A stretch of 64,000 nucleotides of DNA from Gemmatimonadota bacterium (GCA_002727195.1 PBWH01000023.1:72268-136267); one strand, 5' to 3'. Shown: positions 1-64,000, counted from the first letter of the stretch. Notes: a model not told the origin generated them from the letters alone. Numbers and translations: made by a program.

Positions 1-128
1 AAACAGATGTGCAAACGTGTGATTCCTTCTATGGACATAAGTGATTGTAGATACAAGAGAACCGAAAGCCGGGAGTGCTGGCAGGGGTTATGCAACAGCA
101 CGAAGGTGAACCCTTGCCAGGAGGAAGA

Positions 129-482
129 ATGGGCCCAGAGGAACTGCAGGAGAGACTGATTGATATGGCAGTTGCGGTGGGAGCGATCACCAATGCCCTG
201 CCGAGGACCAAATTCGGCCGACAGATTGGCAACCAACTCGTGAGGTGTGGAACTTCACCTATGGCCAACTACGCTGAGGCGTGTGGGTCGGAGAGCAAGA
301 AAGATTTCATCCACAAGCTCGGAATCTGTCTCAAGGAGCTCAGAGAAACGCGAGTCTGGTTGCGGATGGTCCTGAAATCGCAGCAGGTGACTGATTCGAA
401 GGTTGGCGTCTTATACGATGAGGTCGATCAGCTGAGACGCATCATAGGCAAGTCCATCACGACAGCAAGAAGCCGAAGGTAA
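129..482 (+). CDS. four-helix-bundle protein (23S rRNA intervening-sequence protein family, TIGR02436 / PF05635-like)
   Basis: ORF 75..482. AGGAGG lies 6 nt upstream of the in-frame ATG at 129. The segment LVRCGTSPMANYAEA...KDFIHKLGICLKELRETRVWLRM matches the family hallmarks. Stop is TAA. Confidence 0.8.
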   Translation: MGPEELQERLIDMAVAVGAITNALPRTKFGRQIGNQLVRCGTSPMANYAEACGSESKKDFIHKLGICLKELRETRVWLRMVLKSQQVTDSKVGVLYDEVDQLRRIIGKSITTARSRR

Positions 483-525
483 CCAATGGGAATTGGCTAA
501 TGGCTATTGGGGAATGGTCAATGCT

Positions 526-2451
526 TCATTGCCTTACAAAGATCTGTTCGTGCGTGAGGGGGCGTCCCCATGCGCCGTGGGTTTCGCCGAACGAGACATC
601 CTCGGGAATATTACCGAGCCGGTTGTTCGCCCCCCAGACTCGGTAGGCAGCGCCGAGTGGGATGGCGGGGATCTCGTTCGTGTGGAGATCCCGAGCTATG
701 ATCATGTATTTGCGGAGCGTATCCGGATCAGTGGTGGTTGCGGCGAGTTCCATGGCTCTCGTAGCCTCGTGAAGCCACGGTGGGCCTTCTTCGCCGGCTT
801 TCGGATGCCAGTAGGGTTGGTTGGGACCCGTGATCGCCCACTCGAACCGATCCTGAAGCGGGTCGTCGGCGCCGTCATACCACCAGTAGTGCACCTCGAA
901 TTCACCGCTGTAACGGCGTGGTACGATGATGTCGCGGAGCGCCGCAAAGGTGTTCGCCTTGATGCCGATGTCGGCCCAGTGCTAGGTGACGAGTTCGGTG
1001 ATGTCTCTCGTCCCGCCCGCACTTACGATGTCCATGGTGAATTCGAAAGGGCTGCCATCCGGGAACTCACGGACGCCATCGCCATCCGTATCGCGATATC
1101 CCGCTCCCTCTAGCAAATCACGGGCCCGATCGGGATCGTATTCCGAGTTTCGCTTGAAGTGTTTCTCCGAGTAAAATGGGCTGGGCGGGTAGAACGAATG
1201 GCCTGCGGGGACCATGAACCCGTAAAAAAGCAACTGGCTGATTTCCTCGCGATTCAGTCCGATCGACATGGCCACCCGGACGTCCCGGTTCCGGAAGGCC
1301 TGGCGGACCATCGGGTCGGGCGCGTCCCAATTCAGGTAGAAGACCTGCGCGGGGGTCGGTCCTGAGAGGTGTACCGTGAAGTTTCCGGTCTCCCGTTCCG
1401 CCTGCTTGAGGGTCTGGAACATGTCGATCTGGGAATAGCGCCCGAACAGATCGAGCTCGCCGTTCATGAACTTCAGCAGGATGACCTGTTTCTCGGGGAT
1501 GACGGTGAACTCCAGGTTATCCACGTATGGCAGCTGGTTGCCCGCGGTATCCACCTTCCAGTAGTAAGGGTTCCTCTCGTAGACAACGCGTTGTCCACGA
1601 ACCCACTGTACGGGACGCCATGCGGCGAGTGTCGGGTTGCCTTCCGTATACAGAAACTGCGCACGGGTGGCGCGCTGCCGAAACTCCTCGTAGGTCGCGT
1701 TCGGGTTGTGTCGTGGGTGCCACTTCCCGTAGACGTGAAGTGGCAGGGCGAAGATATCGTGGCTGGCCAACCCGTAGAGGATCCGACCCATGGGTTTGTC
1801 CGCCGAGAACTTTAAGGTCAGGTCGTCGACCTTTTCGAGCTCGATCGGTTTGCCCCCCACCTGGTAGGCCGATGGGATGACGGAGCGGTCGAGAGGGCGC
1901 CCATCGTCGTCGAACAGCAGATCGTTGTAGAAGAAGAGCACGTCGTCTGCCGTGAAGGGATGACCGTCTGACCATCGAATGCCTTCCCGGATGTAAACGT
2001 AGAGTTCTCTTCCACCGTCCTTGAATTCCCACCGTTCGGCCAGGTTCGGCTCGATCGAGTCACCCATCGGATGGGAGAAGGTGAGCAGACCCTCGTCCTT
2101 CGCCTTCATGGTGGCAGGGACCTGGACGATGTCGCCGGTGATCGCGCGACGGATGCGGCCGCCATACGTTCCGATTTCCTTGAACGGTATGATGACCCGG
2201 GGATTCGGCGGCAGTCGGTCCGATACGGGAGGCAGCAAGCCCGCGTTGACCTCCCGGTCCCACATAGGAGACTGGGTGAACGCGCGTGATGCGAGGATGG
2301 CCGGATCGATCGCCATCGGCGCTCGCGTCTGATTGATGTCGAAGGTGAGCGCGGTCGAGGATGGACCGGTCCTGTCGGTGTCCTCCGGGGGATCGGCGGG
2401 CATACAGCCCAGACCGAAGGCGAGGAGAAGGATGTTAGTCCTGTTTGCCAA
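526..2451 (-). pseudogene. ABC transporter substrate-binding protein, family 5 (peptide/oligosaccharide type), interrupted by one in-frame TAG
   Basis: ORFs 982..2523 and 526..894 are in the same frame and are separated only by TAG at 982-984 (...TRDITELVT-TAG-HWADIGIKANTFAAL...). The combined protein is a full-length SBP_bac_5-like sequence. The N-terminus ANRTNILLLAFGLGC looks like a lipoprotein signal; the likely start is TTG at 2451. The longest ORF start, 2523, overlaps nfsA. Confidence 0.75.
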
Positions 2452-3196
2452 AGCCCTGTGACTTGAGGAAGACGTCCAGGTCCGAACGCCCGTGGAAGCG
2501 GCCGACGCGGCCGGACATGACACGTGTCCATCGCGGATCGCGATTGTGCATGCCCTGCTCGTTGTAGAAATCGATCATGGCCTGGTCGTAGGTCTCCATG
2601 TGGACGTGCATCGCATCGTCGTTGAGGTAGCGATCCCGGTGGAGGATGGCAGCCTGTGGTAGCCTTGGCTTGATGGTCGTGGGGTGTTCGGGGTCGGGGT
2701 ATCCGATACACAGACCCGATACAGCGAAGACGTGATCGGGGAGCTCGAGCAGTTCGCCGACCTGGATCGGGTTGTTGCGGATCGCCCCGATCATGCAGAT
2801 GCCGAGTCCGTGCGATTCGGCGGCTATGGAGATATTCTGCATGACGAGCGCCGCATCAACAGCGGCGATCATAACGGCTTCGATGTAGGCATCATCGAAT
2901 CGCTCGCCGTCGTGCATGTCGAAGGCCAGGCGATCGCGGTGCAGATCGGCGCACACGGCCAGGAATGCCGCACTCTGTTCGATCTGAAGCTGGTCCGCGC
3001 ACAGTTCGACCATCTTCGCCTTCCTGTCAGGATCGGTGACGTGGATGATCGAGTAGGCCTGGAGGTTGCTCGAGGTGCTGGCCTTCTGACCGCAGGCGAT
3101 CAGCTCTTCGAGCAGACCGTCCGGGAGCGGCTGATCGGTGTAGCGGCGGACAGAGCGATGGGAGAGGAGGAGGTCGGTGGTCGGGTTTGGCATCAT
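2435..3196 (-). CDS. nfsA: oxygen-insensitive NADPH nitroreductase / flavin reductase (NfsA/FRP family)
   Basis: ORF 2435..3262. MMPNPTTDLLLSHRSVRRYTDQPL...QKASTSSNLQAYSIIHVTD...FLAVCADLHR matches the NfsA N-terminal pattern. Start is probably ATG 3196 or 3193, with GGAG upstream. Stop is TAA. Confidence 0.8.
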   Translation of the reverse strand: MMPNPTTDLLLSHRSVRRYTDQPLPDGLLEELIACGQKASTSSNLQAYSIIHVTDPDRKAKMVELCADQLQIEQSAAFLAVCADLHRDRLAFDMHDGERFDDAYIEAVMIAAVDAALVMQNISIAAESHGLGICMIGAIRNNPIQVGELLELPDHVFAVSGLCIGYPDPEHPTTIKPRLPQAAILHRDRYLNDDAMHVHMETYDQAMIDFYNEQGMHNRDPRWTRVMSGRVGRFHGRSDLDVFLKSQGFGKQD

Positions 3197-3251
3197 CAAC
3201 TCCAGAGTTGGCACAACGGTCCCTTGATACGCTTTCTGCCGCCTTTTGGCG

Positions 3252-3294
3252 ACAGAAAGCACTCCTGCCTCCGCTGAAGCTGCGGCAAGGCAGG
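3252..3294 (+). repeat. partial copy of the dispersed element seen at 29709..29914; contains a 7-bp hairpin
   Basis: gaaagcactcctgcctCCGCTGAAGCTGCGGCaaggcagg shares a 15-nt identical core (CGCTGAAGCTGCGGC) and flanking similarity with 29713-29740. CCTGCCT (3264-3270) pairs with AGGCAGG (3288-3294). It lies just 3' of the DUF3604 gene, so it may also act as its terminator. Confidence 0.35.
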
Positions 3295-3310
3295 TGGGAT
3301 GAACGGCCCC

Positions 3311-5512
3311 TCACCGTGAAACGTATATAGGTGAGGTCCAGGCGCGGTGGCGGTCGGTTTGGGTGATCCGGACCCAGTAGGCGTGTTCGCCTGCAAGGGG
3401 ATCAGGGTCTGTGAATGTCTCGGATACAGATAGGGGCGTGTCGTCAGAAGGTGCAAGGGAGAGTTCGATACGGCGCTCAACTCCGCCCGCCTCGTGGACC
3501 CGGTGATCGTGAAAGTCGGCCGTGGTGCACGTGAAAGAGCAAATGTCCGTCGATACATCAATAGTCGCGTTGTCGTCGGCGAGGAAGGTGAAGCCCATGT
3601 CGTTGCCGGCTGTCGCGAGCGACCAGTCAGCACTCCTGGCGTTAGCCGTGACTGTGTTGAGCGGGCACTGAAACCCGACGGGCTGGACATCGCTGATCGT
3701 CCCACCTGATACGGCCATCCGGCCATCCCAGATCTGACGTTGTGCGGCAGCCGTGCCTTCTTCCCGTGAGCCGCCGAACAGGATGCGATAACGATTCAGG
3801 TCATCCTCGACCAGCCTTCTCGATTCAATCAACTCTGTATCCCTGAAGAAGTCGGTCCTCTCGATCCCGGTCGTTCCTTCGCACGACACTTCTAGGGCGA
3901 TTGGCCCATCTCCTGACAGCTCGCTTCCCGCAGGAAGCCCACCGATCTTCACGTCCACGAGGATCCGGGCGCCCGTGGTGCCGTAGCAGTGCCGGGCGAA
4001 GAAGGCATCTCTTACCGCTCGTTGCGTCAGCGATGATGCGGATACGGCGGTCAGTCCGTTGCGGACATTTCGGGTAACGCGTCTGCCCGATCCGCACGCT
4101 CCGGGGCGTCCCATGACCCCGTCCGTCCCCGCTGTGACGCCGACCCTGTAGCCGCGACGAATGGCATCGAACAGGAACCATTCGGAGGTCGCGTGGGTGG
4201 AGTGTACTTCGAAGAGCGGTTCGATTTCGGGGGCGTGCCACTGGAGGTTTGTCGGGCGTCCACCGACGTGCAGGTTGAGAAGGACGTCTTCCTTTTTGAA
4301 GACGTCGAGGAACTCAGGAGCGCGATTGAGGTCCGGCTCGGGATCGGGCGCTGGTTCCAGGAAGAATCGATCGGAGCGCCGCATACGCGGTTCGTCACTC
4401 ATATATGTGACGTTCCGATCACCGCCATCGTTCGTATATGGGCTCCACTCGCACCCGAGGTAGGCGAGAAATGATCCTTCCTCGTCGTATCGCGGGGTGA
4501 CTTCGCGAACGTGTTCCCAGATGGCTGTCGTGACGTAGTGATCGTTCGCTTGCTGCGAGGCGAACTGCAGCCCGGCGACATCGCGGGCATAGGCGTAGTG
4601 GTGGTCGAGAGAACCGGCCCCGCAGCCGATCTCGCTCTGACCGGCGTGTAAATCACCCCAGTACGTCCTTTGTGCCGGTGCCGATTCGGTGACGCGCGTC
4701 GGGTTGGACAGGCAGGAGAATCCATCTCCGACGGCTGAGATGCGGTGGACCCCGGGGGCGGACCAGGTGACGGGATATTCCCAGACCGGGTAGCGCGGAC
4801 ACGCGACAGGCGCGCCGATGTTCACGCCGTCGCACTTGAGGTGTGGAGGCTCGATGGGTGTCGCGTTCTCCCACGCGTCAACGGCTCGAACCCTTACCGT
4901 CGCTTGTTCACCGACATATCCATCTGCTGGAGCAATCGCGATCAGCCGATCTGGCTCGCCCGGGAGAATCTTGAATCGGGGTGGGTCAACGAGCCGGATC
5001 CAGTCGTTCGTTCCTTCCGGGTTGATGGCTACGAGAAAGTAGCCGTCATTGGTCGCGAAGGTTGGGGACGCCCATTCGGAACAGGCGATCGAGAAGGCGT
5101 CACCCTCGCGGGGCGAGCCCGACGCGATCCGGACGTCGATATCGTGATGCCAAGGGTTCAGGTCGCCGCGGTGTTCGTAGACGGCCTCGCCTGTTACACC
5201 AGCTGGGAAATGCGCTACAAGGTGGTTTGGAGCCCCGGGGTCCTGCTGTTGCAGGTCGGCCCAGTCGAACGGCCATCGCCAGGCCAGGCGAATCCGGGCC
5301 CCGTCTCCCAGTGGCGTTTCTCCCACCGTGACCCTGAATCGGACGTTGACCGACTCGCCGGCGACAATGGTGTCGGGCATGTCGACAGCTACGGACCCGT
5401 GACTACTCAGTCGTTCGGGATCGGAGAGGTCGCTATGGTGGTGGACACGACCCTTGTCGGGCTCGCCCGTCCAGACCGAGGCTGCGATCAGGTCGCAATC
5501 GGGGCGATTCAT
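3311..5512 (-). CDS. DUF3604-family protein (PHP-like metal-dependent hydrolase fold) with an N-terminal beta-sandwich region
   Basis: ORF 3311..5539. It contains the DUF3604 hallmark YWGDLHAGQSE...DHHYAYARD...FASQQANDH. The likely start ATG at 5512 overlaps the upstream stop as ATGA. No signal peptide. Confidence 0.75.
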   Translation of the reverse strand: MNRPDCDLIAASVWTGEPDKGRVHHHSDLSDPERLSSHGSVAVDMPDTIVAGESVNVRFRVTVGETPLGDGARIRLAWRWPFDWADLQQQDPGAPNHLVAHFPAGVTGEAVYEHRGDLNPWHHDIDVRIASGSPREGDAFSIACSEWASPTFATNDGYFLVAINPEGTNDWIRLVDPPRFKILPGEPDRLIAIAPADGYVGEQATVRVRAVDAWENATPIEPPHLKCDGVNIGAPVACPRYPVWEYPVTWSAPGVHRISAVGDGFSCLSNPTRVTESAPAQRTYWGDLHAGQSEIGCGAGSLDHHYAYARDVAGLQFASQQANDHYVTTAIWEHVREVTPRYDEEGSFLAYLGCEWSPYTNDGGDRNVTYMSDEPRMRRSDRFFLEPAPDPEPDLNRAPEFLDVFKKEDVLLNLHVGGRPTNLQWHAPEIEPLFEVHSTHATSEWFLFDAIRRGYRVGVTAGTDGVMGRPGACGSGRRVTRNVRNGLTAVSASSLTQRAVRDAFFARHCYGTTGARILVDVKIGGLPAGSELSGDGPIALEVSCEGTTGIERTDFFRDTELIESRRLVEDDLNRYRILFGGSREEGTAAAQRQIWDGRMAVSGGTISDVQPVGFQCPLNTVTANARSADWSLATAGNDMGFTFLADDNATIDVSTDICSFTCTTADFHDHRVHEAGGVERRIELSLAPSDDTPLSVSETFTDPDPLAGEHAYWVRITQTDRHRAWTSPIYVSR

Positions 5513-6804
5513 ACCAGGAGCGTCCCGGCTGGCACGCACATGACGTTGGTCCGGATCTCAGACCGCAATTCCTTACCGGGTTCGCCGTGCGTGTAGAGGA
5601 TCATTGGTTGATCGACAGGATGGTGGGGGCCTGGTCTGGATATGGAGGGTAACCAGTTGGCCAGCGCCGGATCGGGTGTGCTGATCGGGCTGCCCTCGAA
5701 CGATTGCCCCCCGTCGGTGGAACGCAGGTAGAAGACCTCACTCGATGCGTGTCCCCAGTGTCTCTCGTCCGCGATCTGTGACGGCTGGACGGTGGTGACG
5801 ACCAGGTGCAGGTGGTCCTGCGTGTCGACCGTCATCATCGCCTCGACGGGACAGGCGTTCTCGGGAAGGTGCGTTTCCAATCGGATGGTGTCCCATCCCG
5901 TGTCCAGCCAGCGATTCAGCCAGATCCCGTCGTTCTCCAGGCCCGGGTTGAGCGTGACCGCCCAGAGCGTACCCACCGAGTCCAGCGTGATGTTGTACAC
6001 GTAGATATTAGCGTCCAGCGGTGGAATCGCGATTCGGTGGTCATACATCGCGGGGGTGTGCACCTGCTCACCTGCCAGCGTTGTCCAGGTGTCGCCTAGG
6101 TCTGTCGATTTCAGGACGCCCGCACCATACGAGCGCATGCGTGACCGATCTCCCGTGACCGGTGTGTTGTCGGTCCCGCCGATGTTGTAGAAGTGCGTGG
6201 CGGTATAGAGCGTGTCGTCCGGTCCGCACGTGATGTGACCGTAGTGGTGGGTGTATTGTGGTGAGATGTCCTGACCGAACAGCGCCCTGGCAGAGGTCCA
6301 TCCGCCGTTGGGTCGCTGGAGGTGGAACATCGTCTGGGGAGGATGCTCACCGCCACGACAAACGACGGCATCCAGACCCTGTCCCGTGTGGACGATCGAT
6401 GCCCCGGTCGCGTTGTAGCCGAAAGCATACCGTGATGCGTCATAGCCATCACCGGGTTCCTGCCACGCGTCCAGGCAGTTCGGGTTCAGGGATCGCGTCC
6501 ACTGTACGCGTGCCTGTTTCCAGTCTCCCGACCAACCGTGGGGTCCATAGGTCAGCCGGATGTGACCGTCTGCATCGGCGGTGATGCACGGGCAGGTATG
6601 GTTATCACAGCCGTCGCCGATCCGAATGATATCGGACCACGTATCGGATGCGTGGTCGTAGGTCCGCCCGCATACGGTGGTCACGGCGTCGAGCCAGACG
6701 ATGTGGGTGCGATCCCCGAGGGTCAGCACTTTGTTCGACCACGTGTAGGCGGTCGCACGCGTGGAACCGGTGGTCGAGAGGCAGAATGAGTCTGGTTGTT
6801 TCAC
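5509..6804 (-). CDS. BNR/Asp-box repeat beta-propeller protein (sialidase-like, BNR_4-like)
   Basis: ORF 5509..6804. Asp-box motifs STDLGDTW and STDGGQSF are present. The GTG start overlaps the GGCT stop as GTGA. Stop is TGA. Confidence 0.65.
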   Translation of the reverse strand: MKQPDSFCLSTTGSTRATAYTWSNKVLTLGDRTHIVWLDAVTTVCGRTYDHASDTWSDIIRIGDGCDNHTCPCITADADGHIRLTYGPHGWSGDWKQARVQWTRSLNPNCLDAWQEPGDGYDASRYAFGYNATGASIVHTGQGLDAVVCRGGEHPPQTMFHLQRPNGGWTSARALFGQDISPQYTHHYGHITCGPDDTLYTATHFYNIGGTDNTPVTGDRSRMRSYGAGVLKSTDLGDTWTTLAGEQVHTPAMYDHRIAIPPLDANIYVYNITLDSVGTLWAVTLNPGLENDGIWLNRWLDTGWDTIRLETHLPENACPVEAMMTVDTQDHLHLVVTTVQPSQIADERHWGHASSEVFYLRSTDGGQSFEGSPISTPDPALANWLPSISRPGPHHPVDQPMILYTHGEPGKELRSEIRTNVMCVPAGTLLV

Positions 6805-7289
6805 GCGTAGATGGCGAGTTCCCTTTCCCGGCGACCGGAATCGGGGTCCTTGTGTGTGGTCGTTGCTTCGATGGTTGAGATGTAGTCCGGGGGGAATCCT
6901 TGTTCCCGAGCGCCAATCAGAACGTGCTGGAGATACCAGGCATACGGTTTGATCGACGGATCAACGTCGAGGGCGATATAGGTGGTGGCATTAAGTGTTG
7001 ATCTGTCGGCGAGCGTGACGACGACGTCTTCCTGGCGATAGCCGGAACCCAGTCCCTCGATGCGATCCAGGATTTCCTTTTCAGAATCGTCGATGTCGTA
7101 GACGACCCCGATCACCGTTTCGCCCGGCGAGGGACATACATCTCCCTTGCCGGATCCGTCTCGGCTCACCTTGTGGAAGGCGAGCCGATAGTCCTTCAGG
7201 CTGGCGACGCCAATGACATCGGCAGCAATGCGGGATCGAATCCTGCGGGTCGAGAGGTTGGACCCGTAGGCGAAGTAGCGGATCCCGAT
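6801..7289 (-). CDS. gamma-glutamylcyclotransferase-like protein (GGCT/AIG2-like); start codon unresolved
   Basis: The track ORF 6801..7169 starts at an internal GTG. The conserved N-terminal motif (IRYFAYGSNLSTRRIRSRI...) lies upstream in the same frame. There is no ATG, GTG or TTG between it and the TAG (7293-7295) of the upstream gene. Candidate ATC starts are at 7289 and 7283, with GAAGGGG 8 nt upstream. Confidence 0.6.
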   Translation of the reverse strand: MGIRYFAYGSNLSTRRIRSRIAADVIGVASLKDYRLAFHKVSRDGSGKGDVCPSPGETVIGVVYDIDDSEKEILDRIEGLGSGYRQEDVVVTLADRSTLNATTYIALDVDPSIKPYAWYLQHVLIGAREQGFPPDYISTIEATTTHKDPDSGRRERELAIYA

Positions 7290-7292
7290 TGC

Positions 7293-8780
7293 CTATACCC
7301 CTTCGACCACAGTCGCGGCGGACGCCTTCTCGTTCGGAGACACGCGAGGAGCTTTGCCGCTTGCTGTGGTCAGGTGCTTCACGATGACCTTCTTGCACGG
7401 TTCATACGGATAGGGACGCTCATCAGGGAGTTCCTCCTCCGCGCCCGTGTCGGGATCCGCGAAGAAATACATGCCGTCGTAATCGTCGGGTGTGTTGGTG
7501 TCTTCCACGGTCAGGCCGTCAATGACGACCTCTTCGGGCATGAAGCAGGGATAGCCAAAGTCGTGCATGCCGTCATTGGTGGTGTTGATCATTTGTGGCG
7601 TGGTTTCTTCACCACACGCTGGGATCCACCGACAATTCTTGATCGCCACGTTCCCTTCCCACGTGCTGCCATAGTCACGGCGGAAGCTGATCAACGAGCC
7701 GCCGTATAGCGTCGAGTCTTCAAGTACGAGCTTGCCGCGCCCGATGGCGTTCAGACCCATGTGGCCGAGGTTGCAGCGCCGGATCACGTAGGTGCCAGAG
7801 ACGCCCATGTGTGTGTCCATGCGGGAGAGCGTGCAGTCTTCGAGCAAGATGTCCTTGCAGAAGTTCGAGCCGATGACGCCCCATCGCGAGCGATCGGTGA
7901 TCAGGTTCTGGCGGCATCCGATCATCGTGAATCCGACCACGTTGTTCGCGTTGTAGTCGTAGGTCCCCATGCTCACCGGCTTACCCGCCGCGCCAATCGT
8001 CTGGTAGATCTTGTGTCCGGACGCGAAACAGTCACGGAGGGTGATCCGGGCGCACTTCCGGGCGCTGATGAAGCCGGAGTACGGGCAGCCAACGTCCGTT
8101 TCGCCTACCACATAGTGGATCAGGCCGTTGACCTCGGTGTTCGACCGGTTGATGACGATGTTGCGCGACCAGTAGTTGTAGCCGTTCGGGTGATGCTCAC
8201 GGTTGGCGTAGGTCGTGAAGACGCCGCCGCTGATGACCAGGGTTTCCGGATCGATGGCGTGCGCTTCGATGTTCGTGATTTCGGGGTACTCCCAGTCGAT
8301 GTCTCCTTCGATCGAGCCGTCGGTCTGGAGGATGAAGGCATCGTGCTGAGGGGCGCCGCTGTTCTGGTTCAACCCGCGGCGGATATACACGCGCTTCTGA
8401 TCATACTCAGCCACGACGAAGCAGTCCTGATGGGGACGCACGTCGAGCTGCTTCTGGTCGCGGGTCAGAGTGTCGAACTGGATGTCGACGGGGTCGAGGA
8501 GTGAGCGGACCTGAAACAGGGCTGCCTTGTGATCTTCAACCGCATCCTGGTCAGAATCGTCAATCGTGAATCGGGACGTGTTCCAGTCCGTACTGGTACT
8601 GATGATGGCTGTGAGCGCCCGGTATCCAAGGTGGTATGTGACGCCCGGCTTCGAACGCACCGGTAAGCCGTGCTCATTCGCGTAGGCGTGCGCGTCCACC
8701 ATGGCCGGCAAGTCGTCGGCGACACCATCTCCCTTGGCGCCGAAGGACTCGTAATTCACTACTCCGTCTGGGAATTCCAT
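7293..8780 (-). CDS. right-handed beta-helix protein with Pectate_lyase_3-type N-terminus (putative glycan hydrolase/lyase)
   Basis: ORF 7293..8780. The N-terminus NYESFGAKGDGVADDLPAMVDAHAYANEHG matches the Pectate_lyase_3 / tailspike-like signature. No signal peptide. Stop is TAG. Confidence 0.7.
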   Translation of the reverse strand: MEFPDGVVNYESFGAKGDGVADDLPAMVDAHAYANEHGLPVRSKPGVTYHLGYRALTAIISTSTDWNTSRFTIDDSDQDAVEDHKAALFQVRSLLDPVDIQFDTLTRDQKQLDVRPHQDCFVVAEYDQKRVYIRRGLNQNSGAPQHDAFILQTDGSIEGDIDWEYPEITNIEAHAIDPETLVISGGVFTTYANREHHPNGYNYWSRNIVINRSNTEVNGLIHYVVGETDVGCPYSGFISARKCARITLRDCFASGHKIYQTIGAAGKPVSMGTYDYNANNVVGFTMIGCRQNLITDRSRWGVIGSNFCKDILLEDCTLSRMDTHMGVSGTYVIRRCNLGHMGLNAIGRGKLVLEDSTLYGGSLISFRRDYGSTWEGNVAIKNCRWIPACGEETTPQMINTTNDGMHDFGYPCFMPEEVVIDGLTVEDTNTPDDYDGMYFFADPDTGAEEELPDERPYPYEPCKKVIVKHLTTASGKAPRVSPNEKASAATVVEGV

Positions 8781-8910
8781 GTCTTTCCTCTGATGGGTTT
8801 CGATTCTGCAAGAGCGACGAAGATACGCGCGCTCTGGCTGTGTGACAACCTGGCGCGACCGATCTCTGAATATCCTCCCGTTACCATCGCGACCTTGCCG
8901 TCCAGATTTG

Positions 8911-9371
8911 TCAGGAAGCCCTCATCACCTCACGAATTTTGGCAGCCTGATCCGCTCGGACCGCGTCCTCTACCCGCTGGCGTTTCGCCCCGTAAAGCCC
9001 ATCCGAATCATACCTCGGAAAGACGTGTGTGTGGTAATGCCAGACGTCCTGGCCGCCGGCTGGCTCGTTGTGCTGGCGCGTGGAGATTTCCGGACAGTCG
9101 AATGCGATCAGCGCCTGCGCGATTACCTAGATGGCTTCCTGGATCGGGATGTCCAGACTCGAGGGCAACGAATACAGATTCTCGATGTGCTCGTTGGGGA
9201 TGACGATAACGTGTCCCGGGTTGTTCGGCCACTGGTGGGATCCGACAAAGGCGGTGACGCTATCGGTCCTCAGGACGACGGCCGCTTTTTTGTACCGACA
9301 TCCGGCCGCTCCTCGCCGCAGACAATCGCGCAGAATGGACACTTGTACGGATCTGGCGGGTGATGCCTCAT
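8911..9371 (-). pseudogene. HIT-family hydrolase, disrupted (one frameshift plus one in-frame TAG)
   Basis: DPYKCPFCAIVCGEE (frame of ORF 9270..9455) continues after a frameshift in a T6/A6 run (9286-9291) as AVVLRTDSVTAFVGSHQWPNNPGHVIVIPNEHIENLY. Then comes TAG at 9127-9129, followed by VIAQAL...AGGQDVWHYHTHVFPRYD (the HxHxH histidine triad), ending at TGA 8911. Confidence 0.75.
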
Positions 9372-9676
9372 CGACCTCTCCAAACGGGTTAGACCTGAAC
9401 GCAAGCACATCAACCTTGTGATGTGGGAGCGACTCTCGCAAGCCGCAATACCCATTCCTAATCAGGATGCATTGCAACCGACAGGATGGTCCTCACACGA
9501 TACCGTAAGAGACCGTCCTTGATTCGGGAACTGCATACACCGTGTTTATCATACTGAAAAACAGTTGGTTACGGGTTTTCAGGTGCTTGGGGTACGTAAA
9601 TCAAAAACCTTGGTGGACGTCTGATCACTCACCATAGCGTGATAGCGTGAACTACAGGCGGTTTCCAGGGGGGTCA

Positions 9677-10096
9677 ATGCCGGGTCAACCAACCACGGCT
9701 ACCGACTACCGAAATAAGGTGCTCGTGCTCTGGTTTTTCGGCTAAGATTGTACTGGCTGTCTGGCTGCGGCTCCGGGGTTGGAGATCGAGATGCACCAGC
9801 GGAAACGCGACGAGGATCTCCAGATTCTCGGACTTGACATCTGGAACGGCTCCGCGGCTCAACTCACGACCTTCCAGACTACGACCGGTGCTACGATGCC
9901 GATGCTTCAGCAGGCCGGGAATCCCGTGTATCCGCTCGGGATGGACGTCTCCACGATCGCCGTCGTTGACAAGGAAGGGATTGTGCGTGGGCTCTATGGT
10001 GAAGAGGACCACGTCCAGGTTAACGCCAGGGTCGACTTGATCTTCGCGCAGGCGCCGCTGGCTGAAACCCGCCCACCTCACTCTATTACGGGATGA
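9677..10096 (+). pseudogene. thioredoxin-fold (TlpA/redoxin-like) protein with an in-frame TAA two codons before its CxxC motif
   Basis: Reading upstream of ORF 9779..10096 in the same frame gives ...TDYRNKVLVLWFFG-TAA(9743-9745)-DCTGCLAAAPGLEIEMHQ... This is a typical redoxin layout with a CTGC active site. Candidate starts are ATG 9677 and GTG 9647. Confidence 0.6.
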
Positions 10097-10769
10097 AGAC
10101 AGAGGTCGGCGATCCCCGTGTCATCGTGTCAGCACGATCCGGATCGAGAACGAGGGAGTCGTGGATCTGGAGGTCAGTCACATCCAGACGGATGTGACTG
10201 ACCTTACACTAGACCAGACCAGCTTGACGCTCGCTCCAGGGGCAACCGCCGACGCGATCGTGAAACTCGTTCCCTCGGCTGAGGGTACGGTCTCGGGCGA
10301 GGTGTCCTTCCAGGCAAACGATCCTGAGCAGCGCTCCGTGGTCATTCCCCTGACAGAGATCCTGGTCGAGGGTGGATTGCCCGTTGCTGTGACGGTGGCT
10401 GAATCGAACCTGTCGCTCGGTGACATCGACATCACGCGGACGGGTTCCGGGGTCTTGACGATCCGGAACGATGGTAAGGGTCCGCTCCTGATCAGTAGTA
10501 TCGAGTCTGATCTGTCCGGGGTCAGCTTTTCGATGACCGTACTCGGCTTGCAGCCCGGTTCTACGCAGACTGTGACGGTGACCGTAGGTCCGAACGCAGA
10601 AGGCGCGTTCAACGGGACGATCAACGTGTTGAGCAATGACTCGAATCAGGCCTTGCTCTCGATTCCGTTTTTGGGAACTGGAATCGTGATATCCGTCGAT
10701 CCTCGCGTCGACTTTGACGGGCCGACCGTGATCGACTTTGGAGACTTTCTTCGTGGGCAGATCCGGTGA
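10093..10769 (+). pseudogene. cell-surface Ig-like (HYDIN/ASH-type) tandem-domain protein with a degenerate dockerin/EF-hand-like tail; 5' frameshift
   Basis: ATG at 10093 overlaps the redoxin stop as ATGA and encodes MKTEVGDPRVIVS. The domain then continues in another frame (STIRIENEGVVDLEVSHIQTD..., ORF 10161..10769), consistent with a 1-nt deletion near 10125-10132. The C-terminus is DFDGPTVIDFGDFL. Confidence 0.55.
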
Positions 10770-10783
10770 GGGCCAGCGGTCAG

Positions 10784-11401
10784 CTAGAACTGCCAGCCGC
10801 TGTAGGTGAAGGCAGTGGCTACGGGCTCGTCGCCGTCGGATTCGATTTTGTCCAGCAGCGCAAGGAGGCGAGGCCTGTAGCTCTCTTCCACTTCGATTTC
10901 GTTCTCTAACTTCGCGCCTTCTTCCAGGAAGTGCTTGAGGTCTCGTCCCAGTTCACGTCCCTTGACCGTATGCTTGTCGATGGCAAAGTCAGGGATTTCG
11001 GGGAGACGGCCGTGGGCGAACTCGATCTTAACGATGTTCTTCAGGTTGTCACTCGTCCGGTCTTTTTTGGCAGCACTCAGGTAACGGATGGCGTGGACGA
11101 AGAAGAGCGGACGATCGCCGTCAGCATACGGGAAATTCTGACGCATCTGGTTGAGTGTGTTGATCAGGACTGGCGCGCTCAAGTCCCCGAATCCGACGTC
11201 CTCGACCGAGATGGCCTGCAGACGCCGCCAGAGCTTGTCCTCGAACTGCTCGCTCGTGATATACATCTCGTAGGCGAACGTGACCGCCTCTTCTGTCAGG
11301 CCACGTCGGATCGATTTCTGCAGGGCCGAGATGACCAGGTCACCCTCTAGGCCGTTTCGGGTGGTCGTCATCGCCCAGGGATCGTATACGTCTGCGCTCA
11401 T
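10784..11401 (-). CDS. stand-alone MgsA_C-like domain protein (C-terminal domain of the MgsA/RarA AAA+ family, with no ATPase domain)
   Basis: ORF 10784..11599; the likely start is ATG 11401 (MSADVYDPW). ISALQKSIRRG...LWRRLQAISVEDVGFGDLSAPVLI...FFVHAIRYLSAAKKDRTSDN parallels the MgsA_C consensus (SAxxKSIRGSD...RRLxxxAsEDIGxAdPxAL...yLAxaPKSN). Stop is TAG. Confidence 0.6.
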   Translation of the reverse strand: MSADVYDPWAMTTTRNGLEGDLVISALQKSIRRGLTEEAVTFAYEMYITSEQFEDKLWRRLQAISVEDVGFGDLSAPVLINTLNQMRQNFPYADGDRPLFFVHAIRYLSAAKKDRTSDNLKNIVKIEFAHGRLPEIPDFAIDKHTVKGRELGRDLKHFLEEGAKLENEIEVEESYRPRLLALLDKIESDGDEPVATAFTYSGWQF

Positions 11402-11534
11402 TCCGTCCTCTCTATGCTTGGTTGGTTGCCGTGTCAGGTTTCGTTTAGGGATCGGGCATTTAGGTCTGCGCTTCAGGACTAATCTGAATTTTTTCTGTCT
11501 GCTCGAGAGATTGCCCCAGGAACGTGAAACGTCC

Positions 11535-11852
11535 CTACCTGAGCTCGAGCGAGGCCCACACTGGTGCGTGGTCCGACATTGGCCTGGACAGTTCGACAAT
11601 GCCCTGGTCGGTAGTGGCTTTGACGAGAACCGTCTGGCTGTGGCCCTTGAAGCCGGAGGGACTGGCGTAGTCGAGCCGTGTGCCGATCCTGTCGCGATCG
11701 TAGGTCAGCCCCATCGGTGGCATCTCGATGAAGGCATCGGTGGGGTCCAGGCTGACAGGCGTGCGGATCCCGAGGGGTTCTACGCTCGTGATCTCGAGCG
11801 TGCCGACACCACGGGAGGCGTCCTCGACCAACCTGTCTTGTGCATCTGACAT
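11535..11852 (-). pseudogene. endonuclease/exonuclease/phosphatase (EEP) family C-terminal remnant
   Basis: The 105-aa ORF ends ...RLDYASPS...SRPMSDHAPVWASLELR, the typical EEP C-terminal SDH-P motif. The catalytic N-terminal two thirds are absent. Confidence 0.4.
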
Positions 11853-11861
11853 CGTACTCCC

Positions 11862-12929
11862 TTATGCGTAGACGGCCTGGATCATGGCGTTGATGTAGCC
11901 GAAGCAGTAAGCGTAGGACTGGTAATACCCTTTCGGATCCTCCTCCGTTCGCGGGACATGATCGGGATCGATGCCGTAGCAGTATCCCACACCTTTCAGG
12001 GCCTTGAGCACCTGGAAGAAGTCCATGTCGCCTTCGTCAGGCAGCGCCTCTCGGAAGCTGTATCGCTCGCCCATCAGGTTGCGGTAGTGGACGAGGAAGA
12101 TGGTATCTCGGCTGCCGAAGTACTCGATGAACGGGAAAACTTCGGTCGCCGAATCCTCCAGCATCTCCGCGATCGAACCGACGCAGAAGTTCCAGCCATG
12201 GTAGGGGCTGCGCTGGATCTCGATGAATCGCTTCATCCCTTCGAAGTCATTCAGCACCTTGTCGACGCCCTTGTAACCGGGAGGCGTTGGTGGGTCCTCC
12301 TGCGAATTCCCCACGCGGACCTTGAACTCTTCGGCGACGGGAACCATCCGCTCGAGCAGGTATTCGATCCGCTCCCAATGCATTTCGGCAGTGACGCGTC
12401 CGGCATCGGTGAGCGCCTTCTGTTCTTCCTTGGAGATCTTGTCCAGCCGGAATGCCGTGTGGTAATAGCCGCCGCGGCCCTCCTCTGGCTCCGTCCGGTC
12501 TATCGGGAGGATACACGTGTTGTAACGCAGCGAGTCGATGCCTGCTCGTGCGGCGGTGCGGATCATCTCGCAGACGAGATCGATTTCGCGATCCCGTTCC
12601 GGGCTCTTGCCATAGTAGATGATGTTAGGGAGGTGCTCGTATATCGGGAGTGAGCTCATGTCGAGCGTCATCCCGAACGATTCGTGATGTTCCCGTTCCT
12701 TGATCAGCTCGTCGAGGTCCCAGCCTTTTCCTTCGTGGAACGGGAATCGGGCGGCCTTGTGCTTAACGCCGCATCGCTGCAGGAACCTAAGTTCCGCGTC
12801 GGTGGACCCGAATCCCTGCGTGCGTACATACATTCGACCTTCGGTAGATAATTCCGACGGAGTGCCCCCCGCAGCTGAAGCCGCAGCCTCTCCGGACGCC
12901 AACCCTTTCTCAAATTCAGATTCTGACAT
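11862..12929 (-). CDS. uxuA: mannonate dehydratase (UxuA family, xylose-isomerase-like TIM barrel)
   Basis: ORF 11862..12929. MYVRTQGFGSTDAELRFLQRCGV... and the C-terminal DPDHVP...YAYCFGYINAMIQAV resemble UxuA. An alternative start is ATG 12833 (GAAGG upstream); the first 32 codons are low complexity. Stop is TAA. Confidence 0.75.
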   Translation of the reverse strand: MSESEFEKGLASGEAAASAAGGTPSELSTEGRMYVRTQGFGSTDAELRFLQRCGVKHKAARFPFHEGKGWDLDELIKEREHHESFGMTLDMSSLPIYEHLPNIIYYGKSPERDREIDLVCEMIRTAARAGIDSLRYNTCILPIDRTEPEEGRGGYYHTAFRLDKISKEEQKALTDAGRVTAEMHWERIEYLLERMVPVAEEFKVRVGNSQEDPPTPPGYKGVDKVLNDFEGMKRFIEIQRSPYHGWNFCVGSIAEMLEDSATEVFPFIEYFGSRDTIFLVHYRNLMGERYSFREALPDEGDMDFFQVLKALKGVGYCYGIDPDHVPRTEEDPKGYYQSYAYCFGYINAMIQAVYA

Positions 12930-13174
12930 GTGCTCCTCCGTATCGTCGTTTGTGTCTCTTGTCTTTTTCGTCTGTGTTGCCCAGAGCTCGACGTCGGCGC
13001 AGGAAGGCGAGCTTCCTCAAGTCGACGACCTGATCCGTTTCGTCTACAATCTCGTGCCCGATGAGTTCCTCGAGCACGTCCTCCAACGTCACGAGGCTCG
13101 CGAAGACGCCGTATTCGTCGATGGCGATGAACATCTGCTCCTGAAGCCTGAGAAAGCGCCGGAATGGTCGTCGC
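12916..13174 (-). pseudogene. CNNM/CorC-HlyC family (CBS-domain transporter) internal fragment
   Basis: Only ...MFIAIDEYGVFASLVTLEDVLEELIGHEIVDETDQV... is recognisable (the hallmark DEYGG..G.VTLEDxxEExxGEIxDE). There are no DUF21 membrane domain and no CorC C-terminus. It is wedged between the GT39 stop and the uxuA start. Confidence 0.6.
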
Positions 13175-15283
13175 TTACAGAGACCGAATACGCTCGTGGT
13201 TCGGGTAGAGTGCCTTGAGGCGCACGATGAATGCGTCCGCGTCCGGGTGCCCAAGGCCCTGCATCATCATCGCCTGAAGCGCCAGACCATCGATGTCATT
13301 CGGATGGGTCTCCACATATTTCGCGCTCAGCGGTAGCCCTCGCTCAAATTGACCCGATCCCCACAGTGCAACAAGCCAATTCTTGGTGGAGGTCTGGTCA
13401 CTGTGTCCAGCCACAAGCTGCTCGAGAATGGTAGCTGCGAGTCCAAATTCGCCCCTGCGTATGGCCTCTTCAGCTAAGGCGTTCATCTGGTCGGGATCGT
13501 CAGTCGCTTCCAGGCCTCCGTGCGTTGCAATCGACAGGATGGCGGCTTTTGCCCGCGCTTTTATTACGTCGTCGGGACGATCCACGCGAGCAGCCGACTC
13601 TGCGTATTGGCCGTAGCGATAGATGGCCAGGGGGAGATCGCCGTTTTTTTCGGCATACGGCGCCGATCGAGAGAAGACCCAGAGGCGATCGATATCGACG
13701 AACCGTTTAGGCTCGAACATCGGGTCCTCTGCGTAGGTGGAGTCTGGGCGGATGACATAGAGCAGCTCGGCCTCCCCGGCGCGGACGATATGTACCGGTT
13801 CGCCCGGTATCACGAGGTGGTTGTGAAATCGTACCGATCCGAGGTAGAGATCGGGGTTCTGCCACGACAGGACGGGGAGATGAGTCTCTGATTGCTCCTG
13901 GTCGAAAACGCCACTTGGAAACAGGCCTGTGATCCGAAGCTTCCGTCCCTCAGGTACTGGGTAGTTCTGGGTGATCCACTGGATGCCCTGCTTGTAGCTC
14001 GTCATCCAGTAATCCGAATCGTATCGTGTCCAGTTCCTGTCCAGAGTGCCGGAGGCGTGGTTGAAGTAGGACGTTTGGAACGGATGGAGACGGATCATCT
14101 CGACCGCTGGCAGCGATAGCGCCAGTACGACCAGTGCACGGAACGCTAACCTCGAGCGAGGCACAACCAGCAGCCGGTCGAGGCTGACGAGGCCGATTCC
14201 TGACAGTATGACCAGGGGCGGGATGACGAACAGCATGTGGCGAAGTCCGTCGTAAAGCGGTGTCTTGTTAAACAGCGCGTAGGCGCAGGGGAAGGCGAAT
14301 CCCACAACGAGCATCGACATCAGACCTGCGTTTTGGCTGCGACGTCCGAACCGATAGCGCGCGACGATCAGTGCGATCACGCCGATCCAGACTGCCTCGG
14401 GGAGCCCGATCAACAGCCAGGTCGGTATGTAGCTAACCGGAAGGTCCAGGCTGTCGATATACTCGCCCTCAAACAGACTGTGATGGTTCTCGTCGAACCG
14501 TGAGAACAACCTGATCGCGGTGATCGGACCCGAAAGTGGATTGACCTGTGCCCACGGCCAGAAAAGGACCATCGTCGTGTAGGCGACCCCGAATCCGGCG
14601 AGGCCCTGCAGGATGGTCCGAAGGGGGAGGCCACGGGACTTGAGAGTAGGGAGAAGCGTGATCGTGGATGCCACAAACCAGTAGGCGAACAGTATGACGC
14701 CGTTTACGCGGATGGCGAGGGTCAGTCCGATGGACAGCCCGGTCAGGAGCGTCGTCCGCAGCGAAGGGTGCGGCATCTCCTGGCCGTGACGAATGATGCA
14801 ATACAGGCTCCACAGGTAACCGACGGCGAATGGCAGATCCTTCGGGTTGTTGAAGGTGTGTCCGTAGTATCGGGGCGTCAGGATCAGCATCAGGGCACAG
14901 AGCAGCCCTGCGGGCATCCCGCCGAACATCACGCCGAGACGATACGCGGCCAGGACGCCCAGGATGCCGATCACCGAATTGAGGAGATGACGGGTTTCGT
15001 AGTGGGGGAGCGGAGAGAGGTCGACAGCTGCGGTAGCCAGTGTCTCGAAAAGTCCGCCGTAGAGCCACGTCCGGCCCGGTGCCGAAAGGACACCGCGATC
15101 TTGGAAGCCAGAGCAATACCAATCGAGGAGATGGCGCCCGTACTCGGCCTGTGTAGGTTCGTCTATCGAGATGCCGTAGTCCTGGAAGGTACCGACGACG
15201 AGGATCGTATAGAGCAGGAAGAACAGAAGAACGCCTCTGCGGGCGTCGTCTGCGGAGGTGACGCGTTGTGTCGATTCTTTCAT
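13175..15283 (-). CDS. GT39/PMT_2-type (ArnT-like) membrane glycosyltransferase with a C-terminal TPR-like domain
   Basis: 702-aa ORF with more than 10 predicted TM segments. The N-terminal loop is QDYGISIDEPTQAEYG. The soluble C-terminal half is helical-repeat rich. Stop is TAA. Confidence 0.75.
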   Translation of the reverse strand: MKESTQRVTSADDARRGVLLFFLLYTILVVGTFQDYGISIDEPTQAEYGRHLLDWYCSGFQDRGVLSAPGRTWLYGGLFETLATAAVDLSPLPHYETRHLLNSVIGILGVLAAYRLGVMFGGMPAGLLCALMLILTPRYYGHTFNNPKDLPFAVGYLWSLYCIIRHGQEMPHPSLRTTLLTGLSIGLTLAIRVNGVILFAYWFVASTITLLPTLKSRGLPLRTILQGLAGFGVAYTTMVLFWPWAQVNPLSGPITAIRLFSRFDENHHSLFEGEYIDSLDLPVSYIPTWLLIGLPEAVWIGVIALIVARYRFGRRSQNAGLMSMLVVGFAFPCAYALFNKTPLYDGLRHMLFVIPPLVILSGIGLVSLDRLLVVPRSRLAFRALVVLALSLPAVEMIRLHPFQTSYFNHASGTLDRNWTRYDSDYWMTSYKQGIQWITQNYPVPEGRKLRITGLFPSGVFDQEQSETHLPVLSWQNPDLYLGSVRFHNHLVIPGEPVHIVRAGEAELLYVIRPDSTYAEDPMFEPKRFVDIDRLWVFSRSAPYAEKNGDLPLAIYRYGQYAESAARVDRPDDVIKARAKAAILSIATHGGLEATDDPDQMNALAEEAIRRGEFGLAATILEQLVAGHSDQTSTKNWLVALWGSGQFERGLPLSAKYVETHPNDIDGLALQAMMMQGLGHPDADAFIVRLKALYPNHERIRSL

Positions 15284-15438
15284 GTCGTCAGTTGGTGAAA
15301 AGCTCAGCCAGTTGTTTGCCTGGGAGAATCGCGTGGTCAGGGACGGTTCGAGTCACTAAATCAAAAGTAACAAACTTCAGTACGAGAGCCCGACCCGTCA
15401 ACCTGGGAAGCGGATGTGCTTCGGAACCCGCGGGCTGA

Positions 15439-15976
15439 CCGGTCGTCGAGTTTGCATTGGAATCGAACGCGGCATTACTTCCGAACGGAATCAGCAATCC
15501 GCGTGTGACCGCTCACCCGGCGTCAACGATGGATATCTTCTCGACGCTCGTCGACGTCTGCGGTCTCGATGCAACCTTCCCGATCGAGCCTCAGGATGGA
15601 CGAAGTATTTTTCCTCTGTTCAGCGAGGAAATCGGTGAGCGAGAGACGTCGATTCCGTTCCGGTATTCGGGGTGGAGGCACGCTGATCGATAAAGATTTC
15701 GAAGTCGTGATGGAGAAGGTGAACGAGGATGCCGTCGAGTTCTACAACCTGGCCGTTTCACAGCCCGAGATTGCCGATCAAATGACGCAGACGCTGAAAG
15801 AGTGAAGTCTTTCGGTGGACCGAAGCCTGCAAGAGAAGGATTATCCCGAAGGGTCCATAACGATTCCGAGTCCGGAGCGCCGGCAGTGGATGCTCGACCC
15901 TCCGTATGCCGTCCTGATAGAGGAGTGGAAAGACCGTGCAGAGTTCCGGACACGTTACGAGGCCCTGAAAGGCTGA
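15439..15976 (+). pseudogene. sulfatase C-terminal remnant (frameshift plus in-frame TGA)
   Basis: ...HPASTMDIFSTLVDVCGLDATFPIEPQDGRSIFPLF... is the sulfatase C-domain. A frameshift near 15680 leads to ...FEVVMEKVNEDAVEFYNL...MTQTLKE, then TGA (15803-15805), then SLSVDRSLQEKDYPEG...YEALKG ending at TGA 15976. The N-terminal catalytic domain is missing. Confidence 0.65.
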
Positions 15977-15980
15977 GGCG

Positions 15981-16970
15981 ATGGGATTTGATCCGCTGAC
16001 AGCGGTGCATTACCAGGAGACGGATCCGGGAATCACCTTCCGTAAGGACACGACGATCGCGGTGGATGTGGATCACTTACTTGATTCAGAGCGCATCCTG
16101 ACGCCGAATGTTCTCCACCTCCCTGCAGGCGGGTATCGGATGTACTACACGGGGCTCGGTCCAGGTCGTCGTGACCCGGATGCGCTTGGATACATCCTGA
16201 GCGCGTTTTCCGAAGATGCCAAGATATGGCAGAAGGATTCGGGCGTACGGGTCGACCTGTTCCCGCCGCACGCATCTGCAAGAACGCTGTGTCCGGACGT
16301 GATCCCGTTGGTAGGGGGCGGGTATCGCATGTACTTCGAGGCAAGATCGCACGCACCCGATTCTACCGGCGACCGATCCTTTGGGCCGGCGAGCCAACCC
16401 ACTGTCATCATGAGTGCCGTGTCAGAAGACGGTCTGGACTGGACGCCCGAAGCTGGTCTCCGTTTCGGTGACGGCAAGTGGTCATACGGCACGCCAAGGG
16501 TGATCTATGTCGAGCTTGGCGGGACCATCGGCTACCGGATGTACTTTCACCGTTACACGCACCCGTTGACGCTAGGGCTCGAGGCCGGGAACCACATCAT
16601 CAGCGCCATGTCGTCAGATGGACTCACGTTCGAGGAAGAGTCGGGTGTTAGGGTTGCACAGGAGACGGAGCGAGAGACCTATTCGGTCTACGCACCCGAG
16701 GTCGTTCGGTTGGAAGACGGCAGCTATCGGATGTACTACTCGGGATGGAGCGAGACGGTTCGAGGTGGGATCTTTACGGCGACATCAGAAGATGGGCTGT
16801 CGTGGGATAAGCGTTCGGAGCCGGTGATCGATCTGGGCGCGGGAGGATGGGACAGTACGATGGTGTCGGAGCCGTGTGTGATCGACCTCGAAGATGGGCG
16901 GTCCCGATTGTTCTACGAGTGCGCCGATGAGAACGAGAATTATCGGATCGTGTCGGCCACGTCTGTGTAG
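15981..16970 (+). CDS. five-bladed beta-propeller glycoside-hydrolase-like protein (GH43/GH32/GH130-like fold), paralog 1
   Basis: 329-aa ORF with a repeated blade signature ...GGYRMYY/YRMYF.... SxDG-type motifs are present (SEDGLDW, SSDGLTF, SEDGLSW). No signal peptide. Stop is TAG. Confidence 0.6.
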   Translation: MGFDPLTAVHYQETDPGITFRKDTTIAVDVDHLLDSERILTPNVLHLPAGGYRMYYTGLGPGRRDPDALGYILSAFSEDAKIWQKDSGVRVDLFPPHASARTLCPDVIPLVGGGYRMYFEARSHAPDSTGDRSFGPASQPTVIMSAVSEDGLDWTPEAGLRFGDGKWSYGTPRVIYVELGGTIGYRMYFHRYTHPLTLGLEAGNHIISAMSSDGLTFEEESGVRVAQETERETYSVYAPEVVRLEDGSYRMYYSGWSETVRGGIFTATSEDGLSWDKRSEPVIDLGAGGWDSTMVSEPCVIDLEDGRSRLFYECADENENYRIVSATSV

Positions 16971-17040
16971 ATACAAGTGGCGGATTCTGACATCACCCAG
17001 GTCCGAGCCTGGCGACGAGAGCCCGCAGTATGTCAGAAGA

Positions 17041-17056
17041 GCCGACCTCTGTCGGC
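17041..17056. terminator. GC hairpin in the convergent gap (GCCGAC-ctct-GTCGGC), next to a 9-bp inverted repeat at 16985-16993 / 17030-17038
   Basis: The perfect 6-bp stem is followed on the minus strand by TCTTCTG, downstream of sdaA. TTCTGACAT and ATGTCAGAA form a nested inverted repeat. No strong U-tract on the plus strand. Confidence 0.3.
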
Positions 17057-17133
17057 CCGGTGAGGGCCAGGATCGACTAGCGGCTCAGCCTGATGATTCG
17101 TGCTGCCCCTGTCCGCTTGCTACCAAGGAACAA

Positions 17134-18687
17134 TCAGGGACCCTCGATCTCACCGAGTTTCGACTCGATCGCCTTGGCCGCTGGCGTGATCGACAAACCT
17201 CCCAGTGACGTGCACCGCAACTCCGGCACAATACTCGATCCCACCTTGTCCATCGTGTCGATGACCTGATCGAGCGGGATGAGGTGGTCATAGTCGGCCA
17301 GGGCCATGTTCGTGCAGGAGAGCGCATTGGTGGCCGCCTGTACGTTCCGCCCGAGGCAGGGCGCCTCGACGCGGTTGCCGATCGGGTCGCAGATCATACC
17401 GAGCGAGTTCTGGAGCGCCATAGAGGCCGCTGCCAGAGACTGTTCGAACGTGCCACCTGACAGGCTCGTGATCGCCGCCGCAGCCATCCCTGACCCAGAT
17501 CCACATTCCGCCTGGCAGCCGCCGACCTCAGCCGCGAACGTGGCGTTGGTCGCGATGAACACGCCGATCAGGCCGGCGATCAGCATCGCCCGAACGATTT
17601 CCTCCCGGTCGTGTCCTTCACCCACGCCCAACACCGCTCCGGGCAGTGCGCCGCACGATCCGGCCGTCGGGGCCGCCACGATCACGCCCATCGAGCTCTT
17701 TACCTCCATGATTGCACTCGTGTACATGATCACCCGGTTGAATGTATCACCCTCTATCAACCGCTTCTCTTTCATCTGCCGCTCGAAGTTGGGGGACTGG
17801 CTGCCCAGGATTCGATCGGTATACGCAGTGCCCTCAAGCCCACGATCGACTGCTGCTCGCATGATGTAGACGATGTCTCCCATCTTTGCGACCACCTGGC
17901 CCACCGATAGACCGCTGCGCTCGCTTTCGTAAGCCGCCGCCAGTTCCCAAAGCGCCAACCCATGCTCCTCGTTGTAGGCGAGCATTTCATCGCAGGAGGT
18001 GAACGGGACGCTGAGGTCCTTGCGTGAAAGGACGGGTAGCACGGGAGACAGTTTTCGGATGGCTGTGACCCCCTCCAGATCGGCCAACGCGTCGAGCTGT
18101 GTGTCATCGGGGAAGTCGCGAGACTTGATCTCAAGGATGGGGGTTGGGCCGTCGCACGAGACGAGCTCGTCGAACGCAATCGTCTGCTCGATCGCCTCCC
18201 TTACACGAGCCGGAACGGTCACGAATACCAGCGTCTCACAGTAGTCACCGGCCATTGAGAGGGATGTGCCGTCGATCTCGATCACTTCAATCATTCCGCC
18301 GCCTGTAGAGATCGCGACGACCCGATGGCGCGTGTCATTGTTCTTCAGCGTGATCTTGTAGGTGTTGGGATGCGAGAACCCGATGTCGACGATGTCGATC
18401 TTCACGTCTATCCCGGCCTCTCGCAGGGCCTTCTCTGACTCGGGTAGCCGCTCGTCGTGTGCCTCCCACCCCAGGAACCCTCCAAACAGTCCTATGTCGG
18501 AGCCCTGACCGTCGTGCGTGGTCGCCAGCGATCCTTTTGGGTCGAACTCGATCAGGACCTCGTCGATCGTGCCTTCCATCAGGTCGCGGCACAGCCGACC
18601 GATCCTCAGCGCCGCCGCGCAATGCGAGCTGGATGGGCCGCGCATGACGGGACCAATCACATCGTTGAAAATGCTCGGGTAGCTCAT
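17134..18687 (-). CDS. sdaA: L-serine ammonia-lyase, iron-sulfur dependent, single chain (fused beta and alpha domains)
   Basis: 517-aa ORF. The N-terminus SIFNDVIGPVMRGPSSSHCAAALRIG and the alpha-domain segment AAPTAGSCGALPGAV...GGCQAECGSGSGMAAA are diagnostic. Confidence 0.9.
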   Translation of the reverse strand: MSYPSIFNDVIGPVMRGPSSSHCAAALRIGRLCRDLMEGTIDEVLIEFDPKGSLATTHDGQGSDIGLFGGFLGWEAHDERLPESEKALREAGIDVKIDIVDIGFSHPNTYKITLKNNDTRHRVVAISTGGGMIEVIEIDGTSLSMAGDYCETLVFVTVPARVREAIEQTIAFDELVSCDGPTPILEIKSRDFPDDTQLDALADLEGVTAIRKLSPVLPVLSRKDLSVPFTSCDEMLAYNEEHGLALWELAAAYESERSGLSVGQVVAKMGDIVYIMRAAVDRGLEGTAYTDRILGSQSPNFERQMKEKRLIEGDTFNRVIMYTSAIMEVKSSMGVIVAAPTAGSCGALPGAVLGVGEGHDREEIVRAMLIAGLIGVFIATNATFAAEVGGCQAECGSGSGMAAAAITSLSGGTFEQSLAAASMALQNSLGMICDPIGNRVEAPCLGRNVQAATNALSCTNMALADYDHLIPLDQVIDTMDKVGSSIVPELRCTSLGGLSITPAAKAIESKLGEIEGP

Positions 18688-18700
18688 GGGGTCTCCGGGC

Positions 18701-19657
18701 TCAGCTGGTGACGTAGTCCTTTCCGGACCAGTTAGCCGACCATCGCTTGAATCGTTCCAGTTGGGCCTGTGCCTCCAGCTTTTCGCCTTCGCTCAGCGTC
18801 GCACCAACTGGGCGCTGTTCTTGATACTTCTGCTCGCCGCAGAGGGTGAGTAAGTGCTTGTAGTAGAGGACGAGTCTGGGATCGGCGTCGTAGTCGGCCA
18901 GCGGAAGCAGACGTCGATCGAGTTCCTCGGCCAGTCTCCAGGCCTCGTCGTCGCCTGTGAGCTGAGCGCGTTCGCACAGCCGCCAAAGGTGCATGACCTC
19001 GTCGGGCAGGACGTTGCCGACGCCTGTGATGGCGCCGATCGCGCCGCAAACCAGGACCCCGTGGATGAGGGCGTTGTCGATCCCGACCACGAGGAAGCAG
19101 TCGTCTGAATGGGTGATCAGGCGAGCGGCCAGTGTGAGCGCCTCGGAGCCGCCGCTCTCCTTGAACCCTTTCAGATTCGGATGCTTCTCGCGGAGCTGGA
19201 AAAATTGATCGGCGCCCATCGAGTAGCGGTAGGCAGGCGGGTTGTTGTAGGCGACGGACGGCAGGTCGTCACCTGCGTCGAGAACACGGCTGAAGTGGTC
19301 ATACTGCGCGCTGGCCACCGATCCCATATACAGGACCTCGGGGATGACCATCAGACCGGATGCGCCGGCCTCTTTCGCCTGTCGTGCGTAGTCCGCGGCC
19401 ATATCCGTGTTCGGCGCGCCCGTTCCGACGATGAGCGGTCCCTCAGCGGCAAGGCGAGCGACGCCATCCTTACGCTCTTCCGGTGCCAGCTGCGACCAGT
19501 TTCCCATCGTGCCGGGCCATACCATCGTTTCCATACCTGCTTGGACCAGTCGCTTTCGCTTGTCCAGCAAGGCATCGAAGTTGATCGATCCGTCCTCGTT
19601 GAAGGGTGTCATGATCGCGGGAGCGACACCGGCAAAGGGATTCGTTTCGGTTGTCAT
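18701..19657 (-). CDS. dihydrodipicolinate synthase / N-acetylneuraminate lyase family (class I aldolase-type) protein
   Basis: 318-aa ORF. The N-terminus ...GVAPAIMTPFNEDGSINFDAL... and overall pattern match the DHDPS/NAL family. Specificity is unknown. Confidence 0.75.
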   Translation of the reverse strand: MTTETNPFAGVAPAIMTPFNEDGSINFDALLDKRKRLVQAGMETMVWPGTMGNWSQLAPEERKDGVARLAAEGPLIVGTGAPNTDMAADYARQAKEAGASGLMVIPEVLYMGSVASAQYDHFSRVLDAGDDLPSVAYNNPPAYRYSMGADQFFQLREKHPNLKGFKESGGSEALTLAARLITHSDDCFLVVGIDNALIHGVLVCGAIGAITGVGNVLPDEVMHLWRLCERAQLTGDDEAWRLAEELDRRLLPLADYDADPRLVLYYKHLLTLCGEQKYQEQRPVGATLSEGEKLEAQAQLERFKRWSANWSGKDYVTS

Positions 19658-19675
19658 GTCGTTGTCCTTTCGTCG

Positions 19676-20860
19676 TCACAGTTCCGGTGTTCGGTGTGCC
19701 TCAACCTGGTCCCAGTCCAGCTCCATACCGAGCCCCGGGCCATCCGGAATGTCCAGGTATCCATCCTTCAGTTCCAATTCTTCTTTCAGCAACAGGTCGT
19801 GGATCATGATCTCCGTAAACTCCACGACGGGGTCGGCGTTCTTGACCGCTGCTCCCAGGTGGAGCTTGGCGGCCACCTTTGACCCGACACCCCATTCGGT
19901 CCCGATCACGATCGGCAGATCGGCTGCCTCCGCAACGGCCGCCCACTGCTCGACGCCCCGGATGCCGCCGGCTTTTGCGCACTTCGTGTTGATGATGTCG
20001 GCCGCGTCCTGCTTCACGATCTGGTGTACCTGCGAGAGGCTGAACGCACTCTCGTCCGCCTCGACCGGAATCGAGGTGGACTCCCGAATCAGGCGATGGC
20101 CAGCCAGATCCATCGTCCCGACCGGCTGCTCCAGAATCTCGAGATCTACATCCGCCGCCTCCACGAGCCGACAGAATGTGATCGCTTCTTTGACCGTGTA
20201 GCCCTTGTTGGCGTCTACTCGCAGGCTGACGTCCGGTCCAAGCCGCTCCCGGATCGCCCGGATACACTCGGCATCGCGTATCGGGTCTGATCCGATCTTG
20301 GCTTTGATTCCCCGAATGCCCTGTTCGTAGTACTCGAAGCTGTGCTCGGCCATCTTCTCGGGCGTGTTGCGCGGCACCTCGATCCCGGCCAACACGCGAT
20401 CCCTCCTCTGGCCACCGAGGAGCGTGTACACCGGCAAATCGAGGATTTTGCCCACAAGATCGTGAAGGGCGAGGTCGATTCCGGAGGTCGAGAACCGGGT
20501 GGCGCCTCTGTCGGGATCCCTGGTTGTGCGGTCGATCAGAGCACGCCAATCGAGCGGATCCTGTCCGATCAGTCGAGGACCCATGTAATGATCGATCATC
20601 GCCTTGACGACCTCGACCGGTTCTGACGCATCGCAAGCAGCTTCGCCGACTCCCGTCAAACCCTCATTTGTATGGATCTTCACGATCACGTTCGACAGGA
20701 TGAGGTATTCGCTGTGGCCGTTCGAGACGTTCGTATTCGATCGTCCCTTTTCGACCGGGTACTTCGGGGGTGCATTCAGACCGTGAACCTTGTGTTCCCC
20801 GTCCGCGAACTTGCCGATCGGCAGGTTGACGGGAATCGTCTCGATCGCCGTGATTTTCAC
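19676..20860 (-). CDS. mandelate racemase / muconate lactonizing enzyme family protein (enolase superfamily)
   Basis: 394-aa ORF. ...IKAKIGSDP...LRVDANKGYT...LEILEQPV...VEADES...INTKCAKAGGI... gives the MR/MLE metal-ligand and barrel pattern. The GTG start overlaps the upstream stop as GTGA. Confidence 0.8.
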   Translation of the reverse strand: MKITAIETIPVNLPIGKFADGEHKVHGLNAPPKYPVEKGRSNTNVSNGHSEYLILSNVIVKIHTNEGLTGVGEAACDASEPVEVVKAMIDHYMGPRLIGQDPLDWRALIDRTTRDPDRGATRFSTSGIDLALHDLVGKILDLPVYTLLGGQRRDRVLAGIEVPRNTPEKMAEHSFEYYEQGIRGIKAKIGSDPIRDAECIRAIRERLGPDVSLRVDANKGYTVKEAITFCRLVEAADVDLEILEQPVGTMDLAGHRLIRESTSIPVEADESAFSLSQVHQIVKQDAADIINTKCAKAGGIRGVEQWAAVAEAADLPIVIGTEWGVGSKVAAKLHLGAAVKNADPVVEFTEIMIHDLLLKEELELKDGYLDIPDGPGLGMELDWDQVEAHRTPEL

Positions 20861-22206
20861 GCTTCCTCCACCGGGAGCACAAGGGGATACGCCTGGACCA
20901 TGCCGTTGCTTCCGACGATAGCTTCGACGTCATCGAGTTCGAGCGGCGCATCCTCGGTTACGTTCTCGTACCCGTCCTCGGTGATCAGGAGCGTATCCTC
21001 CACGCGAATGTAGCGTCGCTCCTCGGGAACCCACAGCATCGGGTCGAGCGTGATGAGCAAACCGGGCCGGAGCGGTTCATCCTTGTAGTGACCCACGTCG
21101 TGTACGGCCATTCCAACCGGATGGGTCAGGTGCATCTTCTCTAGCGATCGTCGGGCGGAAGCCTCGTAGATCGGTTTGGACCACTCTGTGGCTTCCACGA
21201 CCGACGCCATTCTCTCGGCAGACTCGGACGCGATCTGGTCAGGATGCACGCCGGGTCGGGTTAAGTCGAGCAGGACCTTGTGGTATTCGACGATGTACCC
21301 GTACAGCTCGCGCTGCACGTCCGAATAGCGACCGTTGACGGGCCACATTCTGCCGATGTCGCTCGTGTAGTAGCGGTAATCGGGTGCACAGTCGGCGAGG
21401 ACGAGGTCGCCGTCGTGGAGGGGCTGGTCGTTGGCCATGTAGTGGCCATACCACGCATTCTCACCGCCCGCGATGATCGCTCGGTAGCCGGCGTCTCGCG
21501 AACCGTTGACAAGATAAACGTATCGCATGACGGCATCGAGCTGATACTCCGTCACGCCAGGCTGGGTCGATCGCATGGCTGCCACAACGGCCAGCGCGGT
21601 CAGCTTACCCGCTTTCTGGCACAGGTCTCCTTCTGCCTCGCTCTTGATCAGCCGGAGCGAATCGATCGCGGGGGACAGGTCGTGCAGCTCTGCCCGGGGC
21701 ACTCGGGATCGGAGCAGGTCGATAAACGCACGTCCTCGTCCAGGCTGGCTGTCCCAGGGGTCGGCCATCGCTTCCTGGTGGGAACGTCGCAGGGTGTCCC
21801 AACTCATTCGGGGCCCCTCGGCCTCGCGCATGGGGACGTAGATGCTGGTGCTGTTCCCGATTGGCCCGCCCATCATCTCGATACCCGCCACTCGGTCCAC
21901 GCCCGTCAGCTCACACGCAAACTCAGCGTTGGCCGGCGAGAGCATTTCGACTTCATTCTCGCGACGTTCCTGAGGCTGATGCGGAAGGAACAGCGTCGAC
22001 GATCCGGATCCGCCCTGGATCACGAGATAGGCATGTGGGACTTCCACCCCAAACAGGTAGTAGAAGTCGTTGGTCTGACGGAACAGGTCGTGCGAGGGCT
22101 CTTTGGGTCCGCCTTGTATGACCGCCGTCGCCCCTTCGCCGATTGTTTCGGCGATCTGTTTCCGCCTGGTCACGAACTCCTGGCTAGTGAAATCAGTCTG
22201 ATACAC
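20857..22206 (-). CDS. Xaa-Pro aminopeptidase / prolidase (M24B family with an AMP_N-type N-domain)
   Basis: 449-aa ORF. ...FRQTNDFYYLFG... (AMP_N) and ...YTSDIGRMWPVNG...HPVGMAVHDVG...VEDTLLITEDG (M24 metal ligands). Confidence 0.8.
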   Translation of the reverse strand: MYQTDFTSQEFVTRRKQIAETIGEGATAVIQGGPKEPSHDLFRQTNDFYYLFGVEVPHAYLVIQGGSGSSTLFLPHQPQERRENEVEMLSPANAEFACELTGVDRVAGIEMMGGPIGNSTSIYVPMREAEGPRMSWDTLRRSHQEAMADPWDSQPGRGRAFIDLLRSRVPRAELHDLSPAIDSLRLIKSEAEGDLCQKAGKLTALAVVAAMRSTQPGVTEYQLDAVMRYVYLVNGSRDAGYRAIIAGGENAWYGHYMANDQPLHDGDLVLADCAPDYRYYTSDIGRMWPVNGRYSDVQRELYGYIVEYHKVLLDLTRPGVHPDQIASESAERMASVVEATEWSKPIYEASARRSLEKMHLTHPVGMAVHDVGHYKDEPLRPGLLITLDPMLWVPEERRYIRVEDTLLITEDGYENVTEDAPLELDDVEAIVGSNGMVQAYPLVLPVEEA

Positions 22207-22398
22207 GCTTCTCGAACATTGTGCTTTGGTTACTAAGGATACAGGTCGTCCTGTGGAGCCTGACAGACCTGACAGGAACGCATATATATATCATCTTCGC
22301 TGCCGGCGATACCGCGGTGGTGCCTTTTGTCAAGGAGGTAAGGCGTCCCGAGCAGACCAGGTGATGGCGCTTTCGGCAGTATTCGACGGAGAACACGG

Positions 22399-23336
22399 AT
22401 GAACGTGACTTTCTGAACAAAGTGTGTGTAACCCCCGGGCATACCCGGGCCTGAGGAGGCTGCTCAGGAGGTCGTGCAAGGCATCCTGGCCGCGACGTCG
22501 ACGAGATCGGTATGCTCGTCAAGCGGATCGACGGCGACGGGTTTACCGGGATCGAGACCGTGGGCGGCCTGAATCCGCAGCTCATGGTCGGACAGCGGGT
22601 CATTGTCCATAGCCGCGAGTCCGTGAACGGCGTGATCGTGCCGTGGAAGCGGGGGCATCCGGTCCCAGAGCTGCACGAAATCCTGATCGATGTGGGTATG
22701 CCGGTCGATGACGTTCGCTCGGCCGTCGAGATCGGCGACGTCGTGATGTTCGCCCAGGACCTCAGTCTCCTGCACGAGAATGTCTATACCGGGCGGAACT
22801 TCGACGACCGGATCGGCATCTACTGTCTACTGGACGCGATGGCGAACGTGGGTCAAACGTCGGTGGACACCTATGCGGCCAGCACGGTACAGGAAGAGCT
22901 AGGTGTGCGCGGAATGCCGGCTGCTGCCTTTGCGATCGAGCCCGGTGTCGGTGTGGCACTCGACGGCAGCGCTATGGGTGGGGCGCACATCGCCGAACAC
23001 GAATCGACCTGTGAGATGGGGCGGGGATAGGGATCTACCTGATGGATCGGCTGACTGTTGGAAACCCCAAGCTGGTCAAGTTCTTGATCGACCTGTGCTA
23101 GTCGGGGGGGATCCGCTACCAGCGGAACATCGGGGGAGGGACGGGCGTCTGCCATACAACGCAGTTGGGCGGGCGTCTGGGCGACGACAATCGGTGCGCC
23201 TGTCCGCTGCGTGCACTCGACCGTTCAGCTCGTACACAAAGATGACATCGATGCTACCGTCCAGTTGTTCGTGTGGCTCAAAGGGGTCGAGTCACAGCAC
23301 CTGGAAGGTGTGAAGGAACGAACGCTGTCCACCTAG
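22399..23336 (+). pseudogene. M42 family peptidase (FrvX / glutamyl aminopeptidase-like), heavily decayed
   Basis: Fragments lie in several frames. They include FLNKVCVTPG / IPGPEEAAQEVV (shift in a C5 run at 22432-22436) and ILAA / DVDEIGMLVKRIDGDGFTGIETVGG. The main ORF is 22512..23030, followed by GIGIYLMDRL...LIDLC-TAG(23099-23101)-SGGIRYQRNIGGGT and a further shift to ...GAPVRCVHS.... The N-terminal region is also shortened. Confidence 0.7.
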
Positions 23337-23381
23337 GCAGCCGCCTCTCATTATCGACAGAAGAAATATTACGGAGCAACA

Positions 23382-24194
23382 ATGGACAGATCTTTGAAGC
23401 TGATGACCTACAACCTGAAATACGCGAGTCCCAAATTCGATCCATCGTGGGATGTCCGACGTGAGTGGCAAGTGGACCTGTTTCGCCAGTCCCTGCCCGA
23501 CGTGATCGGTACACAGGAAGGTTTGAAAGGACAGGTTGACTACCTGGCGGATCAGCTTCCGGAGTACGTTGCCGTTGGTGAAGGACGAAAGGGGGGAGAT
23601 GCCGATGAGCACATGGCGATCTTCATCAAACGGGACCGATTTCGTCTCCGAGAGATGGGGAGCTTTCAGCTATCGGAGACCCCGGCTGTCCCGGGAAGCG
23701 GTCCCCCGAACAATCCTCGAATGGTCACGTGGGTGCGGTTGGCCGAGATCGACGTTCCGGCAAAGGGTGAGTCAGGGTGGTATCCGATCGACTACAGGGG
23801 GCACTGGGAGCAAACGCGGGAGCTATACGTCTTCAACACCCACCTGGATGTGGGCAAGCACCGGCAGTTGGCGAGACTTAACAGCGCAAAATTGATCCTT
23901 GAGCGGATCAACGCGCTCGATCGGTTTGGTGAGTGGACCCAGCCACGTCCGGTGTTTCTGCTTGGAGACTTCAACGCGAGACCTGGAAGCGATCCTCATC
24001 GGGTCCTCGTTGGCGATGGGGATTCGGACGATCCGCGCCTGCTGGAGGACAGTGCCGACGGCGAAGACAGAATTGACTGGATTCTGTCGAAGGGAGACGT
24101 CGAGGTGCAATCGTACGAAGTGGTCGACTACAACGTCAACGGGGTCTATCCATCCGACCACAAGCCGATTCTCGTCGAGTATCAGGTTTCCTGA
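23382..24194 (+). CDS. endonuclease/exonuclease/phosphatase (EEP) family protein
   Basis: 270-aa ORF. LKLMTYNLKY...VIGTQEG...MAIFIKRDRF...NTHLD...LLGDFNA...PSDHKPILVEY gives the full EEP motif set. Confidence 0.85.
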   Translation: MDRSLKLMTYNLKYASPKFDPSWDVRREWQVDLFRQSLPDVIGTQEGLKGQVDYLADQLPEYVAVGEGRKGGDADEHMAIFIKRDRFRLREMGSFQLSETPAVPGSGPPNNPRMVTWVRLAEIDVPAKGESGWYPIDYRGHWEQTRELYVFNTHLDVGKHRQLARLNSAKLILERINALDRFGEWTQPRPVFLLGDFNARPGSDPHRVLVGDGDSDDPRLLEDSADGEDRIDWILSKGDVEVQSYEVVDYNVNGVYPSDHKPILVEYQVS

Positions 24195-24217
24195 CGGCGA
24201 GGGACAATCGCAGATGT

Positions 24218-25888
24218 TCAGGGGTGGGCGGTCGTCTTTACGCGTTCTACCGGCAGTGCGCCACGGTAGAGGCGCAAGTCGGCGATACATCCTGCAAAGC
24301 TCCCTTGGGCGCCTGAACCGATCGTCAACGGCTGAGCGTTTGTCAGGTCGAACGTGTGACCGGCGGGAGACTTCGACACGGCTGAACACGCACCGTTCAC
24401 GTAGAGTCGAAGCTCCTTGCCCTGACGCACTGCAGCCAGGTGGGTCCACGCCCCGCCGATGTCGTGGTCGTGGCTGACGACCTGTCCCAATTCGCTCGAG
24501 TAGACGCGGCCAAGGGTTTCGTCGGGATCGACATCGATTGACCGGCTGATACAGGAACCTGTTGCGGCAAACAGGCGGTTCTGGAACGCCGCCATCGTCG
24601 GGACGCGACACCACGAGGCGGTTTCATCGACCGAGTAGTCCGGTCGGCTCGCAAGGCTGTTCATCAGGGTCCAAGCCCCATCGGTTTCGTAGCGCCATAC
24701 CTGCGCCTTCGGGATCACACCTGCGTACAACTTGCCATTGTAGACGATCAGGTTGTTGATTTCGTTGATTTCCTGGTGCTCGCCCTCGGGGATCCCAAGT
24801 CGCCCGGTGTTGGTCCATTCCTCACCTTCCCACCGCAGGACGTATCCCTGTGGCCAGGTGCCTGCCCACAGCTTGCCCTGATGGGTCTGGAATACGTGCG
24901 TCTGCGTGATTCCGTGCGGCTCTCGTGACAGGCAGGTCCAGGTCTGGTCACCTTCGTATCGGTAGTGGTTTCTGTGTGTGGCGCCGTATAGAATCCCGTC
25001 AACGGGTAACAGGTTCTCGAAGTTGTCTCCGTCCGGTGCTCCGCAGTCGATCCAGTCCTGTCCGTCGTATCTGAAGCAGCGCCCCCCGCCGACTCAGTCC
25101 AGGCCGACATAGAGATCGTCGTCGAAACTCGCCATGGTCAGCACCCGCACGCTGGCCCCGACCTGTCCGAGGTCACGCCACTCCCGACCGCCCTCGTAGA
25201 CGAACACGTGCGAGAGGGCAGGGTCGAAGCCGTCCCCCGAAGCCCGAACCCAGTCCCATACGCCCGTACCCGCGTAGAGTCGCCCGTCGTGTGCGATCAT
25301 CGATTGAACCGACAGATGTCGGGGGTTGCTCCCCAGCCGACCACAATCTTCCCAGTCGGTGCCTCCGGCCCATCGGAAGACGCGTGCTGCATCCATCGGG
25401 TCGTCGGCGTCGGCGATACTCCCGTAGAGCTCACCGTCGAAGGCGACCAGAGCCGAGACCAGCGAATTGCTCGGCCACGGTTTACCGCAGTCTGTTCACC
25501 CGCCGACATAGCCGTCGTCGATGCCGAAATGGACGTGACGGGTGTCGGACATCGAGCTGTAACCGGCCGTGCTGCCAGCGATCTGCAGGTTGATCCCGCA
25601 GCGGCTGAACGGGTCGAATTTGGCCAGCACATCTCCGAACACCCCACGCATCGGCCTGTCACATCGCACCCATACCGTAATTGAGAAATCCTGGTTGCCT
25701 AGCTGCAGGTCGGGTGCGGCAGGGATTTCGATCTGGCTGTCAGATGATTTGAAGTGCGCCGACCCTGAGGCGTTGTCTCTGGGGCCGTCAACGAAATCGA
25801 CGTGGTGTGCTGCCCCGTGATTCTCGCCAGCGATGTCGCGCGCACCCTCCGTGAGCGGCCAGTGTCCAGTTAGTTTGTGTTCTGCCAC
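24218..25888 (-). pseudogene. LamG - Kelch-like beta-propeller - LamG protein; a single 556-codon frame containing two in-frame TGA codons and no frameshift
   Basis: ORFs 25496..25978, 25094..25396 and 24218..24730 share one frame. I translated codon by codon across both junctions. They read ...GIDDGYVGG-TGA(25496-25498)-TDCGKPWPSN... and ...DDLYVGLD-TGA(25094-25096)-VGGGRCFRYDGQDW.... The likely start is GTG 25888 with GGAGA 6 nt upstream. The N-terminal (HWPLTEG...) and C-terminal (LTIGSGAQGSFAGCIADLRLY) domains are LamG-type. Confidence 0.7.
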
Positions 25889-25934
25889 GTTCGCTCTCCG
25901 TTGACGTCTGGAATACTCACATAAGAGGCATGCA

Positions 25935-26909
25935 TTAGCCACCATACCCTTCCGCGTAGCCCATTCCTGTCTGCCCAAACCCGTTTCCGGTGTACCAGCA
26001 GCGATAGGTGTCTCCTGATTTGATCACGGAGACGTAGCATCGCTGCTGGTCGTCGAAACATCCCTGTTTGCCGACGCCCAACTCACCGTCGATCCCGCTT
26101 TTCTGCCAGGTCCAGTGCATTCCGTCCCTGCTGAACAGGCTCCTGACACGGTAGGCCGTACCAAACGTGTGCAGCCACATCCGGTAGCCGTCTTCCTCCT
26201 CGAGCAGAAAGGGTTTCGAGCTGATGTATTCGTACGGCTCGGTCTCGAATCCCCTTGGGGATACCATCAGATCGTCCAGCGGCTTTGCCCAGGACACACC
26301 GTCATCCGAAACCGCATACCCGACGCCAATCCTCGGGATCACGTCGCCGTGGCCTGTTTCCACGCCTTCCGGTCTGTCGAAGTAGTCACCGATCGACGTG
26401 TAGTATATGTGGAAGCGGTCTGCATCGTGGCGGACGAACACGCTGCCCGTGCCCTCCCGGTCCCAGGGACGATCCGTTTCAAGGGTCGGCTTGTCGTGAC
26501 GGTAATAGAAGCTTTGGCCTGCGTCGTCGCTGAACGCCATGCCCGTCGTGTTCGGGAGCTTGCCATCGGCACGGGGTATGCCCCAGCCGCAGATATACAT
26601 CAGCCACGAACCATCGACTCGGGGAACGACGAACGGAAACCCGGGACCCTGGTCGTTGTATGCCGTTCCGGGTTGACGGTCCAGAACGCTCCCGCACGCC
26701 GTCCACTCGTTGGGGCGGTCAATGGGAGCCTCTGCCAGACAGATGTGGTGATACCCGTCCGCACCCGTTCCCCAATAGTACATTCGGTAGGCATCGCCGA
26801 CCTGGATGACGTGTCCTGCGCCCGCCCTTTTGGCATCCAGGTCGCCGTGGAGCTGTCTCGGGCTGATAACGGGCTGTTCGTATGGAAAGGTCCAGTCGAT
26901 GTTCTGCAC
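25935..26909 (-). CDS. five-bladed beta-propeller glycoside-hydrolase-like protein (GH130/GH43-like fold), paralog 2
   Basis: 324-aa ORF with blade signatures YRMYYWG, WLMYICG, FHIYYTS, YRMWLHT and YRCWYTG. SDDG/SRDG motifs are present. No signal peptide. Stop is TAA. Confidence 0.6.
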   Translation of the reverse strand: MQNIDWTFPYEQPVISPRQLHGDLDAKRAGAGHVIQVGDAYRMYYWGTGADGYHHICLAEAPIDRPNEWTACGSVLDRQPGTAYNDQGPGFPFVVPRVDGSWLMYICGWGIPRADGKLPNTTGMAFSDDAGQSFYYRHDKPTLETDRPWDREGTGSVFVRHDADRFHIYYTSIGDYFDRPEGVETGHGDVIPRIGVGYAVSDDGVSWAKPLDDLMVSPRGFETEPYEYISSKPFLLEEEDGYRMWLHTFGTAYRVRSLFSRDGMHWTWQKSGIDGELGVGKQGCFDDQQRCYVSVIKSGDTYRCWYTGNGFGQTGMGYAEGYGG

Positions 26910-27077
26910 AACGCCTCACTGACCATGTATGTGCTTTGACGAGGGTAAGTGTTCAATCGGAAATGAGGCCACTGTCGACGTCAGTTGTCAACGTATTCAC
27001 CACCTGATGCCAAGAATCTGGTATCGTGTGCCGCACGAGCCTTCAACCTACCCAAACACTCCTGCCCAAGGGTGTAA

Positions 27078-28015
27078 ATGTCTGACAAAACTCCCAACAT
27101 TGTCATTATCTTCTGAAAGACGCTGGTTACAAGACGGGCATTTTCGGTAAATGACATCTCGCTCTTAATCCTAAATTCCACCCGCTGAATCGTGGTTTCG
27201 ACGAGTTCTACGGTTTTTTGGGTCACGGGGCACACGACTCCTTCGACTTGACATCCAAACCGGATCAGGCACACAACGCGATGTACCGCAACGAAGAGAT
27301 CATCAACGACACAGGTTATCTGACGAATACTCGGGTGGGAAGCGGTCTCGTTCATCGAACGGCAAAAAGAAGATCCCTTCTTCCTGTATCTACCGTTCAA
27401 TGCCGTACACTGGCCACTACAGGCACCCCAGGATGACATCGCCTGCTACAACACGGACAATCCTGACCGAACCATTCAGCTGGCCATGGTCAAACGTATG
27501 GATATCGCCATCGGCGCTGTGATGGACGCGATCGAGGAAACAGGTGTTCGGGACAATACACCGGGTTTTTTCTGACAACGGAGGTACGAAGAAGAATCAC
27601 GCGGACAACACGCCACCACGAGACTCCAAAGCGAGCGTCTATGAAGGGGGACTGCGGGTGCCCTTTGCCGTGAACTGGCCCGGGCACATCGAGGCGGGTA
27701 GTACTTGCAGCGAGCCGGTTCGTTCGATCTGATACCCACGATTTGCTCTTGCCTGTATTTACGGGCGAGAACAGCGATACCGTTCACGAGCATCTCTTCT
27801 TTGACGGTGACGATGGGTACTGGTCCGTGCGGGCAGGGGACTGGAAGCTGGTTTCGAACGAAGCTGGGGAGCTCGAACTCTACAACTTGAATGACGACAT
27901 CGGAGAGTCTGTAGATCTGGCGGCACAGAACGAGGCAAAGGTGGTCGAATTGAACAGGGTATATTAGTCCTGGTGCGAGGAGATGGGGCCGAAAATCGCC
28001 GCCAAGGGAGGTTGA
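27078..28015 (+). pseudogene. formylglycine-type sulfatase, heavily decayed (internal deletion, at least 3 frameshifts, in-frame TGA and TAG)
   Basis: MSDKTPNIVIIF is joined directly to LKDAGYKTGIFGK-TGA(27152-27154)-HLALNP...RGFDEFYGFLGHGAHD, so the CxPxR active-site segment has been deleted. Frameshifts lie near 27325, in a T6 run (27566-27571) and near 27725. TAG at 27965-27967 precedes SWCEEMG. The region is visibly AT-richer than its neighbours. Confidence 0.8.
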
Positions 28016-28101
28016 CCAACACAGGATGGTACGAGACATCTCCGGCCGAGGGCAGTATCTTGCCGCCCTCAAAAGTCCCAACAACTGATCAAGGGTTCTA
28101 C

Positions 28102-29676
28102 ATGAAACCGAACATTGTATTCGCCTTCGCCGACGACTGGGGACGCTACGCCAGCGCCTACGCCGATCACGAAGGCCCGAACTCTCTGAACACATTGCTC
28201 GATACGCCCAACTTCGACCGCATCGCGCGGGAGGGCGCTCTCTTCACGAATACCTATGTGCCCGCACCCAGTTGTACGCCCTGTCGAAGCTCGATCCTGT
28301 CCGGCCAGTATTTTTGGCAGACGGGGATGGGAGCGATTCTGGCGGGCGCACGGTGGGACGAGTCGATTCCCACATATCCGCTCGAGCTCGAGAAGGCCGG
28401 GTATCACATCGGCTATACATACAAAGTCTGGTCGCCTGGCGAGACGAAAAACGCTCCTATCGGTGCGGAGCGAACGGCGTATGAGCCGGCGGGGACGAAG
28501 TTCAGCCGGTTCTCATATCGGGCAACGGAACGCGCTCCCGAGGTCGGGGTAGAAGCGGCGAAAGAGGAGCTGTATGACGAAACGCGTCAGAACTTCGATG
28601 CGTTCCTGGATGCGAGACCGGAAGGCTCACCGTTCTGCTATTGGTGGGGTCCGACGAACACGCACCGGAAGTGGCAGAAGGGGTCTGGAAAAGAGCTGTG
28701 GGGTATCGAGCCGGATGATCTGAAAGGGAAACTCCCCGAGTTCCTGCCGGACGTTCACGAGATCAGGGAGGATGTCGGCGATTATCTCGGCGAGTGTATG
28801 GCCTTTGATGGTGGGTTGGGAGTGATTCTCGAACGCCTGGAAGCGATCGGAGAACTGGAGAATACTCTGATCGTGGTGAGCGGCGACCACGGGATCCCCG
28901 GGTTCCCGCGCGGGAAGTGCAATCTCTACGATATAGGATGTGAGGTCGCTCTTGCAGCTCGGTGGCCCGGCCGAATCCAACCCGGTCGTGTCGTGGACGA
29001 TTTCGTCAACCTGATGGACCTCGGGCCTACCTTCGTGGAAGCGGCGGATGTTCCTGTCCCCGAAACGATGACTGGTAAGAGTCTGCTTCCCGTAATGGAG
29101 AGCGATTCAAGCGGTCAGGTCGATCCCGATCGTACCTTCGTGGTCACCGGCCGCGAGCGACACGTCTCCATTGCACGAGAAGGGAATTTGCCCTATCCGC
29201 AGCGTGCCATTCGGACGAAGGAATTCCTCTACGTCCACAATTTTGCGCCTGATCGTTGGCCGGCAGGAGATGCGGCTGGGCTCGATGATCCAAACACCAA
29301 GCCTCCATCCTACGAGAGCCTGGAGCACGAGACCTACGTCGCGTATCCCGACATGGATGCCAGTCCAACCAAGGCCTGGATGATCTATCACCGGGCCGAA
29401 GACGAGGTGCAGCGTGCTTTTGATCTCGGGTTCGGGAAGCGCCCTGAGGTGGAGCTCTATGATCTCCGCATCGACCCGCACTACATGAACAACCTGGCGG
29501 ATGACCCGGAGTACGATGCTCCCAGACAGGAACACCACGATCTACTGATGGCCGTGTTGAAGGAGGAGGAGGATCCTCGGGTGGTCGAGGAGCCGTGTCG
29601 GTTCGAGCACGAACCGTATACGGGCAGGGATCCGCATCGGGAGGCACGGCAGCGAAAGGCGTTGGGCTCCAGTTGA
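28102..29676 (+). CDS. formylglycine-type sulfatase (type I), leaderless
   Basis: ORF 27973..29676; the likely start is ATG 28102 (MKPNIVFAFADDWG). The active site is APSCTPCRSSILSG (CxPxR). ...LIVVSGDHG... is also present. There is no room for a signal peptide. Confidence 0.85.
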   Translation: MKPNIVFAFADDWGRYASAYADHEGPNSLNTLLDTPNFDRIAREGALFTNTYVPAPSCTPCRSSILSGQYFWQTGMGAILAGARWDESIPTYPLELEKAGYHIGYTYKVWSPGETKNAPIGAERTAYEPAGTKFSRFSYRATERAPEVGVEAAKEELYDETRQNFDAFLDARPEGSPFCYWWGPTNTHRKWQKGSGKELWGIEPDDLKGKLPEFLPDVHEIREDVGDYLGECMAFDGGLGVILERLEAIGELENTLIVVSGDHGIPGFPRGKCNLYDIGCEVALAARWPGRIQPGRVVDDFVNLMDLGPTFVEAADVPVPETMTGKSLLPVMESDSSGQVDPDRTFVVTGRERHVSIAREGNLPYPQRAIRTKEFLYVHNFAPDRWPAGDAAGLDDPNTKPPSYESLEHETYVAYPDMDASPTKAWMIYHRAEDEVQRAFDLGFGKRPEVELYDLRIDPHYMNNLADDPEYDAPRQEHHDLLMAVLKEEEDPRVVEEPCRFEHEPYTGRDPHREARQRKALGSS

Positions 29677-29708
29677 ACCTGGACCAAAGTGAAAAGCCTT
29701 CACCGCAG

Positions 29709-29914
29709 TCCCCTTCGCTGAAGCTGCGGCGGGCCAGGGAGGACGCAGAGAATGGCTGGGTGTGGTGGGAGCTCGGTAGGTCGAGGCGCGAATAGCCGGG
29801 GGTGGAGTCGAAGCGCAGCGAAGACGGAACCCCGAGTAAAACACGCGAGGATCGCGGGTGTTCCGCCCCGAAATGGTTATTCGTTAGCCTGGGGCGGAAG
29901 CCCCAGTTCAAGCG
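29709..29914 (+). repeat. structured non-coding dispersed element, copy A (contains a CTGGGGC-GGAA-GCCCCAG tetraloop hairpin at 29888-29905)
   Basis: Lies in the 437-bp non-coding gap 29677..30113. Its blocks TCCCCTTCGCTGAAGCTGCGGCGGGCCAGG, GGAACCCCGAGTA and CCCCGAAATGG...TCGTTAGCCTGGGGCGGAAGCCCCAGTTCAAGCGA recur in reverse complement at 32542..32672. Confidence 0.6.
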
Positions 29915-30113
29915 ATAGCATTGGAGAACGAGGCGCCGCTATCTGCGGCCAGAACACACGTGCGTATGCCCTCGGCGCGCCACCGTCAGAACTTGGCGTC
30001 GACGAGAACGTGCTGGGTGAGTTCGTCTTTCCTGGTTTGGGCCATACCAAGACTAGCCATAGCAAGGAGCCAGACGAAGAGGAAGAGTGATTTCAAATTC
30101 GAGCCATCGAAAG

Positions 30114-31520
30114 TTAGTGATTCGCCTTCCATTGCTTTGTCAGAACGTCGTCAGCGGATTCGTCCTTCGAGGTGATTCGCGTCGTCGCCCCGCCATTCTC
30201 GAGCTCGATATCCATATTTTTCGGATTCGATTCCCACGCGCCTGCCGTGAAGTCGGGAATGTCGATCGAGTTCGAACGGTTGAGCACCGACCACTGACTG
30301 AGCGGGACGATCGCGCTCCAACTGGCGGCGTCGTAGACGTCCTGATCGAGGGGCAGTCCGTTCCTGAGGCAGTCGATCAGGTGCCAGTCCATTAGCAGGT
30401 CCGATCCACCGTGACCGCTGCTTTTCGTGAGGTCGCCCATTTTCCGGAAGATCTCGGGCGTATACCGTTCCTCGATCTCTGCGAACTCATCTGCATCCAC
30501 CCACTTATGATCGCCGTTCGCGATGCGCGGTGGGGCCGGATCGTATAGCGCGGCACCCTTCGTGCCGTAAACGCCGTGGATCATGTTGTGCGGCGACGGG
30601 GTGGTCGCATCGTGTTGGAGCACAATGGTGCGGCCTTCGACGGTCCGTAATACCGTCGTGTTCATGTTGCCACGATACTCGAGGCCGGCGAACTCCGCGA
30701 AATGCGAATCCTGTTCGGCCAGCCCGTTCGCTCTCTTCGCCATCAGGAAGTCGTTACTCTCGACAGAGACGAGGTAGTCCAGACGATCACCCCGGTTGAT
30801 GTCCATGCACTGGCAGATCGGGCCGATGCCGTGGGTCGGGTAAATGTTGCCTCGCCGGTTTGCATACTGACGCAGCCACCACATGTCCGAGTACATCGTC
30901 TTGCCGAAGTTGTTCTTCATCTTGCTCGTGTTGTAGGCGCCATCGCCGTGCACGACCTCTCCGAAGAAGCCTTTCCTGGCCATGTTGATCATCCTTAGCT
31001 GGAAGGGCATGTAGGAGTAGTTCTCGAGCATCATCAGATGACGCTGAGTTGCTTCAGCCGTCTGCACGATCTCCCAACACTCTTCCATAGTCCCCGCGGC
31101 TGGTACCTCCGTGGCGACGTGCTTTCCCTGCGTCATCGCGTAAATGGACATCGGTGCGTGCATGAAGAACGGGGTCGTCACGACGACCAGATCGATGTCG
31201 TCCTGCTCGCACAGTTTCTTCCACTCTCCATCGGAGTAGAGCACGGGGTCGTGGTCGGTGTTCTCGAGGTAGTTGAGCGTCTCGTCGATCTTTGCGGGGT
31301 TCTTGTCGCAGAGGCCCCGAATCTCGACGTTCTCGATCTGGATCAGAGTTCGGAGATGGCTGGGTCCGCGATTACCCATCCCGATAATGCCGACCCGTAC
31401 GGTGTCGATTTTGGGCGCCCTGAAGCCCGCCATGTTGTGATGCTGCTCGTGCGACTGCGCGTAGCTCGCGTTGATCTCGTTCAGGTCGGGCTGCTCGATC
31501 TCGTTCTTTGTTCCTGTCAT
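30114..31520 (-). CDS. Gfo/Idh/MocA-family NAD-dependent oxidoreductase, GH109-like
   Basis: 468-aa ORF. The Rossmann motif is VRVGIIGMGNRG. Length and C-terminal region resemble the GH109 (NAD-dependent glycosidase) / Gfo-Idh-MocA group. No Tat or Sec signal seen. Stop is TAA. Confidence 0.75.
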   Translation of the reverse strand: MTGTKNEIEQPDLNEINASYAQSHEQHHNMAGFRAPKIDTVRVGIIGMGNRGPSHLRTLIQIENVEIRGLCDKNPAKIDETLNYLENTDHDPVLYSDGEWKKLCEQDDIDLVVVTTPFFMHAPMSIYAMTQGKHVATEVPAAGTMEECWEIVQTAEATQRHLMMLENYSYMPFQLRMINMARKGFFGEVVHGDGAYNTSKMKNNFGKTMYSDMWWLRQYANRRGNIYPTHGIGPICQCMDINRGDRLDYLVSVESNDFLMAKRANGLAEQDSHFAEFAGLEYRGNMNTTVLRTVEGRTIVLQHDATTPSPHNMIHGVYGTKGAALYDPAPPRIANGDHKWVDADEFAEIEERYTPEIFRKMGDLTKSSGHGGSDLLMDWHLIDCLRNGLPLDQDVYDAASWSAIVPLSQWSVLNRSNSIDIPDFTAGAWESNPKNMDIELENGGATTRITSKDESADDVLTKQWKANH

Positions 31521-31548
31521 GTAGGCTGCCTCGTTCTGATAATCCGGT

Positions 31549-32481
31549 TCAAGCGCTGAGGGTGGTGATCAAGTATTCTGTCGGTGTCTGGTGTTCGACG
31601 CCCGGAGCACCCGGATACACCAGCGCACATTCGACACCGAGTTCCATACACCGTTCCTGGAGCTTCACCCCGAAGTTGGCCGTGTGGGTCGGGTCCTTCT
31701 GGTCCTGGCCGATCGCCGGCGGCGCACCGTAGAACAGACACACGGGAGGCGCGGTCCCGTCGACCAGCGCATAGGGTGAGTATTCGCAGATCCAGGGCAG
31801 GATCTCATCGCGGTCTTCCAGATACTGCTTGAAGTCAACCTTTCCGAACGCGTGCGCACCATACCGGCTGTTCGGTGTCCATTCCTTCATCTGCGCAGGA
31901 TCGAGTGTCGTCTGGGGACCCCTGACGGCAGCGCACCGCAGTCGCGTTGACTCTCGAGCAACCGGGTCGTCGCTCGTAGGATCCGCAAGGTCGCTGTGGT
32001 AGGCCAGCCAGAGAGACGAAGAGGCGCCCGCCGAACCACCGGCGGCGCCGATGTGTGCTTTGTCGATGTTCCATTCCTTCGCCTTACTGCGGACGAACTG
32101 CAACGCCCGGGCGGCATCGTGCAGCGGTGCCTTGACCGGGGGCACGACATCCTGAGCGTGGCTCATAAGGCGATAGTTGATGGCCACGACCGAGATTTCC
32201 GCATCGAGCAGCAGGTTCGCGTCGGCGAAACGGCTCATCCGTTCCTTGCTTCCGCCGCTCCATCCGCCACCGTGAATGACGAACACCAACGGAGTGGGAT
32301 TTGGCGACGATGTCTGCCAGAAGTCCAGAATGTGACGGTGGTGGTCACCATAGCGAACGGCTGACAGCGTTGGTTCAGGGACATCGCCTTCGTATGGGAT
32401 TGGTTCTTCCTCTTGTGGCACAGGCTGTTCTTTCAGTGTTGGATTGACTGGTCGGGGAGACCGGTGGATTACTCTTCTCAT
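31549..32481 (-). CDS. alpha/beta-hydrolase fold esterase/lipase (Abhydrolase_3 / BD-FAE-like)
   Basis: ORF 31549..32721. The core is LVFVIHGGGWSGG (HGGG oxyanion motif) and IGAAGGSAGASS (GxSxG). I chose ATG 32481 as the start because the upstream 80 codons are Arg-rich and overlap repeat copy B. The start is uncertain. Confidence 0.7.
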   Translation of the reverse strand: MRRVIHRSPRPVNPTLKEQPVPQEEEPIPYEGDVPEPTLSAVRYGDHHRHILDFWQTSSPNPTPLVFVIHGGGWSGGSKERMSRFADANLLLDAEISVVAINYRLMSHAQDVVPPVKAPLHDAARALQFVRSKAKEWNIDKAHIGAAGGSAGASSSLWLAYHSDLADPTSDDPVARESTRLRCAAVRGPQTTLDPAQMKEWTPNSRYGAHAFGKVDFKQYLEDRDEILPWICEYSPYALVDGTAPPVCLFYGAPPAIGQDQKDPTHTANFGVKLQERCMELGVECALVYPGAPGVEHQTPTEYLITTLSA

Positions 32482-32541
32482 TTGGCGCCGGGTGTGACGA
32501 GAACAGCGAGCGTTGGCGTGTCGCGGCGCCTGGCGCCTGGT

Positions 32542-32672
32542 TCGCTTCTGTACCAGGGGCTTCCGTCCCTGGATAACGATCTGTCCCCCCCCATTCGGGG
32601 CTATAACTCGGTTTTCCCTTGGCGTTTCTCGGTGGGCTCCTGACCCGCCGTAGCTCGAAGAGCGAAGGGGGT
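32542..32672 (-). repeat. structured non-coding dispersed element, copy B (inverted relative to copy A; hairpin CCAGGGAC-GGAA-GCCCCTGG)
   Basis: The reverse complement reads CCCCCTTCGCTCTTCGAGCTACGGCGGGTCAGG...GGAAAACCGAGTTATAGCCCCGAATGG...TCGTTATCCAGGGACGGAAGCCCCTGGTACAGAAGCGA. It is collinear with copy A. The T-A stem pair in A becomes A-T in B, a compensatory change. Confidence 0.6.
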
Positions 32673-32724
32673 TGCCGGTTGCATGATTTGCTGCAGCGAG
32701 GCCAGATCGCCCGGACCTCAAGAC

Positions 32725-34086
32725 CTATCGGGAGTAGGGCACTTCGCCGGTCTTGTTAACCTCGTATCCCCATTTCTCCAGGTAATACTCCTTTTCCCTG
32801 AAAGGATCATCAATCCGATCGAGCTCGTTGGCCAGCGCCTGCTCGAGGCCAGACTTGATCTGTGCTGTCTCGGGGCTACCCGCCAGATTGGTCAGCTGAT
32901 AGGGATCATCCACGTCGTCGAACAGATAGATGTCGTCATCTGCGGTCTTCACGAAGGTATGGCGTTGGGTGCGGAGGGCTCGATACGCAGGGTCCGTGTG
33001 GTTCTTCCCGCTGAACGGTGAAACGCTCATGTAGAGAGCCAAGTGATCTTCCAGTTCGATTCCCTGCCGAATACAGGCTGATAGGTCGGACCCTTCGACC
33101 GGTTTGGGAATGTCGAGACCACACAGGCTGAGCAGTGTTGGCATAATATCCACCGTACCCAGAGGCGTCGAAACCTTGCGTCCCTTCTGGTTGGCGGTCA
33201 GTGGTGGATAGCGCAACAGGTAGGGCACCCGACAGGATTCATCCCAGAAGATCTGCTTCTTGAACGGGGTGTGGCCGTGCGATCCCATCATTTCGCCGTG
33301 GTCCGAGGCAAAGATAAGAATCGTGTTTTCCTCGAGACCGGTGTCCTTCAACACGTCCACGACCTGCTGTATACAGCCATCGAGGGCGGCGATGTGCGCG
33401 TAGTATCCGGCCGCTTCCTTCCTGGCGAACGCCTCGGCTTCGGGATCGTCGAACACGGCATTCGGCGAGAACTTCACATCTTCAGGCTTGAACCGGTTCT
33501 GGAAATCCTCCGGCGCGTTGTTGTGCGGGAAGTGGGGCGGTCCGAGGGAAAGTATCAGGAAGAACGAGTTCTCGCGATCCCGGCGGATGTACTCACACGC
33601 ATCGTCCGTTTGGGAGAAGGCGTCGTAGCCCGGCCAGACCTTCAATGTCGGATCATTACCGTCGTAGTATTCCGAATTCTGGTAGTCGTGCGTGCACTCA
33701 AGGACTTTCCAGTAATCGAAGCCCTGGCGGCGTTCGGGTGGGATGTAGCTGGCTCTGCCGTAACCGTCCACGTGCCATTTACCGATGTAGGCGGTGTCGT
33801 AACCACCGGCCTTGAACGCTTTGCCGATGCTTTGCTCGTCGGGAGAGAGCGGGATGTCATTCATGAACATCCCCGTGGTGGTCGGGAAACGGCCGGTGAG
33901 CAGTGCGGCGCGCGCAGGCGTGCAGACCGGGGACGTGCCGATCGCGTTGGTGAAGTCCAGCGACTCGGCAGCCAGCCTGTCGATGTTCGGCGTGACCGCA
34001 TTAGGATCGCCGTTGTACCCGGTGGCTTTAGCCCGCCATTGATCGGTGAGGATGTAGACGACGTTTGGTTTCTCTGCCACAGTCAT
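32725..34086 (-). CDS. formylglycine-type sulfatase (type I), leaderless
   Basis: ORF 32725..34176; the likely start is ATG 34086 (MTVAEKPNVVYILTDQW). The active site is SPVCTPARAALLTGR. GKWHV and ...IFASDHGE... are present. Stop is TAG. Confidence 0.85.
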   Translation of the reverse strand: MTVAEKPNVVYILTDQWRAKATGYNGDPNAVTPNIDRLAAESLDFTNAIGTSPVCTPARAALLTGRFPTTTGMFMNDIPLSPDEQSIGKAFKAGGYDTAYIGKWHVDGYGRASYIPPERRQGFDYWKVLECTHDYQNSEYYDGNDPTLKVWPGYDAFSQTDDACEYIRRDRENSFFLILSLGPPHFPHNNAPEDFQNRFKPEDVKFSPNAVFDDPEAEAFARKEAAGYYAHIAALDGCIQQVVDVLKDTGLEENTILIFASDHGEMMGSHGHTPFKKQIFWDESCRVPYLLRYPPLTANQKGRKVSTPLGTVDIMPTLLSLCGLDIPKPVEGSDLSACIRQGIELEDHLALYMSVSPFSGKNHTDPAYRALRTQRHTFVKTADDDIYLFDDVDDPYQLTNLAGSPETAQIKSGLEQALANELDRIDDPFREKEYYLEKWGYEVNKTGEVPYSR

Positions 34087-34117
34087 ATCTCCGGTATTCA
34101 AGTGAAACACAGTTCTC

Positions 34118-36670
34118 CTAGGCGCTCGTGAAATCCAGCTGGAGCTTCTCGTCTCCGTATTCGATCCGAACCACACCGCTCTTGTATTCAGATGTCAGGA
34201 AGGGACTGTCAAAGGTCATGGGGTAGCTGTAGTCGACGGGATCACCACCGATCGTGGGGATTTCGGACACACCTGTATTGAAGGTGATCTCCTTCGCCCC
34301 TTCGGCGGCGCCCGTGTAGACGAGGATGTGATCGCCGGGTACAACCGTCTTGTAGAGCGCGACGGCATTGGCAAGCACCGCAGTCTTGAACGCATTCAGG
34401 TTCGAGTAGTCCGCGGCTCTACCCGCTTCGATGATGACGGGCGAATGCTTGTCCTCCAGACACATGATGGTGCCGTCCTCGGACCACGTGTAGCAATCCT
34501 CCCTCAGCTTGACCGTGGGCGCGTCCTCAGGGGCATTGAAGTAGACCTGATTGCCCTCCGTCTTCTGTTTGTGCTCCCGTTCGTGGTCTTCATCCCAGAG
34601 CACTGGCCGTATGGCGCCGTATGCGTTGCCTCGCTTAACAAAGAACCATCCTGCTTCCTCCTCACGGCGGTCCCAGTCGTTCCCGATCCAGATGCCGATG
34701 GGCTGATCGTAGTCCGCGTTCGTGGGGAACCATTCCGGATGTACGGCATACCAGCGACGAGATTGCTGCAGGATCAGCGTGCGCTCGTGGTGCACGGTCT
34801 GATACATCGCTTCCAGCTCGTAGGGATTCGTCTGGCCCTTCTTGTTCGGGCCCTCCGGGAGGCTGACGGGCACAATACGGGAATCCGGCGACTGTGAGAA
34901 CGTCATGCCGAGCCAGCGACCCGAAATACTGAGATGCGAATGCACGGCAGATGGATGATCCATCTGCGTTCCCAGCGTGTAGTCCGGCGTCACGTAGGTG
35001 CTCTTCAGAAACCGGGCATCCGTGTCTACGACGAGTGAACGCTCTCTTCCGAGTGGACGCGGCAGCTCGTTCTCTTCTTCGCCGATCCCTCGTGAGCGGT
35101 AGGTGTAGCGTCCCATCCCTTCGCGGTCGAGCGCCATCTTCCAGACCACAGGTGGCAGCTTGTAGTCGTTGATCAGGTTCCAGTACCACCATACCCCGGC
35201 GTTCGCTGGGCCACCAAGGTGGAAGTCGATCAAACCCGCACCATCGTTTCGGTATACAGTGTGATGATGTCTCGTCTTGGGGCCTCCGCGTACTCCTGAG
35301 ATGGAAACCTGCGCCCACTCTGCCCAGAAGAGGGTGAGGAAGTCGCCGACCAGACGTCTCAACTCGATGTCTCCTCCGTACTGATAGACGAGGTCGACCA
35401 TGTTGAGCGTGTGTTTGGTGTAGCCGGGAGAGGCGCATTCGACGAAGAATCCCCGTTCCGCTCGCTCGCGGAAGTAGGTCTTCATGTAATCCAGCCACGC
35501 CTCGTAGTGATCGCTTGCGTTGTATTCCAACCCGTCCGCCAGGTTGGCACGCCCGCCGCCGTGGCGCGACGTTGGATCGACGTCGGGACCGTAATAGCCG
35601 GCGTGTCCATAGTGGTAGCTGCCGCCGAACCCGTAGTCCGGATAGATGCGGTCCTGGTAGTCTGGCTCATCCATGAAGATGCGGGAAGAGACGAGGTTAC
35701 AGGCCTTGGCGTTGAGGTCGTGGTTCTCGCTGCCGTCGAGCCACCAGGTGCTCTGACGGGAAAGGGCGATGTCGTTCTTGACCTTTGTGCGATCCCAAAG
35801 CGTCTCGAGGAGCAGCGCTTCCGTGTCGGGGGTCATGCGACCGGGATGCTTCCCACAGCGATTGGAGAAGTGGTAGTAGAAGCGGCAATAAAGCGGGGTG
35901 TGCAGCAGGCTCCACACGTTGCTGTCGGAGCTCTTTCGGAGTTCCTCGACGATAATCCTGTTCGCCGTGTCCAAATCTTCGTCGAGCATCATCCGAGCAA
36001 ACGCGCCCACAATGATGCTCGGCTCAGACCCCTCGTCAGCGGCGGCCTGACGAAAAGCGGTCGCGATACGAACGCAACGATTCTTCTCCGCTTCGTTGAT
36101 ACGTTGGGTAAGCGGTTTGTCGGTGACACCGATGACGGTCTCATCATCCTCGAAGCGAATATCGTCGAGATGGATGACGGCGCTTTCGCTGAATGTCGCG
36201 GCGAACTCGAGCATCGCCGTCCGGGACCAGTCAAACGTTGTCGGCGCGTCGAGCGTTTCGAGAGACAGTTCGAGCTGCTGCCATACCTCCGATGCGGTCA
36301 CCGATAGCACTCCGGTGGCGGGTTGTCGGTCGTGGTCGACCAGCCTGACTTCCCACGTGTGATTCGCGTCGTCCTCAACTTTCACCCAGAGGCGGAGGAT
36401 CGCGTCAGCCTACAGACGCCAACGCCCATCCCAGAGCCCGGCCACAAAGCCAAAGCGTTTCGGCATACCGGCGTCAGCCGGCGTATAGACCAGGCTCAAG
36501 TCTCCGACCATTCGGTCGGCGTAGTCTAGGGCGACGTAAGCTGGCTCGTAGCTAGGTTTCCTCCGCTCGTCCAGCGAGGCATCTACATACTGACCTTCGT
36601 GGGCGACGCCGAAGAGACGAATCTCTTCGGCCCAGAAGTCGAGCGGTTTGTCGTTTGTGTGATCCGGCAT
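34118..36670 (-). pseudogene. CBM/CIA30-like N-domain + (alpha/alpha)-toroid + beta-sandwich protein (polysaccharide-lyase-like, family unknown); one in-frame TAG
   Basis: ORFs 36410..36670 and 34118..36385 are in the same frame and separated only by TAG at 36410-36412 (...GLWDGRWRL-TAG-ADAILRLWVKVEDDANHTWEV...). The stop lies inside the N-terminal beta-sandwich domain, which ends ...AVIHLDDIRFED. The downstream WWLDGSENHDLNAK suggests an Asn-His lyase-type centre. 850 codons in total, leaderless. Confidence 0.6.
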
Positions 36671-36697
36671 CTCTGTGTCTATAGAATTGTTGGCGGG

Positions 36698-38254
36698 CTA
36701 CTCAGGCCAGTCATCGAAGTCCTTCGATGGTCTCTCGCTGACAACATTCGGATATTCGAGGTGCATGTCCGCGTCGACGAGGCGTCCGTCACCGAGGAGG
36801 ATCTGGTTGGCTGTCTTCGGAGATACTGTCGCCGGGTAGGCCTGTGTGTAGGTCTGCCGCTGCTGATTCAGGTTCTCCAGGACACGATCGTAGTCGAAGC
36901 CGTCCTGGAGCGAAGACCTCAATCGCGCGACTTCCGAGGGGACGGATGAACCTTCCTTCAAGAGGTTGGTTTGCTCGTCGGGGTCATCGATCAGGTCGAA
37001 GGCAAGATCGTCACAGTCTCTGAAGGTGACCACCTTGTACCGCTCTGACCGGATCGATCGATACTCGGTTCCCGGTCCCGCGAATCCTGCCAGGTTCTCG
37101 GTGATGGCGCCATACCGATCGTCGAGTTCTGTTGATCGGCCTCCTGTGGCGACAGCAGACAGGTCGACGCCCTTCAGGCCCTCCGGTGGGGATACGTTGA
37201 CGAAGCCACAGAATGTTGGGAATAGATCACCGAGATCCACGGGGGTCGTCACTTCGGACGCGCTTAGTGATCCGGATCGGTGTTCAGGGGTGGATATGAT
37301 GAAGGGAACGCGTATCGACGCTTCGTGCCAGCTCCGCTTGAACCAGAGGCCGTGCTCGCCGGCCAGCTCGCCGTGGTCGGACGTGTATACGATGATCGTG
37401 TTGTCGAGGAATCCGTCCCGGTCCAGGATGGCGAGATAGTCGCCCAGAATTTCATCAAATTGATCGACACAGGCGAAGTAGGCGGCGCGGGCCTTCATCG
37501 TCTGTTCCTCGGTCACCGTTTCCAGGTAGATGCCTTGAGATTCTCCGGATTCCGATCGGAGTGCACCGAGGGTGAGCGGATGATCTACTGTGTCTCCCGT
37601 CCGGCCGATCCTGGGTGGGGTGACGTGATCCGGGTAGTAGCGGTCGAAGAAGCGACGAGCGGCGTTCATCGGGAAGTGTGGATGGGCGAACGAGTTCATC
37701 AGGAACCACGGCTGATCCGGATCCAGATGTCTATGCTCACGCAACCAGGCTATGGCTTCACGTGTAACAATCTGCTCCTGCATCAGGGACTCGGGGATGT
37801 CGCTGACCCCCGGGTCCCTCAGGACGGACGGCATGAAGATGTGATCTCTCGGTCGTTCGAGGTTCAGCGGATCCTTCTGGTGCGCAGGAGAAGGTGCCGT
37901 GAAATCGCCGTATGGGCGATGTTGGAAACCAGCCATCTGGCGGGATCCGATCAGGTGCATCTTGCCGGCCGTTGCGGTCGCGTATCCGTGCTCGCCCAGA
38001 TGAGACGCGATCGTGGGGACGTCCGGGGCGAGGACGGCACATTCAGAAGACGGTCGGCCGGAGAGCATGGCCACACGGCTGGGGACACACAGCGGATACT
38101 GGCAGTAGGCGGTTTCGAAGTGAGCACCCCGTTCGATCAGACTGTCGAGGGTTGGTGTGTGGCAAGGCTCACCGCCACGCTCGGATGGCCGCGCGGAGAG
38201 GAACCGATAACTGTGTTCGTCACTCAAAAGGAAGAGAATATTCGGCCTACTCAT
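36698..38254 (-). CDS. formylglycine-type sulfatase (choline-sulfatase-like subgroup), leaderless
   Basis: 518-aa ORF. MSRPNILFLLSDEHS... with active site YPLCVPSRVAMLSGR. ...IVYTSDHGE... is present. Stop is TAG. The start of the downstream SDR gene overlaps its 3' end (see next feature). Confidence 0.85.
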   Translation of the reverse strand: MSRPNILFLLSDEHSYRFLSARPSERGGEPCHTPTLDSLIERGAHFETAYCQYPLCVPSRVAMLSGRPSSECAVLAPDVPTIASHLGEHGYATATAGKMHLIGSRQMAGFQHRPYGDFTAPSPAHQKDPLNLERPRDHIFMPSVLRDPGVSDIPESLMQEQIVTREAIAWLREHRHLDPDQPWFLMNSFAHPHFPMNAARRFFDRYYPDHVTPPRIGRTGDTVDHPLTLGALRSESGESQGIYLETVTEEQTMKARAAYFACVDQFDEILGDYLAILDRDGFLDNTIIVYTSDHGELAGEHGLWFKRSWHEASIRVPFIISTPEHRSGSLSASEVTTPVDLGDLFPTFCGFVNVSPPEGLKGVDLSAVATGGRSTELDDRYGAITENLAGFAGPGTEYRSIRSERYKVVTFRDCDDLAFDLIDDPDEQTNLLKEGSSVPSEVARLRSSLQDGFDYDRVLENLNQQRQTYTQAYPATVSPKTANQILLGDGRLVDADMHLEYPNVVSERPSKDFDDWPE

Positions 38255-39198
38255 CGTCGATCTCCAGTGCCGAACCCGCCGTCGAAGAAGGTCTTGAGGT
38301 TCGGGTTCTCCTGGATGTAGTTCTTCAGTTCAAGGACGATGTTCTCTTGCAGCTGGATGCTGAGGCCGCCGTCGACCGGGAGGACGACCCCCGTGATGAA
38401 GGCGGCTTCTTCGGAACACAGGAAGGCGACGGCGTTTCCGATGTCGTCAGGTGTGCCCGTGCGCCGGACGGGATACTGAAGCTCTTCCAGATGGAACCCT
38501 TCTTCGTTCCCGACTTCAGCCCACAGCTTCTCCAGGTTTTCCGTGACCATATGCCCGGGGGCGATCGCGTTCACGGTGATCCCCAGCGGTCCAAAGTCGA
38601 TGGCCATCTGGCGGGTCAGGCCGTTGACGGCGGCTTTTCCGGTCTCGTAGACCATGGTGTTCGCCGCCTGGAGCAGCCCGTGGACGGAGGATATGTTGAC
38701 GATCCGGCCGATTTCTCTGGGCGGCGGGTCACCGTGCCGGATCCCTTTGCCCGTCCACGGACCCGGGTCGTATTCGTCGGGTGACCCTGAGGCCCGCATC
38801 GCGGGCACGGCATACTTGGCTCCAAGGAAGTGCGCCATCACCAGCAGGTTCATCCCCTTGTGCCAGCTGTCGACGGTGGTCTCGAGCGCGCTGCCGTCCT
38901 GTAGCCCGATGACCCCGTAGGCGTTCTGAACCAGGATGTCCAACCGGCCGAACTCGTCGACGCCTCGATCCACCATGGCCTTCGCTACATCCTCCGTGGA
39001 GACATCCCCGACCATCGCCGATGCGAGCCCTCCCTTGTCGCGGATGGAAGCGGCTCGTGTGTTCGCTCCTGCATCGTCGATGTCCACGATCAGGACGCTG
39101 GCGCCTTCTGCTGCCAGCTTGTCTGCGATGCCACCCCCGATTCCTGTGGCGCCGCCCGTCACGATGGCCACCTTCCCGTTCAATCTTCCGTCGGCCAC
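38251..39198 (-). CDS. short-chain dehydrogenase/reductase (SDR) family oxidoreductase
   Basis: 315-aa ORF. The motif is KVAIVTGGATGIGGG (TGxxxGxG). It has a classical SDR core with an insertion. Its ATG overlaps the sulfatase stop as ATGA (38251-38254). Confidence 0.8.
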   Translation of the reverse strand: MADGRLNGKVAIVTGGATGIGGGIADKLAAEGASVLIVDIDDAGANTRAASIRDKGGLASAMVGDVSTEDVAKAMVDRGVDEFGRLDILVQNAYGVIGLQDGSALETTVDSWHKGMNLLVMAHFLGAKYAVPAMRASGSPDEYDPGPWTGKGIRHGDPPPREIGRIVNISSVHGLLQAANTMVYETGKAAVNGLTRQMAIDFGPLGITVNAIAPGHMVTENLEKLWAEVGNEEGFHLEELQYPVRRTGTPDDIGNAVAFLCSEEAAFITGVVLPVDGGLSIQLQENIVLELKNYIQENPNLKTFFDGGFGTGDRR

Positions 39199-39240
39199 TC
39201 TGGCCCTCCTTGTCTCGGATTCATCCGTTCCCCGGTCATT

Positions 39241-40773
39241 TTGACATCGGGCGTGATCGCGTGCTATTTGTCCCGTGTCGACTCAACAACACTACGGAGC
39301 CAATTCGTGATAATATACAACGGCGGATCCTGCCAGCCTCTGGACCGGATCGTCCTCTTTCCTTTTGACGACCACAGCGTTCCGCTGCAAACCGGCCTGG
39401 ACCTGCAACTCATCCCGCACCGCACCTATCCTGCCAAACCCTCGCGGATCGTGGTGCCTCTGGGAGATCCCGGTACGCCCGACTCTCGGGCCGTCTGCTA
39501 CTACGGGACGGTGTGCCGGGTCGGGGAAGAGCTCTGGATGTGGTATCTGGGTCAGGACGATCGCGATGACACATGGTTTCAGCGGATTTGCTTCGCCAGG
39601 AGTACCGACGGGTATCACTGGGAGAAGCCGGACCTAGGTCTCGTATCGTACCACGGGGACACGCACAACAACCTGGTCGATCTGAATCAGGGCTCTCATC
39701 ACGTACAGGCCTGCGTTGTCTTCCACGACCCTGATGACCCCGACCCGAGCCGTCGGTTCAAGATGGCGTATCAATGCCGCCACTACAACAATCACTTCGC
39801 CGTCGCGTTCAGCGAAGACGGTCTGACGTGGCGAGATTCGGCGAATAATCCCGTTGGCCCCCATCTGGAGATGGCTGGCGGTGTTCGGCACAACGGGGTA
39901 TACGTGCTGTCCGGGCAGGGCGGCGCCCATCCGCGGCCGACTCGTCAGATGGTGAACCACATCTCGTACGATTTCGAGACCTGGTCCGAGGCCTTTCACA
40001 TCGGCTTGACGCGTGGGAACAGTCATCTCGATCCGCATGGAACGAACGTCGGACCGCAGGTCCACCTGGGGGTAGCGATGTGGGATCGTGGGAACGTGCT
40101 CCTGGGCGTCTACGGCCAGTGGAACGGTCACCACACGAATGACCGTCGCTTCACCCATATGGATCTCGGACTGACCGTCAGCAACGATGCTATACACCAC
40201 CGGGAGCCGATCCACGAGTTTCCGTTCGTGTCGGCGTCACAGGACGGTTGGTATCTGATGCCAGAGGGCAATCCCTCGATTAGCAAGTATCCGGCACTGA
40301 TCCAGGGGCAGGGATTCGAAAATGTCGGTGAGGAGACGCTGTTCTGGTATGGTCCCTGGCCGGAGCAGATCAGCGACGGTGTACGCGTGGCTGCGTGGAA
40401 ACGGGATCGATTGGGCTATTTTTGCGGGTATCTGAGACAAGGCTGGCAAGCAGACCTGTCTCATCATTTCGTGTCGGCACCGATTGACCTCCAGGGCAAA
40501 CCGGCTCGCGTCTCTATCAACGCGGAAGGTCTCGGTGATCACGGCCAGGTGTCCGTGGAAATCCTGGACGAGACGCTCCTGCCCGTCGAGGCATATGGGA
40601 GAGAGCAGGCGACGCCGATCGTCGCTGCGGGATTCGACCAGACCGCCGAGTGGGGTGCAGTACACGATGTCCGGATGGCCGGATCGGGCAAGGTCAGGCT
40701 GCGTGTTCATATCGAGGGCGTGCGACCCGAGGATGCCCGGGTCTATGCCGTGTATTTGGACGCGGTACAGTGA
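39241..40773 (+). CDS. five-bladed beta-propeller (GH32/GH43-like) protein with a C-terminal beta-sandwich, paralog 3
   Basis: ORF 39241..40773 (TTG). A better start may be GTG 39307, with GGAG 7 nt upstream. It contains ...WMWYLG...STDGYHW..., SEDGLTW, and a C-terminal jelly-roll-like region. Leaderless. Confidence 0.6.
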   Translation: MTSGVIACYLSRVDSTTLRSQFVIIYNGGSCQPLDRIVLFPFDDHSVPLQTGLDLQLIPHRTYPAKPSRIVVPLGDPGTPDSRAVCYYGTVCRVGEELWMWYLGQDDRDDTWFQRICFARSTDGYHWEKPDLGLVSYHGDTHNNLVDLNQGSHHVQACVVFHDPDDPDPSRRFKMAYQCRHYNNHFAVAFSEDGLTWRDSANNPVGPHLEMAGGVRHNGVYVLSGQGGAHPRPTRQMVNHISYDFETWSEAFHIGLTRGNSHLDPHGTNVGPQVHLGVAMWDRGNVLLGVYGQWNGHHTNDRRFTHMDLGLTVSNDAIHHREPIHEFPFVSASQDGWYLMPEGNPSISKYPALIQGQGFENVGEETLFWYGPWPEQISDGVRVAAWKRDRLGYFCGYLRQGWQADLSHHFVSAPIDLQGKPARVSINAEGLGDHGQVSVEILDETLLPVEAYGREQATPIVAAGFDQTAEWGAVHDVRMAGSGKVRLRVHIEGVRPEDARVYAVYLDAVQ

Positions 40774-40797
40774 ATCACGGATGACGTTAGACAAGGG

Positions 40798-41874
40798 ATG
40801 ATTGTGAACATTCTGGTGCTTCCAGGGGACGGGATAGGCGAAGAGATCGTATCGGCCACGATGTCGGTACTGAACGCGATTGACGAGGTTAAGCCGCTCG
40901 GGCTTCAATACGAGTTCGAGGACATCGGGTTCAAAGCGCTCGAGAAGACGGGAACAACCTTCCCCGATCCGGTACTGGAAAAGGCGAGGATGAGCGACGG
41001 CATCATCCTGGGCCCGATTTCGCACATGGATTACCCGGATCGTAACAAGGGCGGGGTCAACGTATCCGCTGCGGTGCGCGTGAAGCTGGACCTGTATGCG
41101 AACGTGCGGCCAGCGCGCACCCGGAAGGGTATACCGGGGATCGCGGGCGAGTTCGATCTGGTGATCATGCGGGAATGCACAGAAGGCTTCTACCCGGATC
41201 GGAACATGCACAAGGGAACGGGCGAATTCATGCCCGATGAGAACATGGCGTTGTCGGTTCGGAAGATCACGGCAGGTGCGTGCAACCGGATCGCCCGGCG
41301 AGCCTTCGAACTGGCTGAGACCCGACGTAAGAAGGTGACGGCGATCCACAAGGCGAACAACTTCATCCTTTCAGACGGTCTCTTTCTCCGTGAGGTAAGG
41401 AAGGTGGCGGAAGACTTTCCGGATGTGGAACTGGACGAGATGATCGTCGACGCGTCCGCCGCGATGCTGATTCGAGATCCGGCGCAGTTCGACGTGATCT
41501 GCGCGACGAATTTCCACGCGGATATTCTCTCGGATCTCGCATCCGAACTTTCCGGAAGCCTCGGGCTCGCGGGATCGGTCAACGCGGGCGATGATCTGTG
41601 CTGCGCGCAGGCTCAACACGGGTCGGCTCCCGATATCGCGGGCCAGGACAAGGCGAACCCGACGTCGCTGATCCTGTCGGCGGCGATGCTGCTCGATTGG
41701 CTGGCCGACCGTCACGGGAAGCTCGATCTCGCTGAAGCGTCCAGATGGATCAACGAGGCGGTCGATCACTGTTTGCTGACGGCAGAGACTCGGACGGCGG
41801 ATCTTGGTGGTGTCCTGGGGACCCAGGCATACGCCGATGCCGTGTGTCAGGCGATTCTGGGCGAAGGAGGGTAA
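40798..41874 (+). CDS. isocitrate/isopropylmalate dehydrogenase family oxidative decarboxylase (IMDH / tartrate-DH-like)
   Basis: 358-aa ORF. NILVLPGDGIGEEI...LYANVRPAR...VIMRECTEGFY...AIHKANN...GSLGLAGSVNAG...AQHGSAPDIAG is the family signature set. Confidence 0.85.
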   Translation: MIVNILVLPGDGIGEEIVSATMSVLNAIDEVKPLGLQYEFEDIGFKALEKTGTTFPDPVLEKARMSDGIILGPISHMDYPDRNKGGVNVSAAVRVKLDLYANVRPARTRKGIPGIAGEFDLVIMRECTEGFYPDRNMHKGTGEFMPDENMALSVRKITAGACNRIARRAFELAETRRKKVTAIHKANNFILSDGLFLREVRKVAEDFPDVELDEMIVDASAAMLIRDPAQFDVICATNFHADILSDLASELSGSLGLAGSVNAGDDLCCAQAQHGSAPDIAGQDKANPTSLILSAAMLLDWLADRHGKLDLAEASRWINEAVDHCLLTAETRTADLGGVLGTQAYADAVCQAILGEGG

Positions 41875-41878
41875 GGCG

Positions 41879-44710
41879 ATGCCAATCGAATATTCCGATC
41901 CCAAAGACTGGTCGCCGTGGGAACAGTTTCGTGAGCAAGTGGTGCATCCAGCGGGCACTATCAAGCGCGAAGACGTTGAACGCGCGCGTGAGAACATCGA
42001 TCGCCACGGGTGGGCGAAGACCTACGCGCAGGAACTGGAAGAGAAGGCGCAACGAATCGCGGCCAGGGTCGACGACGCCTACCTCCAGACGCTGATCGGG
42101 CTTACGACACCGGGCGCGTATGCCCCGTGTCCAGCCTGCCGGGCAAAGGGACTGCCCTGGCACCCGAACGGTCAATGGTCATGGGACCCGGACGAGCCGA
42201 ACCTCCTGACCTGCTCGTTCTGCAAGACGGTCTTCCCGAATGACGATCATCCGGAAGAGATCGCCATTCACTGCACTTGGGGGCGAGGTCAAACGTTCAC
42301 GTTCGTCGGAGGGGACACCTTCGAGTGCTTTGGGTATCTGAAGGCGCGACCGAGTCTTTCGGGCGTCACGCGGGCACGGAAGATCAGCCACATCACCTGG
42401 GAGCTGCAAGAGCTTTCCCTGGCCTACGCCCTGACCAGCGATGTCGCGTTTGCTCGAGCGGCCAGGGCGATCCTGCTTCGTTTCGCCGAGGTCTTTCCCG
42501 AGTATCTCGTCCGGGCGGGCTATGGCTATGGCGAATACGCCGGTATGGACCCGAAGGTGGCTGCCGAGCACATCGACAATCTGCCTGAAGACGAGCTCGT
42601 CTATCCGCCGAACGAACCGGATCGCAAGCTGTGGACCGGCTACTGGTCAGCCAGTCGGATGGGGTCGAACGGGATGGACGGCAGGTGGGTGGTCCGGGTG
42701 TCCGACGCCTACAGTCTGACCTGCCTGGCCGACGACGAGAATGGACCGGTGTATTCGGACGACGATCGCATTCGGGTGGAGCGGGATGTGATCCTCGAGG
42801 GCAGCTACCTGGCCGCGTGCGACATTTTGATCAACAACAAGGCGGTCGGAAATCGGGCCGGGGCCGGGGTGGCCGGACTCGTCACGGGACATCCGGGGCT
42901 GACCCATTTTGGTCTCGACGGGTTCGCGCGGGCGGTGGACGACTGGTTCCTGCCGGATGGCGGGAGCTCGGAGTCTCCGGCCTACGCCATGATGACGATG
43001 AACGGGATCCGTCCCTTCGCGTTCGCCTTCCGCGACTACACCGATCCAGAAGGCTACGATGGACCCCAGCGACTCGAGCATTGGAACGCGTGCCGGGACA
43101 CGCTGTATGGCGACTGCTGGCAGGATCTCGTCTGGACCCTCCAGGGCGACCTCCACTTTCCGCCATCGGCCGACTCGTATACCAGCACCACGATCAGTAC
43201 CTCTTTCGCCGATCTTCTGGCCCTTGCCTATGGGACGGACGATCATGTCGCCACGCTTCAAGAGATCCTTCAACGCAGCGAACAGGCCGATCATACGGCT
43301 GTTTTCTATCGAGACCCGGCTGTCGCGGAGAAGACGCCGGCGCCGGTGCATCTGCCTGATGTGCTTTTTCCTTACCTGAAGATGGGGCACCTGCGGACTG
43401 GTGATCGTGGGCGCGACAGTCTACTGCTCCTGAATGCGGCCGATCACGGCGTGCATCACCATTTTGACGGTCTGGGGCTGTATTACTGGAAGGACGGCCA
43501 CGAGTTGTTGTCGGACTTGGGCTATCTCTGGGATCACCAGGACAAGAACGAGACGATGCGTACGGCTGCGCACAACCTGGTGATGGTCGACGGCCAGAAT
43601 CAGAGCGGGCGCAATGAACGGACGGGTGCGTTCGATCTGTTTATGGTCACCCCGACGATCTCGGCTATGGAAGCGTCTTCCAATGCCTATGGTGAAGGGG
43701 TTTACAGGCGAACGTGTGTCCAGATCGACCACGGGCTGGCTGGGTCGTATGTGCTCGACATCTTCCGGGCCGGCTACGGGGCCCGCGCCGACTTCATTTT
43801 CCACGGGCCGCATCACGACTACAAGGTAGAGAACTTAGACCTGGCGGAAGCGGCTGATCCATCCGAACGCGTGTCGCTCAATGAAGACGGCCCTGATCTG
43901 ACCAAGCTGAAGTCAGGGCGAAGCGGTGAAAACTGGCAGTTCACCTGGTCGTGGGAAGACGGATACCAGTTCTGTGCACTCGTTCCAGGCACTGACAAGG
44001 AAGAGGTCTTTGTGGGAGATGGATGGGGGCAGCGCGACCACCGGAACTGCGATGTGGGTGCAACACTGCCGTATGTCATCCGTCGCGTCGAGGGCGATGG
44101 ACGTCCTGAGGCATTCGTATCGGCGTTCATTGGTGGCGAGGGTGATCAAACACTCTTGCGATCTCTAAGAGTACTGCCGGCCCCCGAGGGCGCACCGAGG
44201 GGAATGGTCGCGGTTGCCATCGAGACGGAACACGGTACCGATGTCGTCCTGTCCATGCTCGAGCCGACGACGGTAACCGTGTCGTCCGACCTTGGCGAAC
44301 TGACGGCGGACGGGAGGCTTGCCGTCATTCGGTCGGAGGGGGGCACGCCGGCGTCCGCCGTGCAGGTGGGGGGAACAGCGCTGTCGATTGGTGACGTGTC
44401 ACATGAATCCGATGGGGTCCTGTCGGGCACGGTCGTTGCGAACGGATCCCAAGCGGGTTCATCGTGGTTCGACCTCGACATCGAGGCCGGAAGGATGGAT
44501 GGGCTGACGGGGCAGGTTCTGTTCGCCATCGCAAAGGATGGTCCGCACGGGTATGAAATGCGCGAAATCCGGCCTCACGAGTCAGGTACGCGTGTCTTCA
44601 CGAAGATCGACAACGTGGGTTTTGAAGCCCGGCGAGCGGAGCGATTCGAGATTCCCGTTGTCTCCTCCTGGGAGAGCAGACAAGACTCGAAGGGCGGCGA
44701 AATTGGGTAA
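41879..44710 (+). CDS. heparinase II/III-like polysaccharide lyase-family protein (alpha-toroid + Hepar_II_III domain + C-terminal beta domains)
   Basis: ORF 41804..44710; the start is ATG 41879 behind GAAGGAGG. It contains ...ADHGVHHHFDGLGLYYWKDGHELLSDLGYLW...AAHNLVMVDGQNQ, typical of the Hepar_II_III domain. Leaderless. Stop is TAA. Confidence 0.75.
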   Translation: MPIEYSDPKDWSPWEQFREQVVHPAGTIKREDVERARENIDRHGWAKTYAQELEEKAQRIAARVDDAYLQTLIGLTTPGAYAPCPACRAKGLPWHPNGQWSWDPDEPNLLTCSFCKTVFPNDDHPEEIAIHCTWGRGQTFTFVGGDTFECFGYLKARPSLSGVTRARKISHITWELQELSLAYALTSDVAFARAARAILLRFAEVFPEYLVRAGYGYGEYAGMDPKVAAEHIDNLPEDELVYPPNEPDRKLWTGYWSASRMGSNGMDGRWVVRVSDAYSLTCLADDENGPVYSDDDRIRVERDVILEGSYLAACDILINNKAVGNRAGAGVAGLVTGHPGLTHFGLDGFARAVDDWFLPDGGSSESPAYAMMTMNGIRPFAFAFRDYTDPEGYDGPQRLEHWNACRDTLYGDCWQDLVWTLQGDLHFPPSADSYTSTTISTSFADLLALAYGTDDHVATLQEILQRSEQADHTAVFYRDPAVAEKTPAPVHLPDVLFPYLKMGHLRTGDRGRDSLLLLNAADHGVHHHFDGLGLYYWKDGHELLSDLGYLWDHQDKNETMRTAAHNLVMVDGQNQSGRNERTGAFDLFMVTPTISAMEASSNAYGEGVYRRTCVQIDHGLAGSYVLDIFRAGYGARADFIFHGPHHDYKVENLDLAEAADPSERVSLNEDGPDLTKLKSGRSGENWQFTWSWEDGYQFCALVPGTDKEEVFVGDGWGQRDHRNCDVGATLPYVIRRVEGDGRPEAFVSAFIGGEGDQTLLRSLRVLPAPEGAPRGMVAVAIETEHGTDVVLSMLEPTTVTVSSDLGELTADGRLAVIRSEGGTPASAVQVGGTALSIGDVSHESDGVLSGTVVANGSQAGSSWFDLDIEAGRMDGLTGQVLFAIAKDGPHGYEMREIRPHESGTRVFTKIDNVGFEARRAERFEIPVVSSWESRQDSKGGEIG

Positions 44711-44779
44711 TCGTTAAGATTCTCAGGGATACCGAGCTGGTGGGCTGGGGAGAAGCGACGCTCGAAGGCAAGGAGCGGA

Positions 44780-44954
44780 CGTGTCCTCGGGCGTCAACCA
44801 GGATGAGCTGGTAGTCTTCTGTCAGCGCCTCTACATATCCATAGTATCGCCAGTCTGAAAGCGTTCTGGAAAAGCCGTGCTGCAGGAGGATCGGCGGTTC
44901 GTTTCGCACGACCTCATAGTGAATTCGGACCGTGCCGTTTAGTGCGAATGGCAT
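44780..44954 (-). pseudogene. alpha/beta-hydrolase N-terminal fragment (3'-truncated)
   Basis: MPFALNGTVRIHYEVVRNEPPILLQHGFSRTLSDWRYYGYVEALTEDYQLILVDARGH is a typical abhydrolase start up to the DxRGHG motif. Sense is lost after that, and the frame runs into the convergent heparinase-like gene. Confidence 0.6.
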
Positions 44955-45294
44955 CGTACTCTGGGGCTAGTCGAGACTACCCTGGATACGAGCCCGGTTC
45001 CGATGATCATAGCTGGTGGGCCCTGGCGGCGTGTGGGTAGCCGAACCCTTCCCGTCTAGCGGACGTTCTCTGGCTGTATGAATTCGCAGGCCATCTGTGA
45101 CTGCCCTCCCGTGGCGGTCTATCATATGTGGGCACGCATTGAGACTGCGATACGAGTTTACCGGAGAGGAGGCGGCGAAGTCAAGCTGCAGCACGTGACA
45201 CGCATGCACAAGCCTCGTAGGTAACCTGTGTGCACATTCGTTCGGCTACAGGGGAGGAATCGGGTGAGAGGAAGACAATGGAGGGGTCTAAAAG

Positions 45295-45999
45295 ATGAGT
45301 GATCGCAAGAAGCTGCTGGTGACCGGCTCGGCGGGCGAGGTCGGGACGGTGGTTGTCCGAGGGCTGAAGGATCGCTACGAAGTCAGAGGCTTCGACTGTA
45401 ATCCGACGCCTGACTTGGTGGATACCGTCCAAGCAGATCTGTCCGATAACGATGCGCTGGCCAGGGCTTCGGAAGGAATGGACGCGGTCATACACCTGGC
45501 CGCTGTGCCCACTGGCGCGGCGCCCTGGGAGGACATCCTCGAGCAGAACATTGTGGGAACATACAACCTTATGGAAGCCGCAAGACAGAATAGCGTCCCC
45601 CGCGTTGTTCTGGCGAGCCGTGCAGGTCTGCTCGCGCCGTATCCAGAAAACATCAGGCGAACGATCGATCTCACTCCACGACCAAAGAGCTACTATTCGG
45701 TGAGCAAATTGTTCGCTGAGCAGCTGGGGTACATGTATGCCGCCCAATTCGATATGGCGGTCGTGTGCGTGAGGATCGGGAATTTACATCTGGACCGACC
45801 TGAGCCGTCACATCCTCATCATCTCGGCCACGACGATTGCGCCCAGGTGTTCGAGAAATCGGTGACCTGCCCGGATGTGGCGTATGAGGTCGTGTTCGGC
45901 GTGTCAGGCAGCCACATCCCGATGTATGACCTCGAGCACGGGAGGAAGGCGATCGGATACTTCCCGGAGCAGGGATTCGATGCTGATCAGGAGAGCTGA
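45295..45999 (+). CDS. NAD-dependent epimerase/dehydratase-family SDR (uronate-dehydrogenase-like)
   Basis: 234-aa ORF. LLVTGSAGEVGTVV (GxxGxxG) and YSVSK (YxxxK) are present. Size and layout resemble Udh-type enzymes. The Udh assignment is tentative. Confidence 0.65.
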   Translation: MSDRKKLLVTGSAGEVGTVVVRGLKDRYEVRGFDCNPTPDLVDTVQADLSDNDALARASEGMDAVIHLAAVPTGAAPWEDILEQNIVGTYNLMEAARQNSVPRVVLASRAGLLAPYPENIRRTIDLTPRPKSYYSVSKLFAEQLGYMYAAQFDMAVVCVRIGNLHLDRPEPSHPHHLGHDDCAQVFEKSVTCPDVAYEVVFGVSGSHIPMYDLEHGRKAIGYFPEQGFDADQES

Positions 46000-46000
46000 A

Positions 46001-47320
46001 TCAGTCGGGCCTGGTTGGATCGGTTCGGTTCAGATATTCCTCGACATTTGTGTAGCCGTCACCGTCGTGGTCTAGGCCGCTCTGTAGTGACAGGTCGCCG
46101 TTCTCGCTGTGTTCGCGTTCCCACGTATCGGGCATTCCGTCGGCATCGCTGTCTTCAGGGGGCTGAGTGGACAGCAACTGAGGCCACCCCTCGACCTGGG
46201 TCTGGCTGGAAATGATTCCGTTGCCGAACGTGGTCTGGCCCGACCGGACCTCCTGAATGATCCGCTGATCAAGTGGGTCCCGCCGTGGCAGGCTCGCGCC
46301 GGCTGTCCGCAAAACGTCGGCGAATACGTCTTCGGCCGACCGCGTGACTATCGGCCCGTATTCAGCAGGCTCATCGACCATCACAGACTGGGCGGAAAGG
46401 TCAGACGCATCGATCACGATCATTCCGGCTGTCTTCCTTCCCGATCGATTCTCGAACACGTTTCCTGCGATATACCACTTGCCGAAGGTACCGTTGTGGA
46501 GTGACTGCATCTTCACGATGTGCAGACCTTCCCGCGAAGCCGGGCCTTCCTTGTAGTAGTTGTTGACGACGTTGATGCTGTGCGGCCGACCGTCCAGCGT
46601 CCGGTTCTCCCAGTTGAAGATGACGTTGTTCCGGAAGTCGAGGTTGATCGAGGGATCTTTCTCGTCTCCGCCGGCGATGCTCGGATTCCGTCCCGCATTG
46701 TTCGCGAACAGGTTGTGGTGGTATGACGTGTTGACGCCGCCGAGTGACGCGGCGAATCCGTGGCCTTTGCGAACGTTGGAGTCGTGGAGGGACTCCGAGA
46801 TCAGGGACCACTGTATGGTGATGTTTTCGGTTCCGTGATAGGTGTTGATGGCTTCATCTAGCGTCCAGCTTACGGAGCAGTGGTCGACGATGACATTCCG
46901 TGCATCTCGAACACCGATGCCGTCTACCTTCCGACCACCCTCATCACCGAGGCGCACACGAAGGTAGCGGACCACTGTGTCGTCCGCGGAGATGATCAGG
47001 GCGCAGTTTCGCAGGCAGATGCCATCGCCTGGCGTGGTCTGACCGGCAATGGTGATCCGCGGATGGACGATCTTGAGATCCGACTCGAGCTGGATCGTTC
47101 CGGATACGCTGAAGACCACGGTCCTTGGACCTTCTGTCTCTATCGCTGCTCGCATGCTTCCCGGTCCACTGTCGTTCAGGTTCGTGACGAACAGGACCTT
47201 TCCGCCCCGGCCTCCCAGAGCGTAGCGGCCATATCCTTCAGCGCTTGGGAATGCGAGCTGCTGGGACTGCGTAGCTGATGTGGAGAGAAGGGCATAGATC
47301 AGAAGTGCGAGAGAGGTCAT
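46001..47320 (-). CDS. secreted pectate lyase (PL1-like right-handed beta-helix) with a C-terminal acidic Ca-binding (thrombospondin-3-like) tail
   Basis: ORF 46001..47347; the likely start is ATG 47320 (signal peptide MTSLALLIYALLSTSATQ). AFPSAEGYGRYALGGRGGKV..., ...DGIGVRDARNVIVDHCSVSW... and the tail DSDADGMPDTWE...DHDGDGYTNVEEY are present. Confidence 0.8.
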   Translation of the reverse strand: MTSLALLIYALLSTSATQSQQLAFPSAEGYGRYALGGRGGKVLFVTNLNDSGPGSMRAAIETEGPRTVVFSVSGTIQLESDLKIVHPRITIAGQTTPGDGICLRNCALIISADDTVVRYLRVRLGDEGGRKVDGIGVRDARNVIVDHCSVSWTLDEAINTYHGTENITIQWSLISESLHDSNVRKGHGFAASLGGVNTSYHHNLFANNAGRNPSIAGGDEKDPSINLDFRNNVIFNWENRTLDGRPHSINVVNNYYKEGPASREGLHIVKMQSLHNGTFGKWYIAGNVFENRSGRKTAGMIVIDASDLSAQSVMVDEPAEYGPIVTRSAEDVFADVLRTAGASLPRRDPLDQRIIQEVRSGQTTFGNGIISSQTQVEGWPQLLSTQPPEDSDADGMPDTWEREHSENGDLSLQSGLDHDGDGYTNVEEYLNRTDPTRPD

Positions 47321-47362
47321 AAGATGTCCAGGTATCGTGGCGCCCACAACAGAAGCCAGCGT

Positions 47363-48233
47363 CTACTTCTCTGCGAGACTGGCGATGGCTTCGCGAAGGT
47401 CATCGACAAATCGTGGCCGTCGGGCGTGGTAGAACGCACGGAGTGTCTCCTCGTCCAGGCTTTGCGTGTGGAGCGTATCTGTGGCCAGGGGTTGGTCTCG
47501 CAGATACGCCTCACACGCGGCCAGGGCGGCTTCCGCCTCAGCTTGGTTAGATTCCGAGGGTGTGTTTCGATAGGCACGCAACCGGAAGTAGGCCGCGACC
47601 CATAGCGGTTTATCCTAGCCCGCTGTCTCGCCTCCTCGAAGTATCCCGTGTATTCCAGGTAATGCTCTGGTGACGTGGCGGATCGGAAGGGAGCGATCTC
47701 TACCAGGCTTTGCGCGGCCAGTCGCTCCGCCATCCGCTTTTCTGCGACACTTGCCGAAACGGCCTCGTCGCCTCCTGCTTTTAGAAGACTGTCGATTCGG
47801 GCAAACTCCGGATCATCCGACCAGATGGCCGATGAATGATGGATCAAATGGCTGTCGGTGTAACGGATGCAGGGAGCCAGCGTGCCCGTCCAAAATCCGA
47901 GCGTTTAGCTGTTGGCGCAGGTCATGTCGAAGGTCCGCTTGTAGCCCTCTATTGCGATTGCTGCGACTTTGGCATCGCCGTAATACGGCTTGAAGAAGGC
48001 ATCCCACAGCGGATCGATGTCGGTATCGGGATCACCGATGAGGTGGTTGCAGACGAACAGGTTGAACTCACGTGCGGTACCCTGGTTTGTCGAGAAACCG
48101 TCGTCGATCCGGGGAACGACACCTACCAGCCCGAGGTCACGAGCGCGTTGGATTTCCCGCTGGTAGTACGTGGGGCAAGCAGGATCGACCTCCGGTTTCC
48201 GCCTGTTTCGTTGTAGAGGTCGAGCTTGAGGAT
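47363..48233 (-). pseudogene. unidentified enzyme remnant (in-frame TAA and at least 2 frameshifts)
   Basis: The long conserved-looking frame ...CPTYYQREIQRARDLGLVGVVPRIDDGF...DPLWDAFFKPYYGD...FDMTCANS is followed by TAA (47905-47907). It continues TLGFWTGT...SAIWSDDPEFARIDSLL.... It then shifts near 47590 to ...AEAALAACEAYLRDQ...DDLREAIASLAEK (ORF 47363..47581). A possible start at ATG 48296 would require another TAG (48234) and another shift. The family was not recognised. Confidence 0.45.
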
Positions 48234-48339
48234 CTATTTGCGTATGTCGAAATGTGAACTGGCCTGAAGGAGCACCCCGACCAGCCAGGCGATCATCCTG
48301 TTCTTTGTAAACCTCAATTGCCTGAACCTGTTTGCGCGG

Positions 48340-49212
48340 TCATTGCAGCTTCTCCCAGCGCGCCAACACCTGACGCGCTCGATCGACAACGGGCTTGTCG
48401 ACCATCTTGCCGTCGTGGATGAAGACGCCCTGCCCTTCATGTTCGTATGTGGCCGCGGCTTCGACCAACAATCGATACGCCGCGATTTCCTCTTCCTTGG
48501 GTGTGAACCCTTCGTTGAGAATGTCGACCTGACGGGGATGAATGCAGAAGCCGCCAGAAAAGCCGAGCGAGGCCGCCTTCTGTATCCAGGCTCGGAACGT
48601 GTCGGGGTCGTCGTAGACGGCGATGGACCCCGGATAGCCAATCGGGACGACACCCGCTTCACGCGCGGCGTAGAGGATTTGCATGTTCGGGAAGTATAAC
48701 GCGTTTTCAGTGACCTGCCCGCCAATTTCTGTGGCGAGATCCTCCATCCCGATACCCATCGCAGCGAGTCGTCCCGTTGACTGAGCGATCTCGCGGGCAT
48801 TCAGGACACCGGCAGCAGATTCGATCTGGGCGATCAGCCGGATGCCCCCTAACTGCAGACCCCGGTCTGACTCCAGGGCAGTAACCCGCTCATCGATCGA
48901 CAATAGTGAATCCGCGGAATCGACCTTGGGTATCGTGAGTGCAGCGGTGGCGTGTGTGACCGCGGCCTCGAGATCCTGTTCCAACAGGTCTGGATGCGTG
49001 TTCACTCGAACGGCCCCGACGCGACCTGCTGCGGAAATCCTCTGGATATCCTCTGCGGCTGAAGCCCTCGCATCCGCCTTCCCGTTGGGCGCAATCGCAT
49101 CCTCCAGGTCGATTTGGAGGACGTCCGCGGGTCCACGGATCGCGCTGTCCAGGTATCGCGCGTTACCGGCGGGGACGAACAACAGGGATCGACAGACATC
49201 CGTGTCAAACAT
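48340..49212 (-). CDS. HpcH/HpaI aldolase / citrate-lyase beta-subunit (CitE)-like acyl-CoA lyase family protein
   Basis: 290-aa ORF. RSLLFVPAGNARYL...DLEDAIAP...IPKVDSA...IAQIESAAGV...GMEDL... follows the CitE/HpcH motif order. Confidence 0.8.
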   Translation of the reverse strand: MFDTDVCRSLLFVPAGNARYLDSAIRGPADVLQIDLEDAIAPNGKADARASAAEDIQRISAAGRVGAVRVNTHPDLLEQDLEAAVTHATAALTIPKVDSADSLLSIDERVTALESDRGLQLGGIRLIAQIESAAGVLNAREIAQSTGRLAAMGIGMEDLATEIGGQVTENALYFPNMQILYAAREAGVVPIGYPGSIAVYDDPDTFRAWIQKAASLGFSGGFCIHPRQVDILNEGFTPKEEEIAAYRLLVEAAATYEHEGQGVFIHDGKMVDKPVVDRARQVLARWEKLQ

Positions 49213-49594
49213 CCGTGTGCTCCTTGGGGGACGCGATCTCTGAAAGGATTTCGCTCAAGTGCTCTCCCATTTTGGGCTCCTGTCTCCTCAACCGCCCCGG
49301 TGTCTCTGACAGCCTGGGTGTGGCAGCTGCAACGGGACAGTCGGGGATATCGCTGTCGTCTGTCCGGTCGAACAGCCCGCGGCCCTCCGCATACGGGTGA
49401 CCCACCAGATCTCCCACCCACAGCACGGGTGCCACGGTCACTTTCTTCTCGTCCATATGAGCAAGATGGTCGCCGAGAAGCGCGTTTGCGAAGTAGTCGG
49501 ACAGGGTCTCGTCTCCTCAGGACCAGATCCCATTATTGGCTGGCCAACCGTGGTATCGGCCTTCCTTGACTGAAACGACAACGTTATCACTCAC
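49205..49594 (-). pseudogene. BNR/sialidase-like protein N-terminal fragment with an in-frame TGA (tentative family call)
   Basis: GTG 49594 opens VSDNVVVSVKEGRYHGWPANNGIWS, then TGA (49517-49519), then GDETLSDYF...HLAHMDEKK.... The frame ends after about 130 codons, overlapping the CitE start. The GWP...GIW-W-GDE pattern is from my recollection of sialidase-like families. Confidence 0.4.
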
Positions 49595-49619
49595 GACGTA
49601 ACTTGAAAGCTTCCGTGCA

Positions 49620-51725
49620 CTATTCCTGGATGACTACCGTGTCGAGAGCGAGAACCTCGACAGATGCGTCCCCGATCTCGATGGTCTTTTGGGTAGATGT
49701 GAAGTTTGCGACGACCACAGCGAATCCGGTGAGTGACCGGAAACGATAGGCGCGCAGGCCGTCGTCATCCGTCTTTACTCGCTCGACACCATCGCCCGCG
49801 CGACGGGCTCCCGCGCGTCCCTGACGAATCACGCACGCGTAGTCGCGGACAGTGCGACCAGCCGCCTGATGTCTGAGAAATATGCGGTCCTGGAGCAGGT
49901 TCTTCCATCGTTCGGGCGAGTTCCGTTCCGCGGCGTCCTCATACAGCAGTTGTAGACCGTCGGTCTCGATCCCCAGGCAGCCCGCTACCTTGATCCAGGT
50001 CGAATCGGTTTCGATCACACGCGCCTTGCCTCCTACGCCACGCACGACGCGACGTCCACCGTCGAACGAAATGGTGACCCGATTGTCGTTTACGAAATCG
50101 TTCATGATGTATAGGCCAAAGCCCTCGTTCACCGACAATTCGATGTCGGCAACGGTCCGGTCGATCACAATCGAAGTTTCGCCATCCTCGAGCGCGACGA
50201 CGGCAATCGACTGCCGTACCGCGCCATCTGCGTACTCAATCACGCCGGTGGTCGAGAAGCCTCGATCCGTCGTGCGATCGTTGTGGTAGAGGGGATGCGG
50301 TTTCAGACGCTCACCTTCGACCTCGAATCGGCCGACGAACGCGTCCTGATCTGACCCGAGCGTATCCTCTCCGCCCGCGGGGACCACCATGCCCATCACC
50401 TGGCGCTTCAGGGATCGCCAGGCGAACGAGAACAGTCCCTGTTTGCTGCGGCGAACCTGAAGCCAGACGTAAGGATAGTCGTCCGTCCCAATCTGTTCGC
50501 GCCGGAACTCTGCCTCTGAGATGGGCTTGAAGTCGGGAATGCCGGCGATCACGAGAATGCCGAGCAGTCCCATGATGCCCGTCTCGAACTGGAAGTAACG
50601 TCCTCCGGCAGCGTAGGGCATCCGAGCGTTGAATCGGCCATCCCCGGCCGCCCGCATCGACTCGTCCAGATACTTGAGGTTCTGCCAGAGGATGTGTCCG
50701 GCAAAGCGATCGCCGAACTCCTCGAACATAACTGCGTGCTGAACCTGGATATCGGGCTCGTGGTAGGTCCAGTCCTGGCCGGACGGATACGCGGTGAACC
50801 CGTTGAACAGGAAGAAGCGACGGAGCACGTCGTAGGCATCCTCGATGTGGTGTAGGTAGTGGGGAGGTGGCTGCCGCCCGGTCAGCTGGAAGGCGAGTCG
50901 TCCTTGCAGCAGCAGGACGCCGCACCCGAGGTAGCCGGGATGGAATGAGCCGTGGTTTTCGACGGTCAGGTCGGGGTGTGCCGTCTGGGTGCAGATCCAG
51001 TCCTTGAGCGGCCGGCCATCAAACGGGCTGGTGTCGACCCGATCTCGGTCGGTCGTGAAGGTGTTCATGGCGAACAGTTTGCCGCGATACAGCCATTCTT
51101 CCGCGTTCGGGTGATCGGGCAGGAGACAGTATGACCACGCCAACAGGTAGGCGTCCCACGCGTTCTCCTCTTCCTTGGTGTCGATCCAACGACCGTCAGG
51201 CGGATCCACACCCACGAATCGGTCGCCTTCGAAGGCCAAGACGCGGTAGAAGGCCTCGAGCACGTTCTTGTCCAGACTCTCCGCCACCTGGTGTACCGCC
51301 ATCGCGATGTCGGCAACCCAGAGCGACGATTCCCAATCATCCCCCCATTGACCGTCCCATTCGAACGGCTTTGTCCGTCGCGCCCCACTCACGTGATGCG
51401 CACAGATCCAGCGTATACATCTATTCAGCCTGTCGAGCAAGTGTGGCTTGTCGACGCCTGCAACGGATGCATCGTAGTGCTCGCTCTGATAGAGGACTGC
51501 GTACCCGCGGAGCTCATCGCCCAACGAGCGGATGATCATTTCGTTGATCGGGCCGCCGGCAGGCTTGAATTCGTTCTCGTCTAGGGTGCCGAAGTAGCCG
51601 TATTCATCGTCCTCGTCGACCCAATACTGTTCGATGTAGGGGACGTGTCGACACATCATCTGTACGAGATCGGCCTCGGACGGGAAGGATGGTGAATCTG
51701 TATCGAGCGGCGGGTATGCGATCAT
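49620..51725 (-). CDS. (alpha/alpha)-toroid + beta-sandwich protein, polysaccharide-lyase-like (heparinase-III/PL-like fold, family unknown)
   Basis: 701-aa intact leaderless ORF. The helical N-terminal half contains ...TVENHGSFHPGYLG... (Asn-His...Tyr type centre). The C-terminal half is beta-rich. The ATG overlaps the upstream stop as ATGA (51722-51725). Stop is TAG. Confidence 0.55.
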   Translation of the reverse strand: MIAYPPLDTDSPSFPSEADLVQMMCRHVPYIEQYWVDEDDEYGYFGTLDENEFKPAGGPINEMIIRSLGDELRGYAVLYQSEHYDASVAGVDKPHLLDRLNRCIRWICAHHVSGARRTKPFEWDGQWGDDWESSLWVADIAMAVHQVAESLDKNVLEAFYRVLAFEGDRFVGVDPPDGRWIDTKEEENAWDAYLLAWSYCLLPDHPNAEEWLYRGKLFAMNTFTTDRDRVDTSPFDGRPLKDWICTQTAHPDLTVENHGSFHPGYLGCGVLLLQGRLAFQLTGRQPPPHYLHHIEDAYDVLRRFFLFNGFTAYPSGQDWTYHEPDIQVQHAVMFEEFGDRFAGHILWQNLKYLDESMRAAGDGRFNARMPYAAGGRYFQFETGIMGLLGILVIAGIPDFKPISEAEFRREQIGTDDYPYVWLQVRRSKQGLFSFAWRSLKRQVMGMVVPAGGEDTLGSDQDAFVGRFEVEGERLKPHPLYHNDRTTDRGFSTTGVIEYADGAVRQSIAVVALEDGETSIVIDRTVADIELSVNEGFGLYIMNDFVNDNRVTISFDGGRRVVRGVGGKARVIETDSTWIKVAGCLGIETDGLQLLYEDAAERNSPERWKNLLQDRIFLRHQAAGRTVRDYACVIRQGRAGARRAGDGVERVKTDDDGLRAYRFRSLTGFAVVVANFTSTQKTIEIGDASVEVLALDTVVIQE

Positions 51726-51958
51726 GACGATTCCTCACCGACGATCTCGTGAGGTTCGTCGCAACGGAACACGACGAGCCTCCCGCCGTCGACGCGATTC
51801 TTCACGTCACGGACGAATTCACGCGCGAGGTTGGTGTCGTAAAGGACCAGCGCTCCCGGTGACCGGGTGTGGGTCCGGAGTCGTTCCGACTTTGCATGCC
51901 AGGTAGCGTGCAACGCTTGGGACGCGTCTCCTTCGGCGATCAGTACAACGTATGCCAC
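51722..51958 (-). CDS. small hypothetical protein (78 aa), translationally coupled to the downstream lyase-like gene
   Basis: GTG 51958 is preceded by GGAGAAACCGC. The protein begins MAYVVLIAEGDASQALHATWHAK.... Its stop overlaps the next ATG. No family recognised. Confidence 0.5.
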   Translation of the reverse strand: MAYVVLIAEGDASQALHATWHAKSERLRTHTRSPGALVLYDTNLAREFVRDVKNRVDGGRLVVFRCDEPHEIVGEESS

Positions 51959-51989
51959 GCGGTTTCTCCTGCTGAGTAGCTTGAGGCGT

Positions 51990-52832
51990 TCAAGTAAGGT
52001 ATTGCATCGGTGTTCGGAACTCGTGGGCTCGTTCGTATTCGCTTGAGGGGTTGGCGTTTCGGACAACCTCGGGGATCTCCCCATCCCACCAGCTGGGTGG
52101 GTTGGGAAAGTCAAAGACATCGTGCCAGGCGAGAAGGAGTGTTCGACGTTCAGCTGTCTGGTTGGGCCACGCTGCATGGAGGATCCGTGCATCGGCGATG
52201 ATCAGGTCTCCCGCGTTCAGGGGGACGTCGATCGCTTCGGGAAAGTCACCGAAAGCAGGATGCGTCAGGTCCTCGATCGCCTGTATCTCTGGGCCGTGCG
52301 CTTTGGGCAGGATGTCGTGCAGCTCGTGACGTTTTCGGTGGCTGCCCGGGATCACGCGCAGACAGCCGTTCTCGCGAGTCGTGTCGGTCAGGTAGTAAGA
52401 GAGGAAGATTCGGATCGGCCACGGTGTCGCGGCTTCGGGGCTCTGCCACTTCATGAAGTCCTGATGCCAATAAAGGGGCGGTCCGTATCCGGGCTTGGAC
52501 AGAATGATGATGGTTTCGTCCGATGACAGTTGCTCGAGGCCGATCTGGCTGCACGCGTCGAGCTGCGCCGGCTGATCGAGGATTTCCTCAGCGATCGGGT
52601 CGGGAAACCGATTCCGGTCGGTCGGCGTGCCTTTATTCCAGCTGCGCGGCGATTTGACGAAGATGTCGCTGCCTTGATACCTCACCTTGTGAGGGACGGT
52701 CACGCGTTCGAAGACGTCGTCAGACCACGATCTCAGTTTGATAAGCAGGTTAGGATCCATCACGCCTGGTATGATGGTGAATCCTGATTCGACAAGCTCT
52801 TGTGTTTTCGAGGCTGCCTCTATGTCCGTCAC
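51990..52832 (-). CDS. phytanoyl-CoA dioxygenase (PhyH) family Fe(II)/2-oxoglutarate oxygenase
   Basis: 280-aa ORF. ...LYWHQDF... (HxD), ...GCLRVIPGSH... and ...ARILHAAWPN... (distal His and Arg) are arranged as in the PhyH family. Confidence 0.8.
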   Translation of the reverse strand: MTDIEAASKTQELVESGFTIIPGVMDPNLLIKLRSWSDDVFERVTVPHKVRYQGSDIFVKSPRSWNKGTPTDRNRFPDPIAEEILDQPAQLDACSQIGLEQLSSDETIIILSKPGYGPPLYWHQDFMKWQSPEAATPWPIRIFLSYYLTDTTRENGCLRVIPGSHRKRHELHDILPKAHGPEIQAIEDLTHPAFGDFPEAIDVPLNAGDLIIADARILHAAWPNQTAERRTLLLAWHDVFDFPNPPSWWDGEIPEVVRNANPSSEYERAHEFRTPMQYLT

Positions 52833-52906
52833 TTGCTCGCTCCCGTGTAACGCGTTGGCAGGCGTATCCGATCCAGCGGTTCATGGTCCTTCGGTGCTGT
52901 TCCCCA

Positions 52907-53160
52907 TCAGGTGGGCGGACAGGTCGTATCGATCTGTTCCAGTACTGATTTGTCCAGTTTTCCTGTTCCGGCGGCCGCGTTCTGCTTGGCCTGATCGGGC
53001 GTTCTCATACCCGGGGACGTCCGGATTGGCGAGCGTAAACTTGAGCGCGAAGTCGACTACGTCCGATCCTTCAGGCACGAGGTCAAGCAGTGCCGCCACC
53101 TTTTTCCGGTTGGCTAGGAAGCTGTCGTGCTGGCTTTCACCTGAGTTCCACTTGTCGCGG
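52907..53160 (-). pseudogene. aldo/keto reductase C-terminal remnant (frameshift in a G4/C4 run)
   Basis: ...VAALLDLVPEGSDVVDFALKFTLANPDV is followed by a shift at 53013-53016. It continues ...PGMRTPDQAKQNAAAGTGKLDKSVLEQID..., the typical AKR end (IPG.....Q...N). The N-terminal roughly 70% is absent. Confidence 0.55.
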
Positions 53161-53304
53161 ACTTAGACCCTGTGATTTGCTTCGTCTCGTTTTTTCACGG
53201 TGGGCTCCTGTGCTTTGGATGAAGATAGCAAGGATCTACGGCCCTTGGTAGGGGAAGTCAAAATCCAAAATGTAAAAGGCAAATTGGGGGTGGTGCCTCC
53301 GGGG

Positions 53305-54033
53305 ATGAGGCGGCTACGATACAAGGTAGCCGCGATTCTTTCGGGGGGCGTTGCGCGAGCCAAGCAGGCGGTTTAGCGGGTGTGGGTGAGGATGTATTGG
53401 GAGCTCGGTGGGGACCTTGACGGTTACTTGATCGAACACGGTAAGGGATACGGGGAGCAGGTGTTCCGATTGGTGGCTGTGGAGCACAACCTCACCCCAA
53501 GTCTCGTTTACGATGCGCTGAGATTCTATCGTCGTGTCCCAAATTCCCACATGTGTGGAAATTTAAGTTGGTCCCATTTTCGGCTGGTCCTGTCGGTCGA
53601 GGATGATGAGGCGCGAGAATACTATCTGGACCAGGCGGTCCTTCGATCCTGGAGTGTTCGGGAGTTGGCCCTGTAGGTTAGGTCTAAGGTTTACAGACAG
53701 CTCGGTCCTCTGTCGGACACACTGATGGTCGACTAGGGTTTCTCGGCTCTCGCCTGGTGGAAGCTGCGATTGCGTGGGATCGACTGCCCGGAGATGAATA
53801 CGGTTGCCGGTTGGCTGGCTCGGTTGTTCCTTGTCGAGACCCTTTCGCCCGTGGCTCGGTTCGTGGTGACGACGCCGGATGTGGATCTCTACGATCGGTA
53901 TTTGGCGGATGTGTTTGTGTTGGATAGAGAGACGGATCCGCGGGTGACCGCGATGGATGGGGTGTTTGTGAATCGGGAGATGATCGGGGAGGGTGTCGCG
54001 CGGGTGTGGACGGACGAGAAGCCGGAGTTCTAG
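53305..54033 (+). pseudogene. DUF1016 (YhcG) N-terminal domain fused to a staphylococcal-nuclease (SNase)-like domain; three in-frame TAG codons, no frameshift
   Basis: One frame runs from ATG 53305: MRRLRYKVAAILSGGVARAKQAV-TAG(53374)-RVWVRMYWELGG...GYGEQV...LSWSHFRLVL...EYYLDQAVLRSWSVRELAL-TAG(53674)-VRSKVYRQLG...TLMVD-TAG(53734)-GFSALAWWKLRLRGIDCPE...DLYDRYLADVF.... It ends at TAG 54031-54033. The WSVRELxxQIxS pattern predicts Gln at the second TAG. Confidence 0.6.
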
Positions 54034-54046
54034 GATGAACCACGAA

Positions 54047-54078
54047 GACACAAAGACACAAAGACACGAAGGGACAAA
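54047..54078 (+). repeat. short imperfect tandem repeat (AGACACAA x2, then AGACACGA and AGGGACAA)
   Basis: Read directly: cacgaAGACACAAAGACACAAAGACACGAAGGGACAAagag. It lies between the nuclease ORF and the amidohydrolase start (54091). Confidence 0.5.
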
Positions 54079-54090
54079 GAGCACCCACAG

Positions 54091-55302
54091 ATGACCTACC
54101 TCAAAGCCGGCCTGCTGATCAACCATCCCGATGCCTCTCCCATCTCCGACGCCGTGGTCGAGATCAAGGGCGAGCGGATCGGGCGAGTGGGGGCGGCAGA
54201 CGAGATCAGGATCCCTCCTGATGCGGATGTGATCGACCAGTCCAGCCGCACCGTGATGGCGGCGTTGGTGGACCCGCACACGCACATCACGATCAACAAT
54301 GCCTACGGCATCCCTCTCAGCGAACATTTCGAGATTCCTTACACGACGGCCGTGCTGCGAGGCGCCGACAACCTGCGTCAGGACCTGGAGACGGGGGTGA
54401 CAACGATGCGGGCGTGTGGTGACCGGATCGGGATTGAGGGGCAGTTTCGCGACGCGATCGAGCGAGGTGAGCTGGTAGCACCACGGATTCAGGCGTGTGT
54501 GCGCGCGCTTCGGCCGAGTCACGGGACGGCGCCGTTTATCGCGTTTCCCGCGGACGGGCCCGAGGAGTTGAAGCGGAAGATCGGTGAGAACATCAATGAC
54601 GGGGCGGACTGGACGAAGCTGTTTGTCACTAACGTGCGGGACGGGGAGACGTACGAGGATTACCTGCGGGGTGATCTGACGGATGTGGCGGCGTACTCGA
54701 AGGTCGAGATCGAGACGGCGATCAAGTTCTCGCAGGATCGGGGTGTGCCCGTGTGTGCGCACGCGATCGGCGGGGACGCGATGCGGTGGGCGATGGAGGC
54801 GGGGATCGAGTCGGTTGAGCACGCGAACCTGCTGACCGAGCAGGACGTGGATCTGTTCGTGAAGAGCGGCGCGTATTTGAGCGACCCGAACCTGCAGCTG
54901 TTCTTCGACGCGGACACGGGGTTCGAATCGTTCGAGTCGTGGGCGTGGCACTGGTGGCGGGAGCGGGTCGGCGTCGCGCGGGAGCTGACGGCCAAGTGGC
55001 TGCCCGAGGCGGTGAGGGCGGGGGTGAAGGTCTGCCTGGCGACCGACAGTACTCACGCGACGCTGTGGCGGGATGCGAAGTGCTTTGTCGGGTTGGGCCT
55101 GCCCGAATCCGAGGCGCTGAAGGCGGTGACGGTGAACGGGGCCGAGATGCTGGGGCTGGCGGACCAGGTCGGGGATGTGGTGAGGGGCAAGCTGGCGGAT
55201 CTGATCGCGGTGGACGGGAATCCGCTCGAAGAGATCACGTCACTGCGCGACGTGCGGATGGTGATGAAGGAAGGCACGATCGTCCACAGGGAGGCGGCGT
55301 GA
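54091..55302 (+). CDS. amidohydrolase-superfamily metallohydrolase (imidazolonepropionase / Xaa-Pro dipeptidase-like subgroup)
   Basis: 403-aa ORF. ...AALVDPHTHI... (HxH), ...VCAHAIGG..., ...VEHANL... and ...VCLATDS... give the metal-ligand pattern. Confidence 0.8.
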   Translation: MTYLKAGLLINHPDASPISDAVVEIKGERIGRVGAADEIRIPPDADVIDQSSRTVMAALVDPHTHITINNAYGIPLSEHFEIPYTTAVLRGADNLRQDLETGVTTMRACGDRIGIEGQFRDAIERGELVAPRIQACVRALRPSHGTAPFIAFPADGPEELKRKIGENINDGADWTKLFVTNVRDGETYEDYLRGDLTDVAAYSKVEIETAIKFSQDRGVPVCAHAIGGDAMRWAMEAGIESVEHANLLTEQDVDLFVKSGAYLSDPNLQLFFDADTGFESFESWAWHWWRERVGVARELTAKWLPEAVRAGVKVCLATDSTHATLWRDAKCFVGLGLPESEALKAVTVNGAEMLGLADQVGDVVRGKLADLIAVDGNPLEEITSLRDVRMVMKEGTIVHREAA

Positions 55303-55829
55303 GCGTCGACGTTCAGGCACTCGTGGACGAAGGGGTGGAGGCGTGGAACGCGTGGCGGGAAGCGAATCCGAACGCCGATCTGGATGTGTCCGATCTGTCG
55401 TTCGACTACCTGGATCTGTCGGGGATCAACTTCAGCAAGCTGAACTTCGATTACGTCGGCTTGAGCGCGGCGACGTTGATCGGGGCGAACTTCGACGGGG
55501 CGAGTCTGGATCATACGGATTTGAGTGACGCAATGTTGGATCGGGCGACGTTCCGGGATGCGGACGCGAAGTGCGTGAATATGTTCGGGGCGTCGCTGGT
55601 GGAAGCGAAGTTGATCAGGACCAACCTGGCGGAGTGCTCGTTGAGGGATGCGGATCTGAAGCGGGCGGATCTGTCGGGGGCGGATCTGACTGCGGGTTAC
55701 CTGAAGGATTCGGATGTGGCGGGGGCGACCTTCAGTGGGGCCGATCTGACGAGGGCCTTCTTCGAGGGATCAAATGTGACGGAGGAGCAACTCAGAGGGG
55801 CGGCCCGGATGGAGGTGGTGCGGTTGTAA
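55299..55829 (+). CDS. pentapeptide-repeat protein
   Basis: GTG 55299 overlaps the amidohydrolase stop as GTGA. The N-terminus is VEAWNAWREANPNADLDVSDLSFDYLDLSGINFSKLNF, followed by about 25 A(D/N)LXX pentapeptides. Confidence 0.8.
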   Translation: MSVDVQALVDEGVEAWNAWREANPNADLDVSDLSFDYLDLSGINFSKLNFDYVGLSAATLIGANFDGASLDHTDLSDAMLDRATFRDADAKCVNMFGASLVEAKLIRTNLAECSLRDADLKRADLSGADLTAGYLKDSDVAGATFSGADLTRAFFEGSNVTEEQLRGAARMEVVRL

Positions 55830-56044
55830 TGGCATCCGAGGGTGTGTCAATAAAATCAGACATTTCTCTGTCTAGTATCTGTGACATGTATGCCACAGGG
55901 AGACATTTGAGAGTGCCCAGATATGTATTCAAGTCCTTATTTTATAGTATTTTATCGATATTTAAGGTAGCGCGAATGTTGTATATAGTTGTATCGCGAC
56001 AATGTTCGCCTGAGGTGAGAATAAGGAATGTGGGGAGTTGTTAA
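55829..56044 (+). CDS. candidate small ORF (71 aa) in an AT-rich island; hypothetical
   Basis: Its ATG overlaps the pentapeptide-gene TAA as TAATG. It encodes MASEGVSIKSDISLSS...VFKSLFYSILSIFKVARMLYIVV..., which has one hydrophobic helix. Its composition is very different from the neighbouring genes. It may be non-coding promoter DNA instead. Confidence 0.25.
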   Translation: MASEGVSIKSDISLSSICDMYATGRHLRVPRYVFKSLFYSILSIFKVARMLYIVVSRQCSPEVRIRNVGSC

Positions 56045-56065
56045 GGAGGCTCGAACGCGGCTGAG

Positions 56066-56838
56066 TTGATTCTGATCGTGGATGATGAGGCCTCTGTCAG
56101 GGGCCTGATTCGACGGTTGCTGACCAGTGTGGGATATGACACGCGGGATGTGGGCTCCGGACAGGAAGCGCTCGAGGTTGCCCGGTCGGAGCAGGTCGAC
56201 CTCGTGGTCACCGACGTGAAGATGCCGGGGATGAATGGCATCGAGCTGTCCAGGACGCGTCTGGAGGAGAATCCGGATCTTACGGTTCTGCTCGTGACCG
56301 CGTATGCAGATCTGAACAGCGCCCGTGAAGCGGTCACGGCCGGGATCTACGAGTATTTCACCAAACCGTTCGACACGTCGGATATGCTGAACAGCATCCG
56401 TCGTGGCCTGGACCACCGCAAATTGGCCAAAAAGAACGAGGCTTACAAGGACGGGCTGGAACAGAAGGCGGTGGAGCGGACGAGCGAGCTCAAGAAGGCC
56501 TAGGCTGAGCTGATCAAGAGTGAAAAACTCAGTGCGATCGGCCGTCTTGCGGCGGATATCGTGCGCGAGGCCCTGAATCCGTTGACCGTTGTCAAAGGCT
56601 GGGTCGTCGAGATGCTTCTGATGGTTGAAGGCCTGAGCGAGCGACAGAGGCTCTCTCTCGCCATCTGCGACGAGCAGATCAACCGCTCGATCCGGATCCC
56701 AACTTGCCCGTGGTCAAGATGAAGGGCTATTCCGATCGACATAAACTCGGCAGCGATCGCGACCGGGACGAAATCCTGATCCGCAAGCCAGTGATTGTTG
56801 ACACACTGGCATCCGTGCTGGATCAGGCTTTGCGGTAG
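56066..56838 (+). pseudogene. decayed hybrid sensor kinase: intact receiver domain, then TAG, then a HisKA/DHp remnant (His replaced), HATPase deleted, and the tail of a second receiver
   Basis: The receiver domain is ILIVDDEASVRGL...DLVVTDVKMPGMNG...KPFD. TAG at 56501-56503 is followed in frame by AELIKSEKLSAIGRLAADIVREALNPL, where the consensus is AHEINNPL, so His is replaced by Arg. After a frame change near 56690 it reads DPNLPVVKMKGYSD...ILIRKPVIVDTLASVLDQALR and ends at TAG 56838. Confidence 0.7.
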
Positions 56839-56872
56839 ACGCAGACCCAGGCGCGGCATCATAGAGCGGGAT

Positions 56873-56904
56873 GGCCCCGGTCTCTCTTTGCGGCCGGGGT
56901 TTTT
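56873..56904 (+). terminator. rho-independent terminator candidate
   Basis: CCCCGG (56875-56880) pairs with CCGGGG (56894-56899), extendable by 2 more pairs. It is followed by TTTTT (56900-56904), 35 nt after the end of the kinase remnant. Confidence 0.6.
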
Positions 56905-56956
56905 CGTATCTTTACACGAACAATGGACTCCGTGTTTTCGAGTAGGCCCGGGACCG

Positions 56957-57007
56957 GGCCGTATCGAGAACCTCGGGAAACGAACAAGCCGTCTTCTCGA
57001 TACGGCC
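56957..57007 (+). promoter_or_regulatory. 14-bp perfect inverted repeat (GGCCGTATCGAGAA - 23 nt - TTCTCGATACGGCC), 35 nt upstream of the cytochrome gene start
   Basis: Read directly from 56957-56970 and 56994-57007. It is either a dimeric-regulator operator or a 5'-leader stem-loop. Confidence 0.5.
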
Positions 57008-57041
57008 TGCATTGGCAGGCCTACTTGAAGATGCGGCAGCT

Positions 57042-59876
57042 ATGGCCTCAATGAGTGAACCAGCCAACAGAAGCCTGTTGATCCCCGCCCAGCGATGGAC
57101 ACTTCGCATCACGATCGGGCTCGGCGTGTTTATGATCGCGAACACGCTCTACCTGCTCGTAAACCGTCTGATCGACACGATGGGATGGCGGACGGTGACG
57201 GCTGGCGAGGCGTCGCTGCCAAAGTGGTTCCAGTTCCTGATCCTGTCGCACACCGGGATCGGGCTGGTGCTGGCGGCACTGGCGACGGCCTTCGCGTTGT
57301 GGCACCTGACGCGTGTGTGGGTTCGGCGACGGAACCGGACAGCGCTCGTCACGGGGGTCGTGGTTCTGACACTCGGGCTGGTGCTGACGGGGACGGGACT
57401 GTTGATCATCTCCGAGGCGAACAGCCGCGACAATCAGCTGGCATACTGGCTCCACGTGATCGCCGCCGTTCTGATGCCCCTCCTGTACATATGGCACCGG
57501 AGATCCTCGATCTGGCGCCCGACCGCTTTCGTCCAGAAGCGGGTGGTTCAGATGATCGCGGTGGCGACTGTCGTCTTTCTCGCCGGGCATTGGCTGTCGA
57601 GCGGCGAATCGGATCTGACGGTAGAGGCTGAAGAGGCGCTGGAACGGGGCGCGTACACCGGTCCCGGATCGAAACAGCGTGACCTCTCGGCGTTTGTCGG
57701 TGAGGCGGGCTTTGTGCCGGCGGCTTACGTGCCCGAGGGTAGCCCGTTCTTCCCCTCCGCGACCACGACCACCACAGGCGACTTCCTTCCTTCACGCATT
57801 ATCACGCGTGGTGACCTCAGTGATCGCACCTTTCTCGAAAAGGACCTGGATTCGCTCGGGTTCGTCGTGAATACACGGATCGGGGCGGAGACCTGCGAAC
57901 GCTGTCACCAGGACGTTACGGAGCAGTGGGCGTCGTCGGCGCATCGGTTCGCGTCGTTCAACAACCCGTTCTACGAAGCGACGATCAACTTGCTGCGCGA
58001 AACGGCCGATGACGGGATGGAGAAATCGAAATGGTGCAGCGGCTGTCACGATCCGTCGCTGATGCTGGCTGGACAGATGGACAAGCCGGTGGATCGGCGA
58101 ACGCCCGAAGCGCAGGCGGGGCTGACCTGTCTGGCCTGTCACGCGATCGACAGAATCCACAATCAGACGGGGAATGCGAATTACAACATCGCCGACGAAC
58201 GTGAGGACCCGTATGTGTTCCCGAATGCGAAGGACGGGCTCGGTCTGCTGATGCACGACACGGCGTTGAAGGCCCGTCCTCTCGTGCACAAGCAGCAACT
58301 ACAGAAGCCGTTCTTCAAGGAGGCGGAGTTCTGCGGGACGTGTCACAAGGTCAGCCTGGATGCACCGGTGAACGCGTATCGCTGGTTGCGTGGTCAGAAC
58401 GAGTACGACAACTGGCACGATAGCGGGGTCTCGCTGAACGCGTCGCGGACGTTCTACCTTCCGGAGACGAAGCGCGTCTGTCAGGATTGTCATATGCCGC
58501 TTGAACCGGCTCCGCTCGGGGATCTGGCGGCGAAGGACGGGCTCGTGAAGTCGCACCGGTTCGCGGCGGCGAATACGGCGTTGCCCTACCTGAGGGGCGA
58601 CCGGAAGACGGTCGAGCGGATGGAGCTGTTTCTGAAGGACGAGAAGGTCACGGTCGATCTGTTCGCGCTGCGACGTGGCCCCCGGTTCGAACAGATCTTG
58701 GCACCGATCAACCGGGCTTCGGCGACGGTCGCCCCCGGGGAGAAGATTCAGATCGATGTGGTTGTCAGGAATAAGGGCGTCGGACACACCTTCCCGGGTG
58801 GAACGAATGACTCAAACCAGGGCTGGATCGAGTTTCGCGTCTGGAGCGAGTCGGGAGATTTGGTCGCGGCGAGCGGACTTCTGGATGAGAACGAGGTCGT
58901 GGATCCGGAGGCCAGGTTCTATCACGCTGTGCTGGTCGACAAGAATGGGAATCGGATCCAGCGACGGGACGTCCACAACATCCACACGTCCGTCTATACA
59001 CGCGTGATTGGGCCAGGATCGGCCGACGTGGGTCGCTATCGCTTTACGGTCCCCGACACCTTGGCCGGACAGAGGCTGACGATTCAGGCGCGCCTGATGT
59101 GGCGGAAGTTCGATCGGGCGTACAGTGAGTTCGCCTACAAAGCGAATCCGGAAGGCTTCAAGGCCTTTGAGGATGCACCAATCCTGCCCATCACGGAGAT
59201 GGATATCGATACGGAGATCCTTACCGTTCGATCGGCCAGTCCTCCGGTAACGTTGACCGATCAGGAGGACTGGGAACGGTTCAACGACTACGGTATCGGC
59301 TTGCTAATTCAAGGGGATACCCGCGGTGCGTCGATGGCGTTCGAAGCGGTGGCGGACGCGGACGCGAGTCGACTCGACGGGTATCGGAACCTGGCGCGGG
59401 TGGCGGTTCAAGACGGGAATATCCAAGCGGCCTACGAGAACCTGGAAAAGTGCGAGACACTGTTTCCCGGTGACGCGCAGACGGCGTGGGTGTGGGGGAC
59501 GGCGCATCAGCGAGCAGGACGATACGACGAGGCGGCGGGCGCGTTTGAGCGGGTGCTGAAGACGTTCCCGGAAGATCGGGCAGCCTGGCGCAGTCTGGGA
59601 CGGGTCTCATATCTGAACGGGGATTTCGAGAAGGCCGTGTCCGCCCTGGAACGCGTCCTGGAGATCGATCCCGAAGACCGGGCCGCACACTACCACCGGA
59701 TGCTGGCGCTGAAGGCGTTGGGACGCGTGGAGGAGGCCGCCGCGGCCGAGCGTGCGTATCTCAAGTACCAGATCGACGAGTCGGCGCGCGAAGTGGTTCA
59801 GGCATTTCTGCTGGAGCATCCAGAAGTGGAGCGTGCCGCTCAAGCGATCCAGGTTCACTACCCACGGCCGCAGTAG
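57042..59876 (+). CDS. membrane-anchored pentaheme c-type cytochrome with a C-terminal TPR domain
   Basis: ORF 57012..59876; the likely start is ATG 57042. Five predicted N-terminal TM helices carry conserved His residues. There are five CxxCH motifs (CERCH, CSGCH, CLACH, CGTCH, CQDCH). The C-terminal TPR repeats include ...AYENLEKCETLFPGDAQTAWVWG.... Confidence 0.85.
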   Translation: MASMSEPANRSLLIPAQRWTLRITIGLGVFMIANTLYLLVNRLIDTMGWRTVTAGEASLPKWFQFLILSHTGIGLVLAALATAFALWHLTRVWVRRRNRTALVTGVVVLTLGLVLTGTGLLIISEANSRDNQLAYWLHVIAAVLMPLLYIWHRRSSIWRPTAFVQKRVVQMIAVATVVFLAGHWLSSGESDLTVEAEEALERGAYTGPGSKQRDLSAFVGEAGFVPAAYVPEGSPFFPSATTTTTGDFLPSRIITRGDLSDRTFLEKDLDSLGFVVNTRIGAETCERCHQDVTEQWASSAHRFASFNNPFYEATINLLRETADDGMEKSKWCSGCHDPSLMLAGQMDKPVDRRTPEAQAGLTCLACHAIDRIHNQTGNANYNIADEREDPYVFPNAKDGLGLLMHDTALKARPLVHKQQLQKPFFKEAEFCGTCHKVSLDAPVNAYRWLRGQNEYDNWHDSGVSLNASRTFYLPETKRVCQDCHMPLEPAPLGDLAAKDGLVKSHRFAAANTALPYLRGDRKTVERMELFLKDEKVTVDLFALRRGPRFEQILAPINRASATVAPGEKIQIDVVVRNKGVGHTFPGGTNDSNQGWIEFRVWSESGDLVAASGLLDENEVVDPEARFYHAVLVDKNGNRIQRRDVHNIHTSVYTRVIGPGSADVGRYRFTVPDTLAGQRLTIQARLMWRKFDRAYSEFAYKANPEGFKAFEDAPILPITEMDIDTEILTVRSASPPVTLTDQEDWERFNDYGIGLLIQGDTRGASMAFEAVADADASRLDGYRNLARVAVQDGNIQAAYENLEKCETLFPGDAQTAWVWGTAHQRAGRYDEAAGAFERVLKTFPEDRAAWRSLGRVSYLNGDFEKAVSALERVLEIDPEDRAAHYHRMLALKALGRVEEAAAAERAYLKYQIDESAREVVQAFLLEHPEVERAAQAIQVHYPRPQ

Positions 59877-59928
59877 CAACGCCTGTATCTCACCGAAACC
59901 ACATCGTTCCCGTTGTGTCCAATCAGGC

Positions 59929-60927
59929 GTGCTCAGCAACTACCTAACAGTTGTCATCAGGAACCTGCGCCGTCACTGGGCTTACGCCCTGATCAACGTG
60001 CTCGGTCTGGCGATCGCCTTGACCTGTGCCCCGCAGATCCGAGCTACGTCCGTCACGCGCTGACTTACGATGCCCACCTTGACACAGCGAAACGCGTGCA
60101 TCGCCTGGTACGCCTGGATTCGACAGGACCGGACGACGATCCGTACTGGACGGAGACCCACAGCGCGAGAGCGATGGTGGTCTCCGTCCGTGAGGTCCCC
60201 GGTATCGAGAGTGCAATCAAGATGTTCTCACGGGAGATGTGGGTGTATCACGGCGACCAGAGCCGTAAAGGGCTCGCGGCTTCGCCGACACGGCATATGT
60301 CGACTACCTGGGCTACGCGGCGGTCGAGGGCGATCCACGCGAGATCCTCAGGCGTCCGGGATCGGCGATGATCATGGACTGACTTTACCCTCACGTCACG
60401 TGCGGACGAAATCCAGCGCGTGTTTACGGCTTTGCCGGGCCTAATCGATGCGACGGCATGTCACCAACCCTTGGGCGGGTGGGCAAACGCAGAACGCCAA
60501 ACTGTCTATCGAGAGAGTCGACCAGAAGAGTCCTACTACATCGCGTGCGACGAGCACTTTCTCGACACGTTCGGACCGGAGTTGATCGAATGGCCGACAC
60601 TTAGACAGGGCGTCGAGGGCACCGAATGCATCATCAACGAGCGCGCCGCGGATCGGCTCGGATTCTATCTACCGGCAGGTTCAAGCCTCCCGAGAGTATC
60701 CCCCCTAGGGTCGCGCATAAGTGTCGAGTGGTCCGGGATGCGGGAAGTTGTAGGGGTCGTACGGAATTTCCAGCACGGAACGCTTCGACGGGGGATCGAA
60801 CCGCTCATTGTGGTCTGATGTTAACCGCGGGATCGTCGTGAGCCTCGCGCTGGCCTTTGGTTCGGTCGCCTGGCAGGCGTGGTCCGCGTCCCGAATGAAC
60901 CCCGTCGACGTCCTCCGAGCGGCATAA
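59929..60927 (+). pseudogene. MacB/FtsX-type ABC transporter permease, collapsed remnant (multiple frameshifts and internal deletions)
   Basis: GTG 59929 opens LSNYLTVVIRNLRRHWAYALINVLGLAIALTCA, the typical MacB-like N-terminus. Periplasmic-domain fragments follow in other frames, including ORF 60420..60818. The C-terminal tail ...SRMNPVDVLRAA ends at TAA 60927. The locus is about 1 kb, against my recollection of about 2.4 kb for intact family members. Confidence 0.65.
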
Positions 60928-61018
60928 CCCTACTTTCATCTTCCGATTCCCTCCCGTTCCACCTATCTTTCGTTTGGCGTGACGGTCATGCCGCCTTCAT
61001 TCCAATTTCCAGAAGCTT

Positions 61019-62806
61019 TTGATCCATAGGATTCACCAGCTGTCTCGTCCTGCGCTCACTCTCTGCTGTACCCTCTTTCTGCTCCGTTGCAGTCAGGAAC
61101 CGACCCCTGAACCCGTAGATACCTCGACGTATACCGGTACCGTGCCCTCGGTTGACAGTGCGGCAGGTCCACCTGCGATTCGGTTCACCGATGTCACCGA
61201 ATCGTCAGGGATCGACTTTGTCCACGCGACAGGGGCATTCGGGGAGAAGCTAATGCCCGAAAGCCTGACCGGTGGCGCGGTGCTGTTCGACTATGACGGG
61301 GATGGCCGTCTGGATATTCTGTTCCTGAACGGCACTGACTGGCCCGGCCACGAGACCCCGGATCCGCCGACGGCCAGGCTGTATCGCAACCTGGGCGAGA
61401 TGGGCTTCGCGGATGTGACGGCGAAGGCCGGACTCGATATCGCCTTCTACGGGATGGGGGGGACGGCCGCTGATTACGACGGCGATGGCGACACCGACCT
61501 TCACCTGACGAGTGTCGGAGACAACCTGCTGCTGCGGAACGATCAGGGACGGTTCGTCGACGTGACGTCCACAGCTGGTGTTGGCGGTGGACGTTGGAAA
61601 ACCGAACAGGGCGTTTCACATCCTGAATGGTCGACGGCTGCTGCGTGGGTGGACGTCGATCGGGACGGATGGCTCGACCTGTTCGTCGGGAACTATGTAC
61701 AGTGGTCGCCAGAGACAGACCTGTTCACGTCGGTCGACGGGGTGAACAAATCCTACGCGACGCCTTCGGAGTATCGGGGCCTGACGTCGCGACTTTATCG
61801 GAACCTGGGTGATGGACGGTTCGAAGAGGTAACGGATGGGGCCGGGGTCAACAACCCGGATGGGAAGACGCTCGGTGTTGCCATCGCCGACTACGACCGC
61901 GACGGCGATCCTGACATCATCGTGACAAATGACACACAGCCGAATTTCCTCTACAAGAACAGGGGAGACGGTACGTTCGAAGACATCGCGCTAACGGCGG
62001 GGGTGGCGTATGACGGGGCGGGACGGGCACGCGCGGGGATGGGCGTCGACGTCGCTAGCGTCGACGGCGAAGGCTCGATCGGCATCGCGATCGGCAACTT
62101 CTCCCGCGAGTCACTGTCGCTCTATGTCCAGTCGTTCGAGGATCTGTTCGTCGACTTCGCCGGTAAGAAACGAATCGCCACACCGACCCTTCTGCCGCTT
62201 ACTTTCGGCGTGACGTTCAGCGACGTCGACCTCGATGGTTATCAGGATATCATCTGCGTGAACGGACACCTGGAACCGGAGATCAACCGGGTGTTGAAGG
62301 AGATCTCGTATCGCCAGTTGCCTCAGCTGTTCTGGAATCAGCGTGGAACGGGATACGTCGATGTCAGCGCCGAATCGGGTGATGCCTTTGGGCGACCGAT
62401 CGTCGGTCGCGGGTTGGCGTATGGCGACCTGGACGGCGACGGGGATCTTGATCTCGTGATGACCGAGAACGGGGGGCCACCGATCATTGCCCGGAACGAT
62501 ACGGAGACAGGACACGCGATCCGTGTGCGACTCATCGGGGAGACCTCGAATCGGTCCGCGATCGGCGCGATTGTCCGGGTTGTGGCCGGGGAGATCGACC
62601 GAAGACAGATGGTCCGTACCGGGTCCTCCTACCTGAGTCAGAACGAGATCACCCTGACGTTTGGATTGGACACCCTTGCCTCAGCAGACTCCGTTATCGT
62701 GACCTGGAATGACGGCGCATCGATCGTGTTGCGCGACGTGATGGCGGACAGAACCCTGACGATCTCAGCCGATGGACTTACAAAGGAGGAGCCATTTGTT
62801 CCGTAG
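61019..62806 (+). CDS. FG-GAP/VCBS-repeat protein with a C-terminal ASPIC/UnbV domain (CRTAC1 family), secreted or lipoprotein
   Basis: 595-aa ORF with a hydrophobic N-terminus, ...PALTLCCTLFLLRCSQ. Repeated DYDGDGxxD FG-GAP Ca-loops are present. The C-terminal NRSAIGAIVRVVAG...RTGSSYLSQNE is the UnbV_ASPIC signature. Confidence 0.85.
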   Translation: MIHRIHQLSRPALTLCCTLFLLRCSQEPTPEPVDTSTYTGTVPSVDSAAGPPAIRFTDVTESSGIDFVHATGAFGEKLMPESLTGGAVLFDYDGDGRLDILFLNGTDWPGHETPDPPTARLYRNLGEMGFADVTAKAGLDIAFYGMGGTAADYDGDGDTDLHLTSVGDNLLLRNDQGRFVDVTSTAGVGGGRWKTEQGVSHPEWSTAAAWVDVDRDGWLDLFVGNYVQWSPETDLFTSVDGVNKSYATPSEYRGLTSRLYRNLGDGRFEEVTDGAGVNNPDGKTLGVAIADYDRDGDPDIIVTNDTQPNFLYKNRGDGTFEDIALTAGVAYDGAGRARAGMGVDVASVDGEGSIGIAIGNFSRESLSLYVQSFEDLFVDFAGKKRIATPTLLPLTFGVTFSDVDLDGYQDIICVNGHLEPEINRVLKEISYRQLPQLFWNQRGTGYVDVSAESGDAFGRPIVGRGLAYGDLDGDGDLDLVMTENGGPPIIARNDTETGHAIRVRLIGETSNRSAIGAIVRVVAGEIDRRQMVRTGSSYLSQNEITLTFGLDTLASADSVIVTWNDGASIVLRDVMADRTLTISADGLTKEEPFVP

Positions 62807-64000
62807 CCTGAATACTATTGCCCTGGTTGTCGGCCTCGCGGTGAACGCGAATGCGCAACTTCCGAGTCTGGACGCGGAGCGGTCCAAGAATCTGGGGATT
62901 GCCTACCTGGAACAGGAACAGCCCAGGACGGCGGCGGAGCAGTTCCGTCGTGTTTCTGAGCTGATGCCCCAGGAGGTGCTGGGCTACGCCAACCTGGCCG
63001 CAGCGTATTTACGGATGACAAAGATCGAAGCGGCTCTGATGTGGTTGGATGAGGCCGAGTCGTTGTCACCCGGTCATACTCACGTCCTGGCGCTCCGGGC
63101 CGAAGCAATGATCTCGTCCGGAAACTGGTCTGCCGCCACGGAAGCGCTTTCCCGGGCGATCGAAGCCTCGCCCGACAATCCCACGCTAAGATACGCCCGT
63201 CTGCTCGCGATCGAATCCGGGGGAGTGGACGATGCGGCGGAACGGATCGCGCAGGATGTGGCCACTCTGGTTCGTCTCGTGCCGGAGAATCCGGTCGTGC
63301 GACTCCGGGCGGCGAAGCTCTCTGCCGAGGATGGCGATTTCGCGGCGGCCCGCGATCACTACGGCACGGTCAGCGGTCTCGTCGAGGACGCCGGTGTGCC
63401 TCCCCGCGCGACGACGATCGTCGATCGTGGTCTTCAGGCGGAGAACGGGCCACTCGTCGTGCGAGGCTTGACGGTGATCGAGAACGTGCTGCGTCCCACG
63501 GAGCCCTACAAACAGGCGCTCCGCGCGATCAAAAGTCCCGTTGTTGGCCTGCCGATGCTGAAGTTCTCCGACGCCTTCTACGACCGTCTCAAGCAGGAGC
63601 GTCCGGGGTCTATTCCTGTGATCTGGGAGGTGCGGTCGGGCGTAGAGACGGACGCGAAAGGGACGTCCGGTCGACTAGATTTTGCGGATGTGAACGGTGA
63701 TGGGATCGAAGATTGGCTGGTGTCCATCGACGGTGAGGGCGGGTCGACGGAACTCTTCCTGTCCGACCGGCTGGGGGACGAAAACGGCACCGAGCCAGCA
63801 TTCCGGCACTCCCTCAAGCGTCCCCCTGGTCAGGCCCACTTTGTGGACTACGACAACGACGGATCGTTCGATCTCATCGGGACTGGACCGGATGGGGTCT
63901 GGCTGCAGAAGGGGATGCCGGACGGTTCATTCATCGGCGTGAATGATACCTCCGAACTTGCAGGAATCAACACAAGCCGGTTGGCCGTCCTCGATCTGGA
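62796..64000 (+). CDS. TPR + FG-GAP/VCBS-repeat protein (second CRTAC1-type protein), 3'-partial at the window end
   Basis: Open frame from TTG 62796, with AAGGAGGA 5 nt upstream and an 11-nt overlap with the previous gene. The signal peptide is FRSLNTIALVVGLAVNANA. TPR-like repeats follow, then DFADVNGDGIEDW and VDYDNDGSFDL FG-GAP loops. The frame runs off the window. Confidence 0.75.
   Translation, partial: MFRSLNTIALVVGLAVNANAQLPSLDAERSKNLGIAYLEQEQPRTAAEQFRRVSELMPQEVLGYANLAAAYLRMTKIEAALMWLDEAESLSPGHTHVLALRAEAMISSGNWSAATEALSRAIEASPDNPTLRYARLLAIESGGVDDAAERIAQDVATLVRLVPENPVVRLRAAKLSAEDGDFAAARDHYGTVSGLVEDAGVPPRATTIVDRGLQAENGPLVVRGLTVIENVLRPTEPYKQALRAIKSPVVGLPMLKFSDAFYDRLKQERPGSIPVIWEVRSGVETDAKGTSGRLDFADVNGDGIEDWLVSIDGEGGSTELFLSDRLGDENGTEPAFRHSLKRPPGQAHFVDYDNDGSFDLIGTGPDGVWLQKGMPDGSFIGVNDTSELAGINTSRLAVLDL

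Follow-up and report, generated by a model that had tools for sequence, protein, structure and literature searches.

Probable pseudogene formation under relaxed selection in a 64-kb catabolic region of an uncultured marine bacterium

In free-living bacteria, redundant or niche-specific genes become pseudogenes under relaxed selection, and pseudogene formation on a larger scale is found in the recently host-restricted Mycobacterium leprae, Sodalis glossinidius and Shigella. In recoded genomes, stop codons have acquired a sense meaning, i.e., TGA codes for Trp in Mycoplasmatales and some other reduced-genome bacteria and for Gly in Gracilibacteria/Absconditabacteria, and TAG codes for Gln in some phages. 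Polysaccharide-utilisation regions rich in sulfatases and glycoside hydrolases (GH) vary among closely related marine strains.

Here, we analyse a stretch of 64 kb (the window) from an uncultured, marine, ocean-wide bacterium whose metagenome-assembled genomes (MAGs) are deposited as 'Gemmatimonadetes bacterium' or 'Candidatus Latescibacteria bacterium'. The window is rich in genes for the catabolism of polysaccharides and amino acids; it is dominated by sulfatases, GH109-like and GH67M-like enzymes, a heparinase-like lyase, and enzymes that break down sugar acids and amino acids. Roughly one locus in four is very probably a genuine pseudogene that formed under relaxed selection. The locus resembles known bacterial pseudogene formation in its nonsense mutations, frameshifts and truncations by deletion, in its age series, which begins with genes hit once and ends with fragments, and in its AT drift; dead genes are neutral next to constrained neighbours, and one gene shows independent hits in sister lineages. 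Unlike in host-restricted bacteria, we see no expansion of IS elements in or beside the window, the organism is apparently a pelagic heterotroph with a large genome, not a known symbiont or pathogen, and the high pseudogene density extends here over ~64 kb only, with normal-looking flanks. With stop-reassigned genomes, the window shares TGA codons in frame at sites of Trp and TAG codons in frame at sites of Gln, but each of the three stop codons still ends genes, the internal stops stand in place of at least six amino acids and co-occur with frameshifts, and the affected frames are neutral. As in polysaccharide-utilisation regions, sulfatases, lyases and GHs dominate and strains differ by a multi-gene deletion; in contrast to the turnover known there, genes decay in place with relics kept, rather than showing clean presence or absence of cassettes, and the window has no mobile-element signatures.

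We compared the window with more than 30 contigs from independently assembled marine metagenomes (Tara Oceans, JGI, Logan, NCBI MAGs). Beside the main clade (99.75-99.97% identical to the window), we used a sister clade (98.2-99.5% identical) that is found in three independent assemblies. All 17 internal stops reported by the first-pass annotation were recovered at the same coordinates and strands (TAG/TGA/TAA = 10/5/2), and most of them break frames matching full-length protein families. The reported dozen or more frameshifts also hold, i.e., at least 12 are backed by Pfam or tblastn alignments that change frame. The disrupted share of loci had been put at one third, which is too high: we count ~16/56 (29%) in the window and ~14/56 (25%) in the population consensus. 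Homology is given by Pfam for SBP_bac_5, HIT, AhpC-TSA, M42, Sulfatase, DUF1016_N, CoA_transf_3 and Response_reg, and full-length homologs exist for the propeller, GH67M-like, FtsX and response-regulator/histidine-kinase (RR-HK) genes. The disabling lesions lie inside conserved regions, that is, alignments cross the stops, pieces change frame, and fragments have partial profile or homolog coverage. For the small fragments (AKR, abhydrolase, 15.3-kb remnant), similarity is weak or was seen by eye. Loss of gene function in the window is read from its sequence. Among the bare fragments listed earlier, abhydrolase and AKR are kept (by eye), while EEP and CorC are dropped: 23382-24194 resembles a complete 270-aa protein, and CorC was not found in the window. 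The BD-FAE esterase also appears complete, and the 75-482 ORF encodes an intact 23S_rRNA_IVP protein.

At the left end, the SBP_bac_5 solute-binding protein gene (526..2403, minus strand) carries a window-private TAG at 982, across which the Pfam domain extends; position 983 is a G in 8/8 other assemblies, giving TCG (Ser) and an intact 625-aa gene call. A tentative addition to the first list is a GGACT/AIG2-like gene (6801..7229, minus strand) with possible loss of its start codon: the sister clade has 142 aa from ATG, the window has Ile at this codon, and the clades differ by 7 nonsynonymous and 0 synonymous changes. The HIT-family pseudogene (8911..9492, minus strand) combines TAG 9127 with one frameshift at the T6 run 9286-9291, both identical in all assemblies and the sister clade. 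Its HIT domain (profile 5-97 of 98) extends across the stop, the N-terminal CPFC motif is in a different frame, and the frameshift-corrected sequence aligns to PDB 1y23 over residues 3-124. In the TlpA/AhpC-like redoxin pseudogene (9638..10096, plus strand), the AhpC-TSA/Redoxin profiles extend across TAA 9743, which is common to the window and the sister clade and stands opposite Ser/Thr/Ile in PDB alignments. A short remnant in two frames (15509..15976, plus strand; one frameshift) with TGA 15803, invariant in main-clade assemblies, is possibly a sulfatase C-terminus; it has no Pfam match, and the best PDB sulfatase reaches only E = 0.18. One end of a sister-clade deletion (see below) lies within this remnant.

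Further downstream, the Peptidase_M42 pseudogene (22390..23290, plus strand) shows at least two frameshifts, with one frame change at the C5 run 22432-22436, and its Pfam pieces (profile 22-292 and 207-249) lie in two frames; TAG 23099 is within the domain, where the sister clade has GAG (Glu). The LamG/beta-propeller-like gene (24218..25945, minus strand), with TGA at 25094 and 25496 and no frameshift, is a young, clade-fixed pseudogene. More than 100 intact homologs of ~556 aa exist (best 80% identity, with 96% of the query covered); at 25496, the aligned homologs have a nearly invariant Trp (12/12; TGG in the sister clade), and at 25094, 10/12 have Arg (sister CGA, Arg). Heavily decayed in all three frames is a sulfatase remnant (26990..28015, plus strand) with about four frameshifts, one of them a frame change at the T6 run 27566-27571, and with Pfam Sulfatase pieces (74-125 and 141-233) in different frames. 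Its TGA 27152 replaces the Trp of the GKWHLG motif, which is Trp in PDB sulfatases. At TAG 27965, the frame is continuous with the sulfatase C-terminus, though no domain crosses the stop; the sister clade has CAG (Gln) here and lacks the C at 27661. An 850-aa gene with no family named (34118..36670, minus strand) carries a window-private TAG at 36410, while position 36411 is a G in 8/8 main-clade and 2 sister assemblies, i.e., TCG (Ser) and an intact gene.

In the right part, an alpha/beta hydrolase N-terminal fragment (44598..44954, minus strand) is cut off where it meets the end of the heparinase-like gene; its translation, read by eye, has the N-terminus typical of an abhydrolase (…PPILLQHGF…LILVDARGH…), after which the sequence looks non-coding. 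The 5'-truncated GH67M-like remnant (47372..48251, minus strand; intact length ~541 aa) has two frameshifts, and residues 241-535 of a homolog (P0164, 55% identity) are matched in frames -3, -2 and -1. TAA 47905 is at a conserved Tyr (sister TAC, Tyr); at TAG 48234, assemblies L017 and L020 have TGG, and the aligned homolog has Gln. The family III CoA-transferase C-terminal fragment (49205..49633, minus strand), of which Pfam CoA_transf_3 covers only profile 282-365 of 366, has TGA 49517 at its upstream edge, where the sister clade reads TGG (Trp) within a 129-aa ORF; a placement of this stop in a BNR repeat was rejected. An aldo-keto-reductase-like (AKR) C-terminal fragment (52850..53100, minus strand), identified by eye in the six-frame translation, shows one frame break, also by eye, at the G4 run 53013-53016, which is invariant in all assemblies. 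The DUF1016_N and SNase-like nuclease pseudogene (53176..54033, plus strand) holds TAG 53374, 53674 and 53734. DUF1016_N (profile 6-136 of 137) extends across the first two, and the SNase domain follows the third, at which the frame is continuous with the linker and no domain crosses; the sister clade has CAG (Gln) at 53674 and keeps the stops at 53374 and 53734. In the RR-HK pseudogene (56078..56722, plus strand; TAG 56501), a Response_reg domain is detected and an intact 387-aa homolog (P0175, 51% identity) aligns without a break from residue 3 to residue 212, passing over the stop; the ATPase domain is gone, with no counterpart of residues 213-387 in the window, and the RR part shows 5 nonsynonymous versus 1 synonymous difference. 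Finally, the FtsX/MacB-type ABC permease remnant (59989..60818, plus strand), without a Pfam match at E < 0.01, has at least two frameshifts and an internal deletion: of a 349-aa homolog (P0172, FtsX + MacB_PCD), residues 1-19, 21-103 and 98-129 align, spread over three frames, and the rest is absent.

With regard to selection, intact genes show 177 nonsynonymous (N) and 227 synonymous (S) SNPs (pN/pS 0.25; 97/78/229 by codon position), compared with N 33 and S 15 in old pseudogene frames (Fisher p = 0.0012). SNP density is 1.9 times higher in pseudogene frames (1.48% vs 0.80% in intact genes, p = 2e-8). That is, broken frames evolve neutrally, while their intact neighbours are under purifying selection. 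The decayed stretches are also AT-richer, as had been noticed before (GC 58.3% vs 60.2%), with the lowest value in the 26990..28015 sulfatase remnant (53.0%).

The sister clade covers 15 of the stops, with sense codons at 8/15 and stops at 7/15; the latter are therefore older. Together with the main-clade alleles at 982 (TCG) and 48234 (TGG), ten stops can be polarised against a variant allele, and 10/10 arose by a GC-to-AT change. The direction proposed by the first-pass annotation is thus right, but its restriction to C:G to T:A transitions is not, given that 4/10 are C:G>A:T transversions. Likewise, its view that the stops replace Gln or Trp applies to a part of them, i.e., Trp at 25496, 49517 and 27152 (with TGG segregating at 48234) and Gln at 27965 and 53674, but not to Arg 25094, Glu 23099, Ser 982 and 36410 or Tyr 47905, nor to 9743 and 56501, where homolog alignments give Ser/Thr-like residues and Tyr, respectively. 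The sister clade has lesions of its own: a +1 frameshift in the propeller gene at 24675, plus a W198R change, and a 7,342-bp microhomology deletion between two copies of CGATCGAGCC that takes out five genes intact in the window. Both the frameshift and the deletion were examined in one sister contig; three further contigs have mostly the same neighbouring genes. Clade-to-clade indels that are not a multiple of 3 all fall in pseudogenes or intergenic regions.

The window could be a mere sample of a genome-wide load, i.e., of reductive evolution set off by a recent bottleneck or by a change to a host- or particle-restricted lifestyle. We consider this unlikely, though it is the best placed of the alternatives. 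The assemblies are ~99.9% identical across many ocean samples, which indicates a nearly clonal population, and lesions are still arising or spreading, as seen from private and polymorphic stops and from the parallel loss in the sister clade. Also in favour count a split gene outside the window (DUF3179) and the fact that the related candidate lineages PAUC34f and Poribacteria include sponge symbionts (PMC7081726). However, the split gene is the only one in ~14 genes of the flanks (7.5 kb left, 8.8 kb right), a far lower density than within the window; no IS elements are seen in or beside the window, and the pN/pS of the intact genes is that of normal purifying selection. That the region is an 'island', as first suggested, is not supported: we find no tRNA, no integrase and no GC discontinuity, i.e., GC ranges from 56 to 63% across the window without a step, and neither integrase nor transposase is among the Pfam annotations of the called genes.

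It is far less probable that errors of assembly, polishing or consensus in this particular assembly produced the stops and indels, a caveat raised at first for some lesions with reference to the four frameshifts in homopolymers. 14/17 stops and 4/4 homopolymer sites are identical in every covering independent assembly (4 to 11 contigs per lesion site, from different assemblers and samples), and because of this agreement they are not consensus errors. What remains of the caveat are the stops at 982 and 36410, seen in this window's assembly alone with TCG in all others, where the respective genes are intact; stop 48234 is polymorphic among assemblies. The two private stops show the same TCG>TAG change and may represent rare alleles or errors in the consensus. 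Single-base indels at 23363 and 32585 are likewise private to the window, but both are outside coding sequence, and the window's private SNPs cluster in a pattern typical of strain-level recombination rather than random error.

A reading of TAG as Gln and/or TGA as Trp, or efficient read-through, such that the genes are expressed, is highly improbable. It would suit the stops at 25496, 27152, 49517, 27965 and 53674, which are at Gln or Trp of homologs or the sister clade. The others replace Arg, Glu, Ser, Tyr or Ser/Thr: in-frame TGA aligns with Trp three times and with Arg once, TAG with Gln, Glu, Ser, Trp, Tyr and Pro/Gln, and TAA with Tyr and Ser/Thr. In accordance with the earlier argument against a reassigned code, all three codons terminate intact genes (37 genes: TGA 18, TAG 10, TAA 9). 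Furthermore, the 10/5/2 mix of the three internal stop types fits the random-mutation expectation from codon usage (TAG 52%, TGA 22-29%, TAA 18-26%), the same genes bear frameshifts and truncations, and the N:S ratio of 33:15 in disrupted frames also speaks against this reading. As for a suppressor tRNA, no tRNA gene lies in the 64-kb window. Equally implausible are phase-variable (contingency) loci with homopolymer tracts that toggle genes reversibly, since the four tracts with frameshifts (T6, C5, T6, G4) are short and of invariant length across main-clade and sister-clade assemblies, and the same genes hold additional stops and frameshifts such that repair of a single tract would leave the gene broken.

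For gene decay under relaxed selection, we propose the following course. Point mutations, GC-to-AT wherever polarised, make nonsense codons; single-base indels, several in short homopolymers, shift the frame; and microhomology-mediated deletions then remove pieces or whole blocks; all three steps are observed in the strain comparison. Selection would no longer purge lesions in the affected genes, and the lesions may thus have reached fixation in an ocean-wide population that is nearly clonal. The loci form a full age series: the youngest are strain-private single stops in the otherwise perfect SBP_bac_5 and 850-aa genes, followed by the clade-fixed propeller gene with its two TGA stops, the older, multiply hit HIT, M42, sulfatase remnant, GH67M-like remnant, FtsX and RR-HK loci, and finally the bare CoA-transferase, AKR and abhydrolase fragments. 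The decay is hence not in an 'early stage', as had been assumed, but shows lesions of all ages, from strain-private stops to multiply frameshifted, truncated fragments that predate the 1-2% split from the sister clade. Gene decay here is an ordinary, known phenomenon, though unusually well documented. It is a selective loss of dispensable functions and not of the whole region, and the functions lost were probably redundant.

Genuine pseudogenes of all ages stand side by side with constrained genes in the window, a catabolic region from an uncultured marine bacterium. The finding holds, the main rival interpretations are excluded, and the case is a well-documented one of a known process. All 17 internal stop codons reported by the first-pass annotation were recovered with their coordinates and strands. 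For each of them, we translated the open frames on either side and searched Pfam with the read-through translations, in which X stands for the stop. The gene layout was taken from public gene calls and Pfam; a codon-usage frame plot was dropped for this purpose, being too noisy at 60% GC. Pfam domains run across the stops at 982 (SBP_bac_5, domain residues 174-571 with the stop as residue 531), 9127 (HIT, profile positions 5-97 of 98), 9743 (AhpC-TSA/Redoxin), 23099 (Peptidase_M42), 27152 (Sulfatase) as well as 53374 and 53674 (DUF1016_N). When aligned with solved sulfatases, the TGA at 27152 takes the place of the Trp of GKWHLG. The DUF1016_N domain is followed by a thermonuclease-like SNase domain (53770-54033, +), while usually another nuclease domain and not SNase comes after it. 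Judging by this domain order, the gene looks like a domain-swapped nuclease that is now dead.

No Pfam match (E < 0.01) was obtained for the remnants at 15.3-16.0, 47.3-48.3 and 59.9-61.25 kb or for the N-terminus of the LamG/beta-propeller-like gene (24218-25945, -). Homolog searches placed the propeller gene and the remnants at 47.3-48.3 and 59.9-61.25 kb, i.e., three of the four regions, while neither Pfam nor homolog search assigned a family to the 15.3-16.0 kb remnant. For the propeller gene, over 100 intact homologs (about 556 aa long) were found, of which the best shares 80% identity over 96% of the query. Its TGA at 25496 takes the place of a nearly invariant Trp (12/12 aligned homologs), while that at 25094 is at a position with Arg in 10/12. 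These closest intact homologs show no synteny with the window and were discarded as a guide to the ancestral states of neighbouring pseudogenes. The 47.3-48.3 kb remnant corresponds to the last 300 residues of a GH67M-like protein (541 aa) and is spread over three frames, with the TAA at 47905 replacing a conserved Tyr and the TAG at 48234 in frame. Exactly like its intact homolog of 387 aa, the response-regulator gene goes on beyond its stop (TAG at 56501) with a HisKA-like segment, but the ATPase domain of this homolog is missing. The 'MacB' remnant is a three-frame match to the first 130 residues only of an FtsX/MacB_PCD permease. The stop at 49517 adjoins a C-terminal CoA-transferase fragment (profile positions 282-365 of 366), and this reading was preferred to the BNR repeat proposed earlier for the site.

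Frame switches are found at T6 9286-9291 (HIT), C5 22432-22436 (M42) and T6 27566-27571 (sulfatase) and, by eye, at the G4 run 53013-53016 of the AKR-like fragment. We count at least 12 frameshifts, this last one included. The fragment list needed revision. The claimed abhydrolase fragment was located at 44598-44954 (-), but the EEP gene (23382-24194), said to be a bare fragment, looks complete with essentially full profile coverage; the same holds for the BD-FAE esterase (31549-32421), which we had considered as a further fragment. CorC was not found at all, and the ORF at 75-482 encodes an intact 23S_rRNA_IVP protein. The share of disrupted loci is lower than the one third first estimated, namely about 16/56 (29%) in the window and about 14/56 (25%) when the population consensus is taken. 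About 13.5 kb (21%) of the window is pseudogene DNA.

The first-pass annotation had cautioned that some lesions may be consensus errors. By exact-protein look-ups, we retrieved contigs from independent marine metagenome assemblies (several Tara Oceans assemblies from different assemblers, JGI, Logan and NCBI GCA_002348785.1, GCA_001039925.1 and GCA_001757145.1); for the 701-aa protein, the look-up found no exact record. The contigs jointly span the whole window with 99.75-99.97% identity. Since these assemblies show no SNP or indel differences at 14 of the 17 stops or at the four homopolymer sites, consensus error is removed as an explanation for most lesions. It may still apply to the stops at 982 and 36410, where the window has T and every other assembly G, giving TCG (Ser), and where the respective genes are called intact elsewhere (625 and 850 aa). 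The remaining stop (48234) reads TGG in two assemblies.

Further variation was observed within this main clade. Clusters of SNPs private to the window (20971-21409, 38874-38905, 50609-50614 and 55026-55053; e.g., 7 in 440 bp in the M24 peptidase gene) are suggestive of short recombination tracts and show the window to be a strain genotype of its own. At 44694/44695, i.e., at the 3' end of the heparinase-like gene, an indel polymorphism of 54 bp alters the encoded C-terminus; the 54 bp are absent in the window and in contigs L013, L017 and L021 of other assemblies and present in L012/L020, L014-L016, L018 and the sister clade.

Recoding of a stop codon is excluded: all three stops end intact genes, as claimed before (TGA 18, TAG 10 and TAA 9 among 37), and the TAG excess among the internal stops (TAG/TGA/TAA = 10/5/2), which might hint at it, is expected from random single-base changes given the window's codon usage (TAG 52%, TGA 22-29%, TAA 18-26%). 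No tRNA genes occur in the 64-kb window.

The relative age of the lesions can be read from a sister clade, represented by three independent assemblies (ERZ842402, JGI 3300020473 and GCA_003444455.1) with 98.2-99.5% identity to the window. Both clades have the stops at 9127, 9743, 27152, 48234, 53374, 53734 and 56501, which are thus older. At eight further stops the sister clade has a sense codon, namely GAG (Glu) at 23099, CGA (Arg) at 25094, TGG (Trp) at 25496 and 49517, CAG (Gln) at 27965 and 53674, TCG (Ser) at 36410 and TAC (Tyr) at 47905. At least six different amino acids are replaced, which also speaks against recoding; the stops do not fall on Gln and Trp only, as was first assumed. 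Counting also 982 (TCG) and the TGG variant of 48234, a variant allele is available for ten nonsense changes. All are GC to AT, with the direction at 48234 uncertain because the sister clade has TAG as well and the outgroup homolog has Gln. The C:G to T:A transitions proposed as their source account for 6/10, while 4/10 are C:G to A:T transversions. A protein search of genome contigs with the 702-aa protein returned nearest relatives of 32-39% identity and no syntenic outgroup.

The sister clade also carries damage of its own. Its propeller gene is cut short by a +1 insertion at 24675 and has an invariant Trp changed to Arg (W198R), and indels whose length is no multiple of three lie within its HIT and sulfatase relics. 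Furthermore, it has lost 7,342 bp (window 15591-22932). This segment is directly bordered by two copies of the 10-bp repeat CGATCGAGCC (window 15581-15590 and 22933-22942), and one of these is kept (contig L030, 9694-9703). The deletion takes the ORF329, serine dehydratase, DHDPS-like, MR_MLE and M24 peptidase genes, all intact in the window, and parts of two pseudogenes. Near the 3' end of the FtsX remnant (window 60810-60829), the sister-clade sequence is about 80 bp longer than the window, a further indel within pseudogene DNA.

Selection was assessed on the 599 SNPs between main and sister clade. Intact genes show 177 nonsynonymous and 227 synonymous SNPs (pN/pS 0.25; 97/78/229 by codon position), compared to 33 and 15 in old disrupted frames (odds ratio 2.8, Fisher p = 0.0012). 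Old pseudogene DNA has a SNP density of 1.48% vs. 0.80% for intact genes (p = 2e-8). Between-clade indels not of 3n length are all in pseudogenes or intergenic, while the larger ones within intact genes are in frame. The decayed stretches are indeed AT-richer, as noted before, with 58.3% GC vs. 60.2% in intact genes (Mann-Whitney p = 0.012) and 53.0% in the sulfatase remnant.

Three genes differ between the clades in other ways. The 495-aa gene of unknown family at 7293-8780 (-) has a synonymous divergence of 0.18 vs. about 0.02 elsewhere (pN/pS 0.13) and looks like a divergent allele imported by recombination. The GGACT/AIG2-like gene (6801-7229, -) has an ATG start in the sister clade (142 aa) and Ile at that codon in the window, with 7 nonsynonymous and 0 synonymous differences; it may be a start-loss pseudogene that is missing from the first-pass list. 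In the pentapeptide-repeat gene (55299-55829), in-frame deletions of 21 and about 45 bp (55401-55423, 55683-55710; 176 vs. 154 aa) are repeat-number variation, not decay.

Ordinary gene decay accounts for the lesions, with GC-to-AT point mutation, single-base indels, several within homopolymer runs, and microhomology-mediated deletion. The population is nearly clonal and ocean-wide, and selection is relaxed on particular genes. The region had been described as an island in an early stage of decay. 'Island' is not supported, given that no tRNA, no integrase among the annotated genes and no compositional step was found, and 'early stage' is inaccurate, given that relics predating the clade split stand alongside strain-private hits.

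Outside the window, the left flank (7.5 kb) holds seven genes of normal length, and the right flank (8.8 kb) one more split gene among about seven. The latter is a DUF3179 gene in 61-aa and 186-aa ORFs (contig L044, 15389-16555, about 2.6-3.8 kb past the window's right end), a probable further pseudogene; it is followed by dsrM-like, dsrK-like, DsrC and cysteine-desulfurase-like genes. We consider it improbable that the window is a representative sample of a cosmopolitan, almost clonal pelagic Latescibacterota/PAUC34f-like lineage amid genome-wide reductive evolution (e.g., following a recent bottleneck or a move towards host or particle restriction), with the same genes lost independently in sister clades and fragments apparently annotated as separate CDSs. 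Related lineages with large genomes rich in sulfatases have been described (PMC7081726). A literature search for pseudogenes in Latescibacteria found nothing relevant.

Depositors label these MAGs 'Gemmatimonadetes bacterium' (locus tags CME19_) or 'Candidatus Latescibacteria bacterium'. In the source MAG (MBS13907-MBS13946, CME19_20225-20420), locus-tag and protein-accession steps between three anchor genes are equal (22 and 17), implying that no gene of this stretch is marked as a pseudogene in the deposited annotation and that fragments are listed as separate CDSs. Public gene calls likewise give a 166-aa LamG piece, a 172-aa M42 piece and a 141-aa response regulator as separate 'hypothetical proteins'. 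With fragments listed as proteins, metabolic reconstructions could arrive at too many sulfatases, peptidases and transporters for this globally distributed group. A genome-wide load would be a sign that an abundant ocean lineage has recently changed in lifestyle or population size. Given a near-clonal main clade, a sister clade at 1-2% divergence and dozens of independent assemblies, the order in which individual nonsense mutations, indels and the microhomology deletion arose can be worked out even though this marine bacterium is uncultured, which makes the locus a useful natural example of the loss of dispensable catabolic genes.
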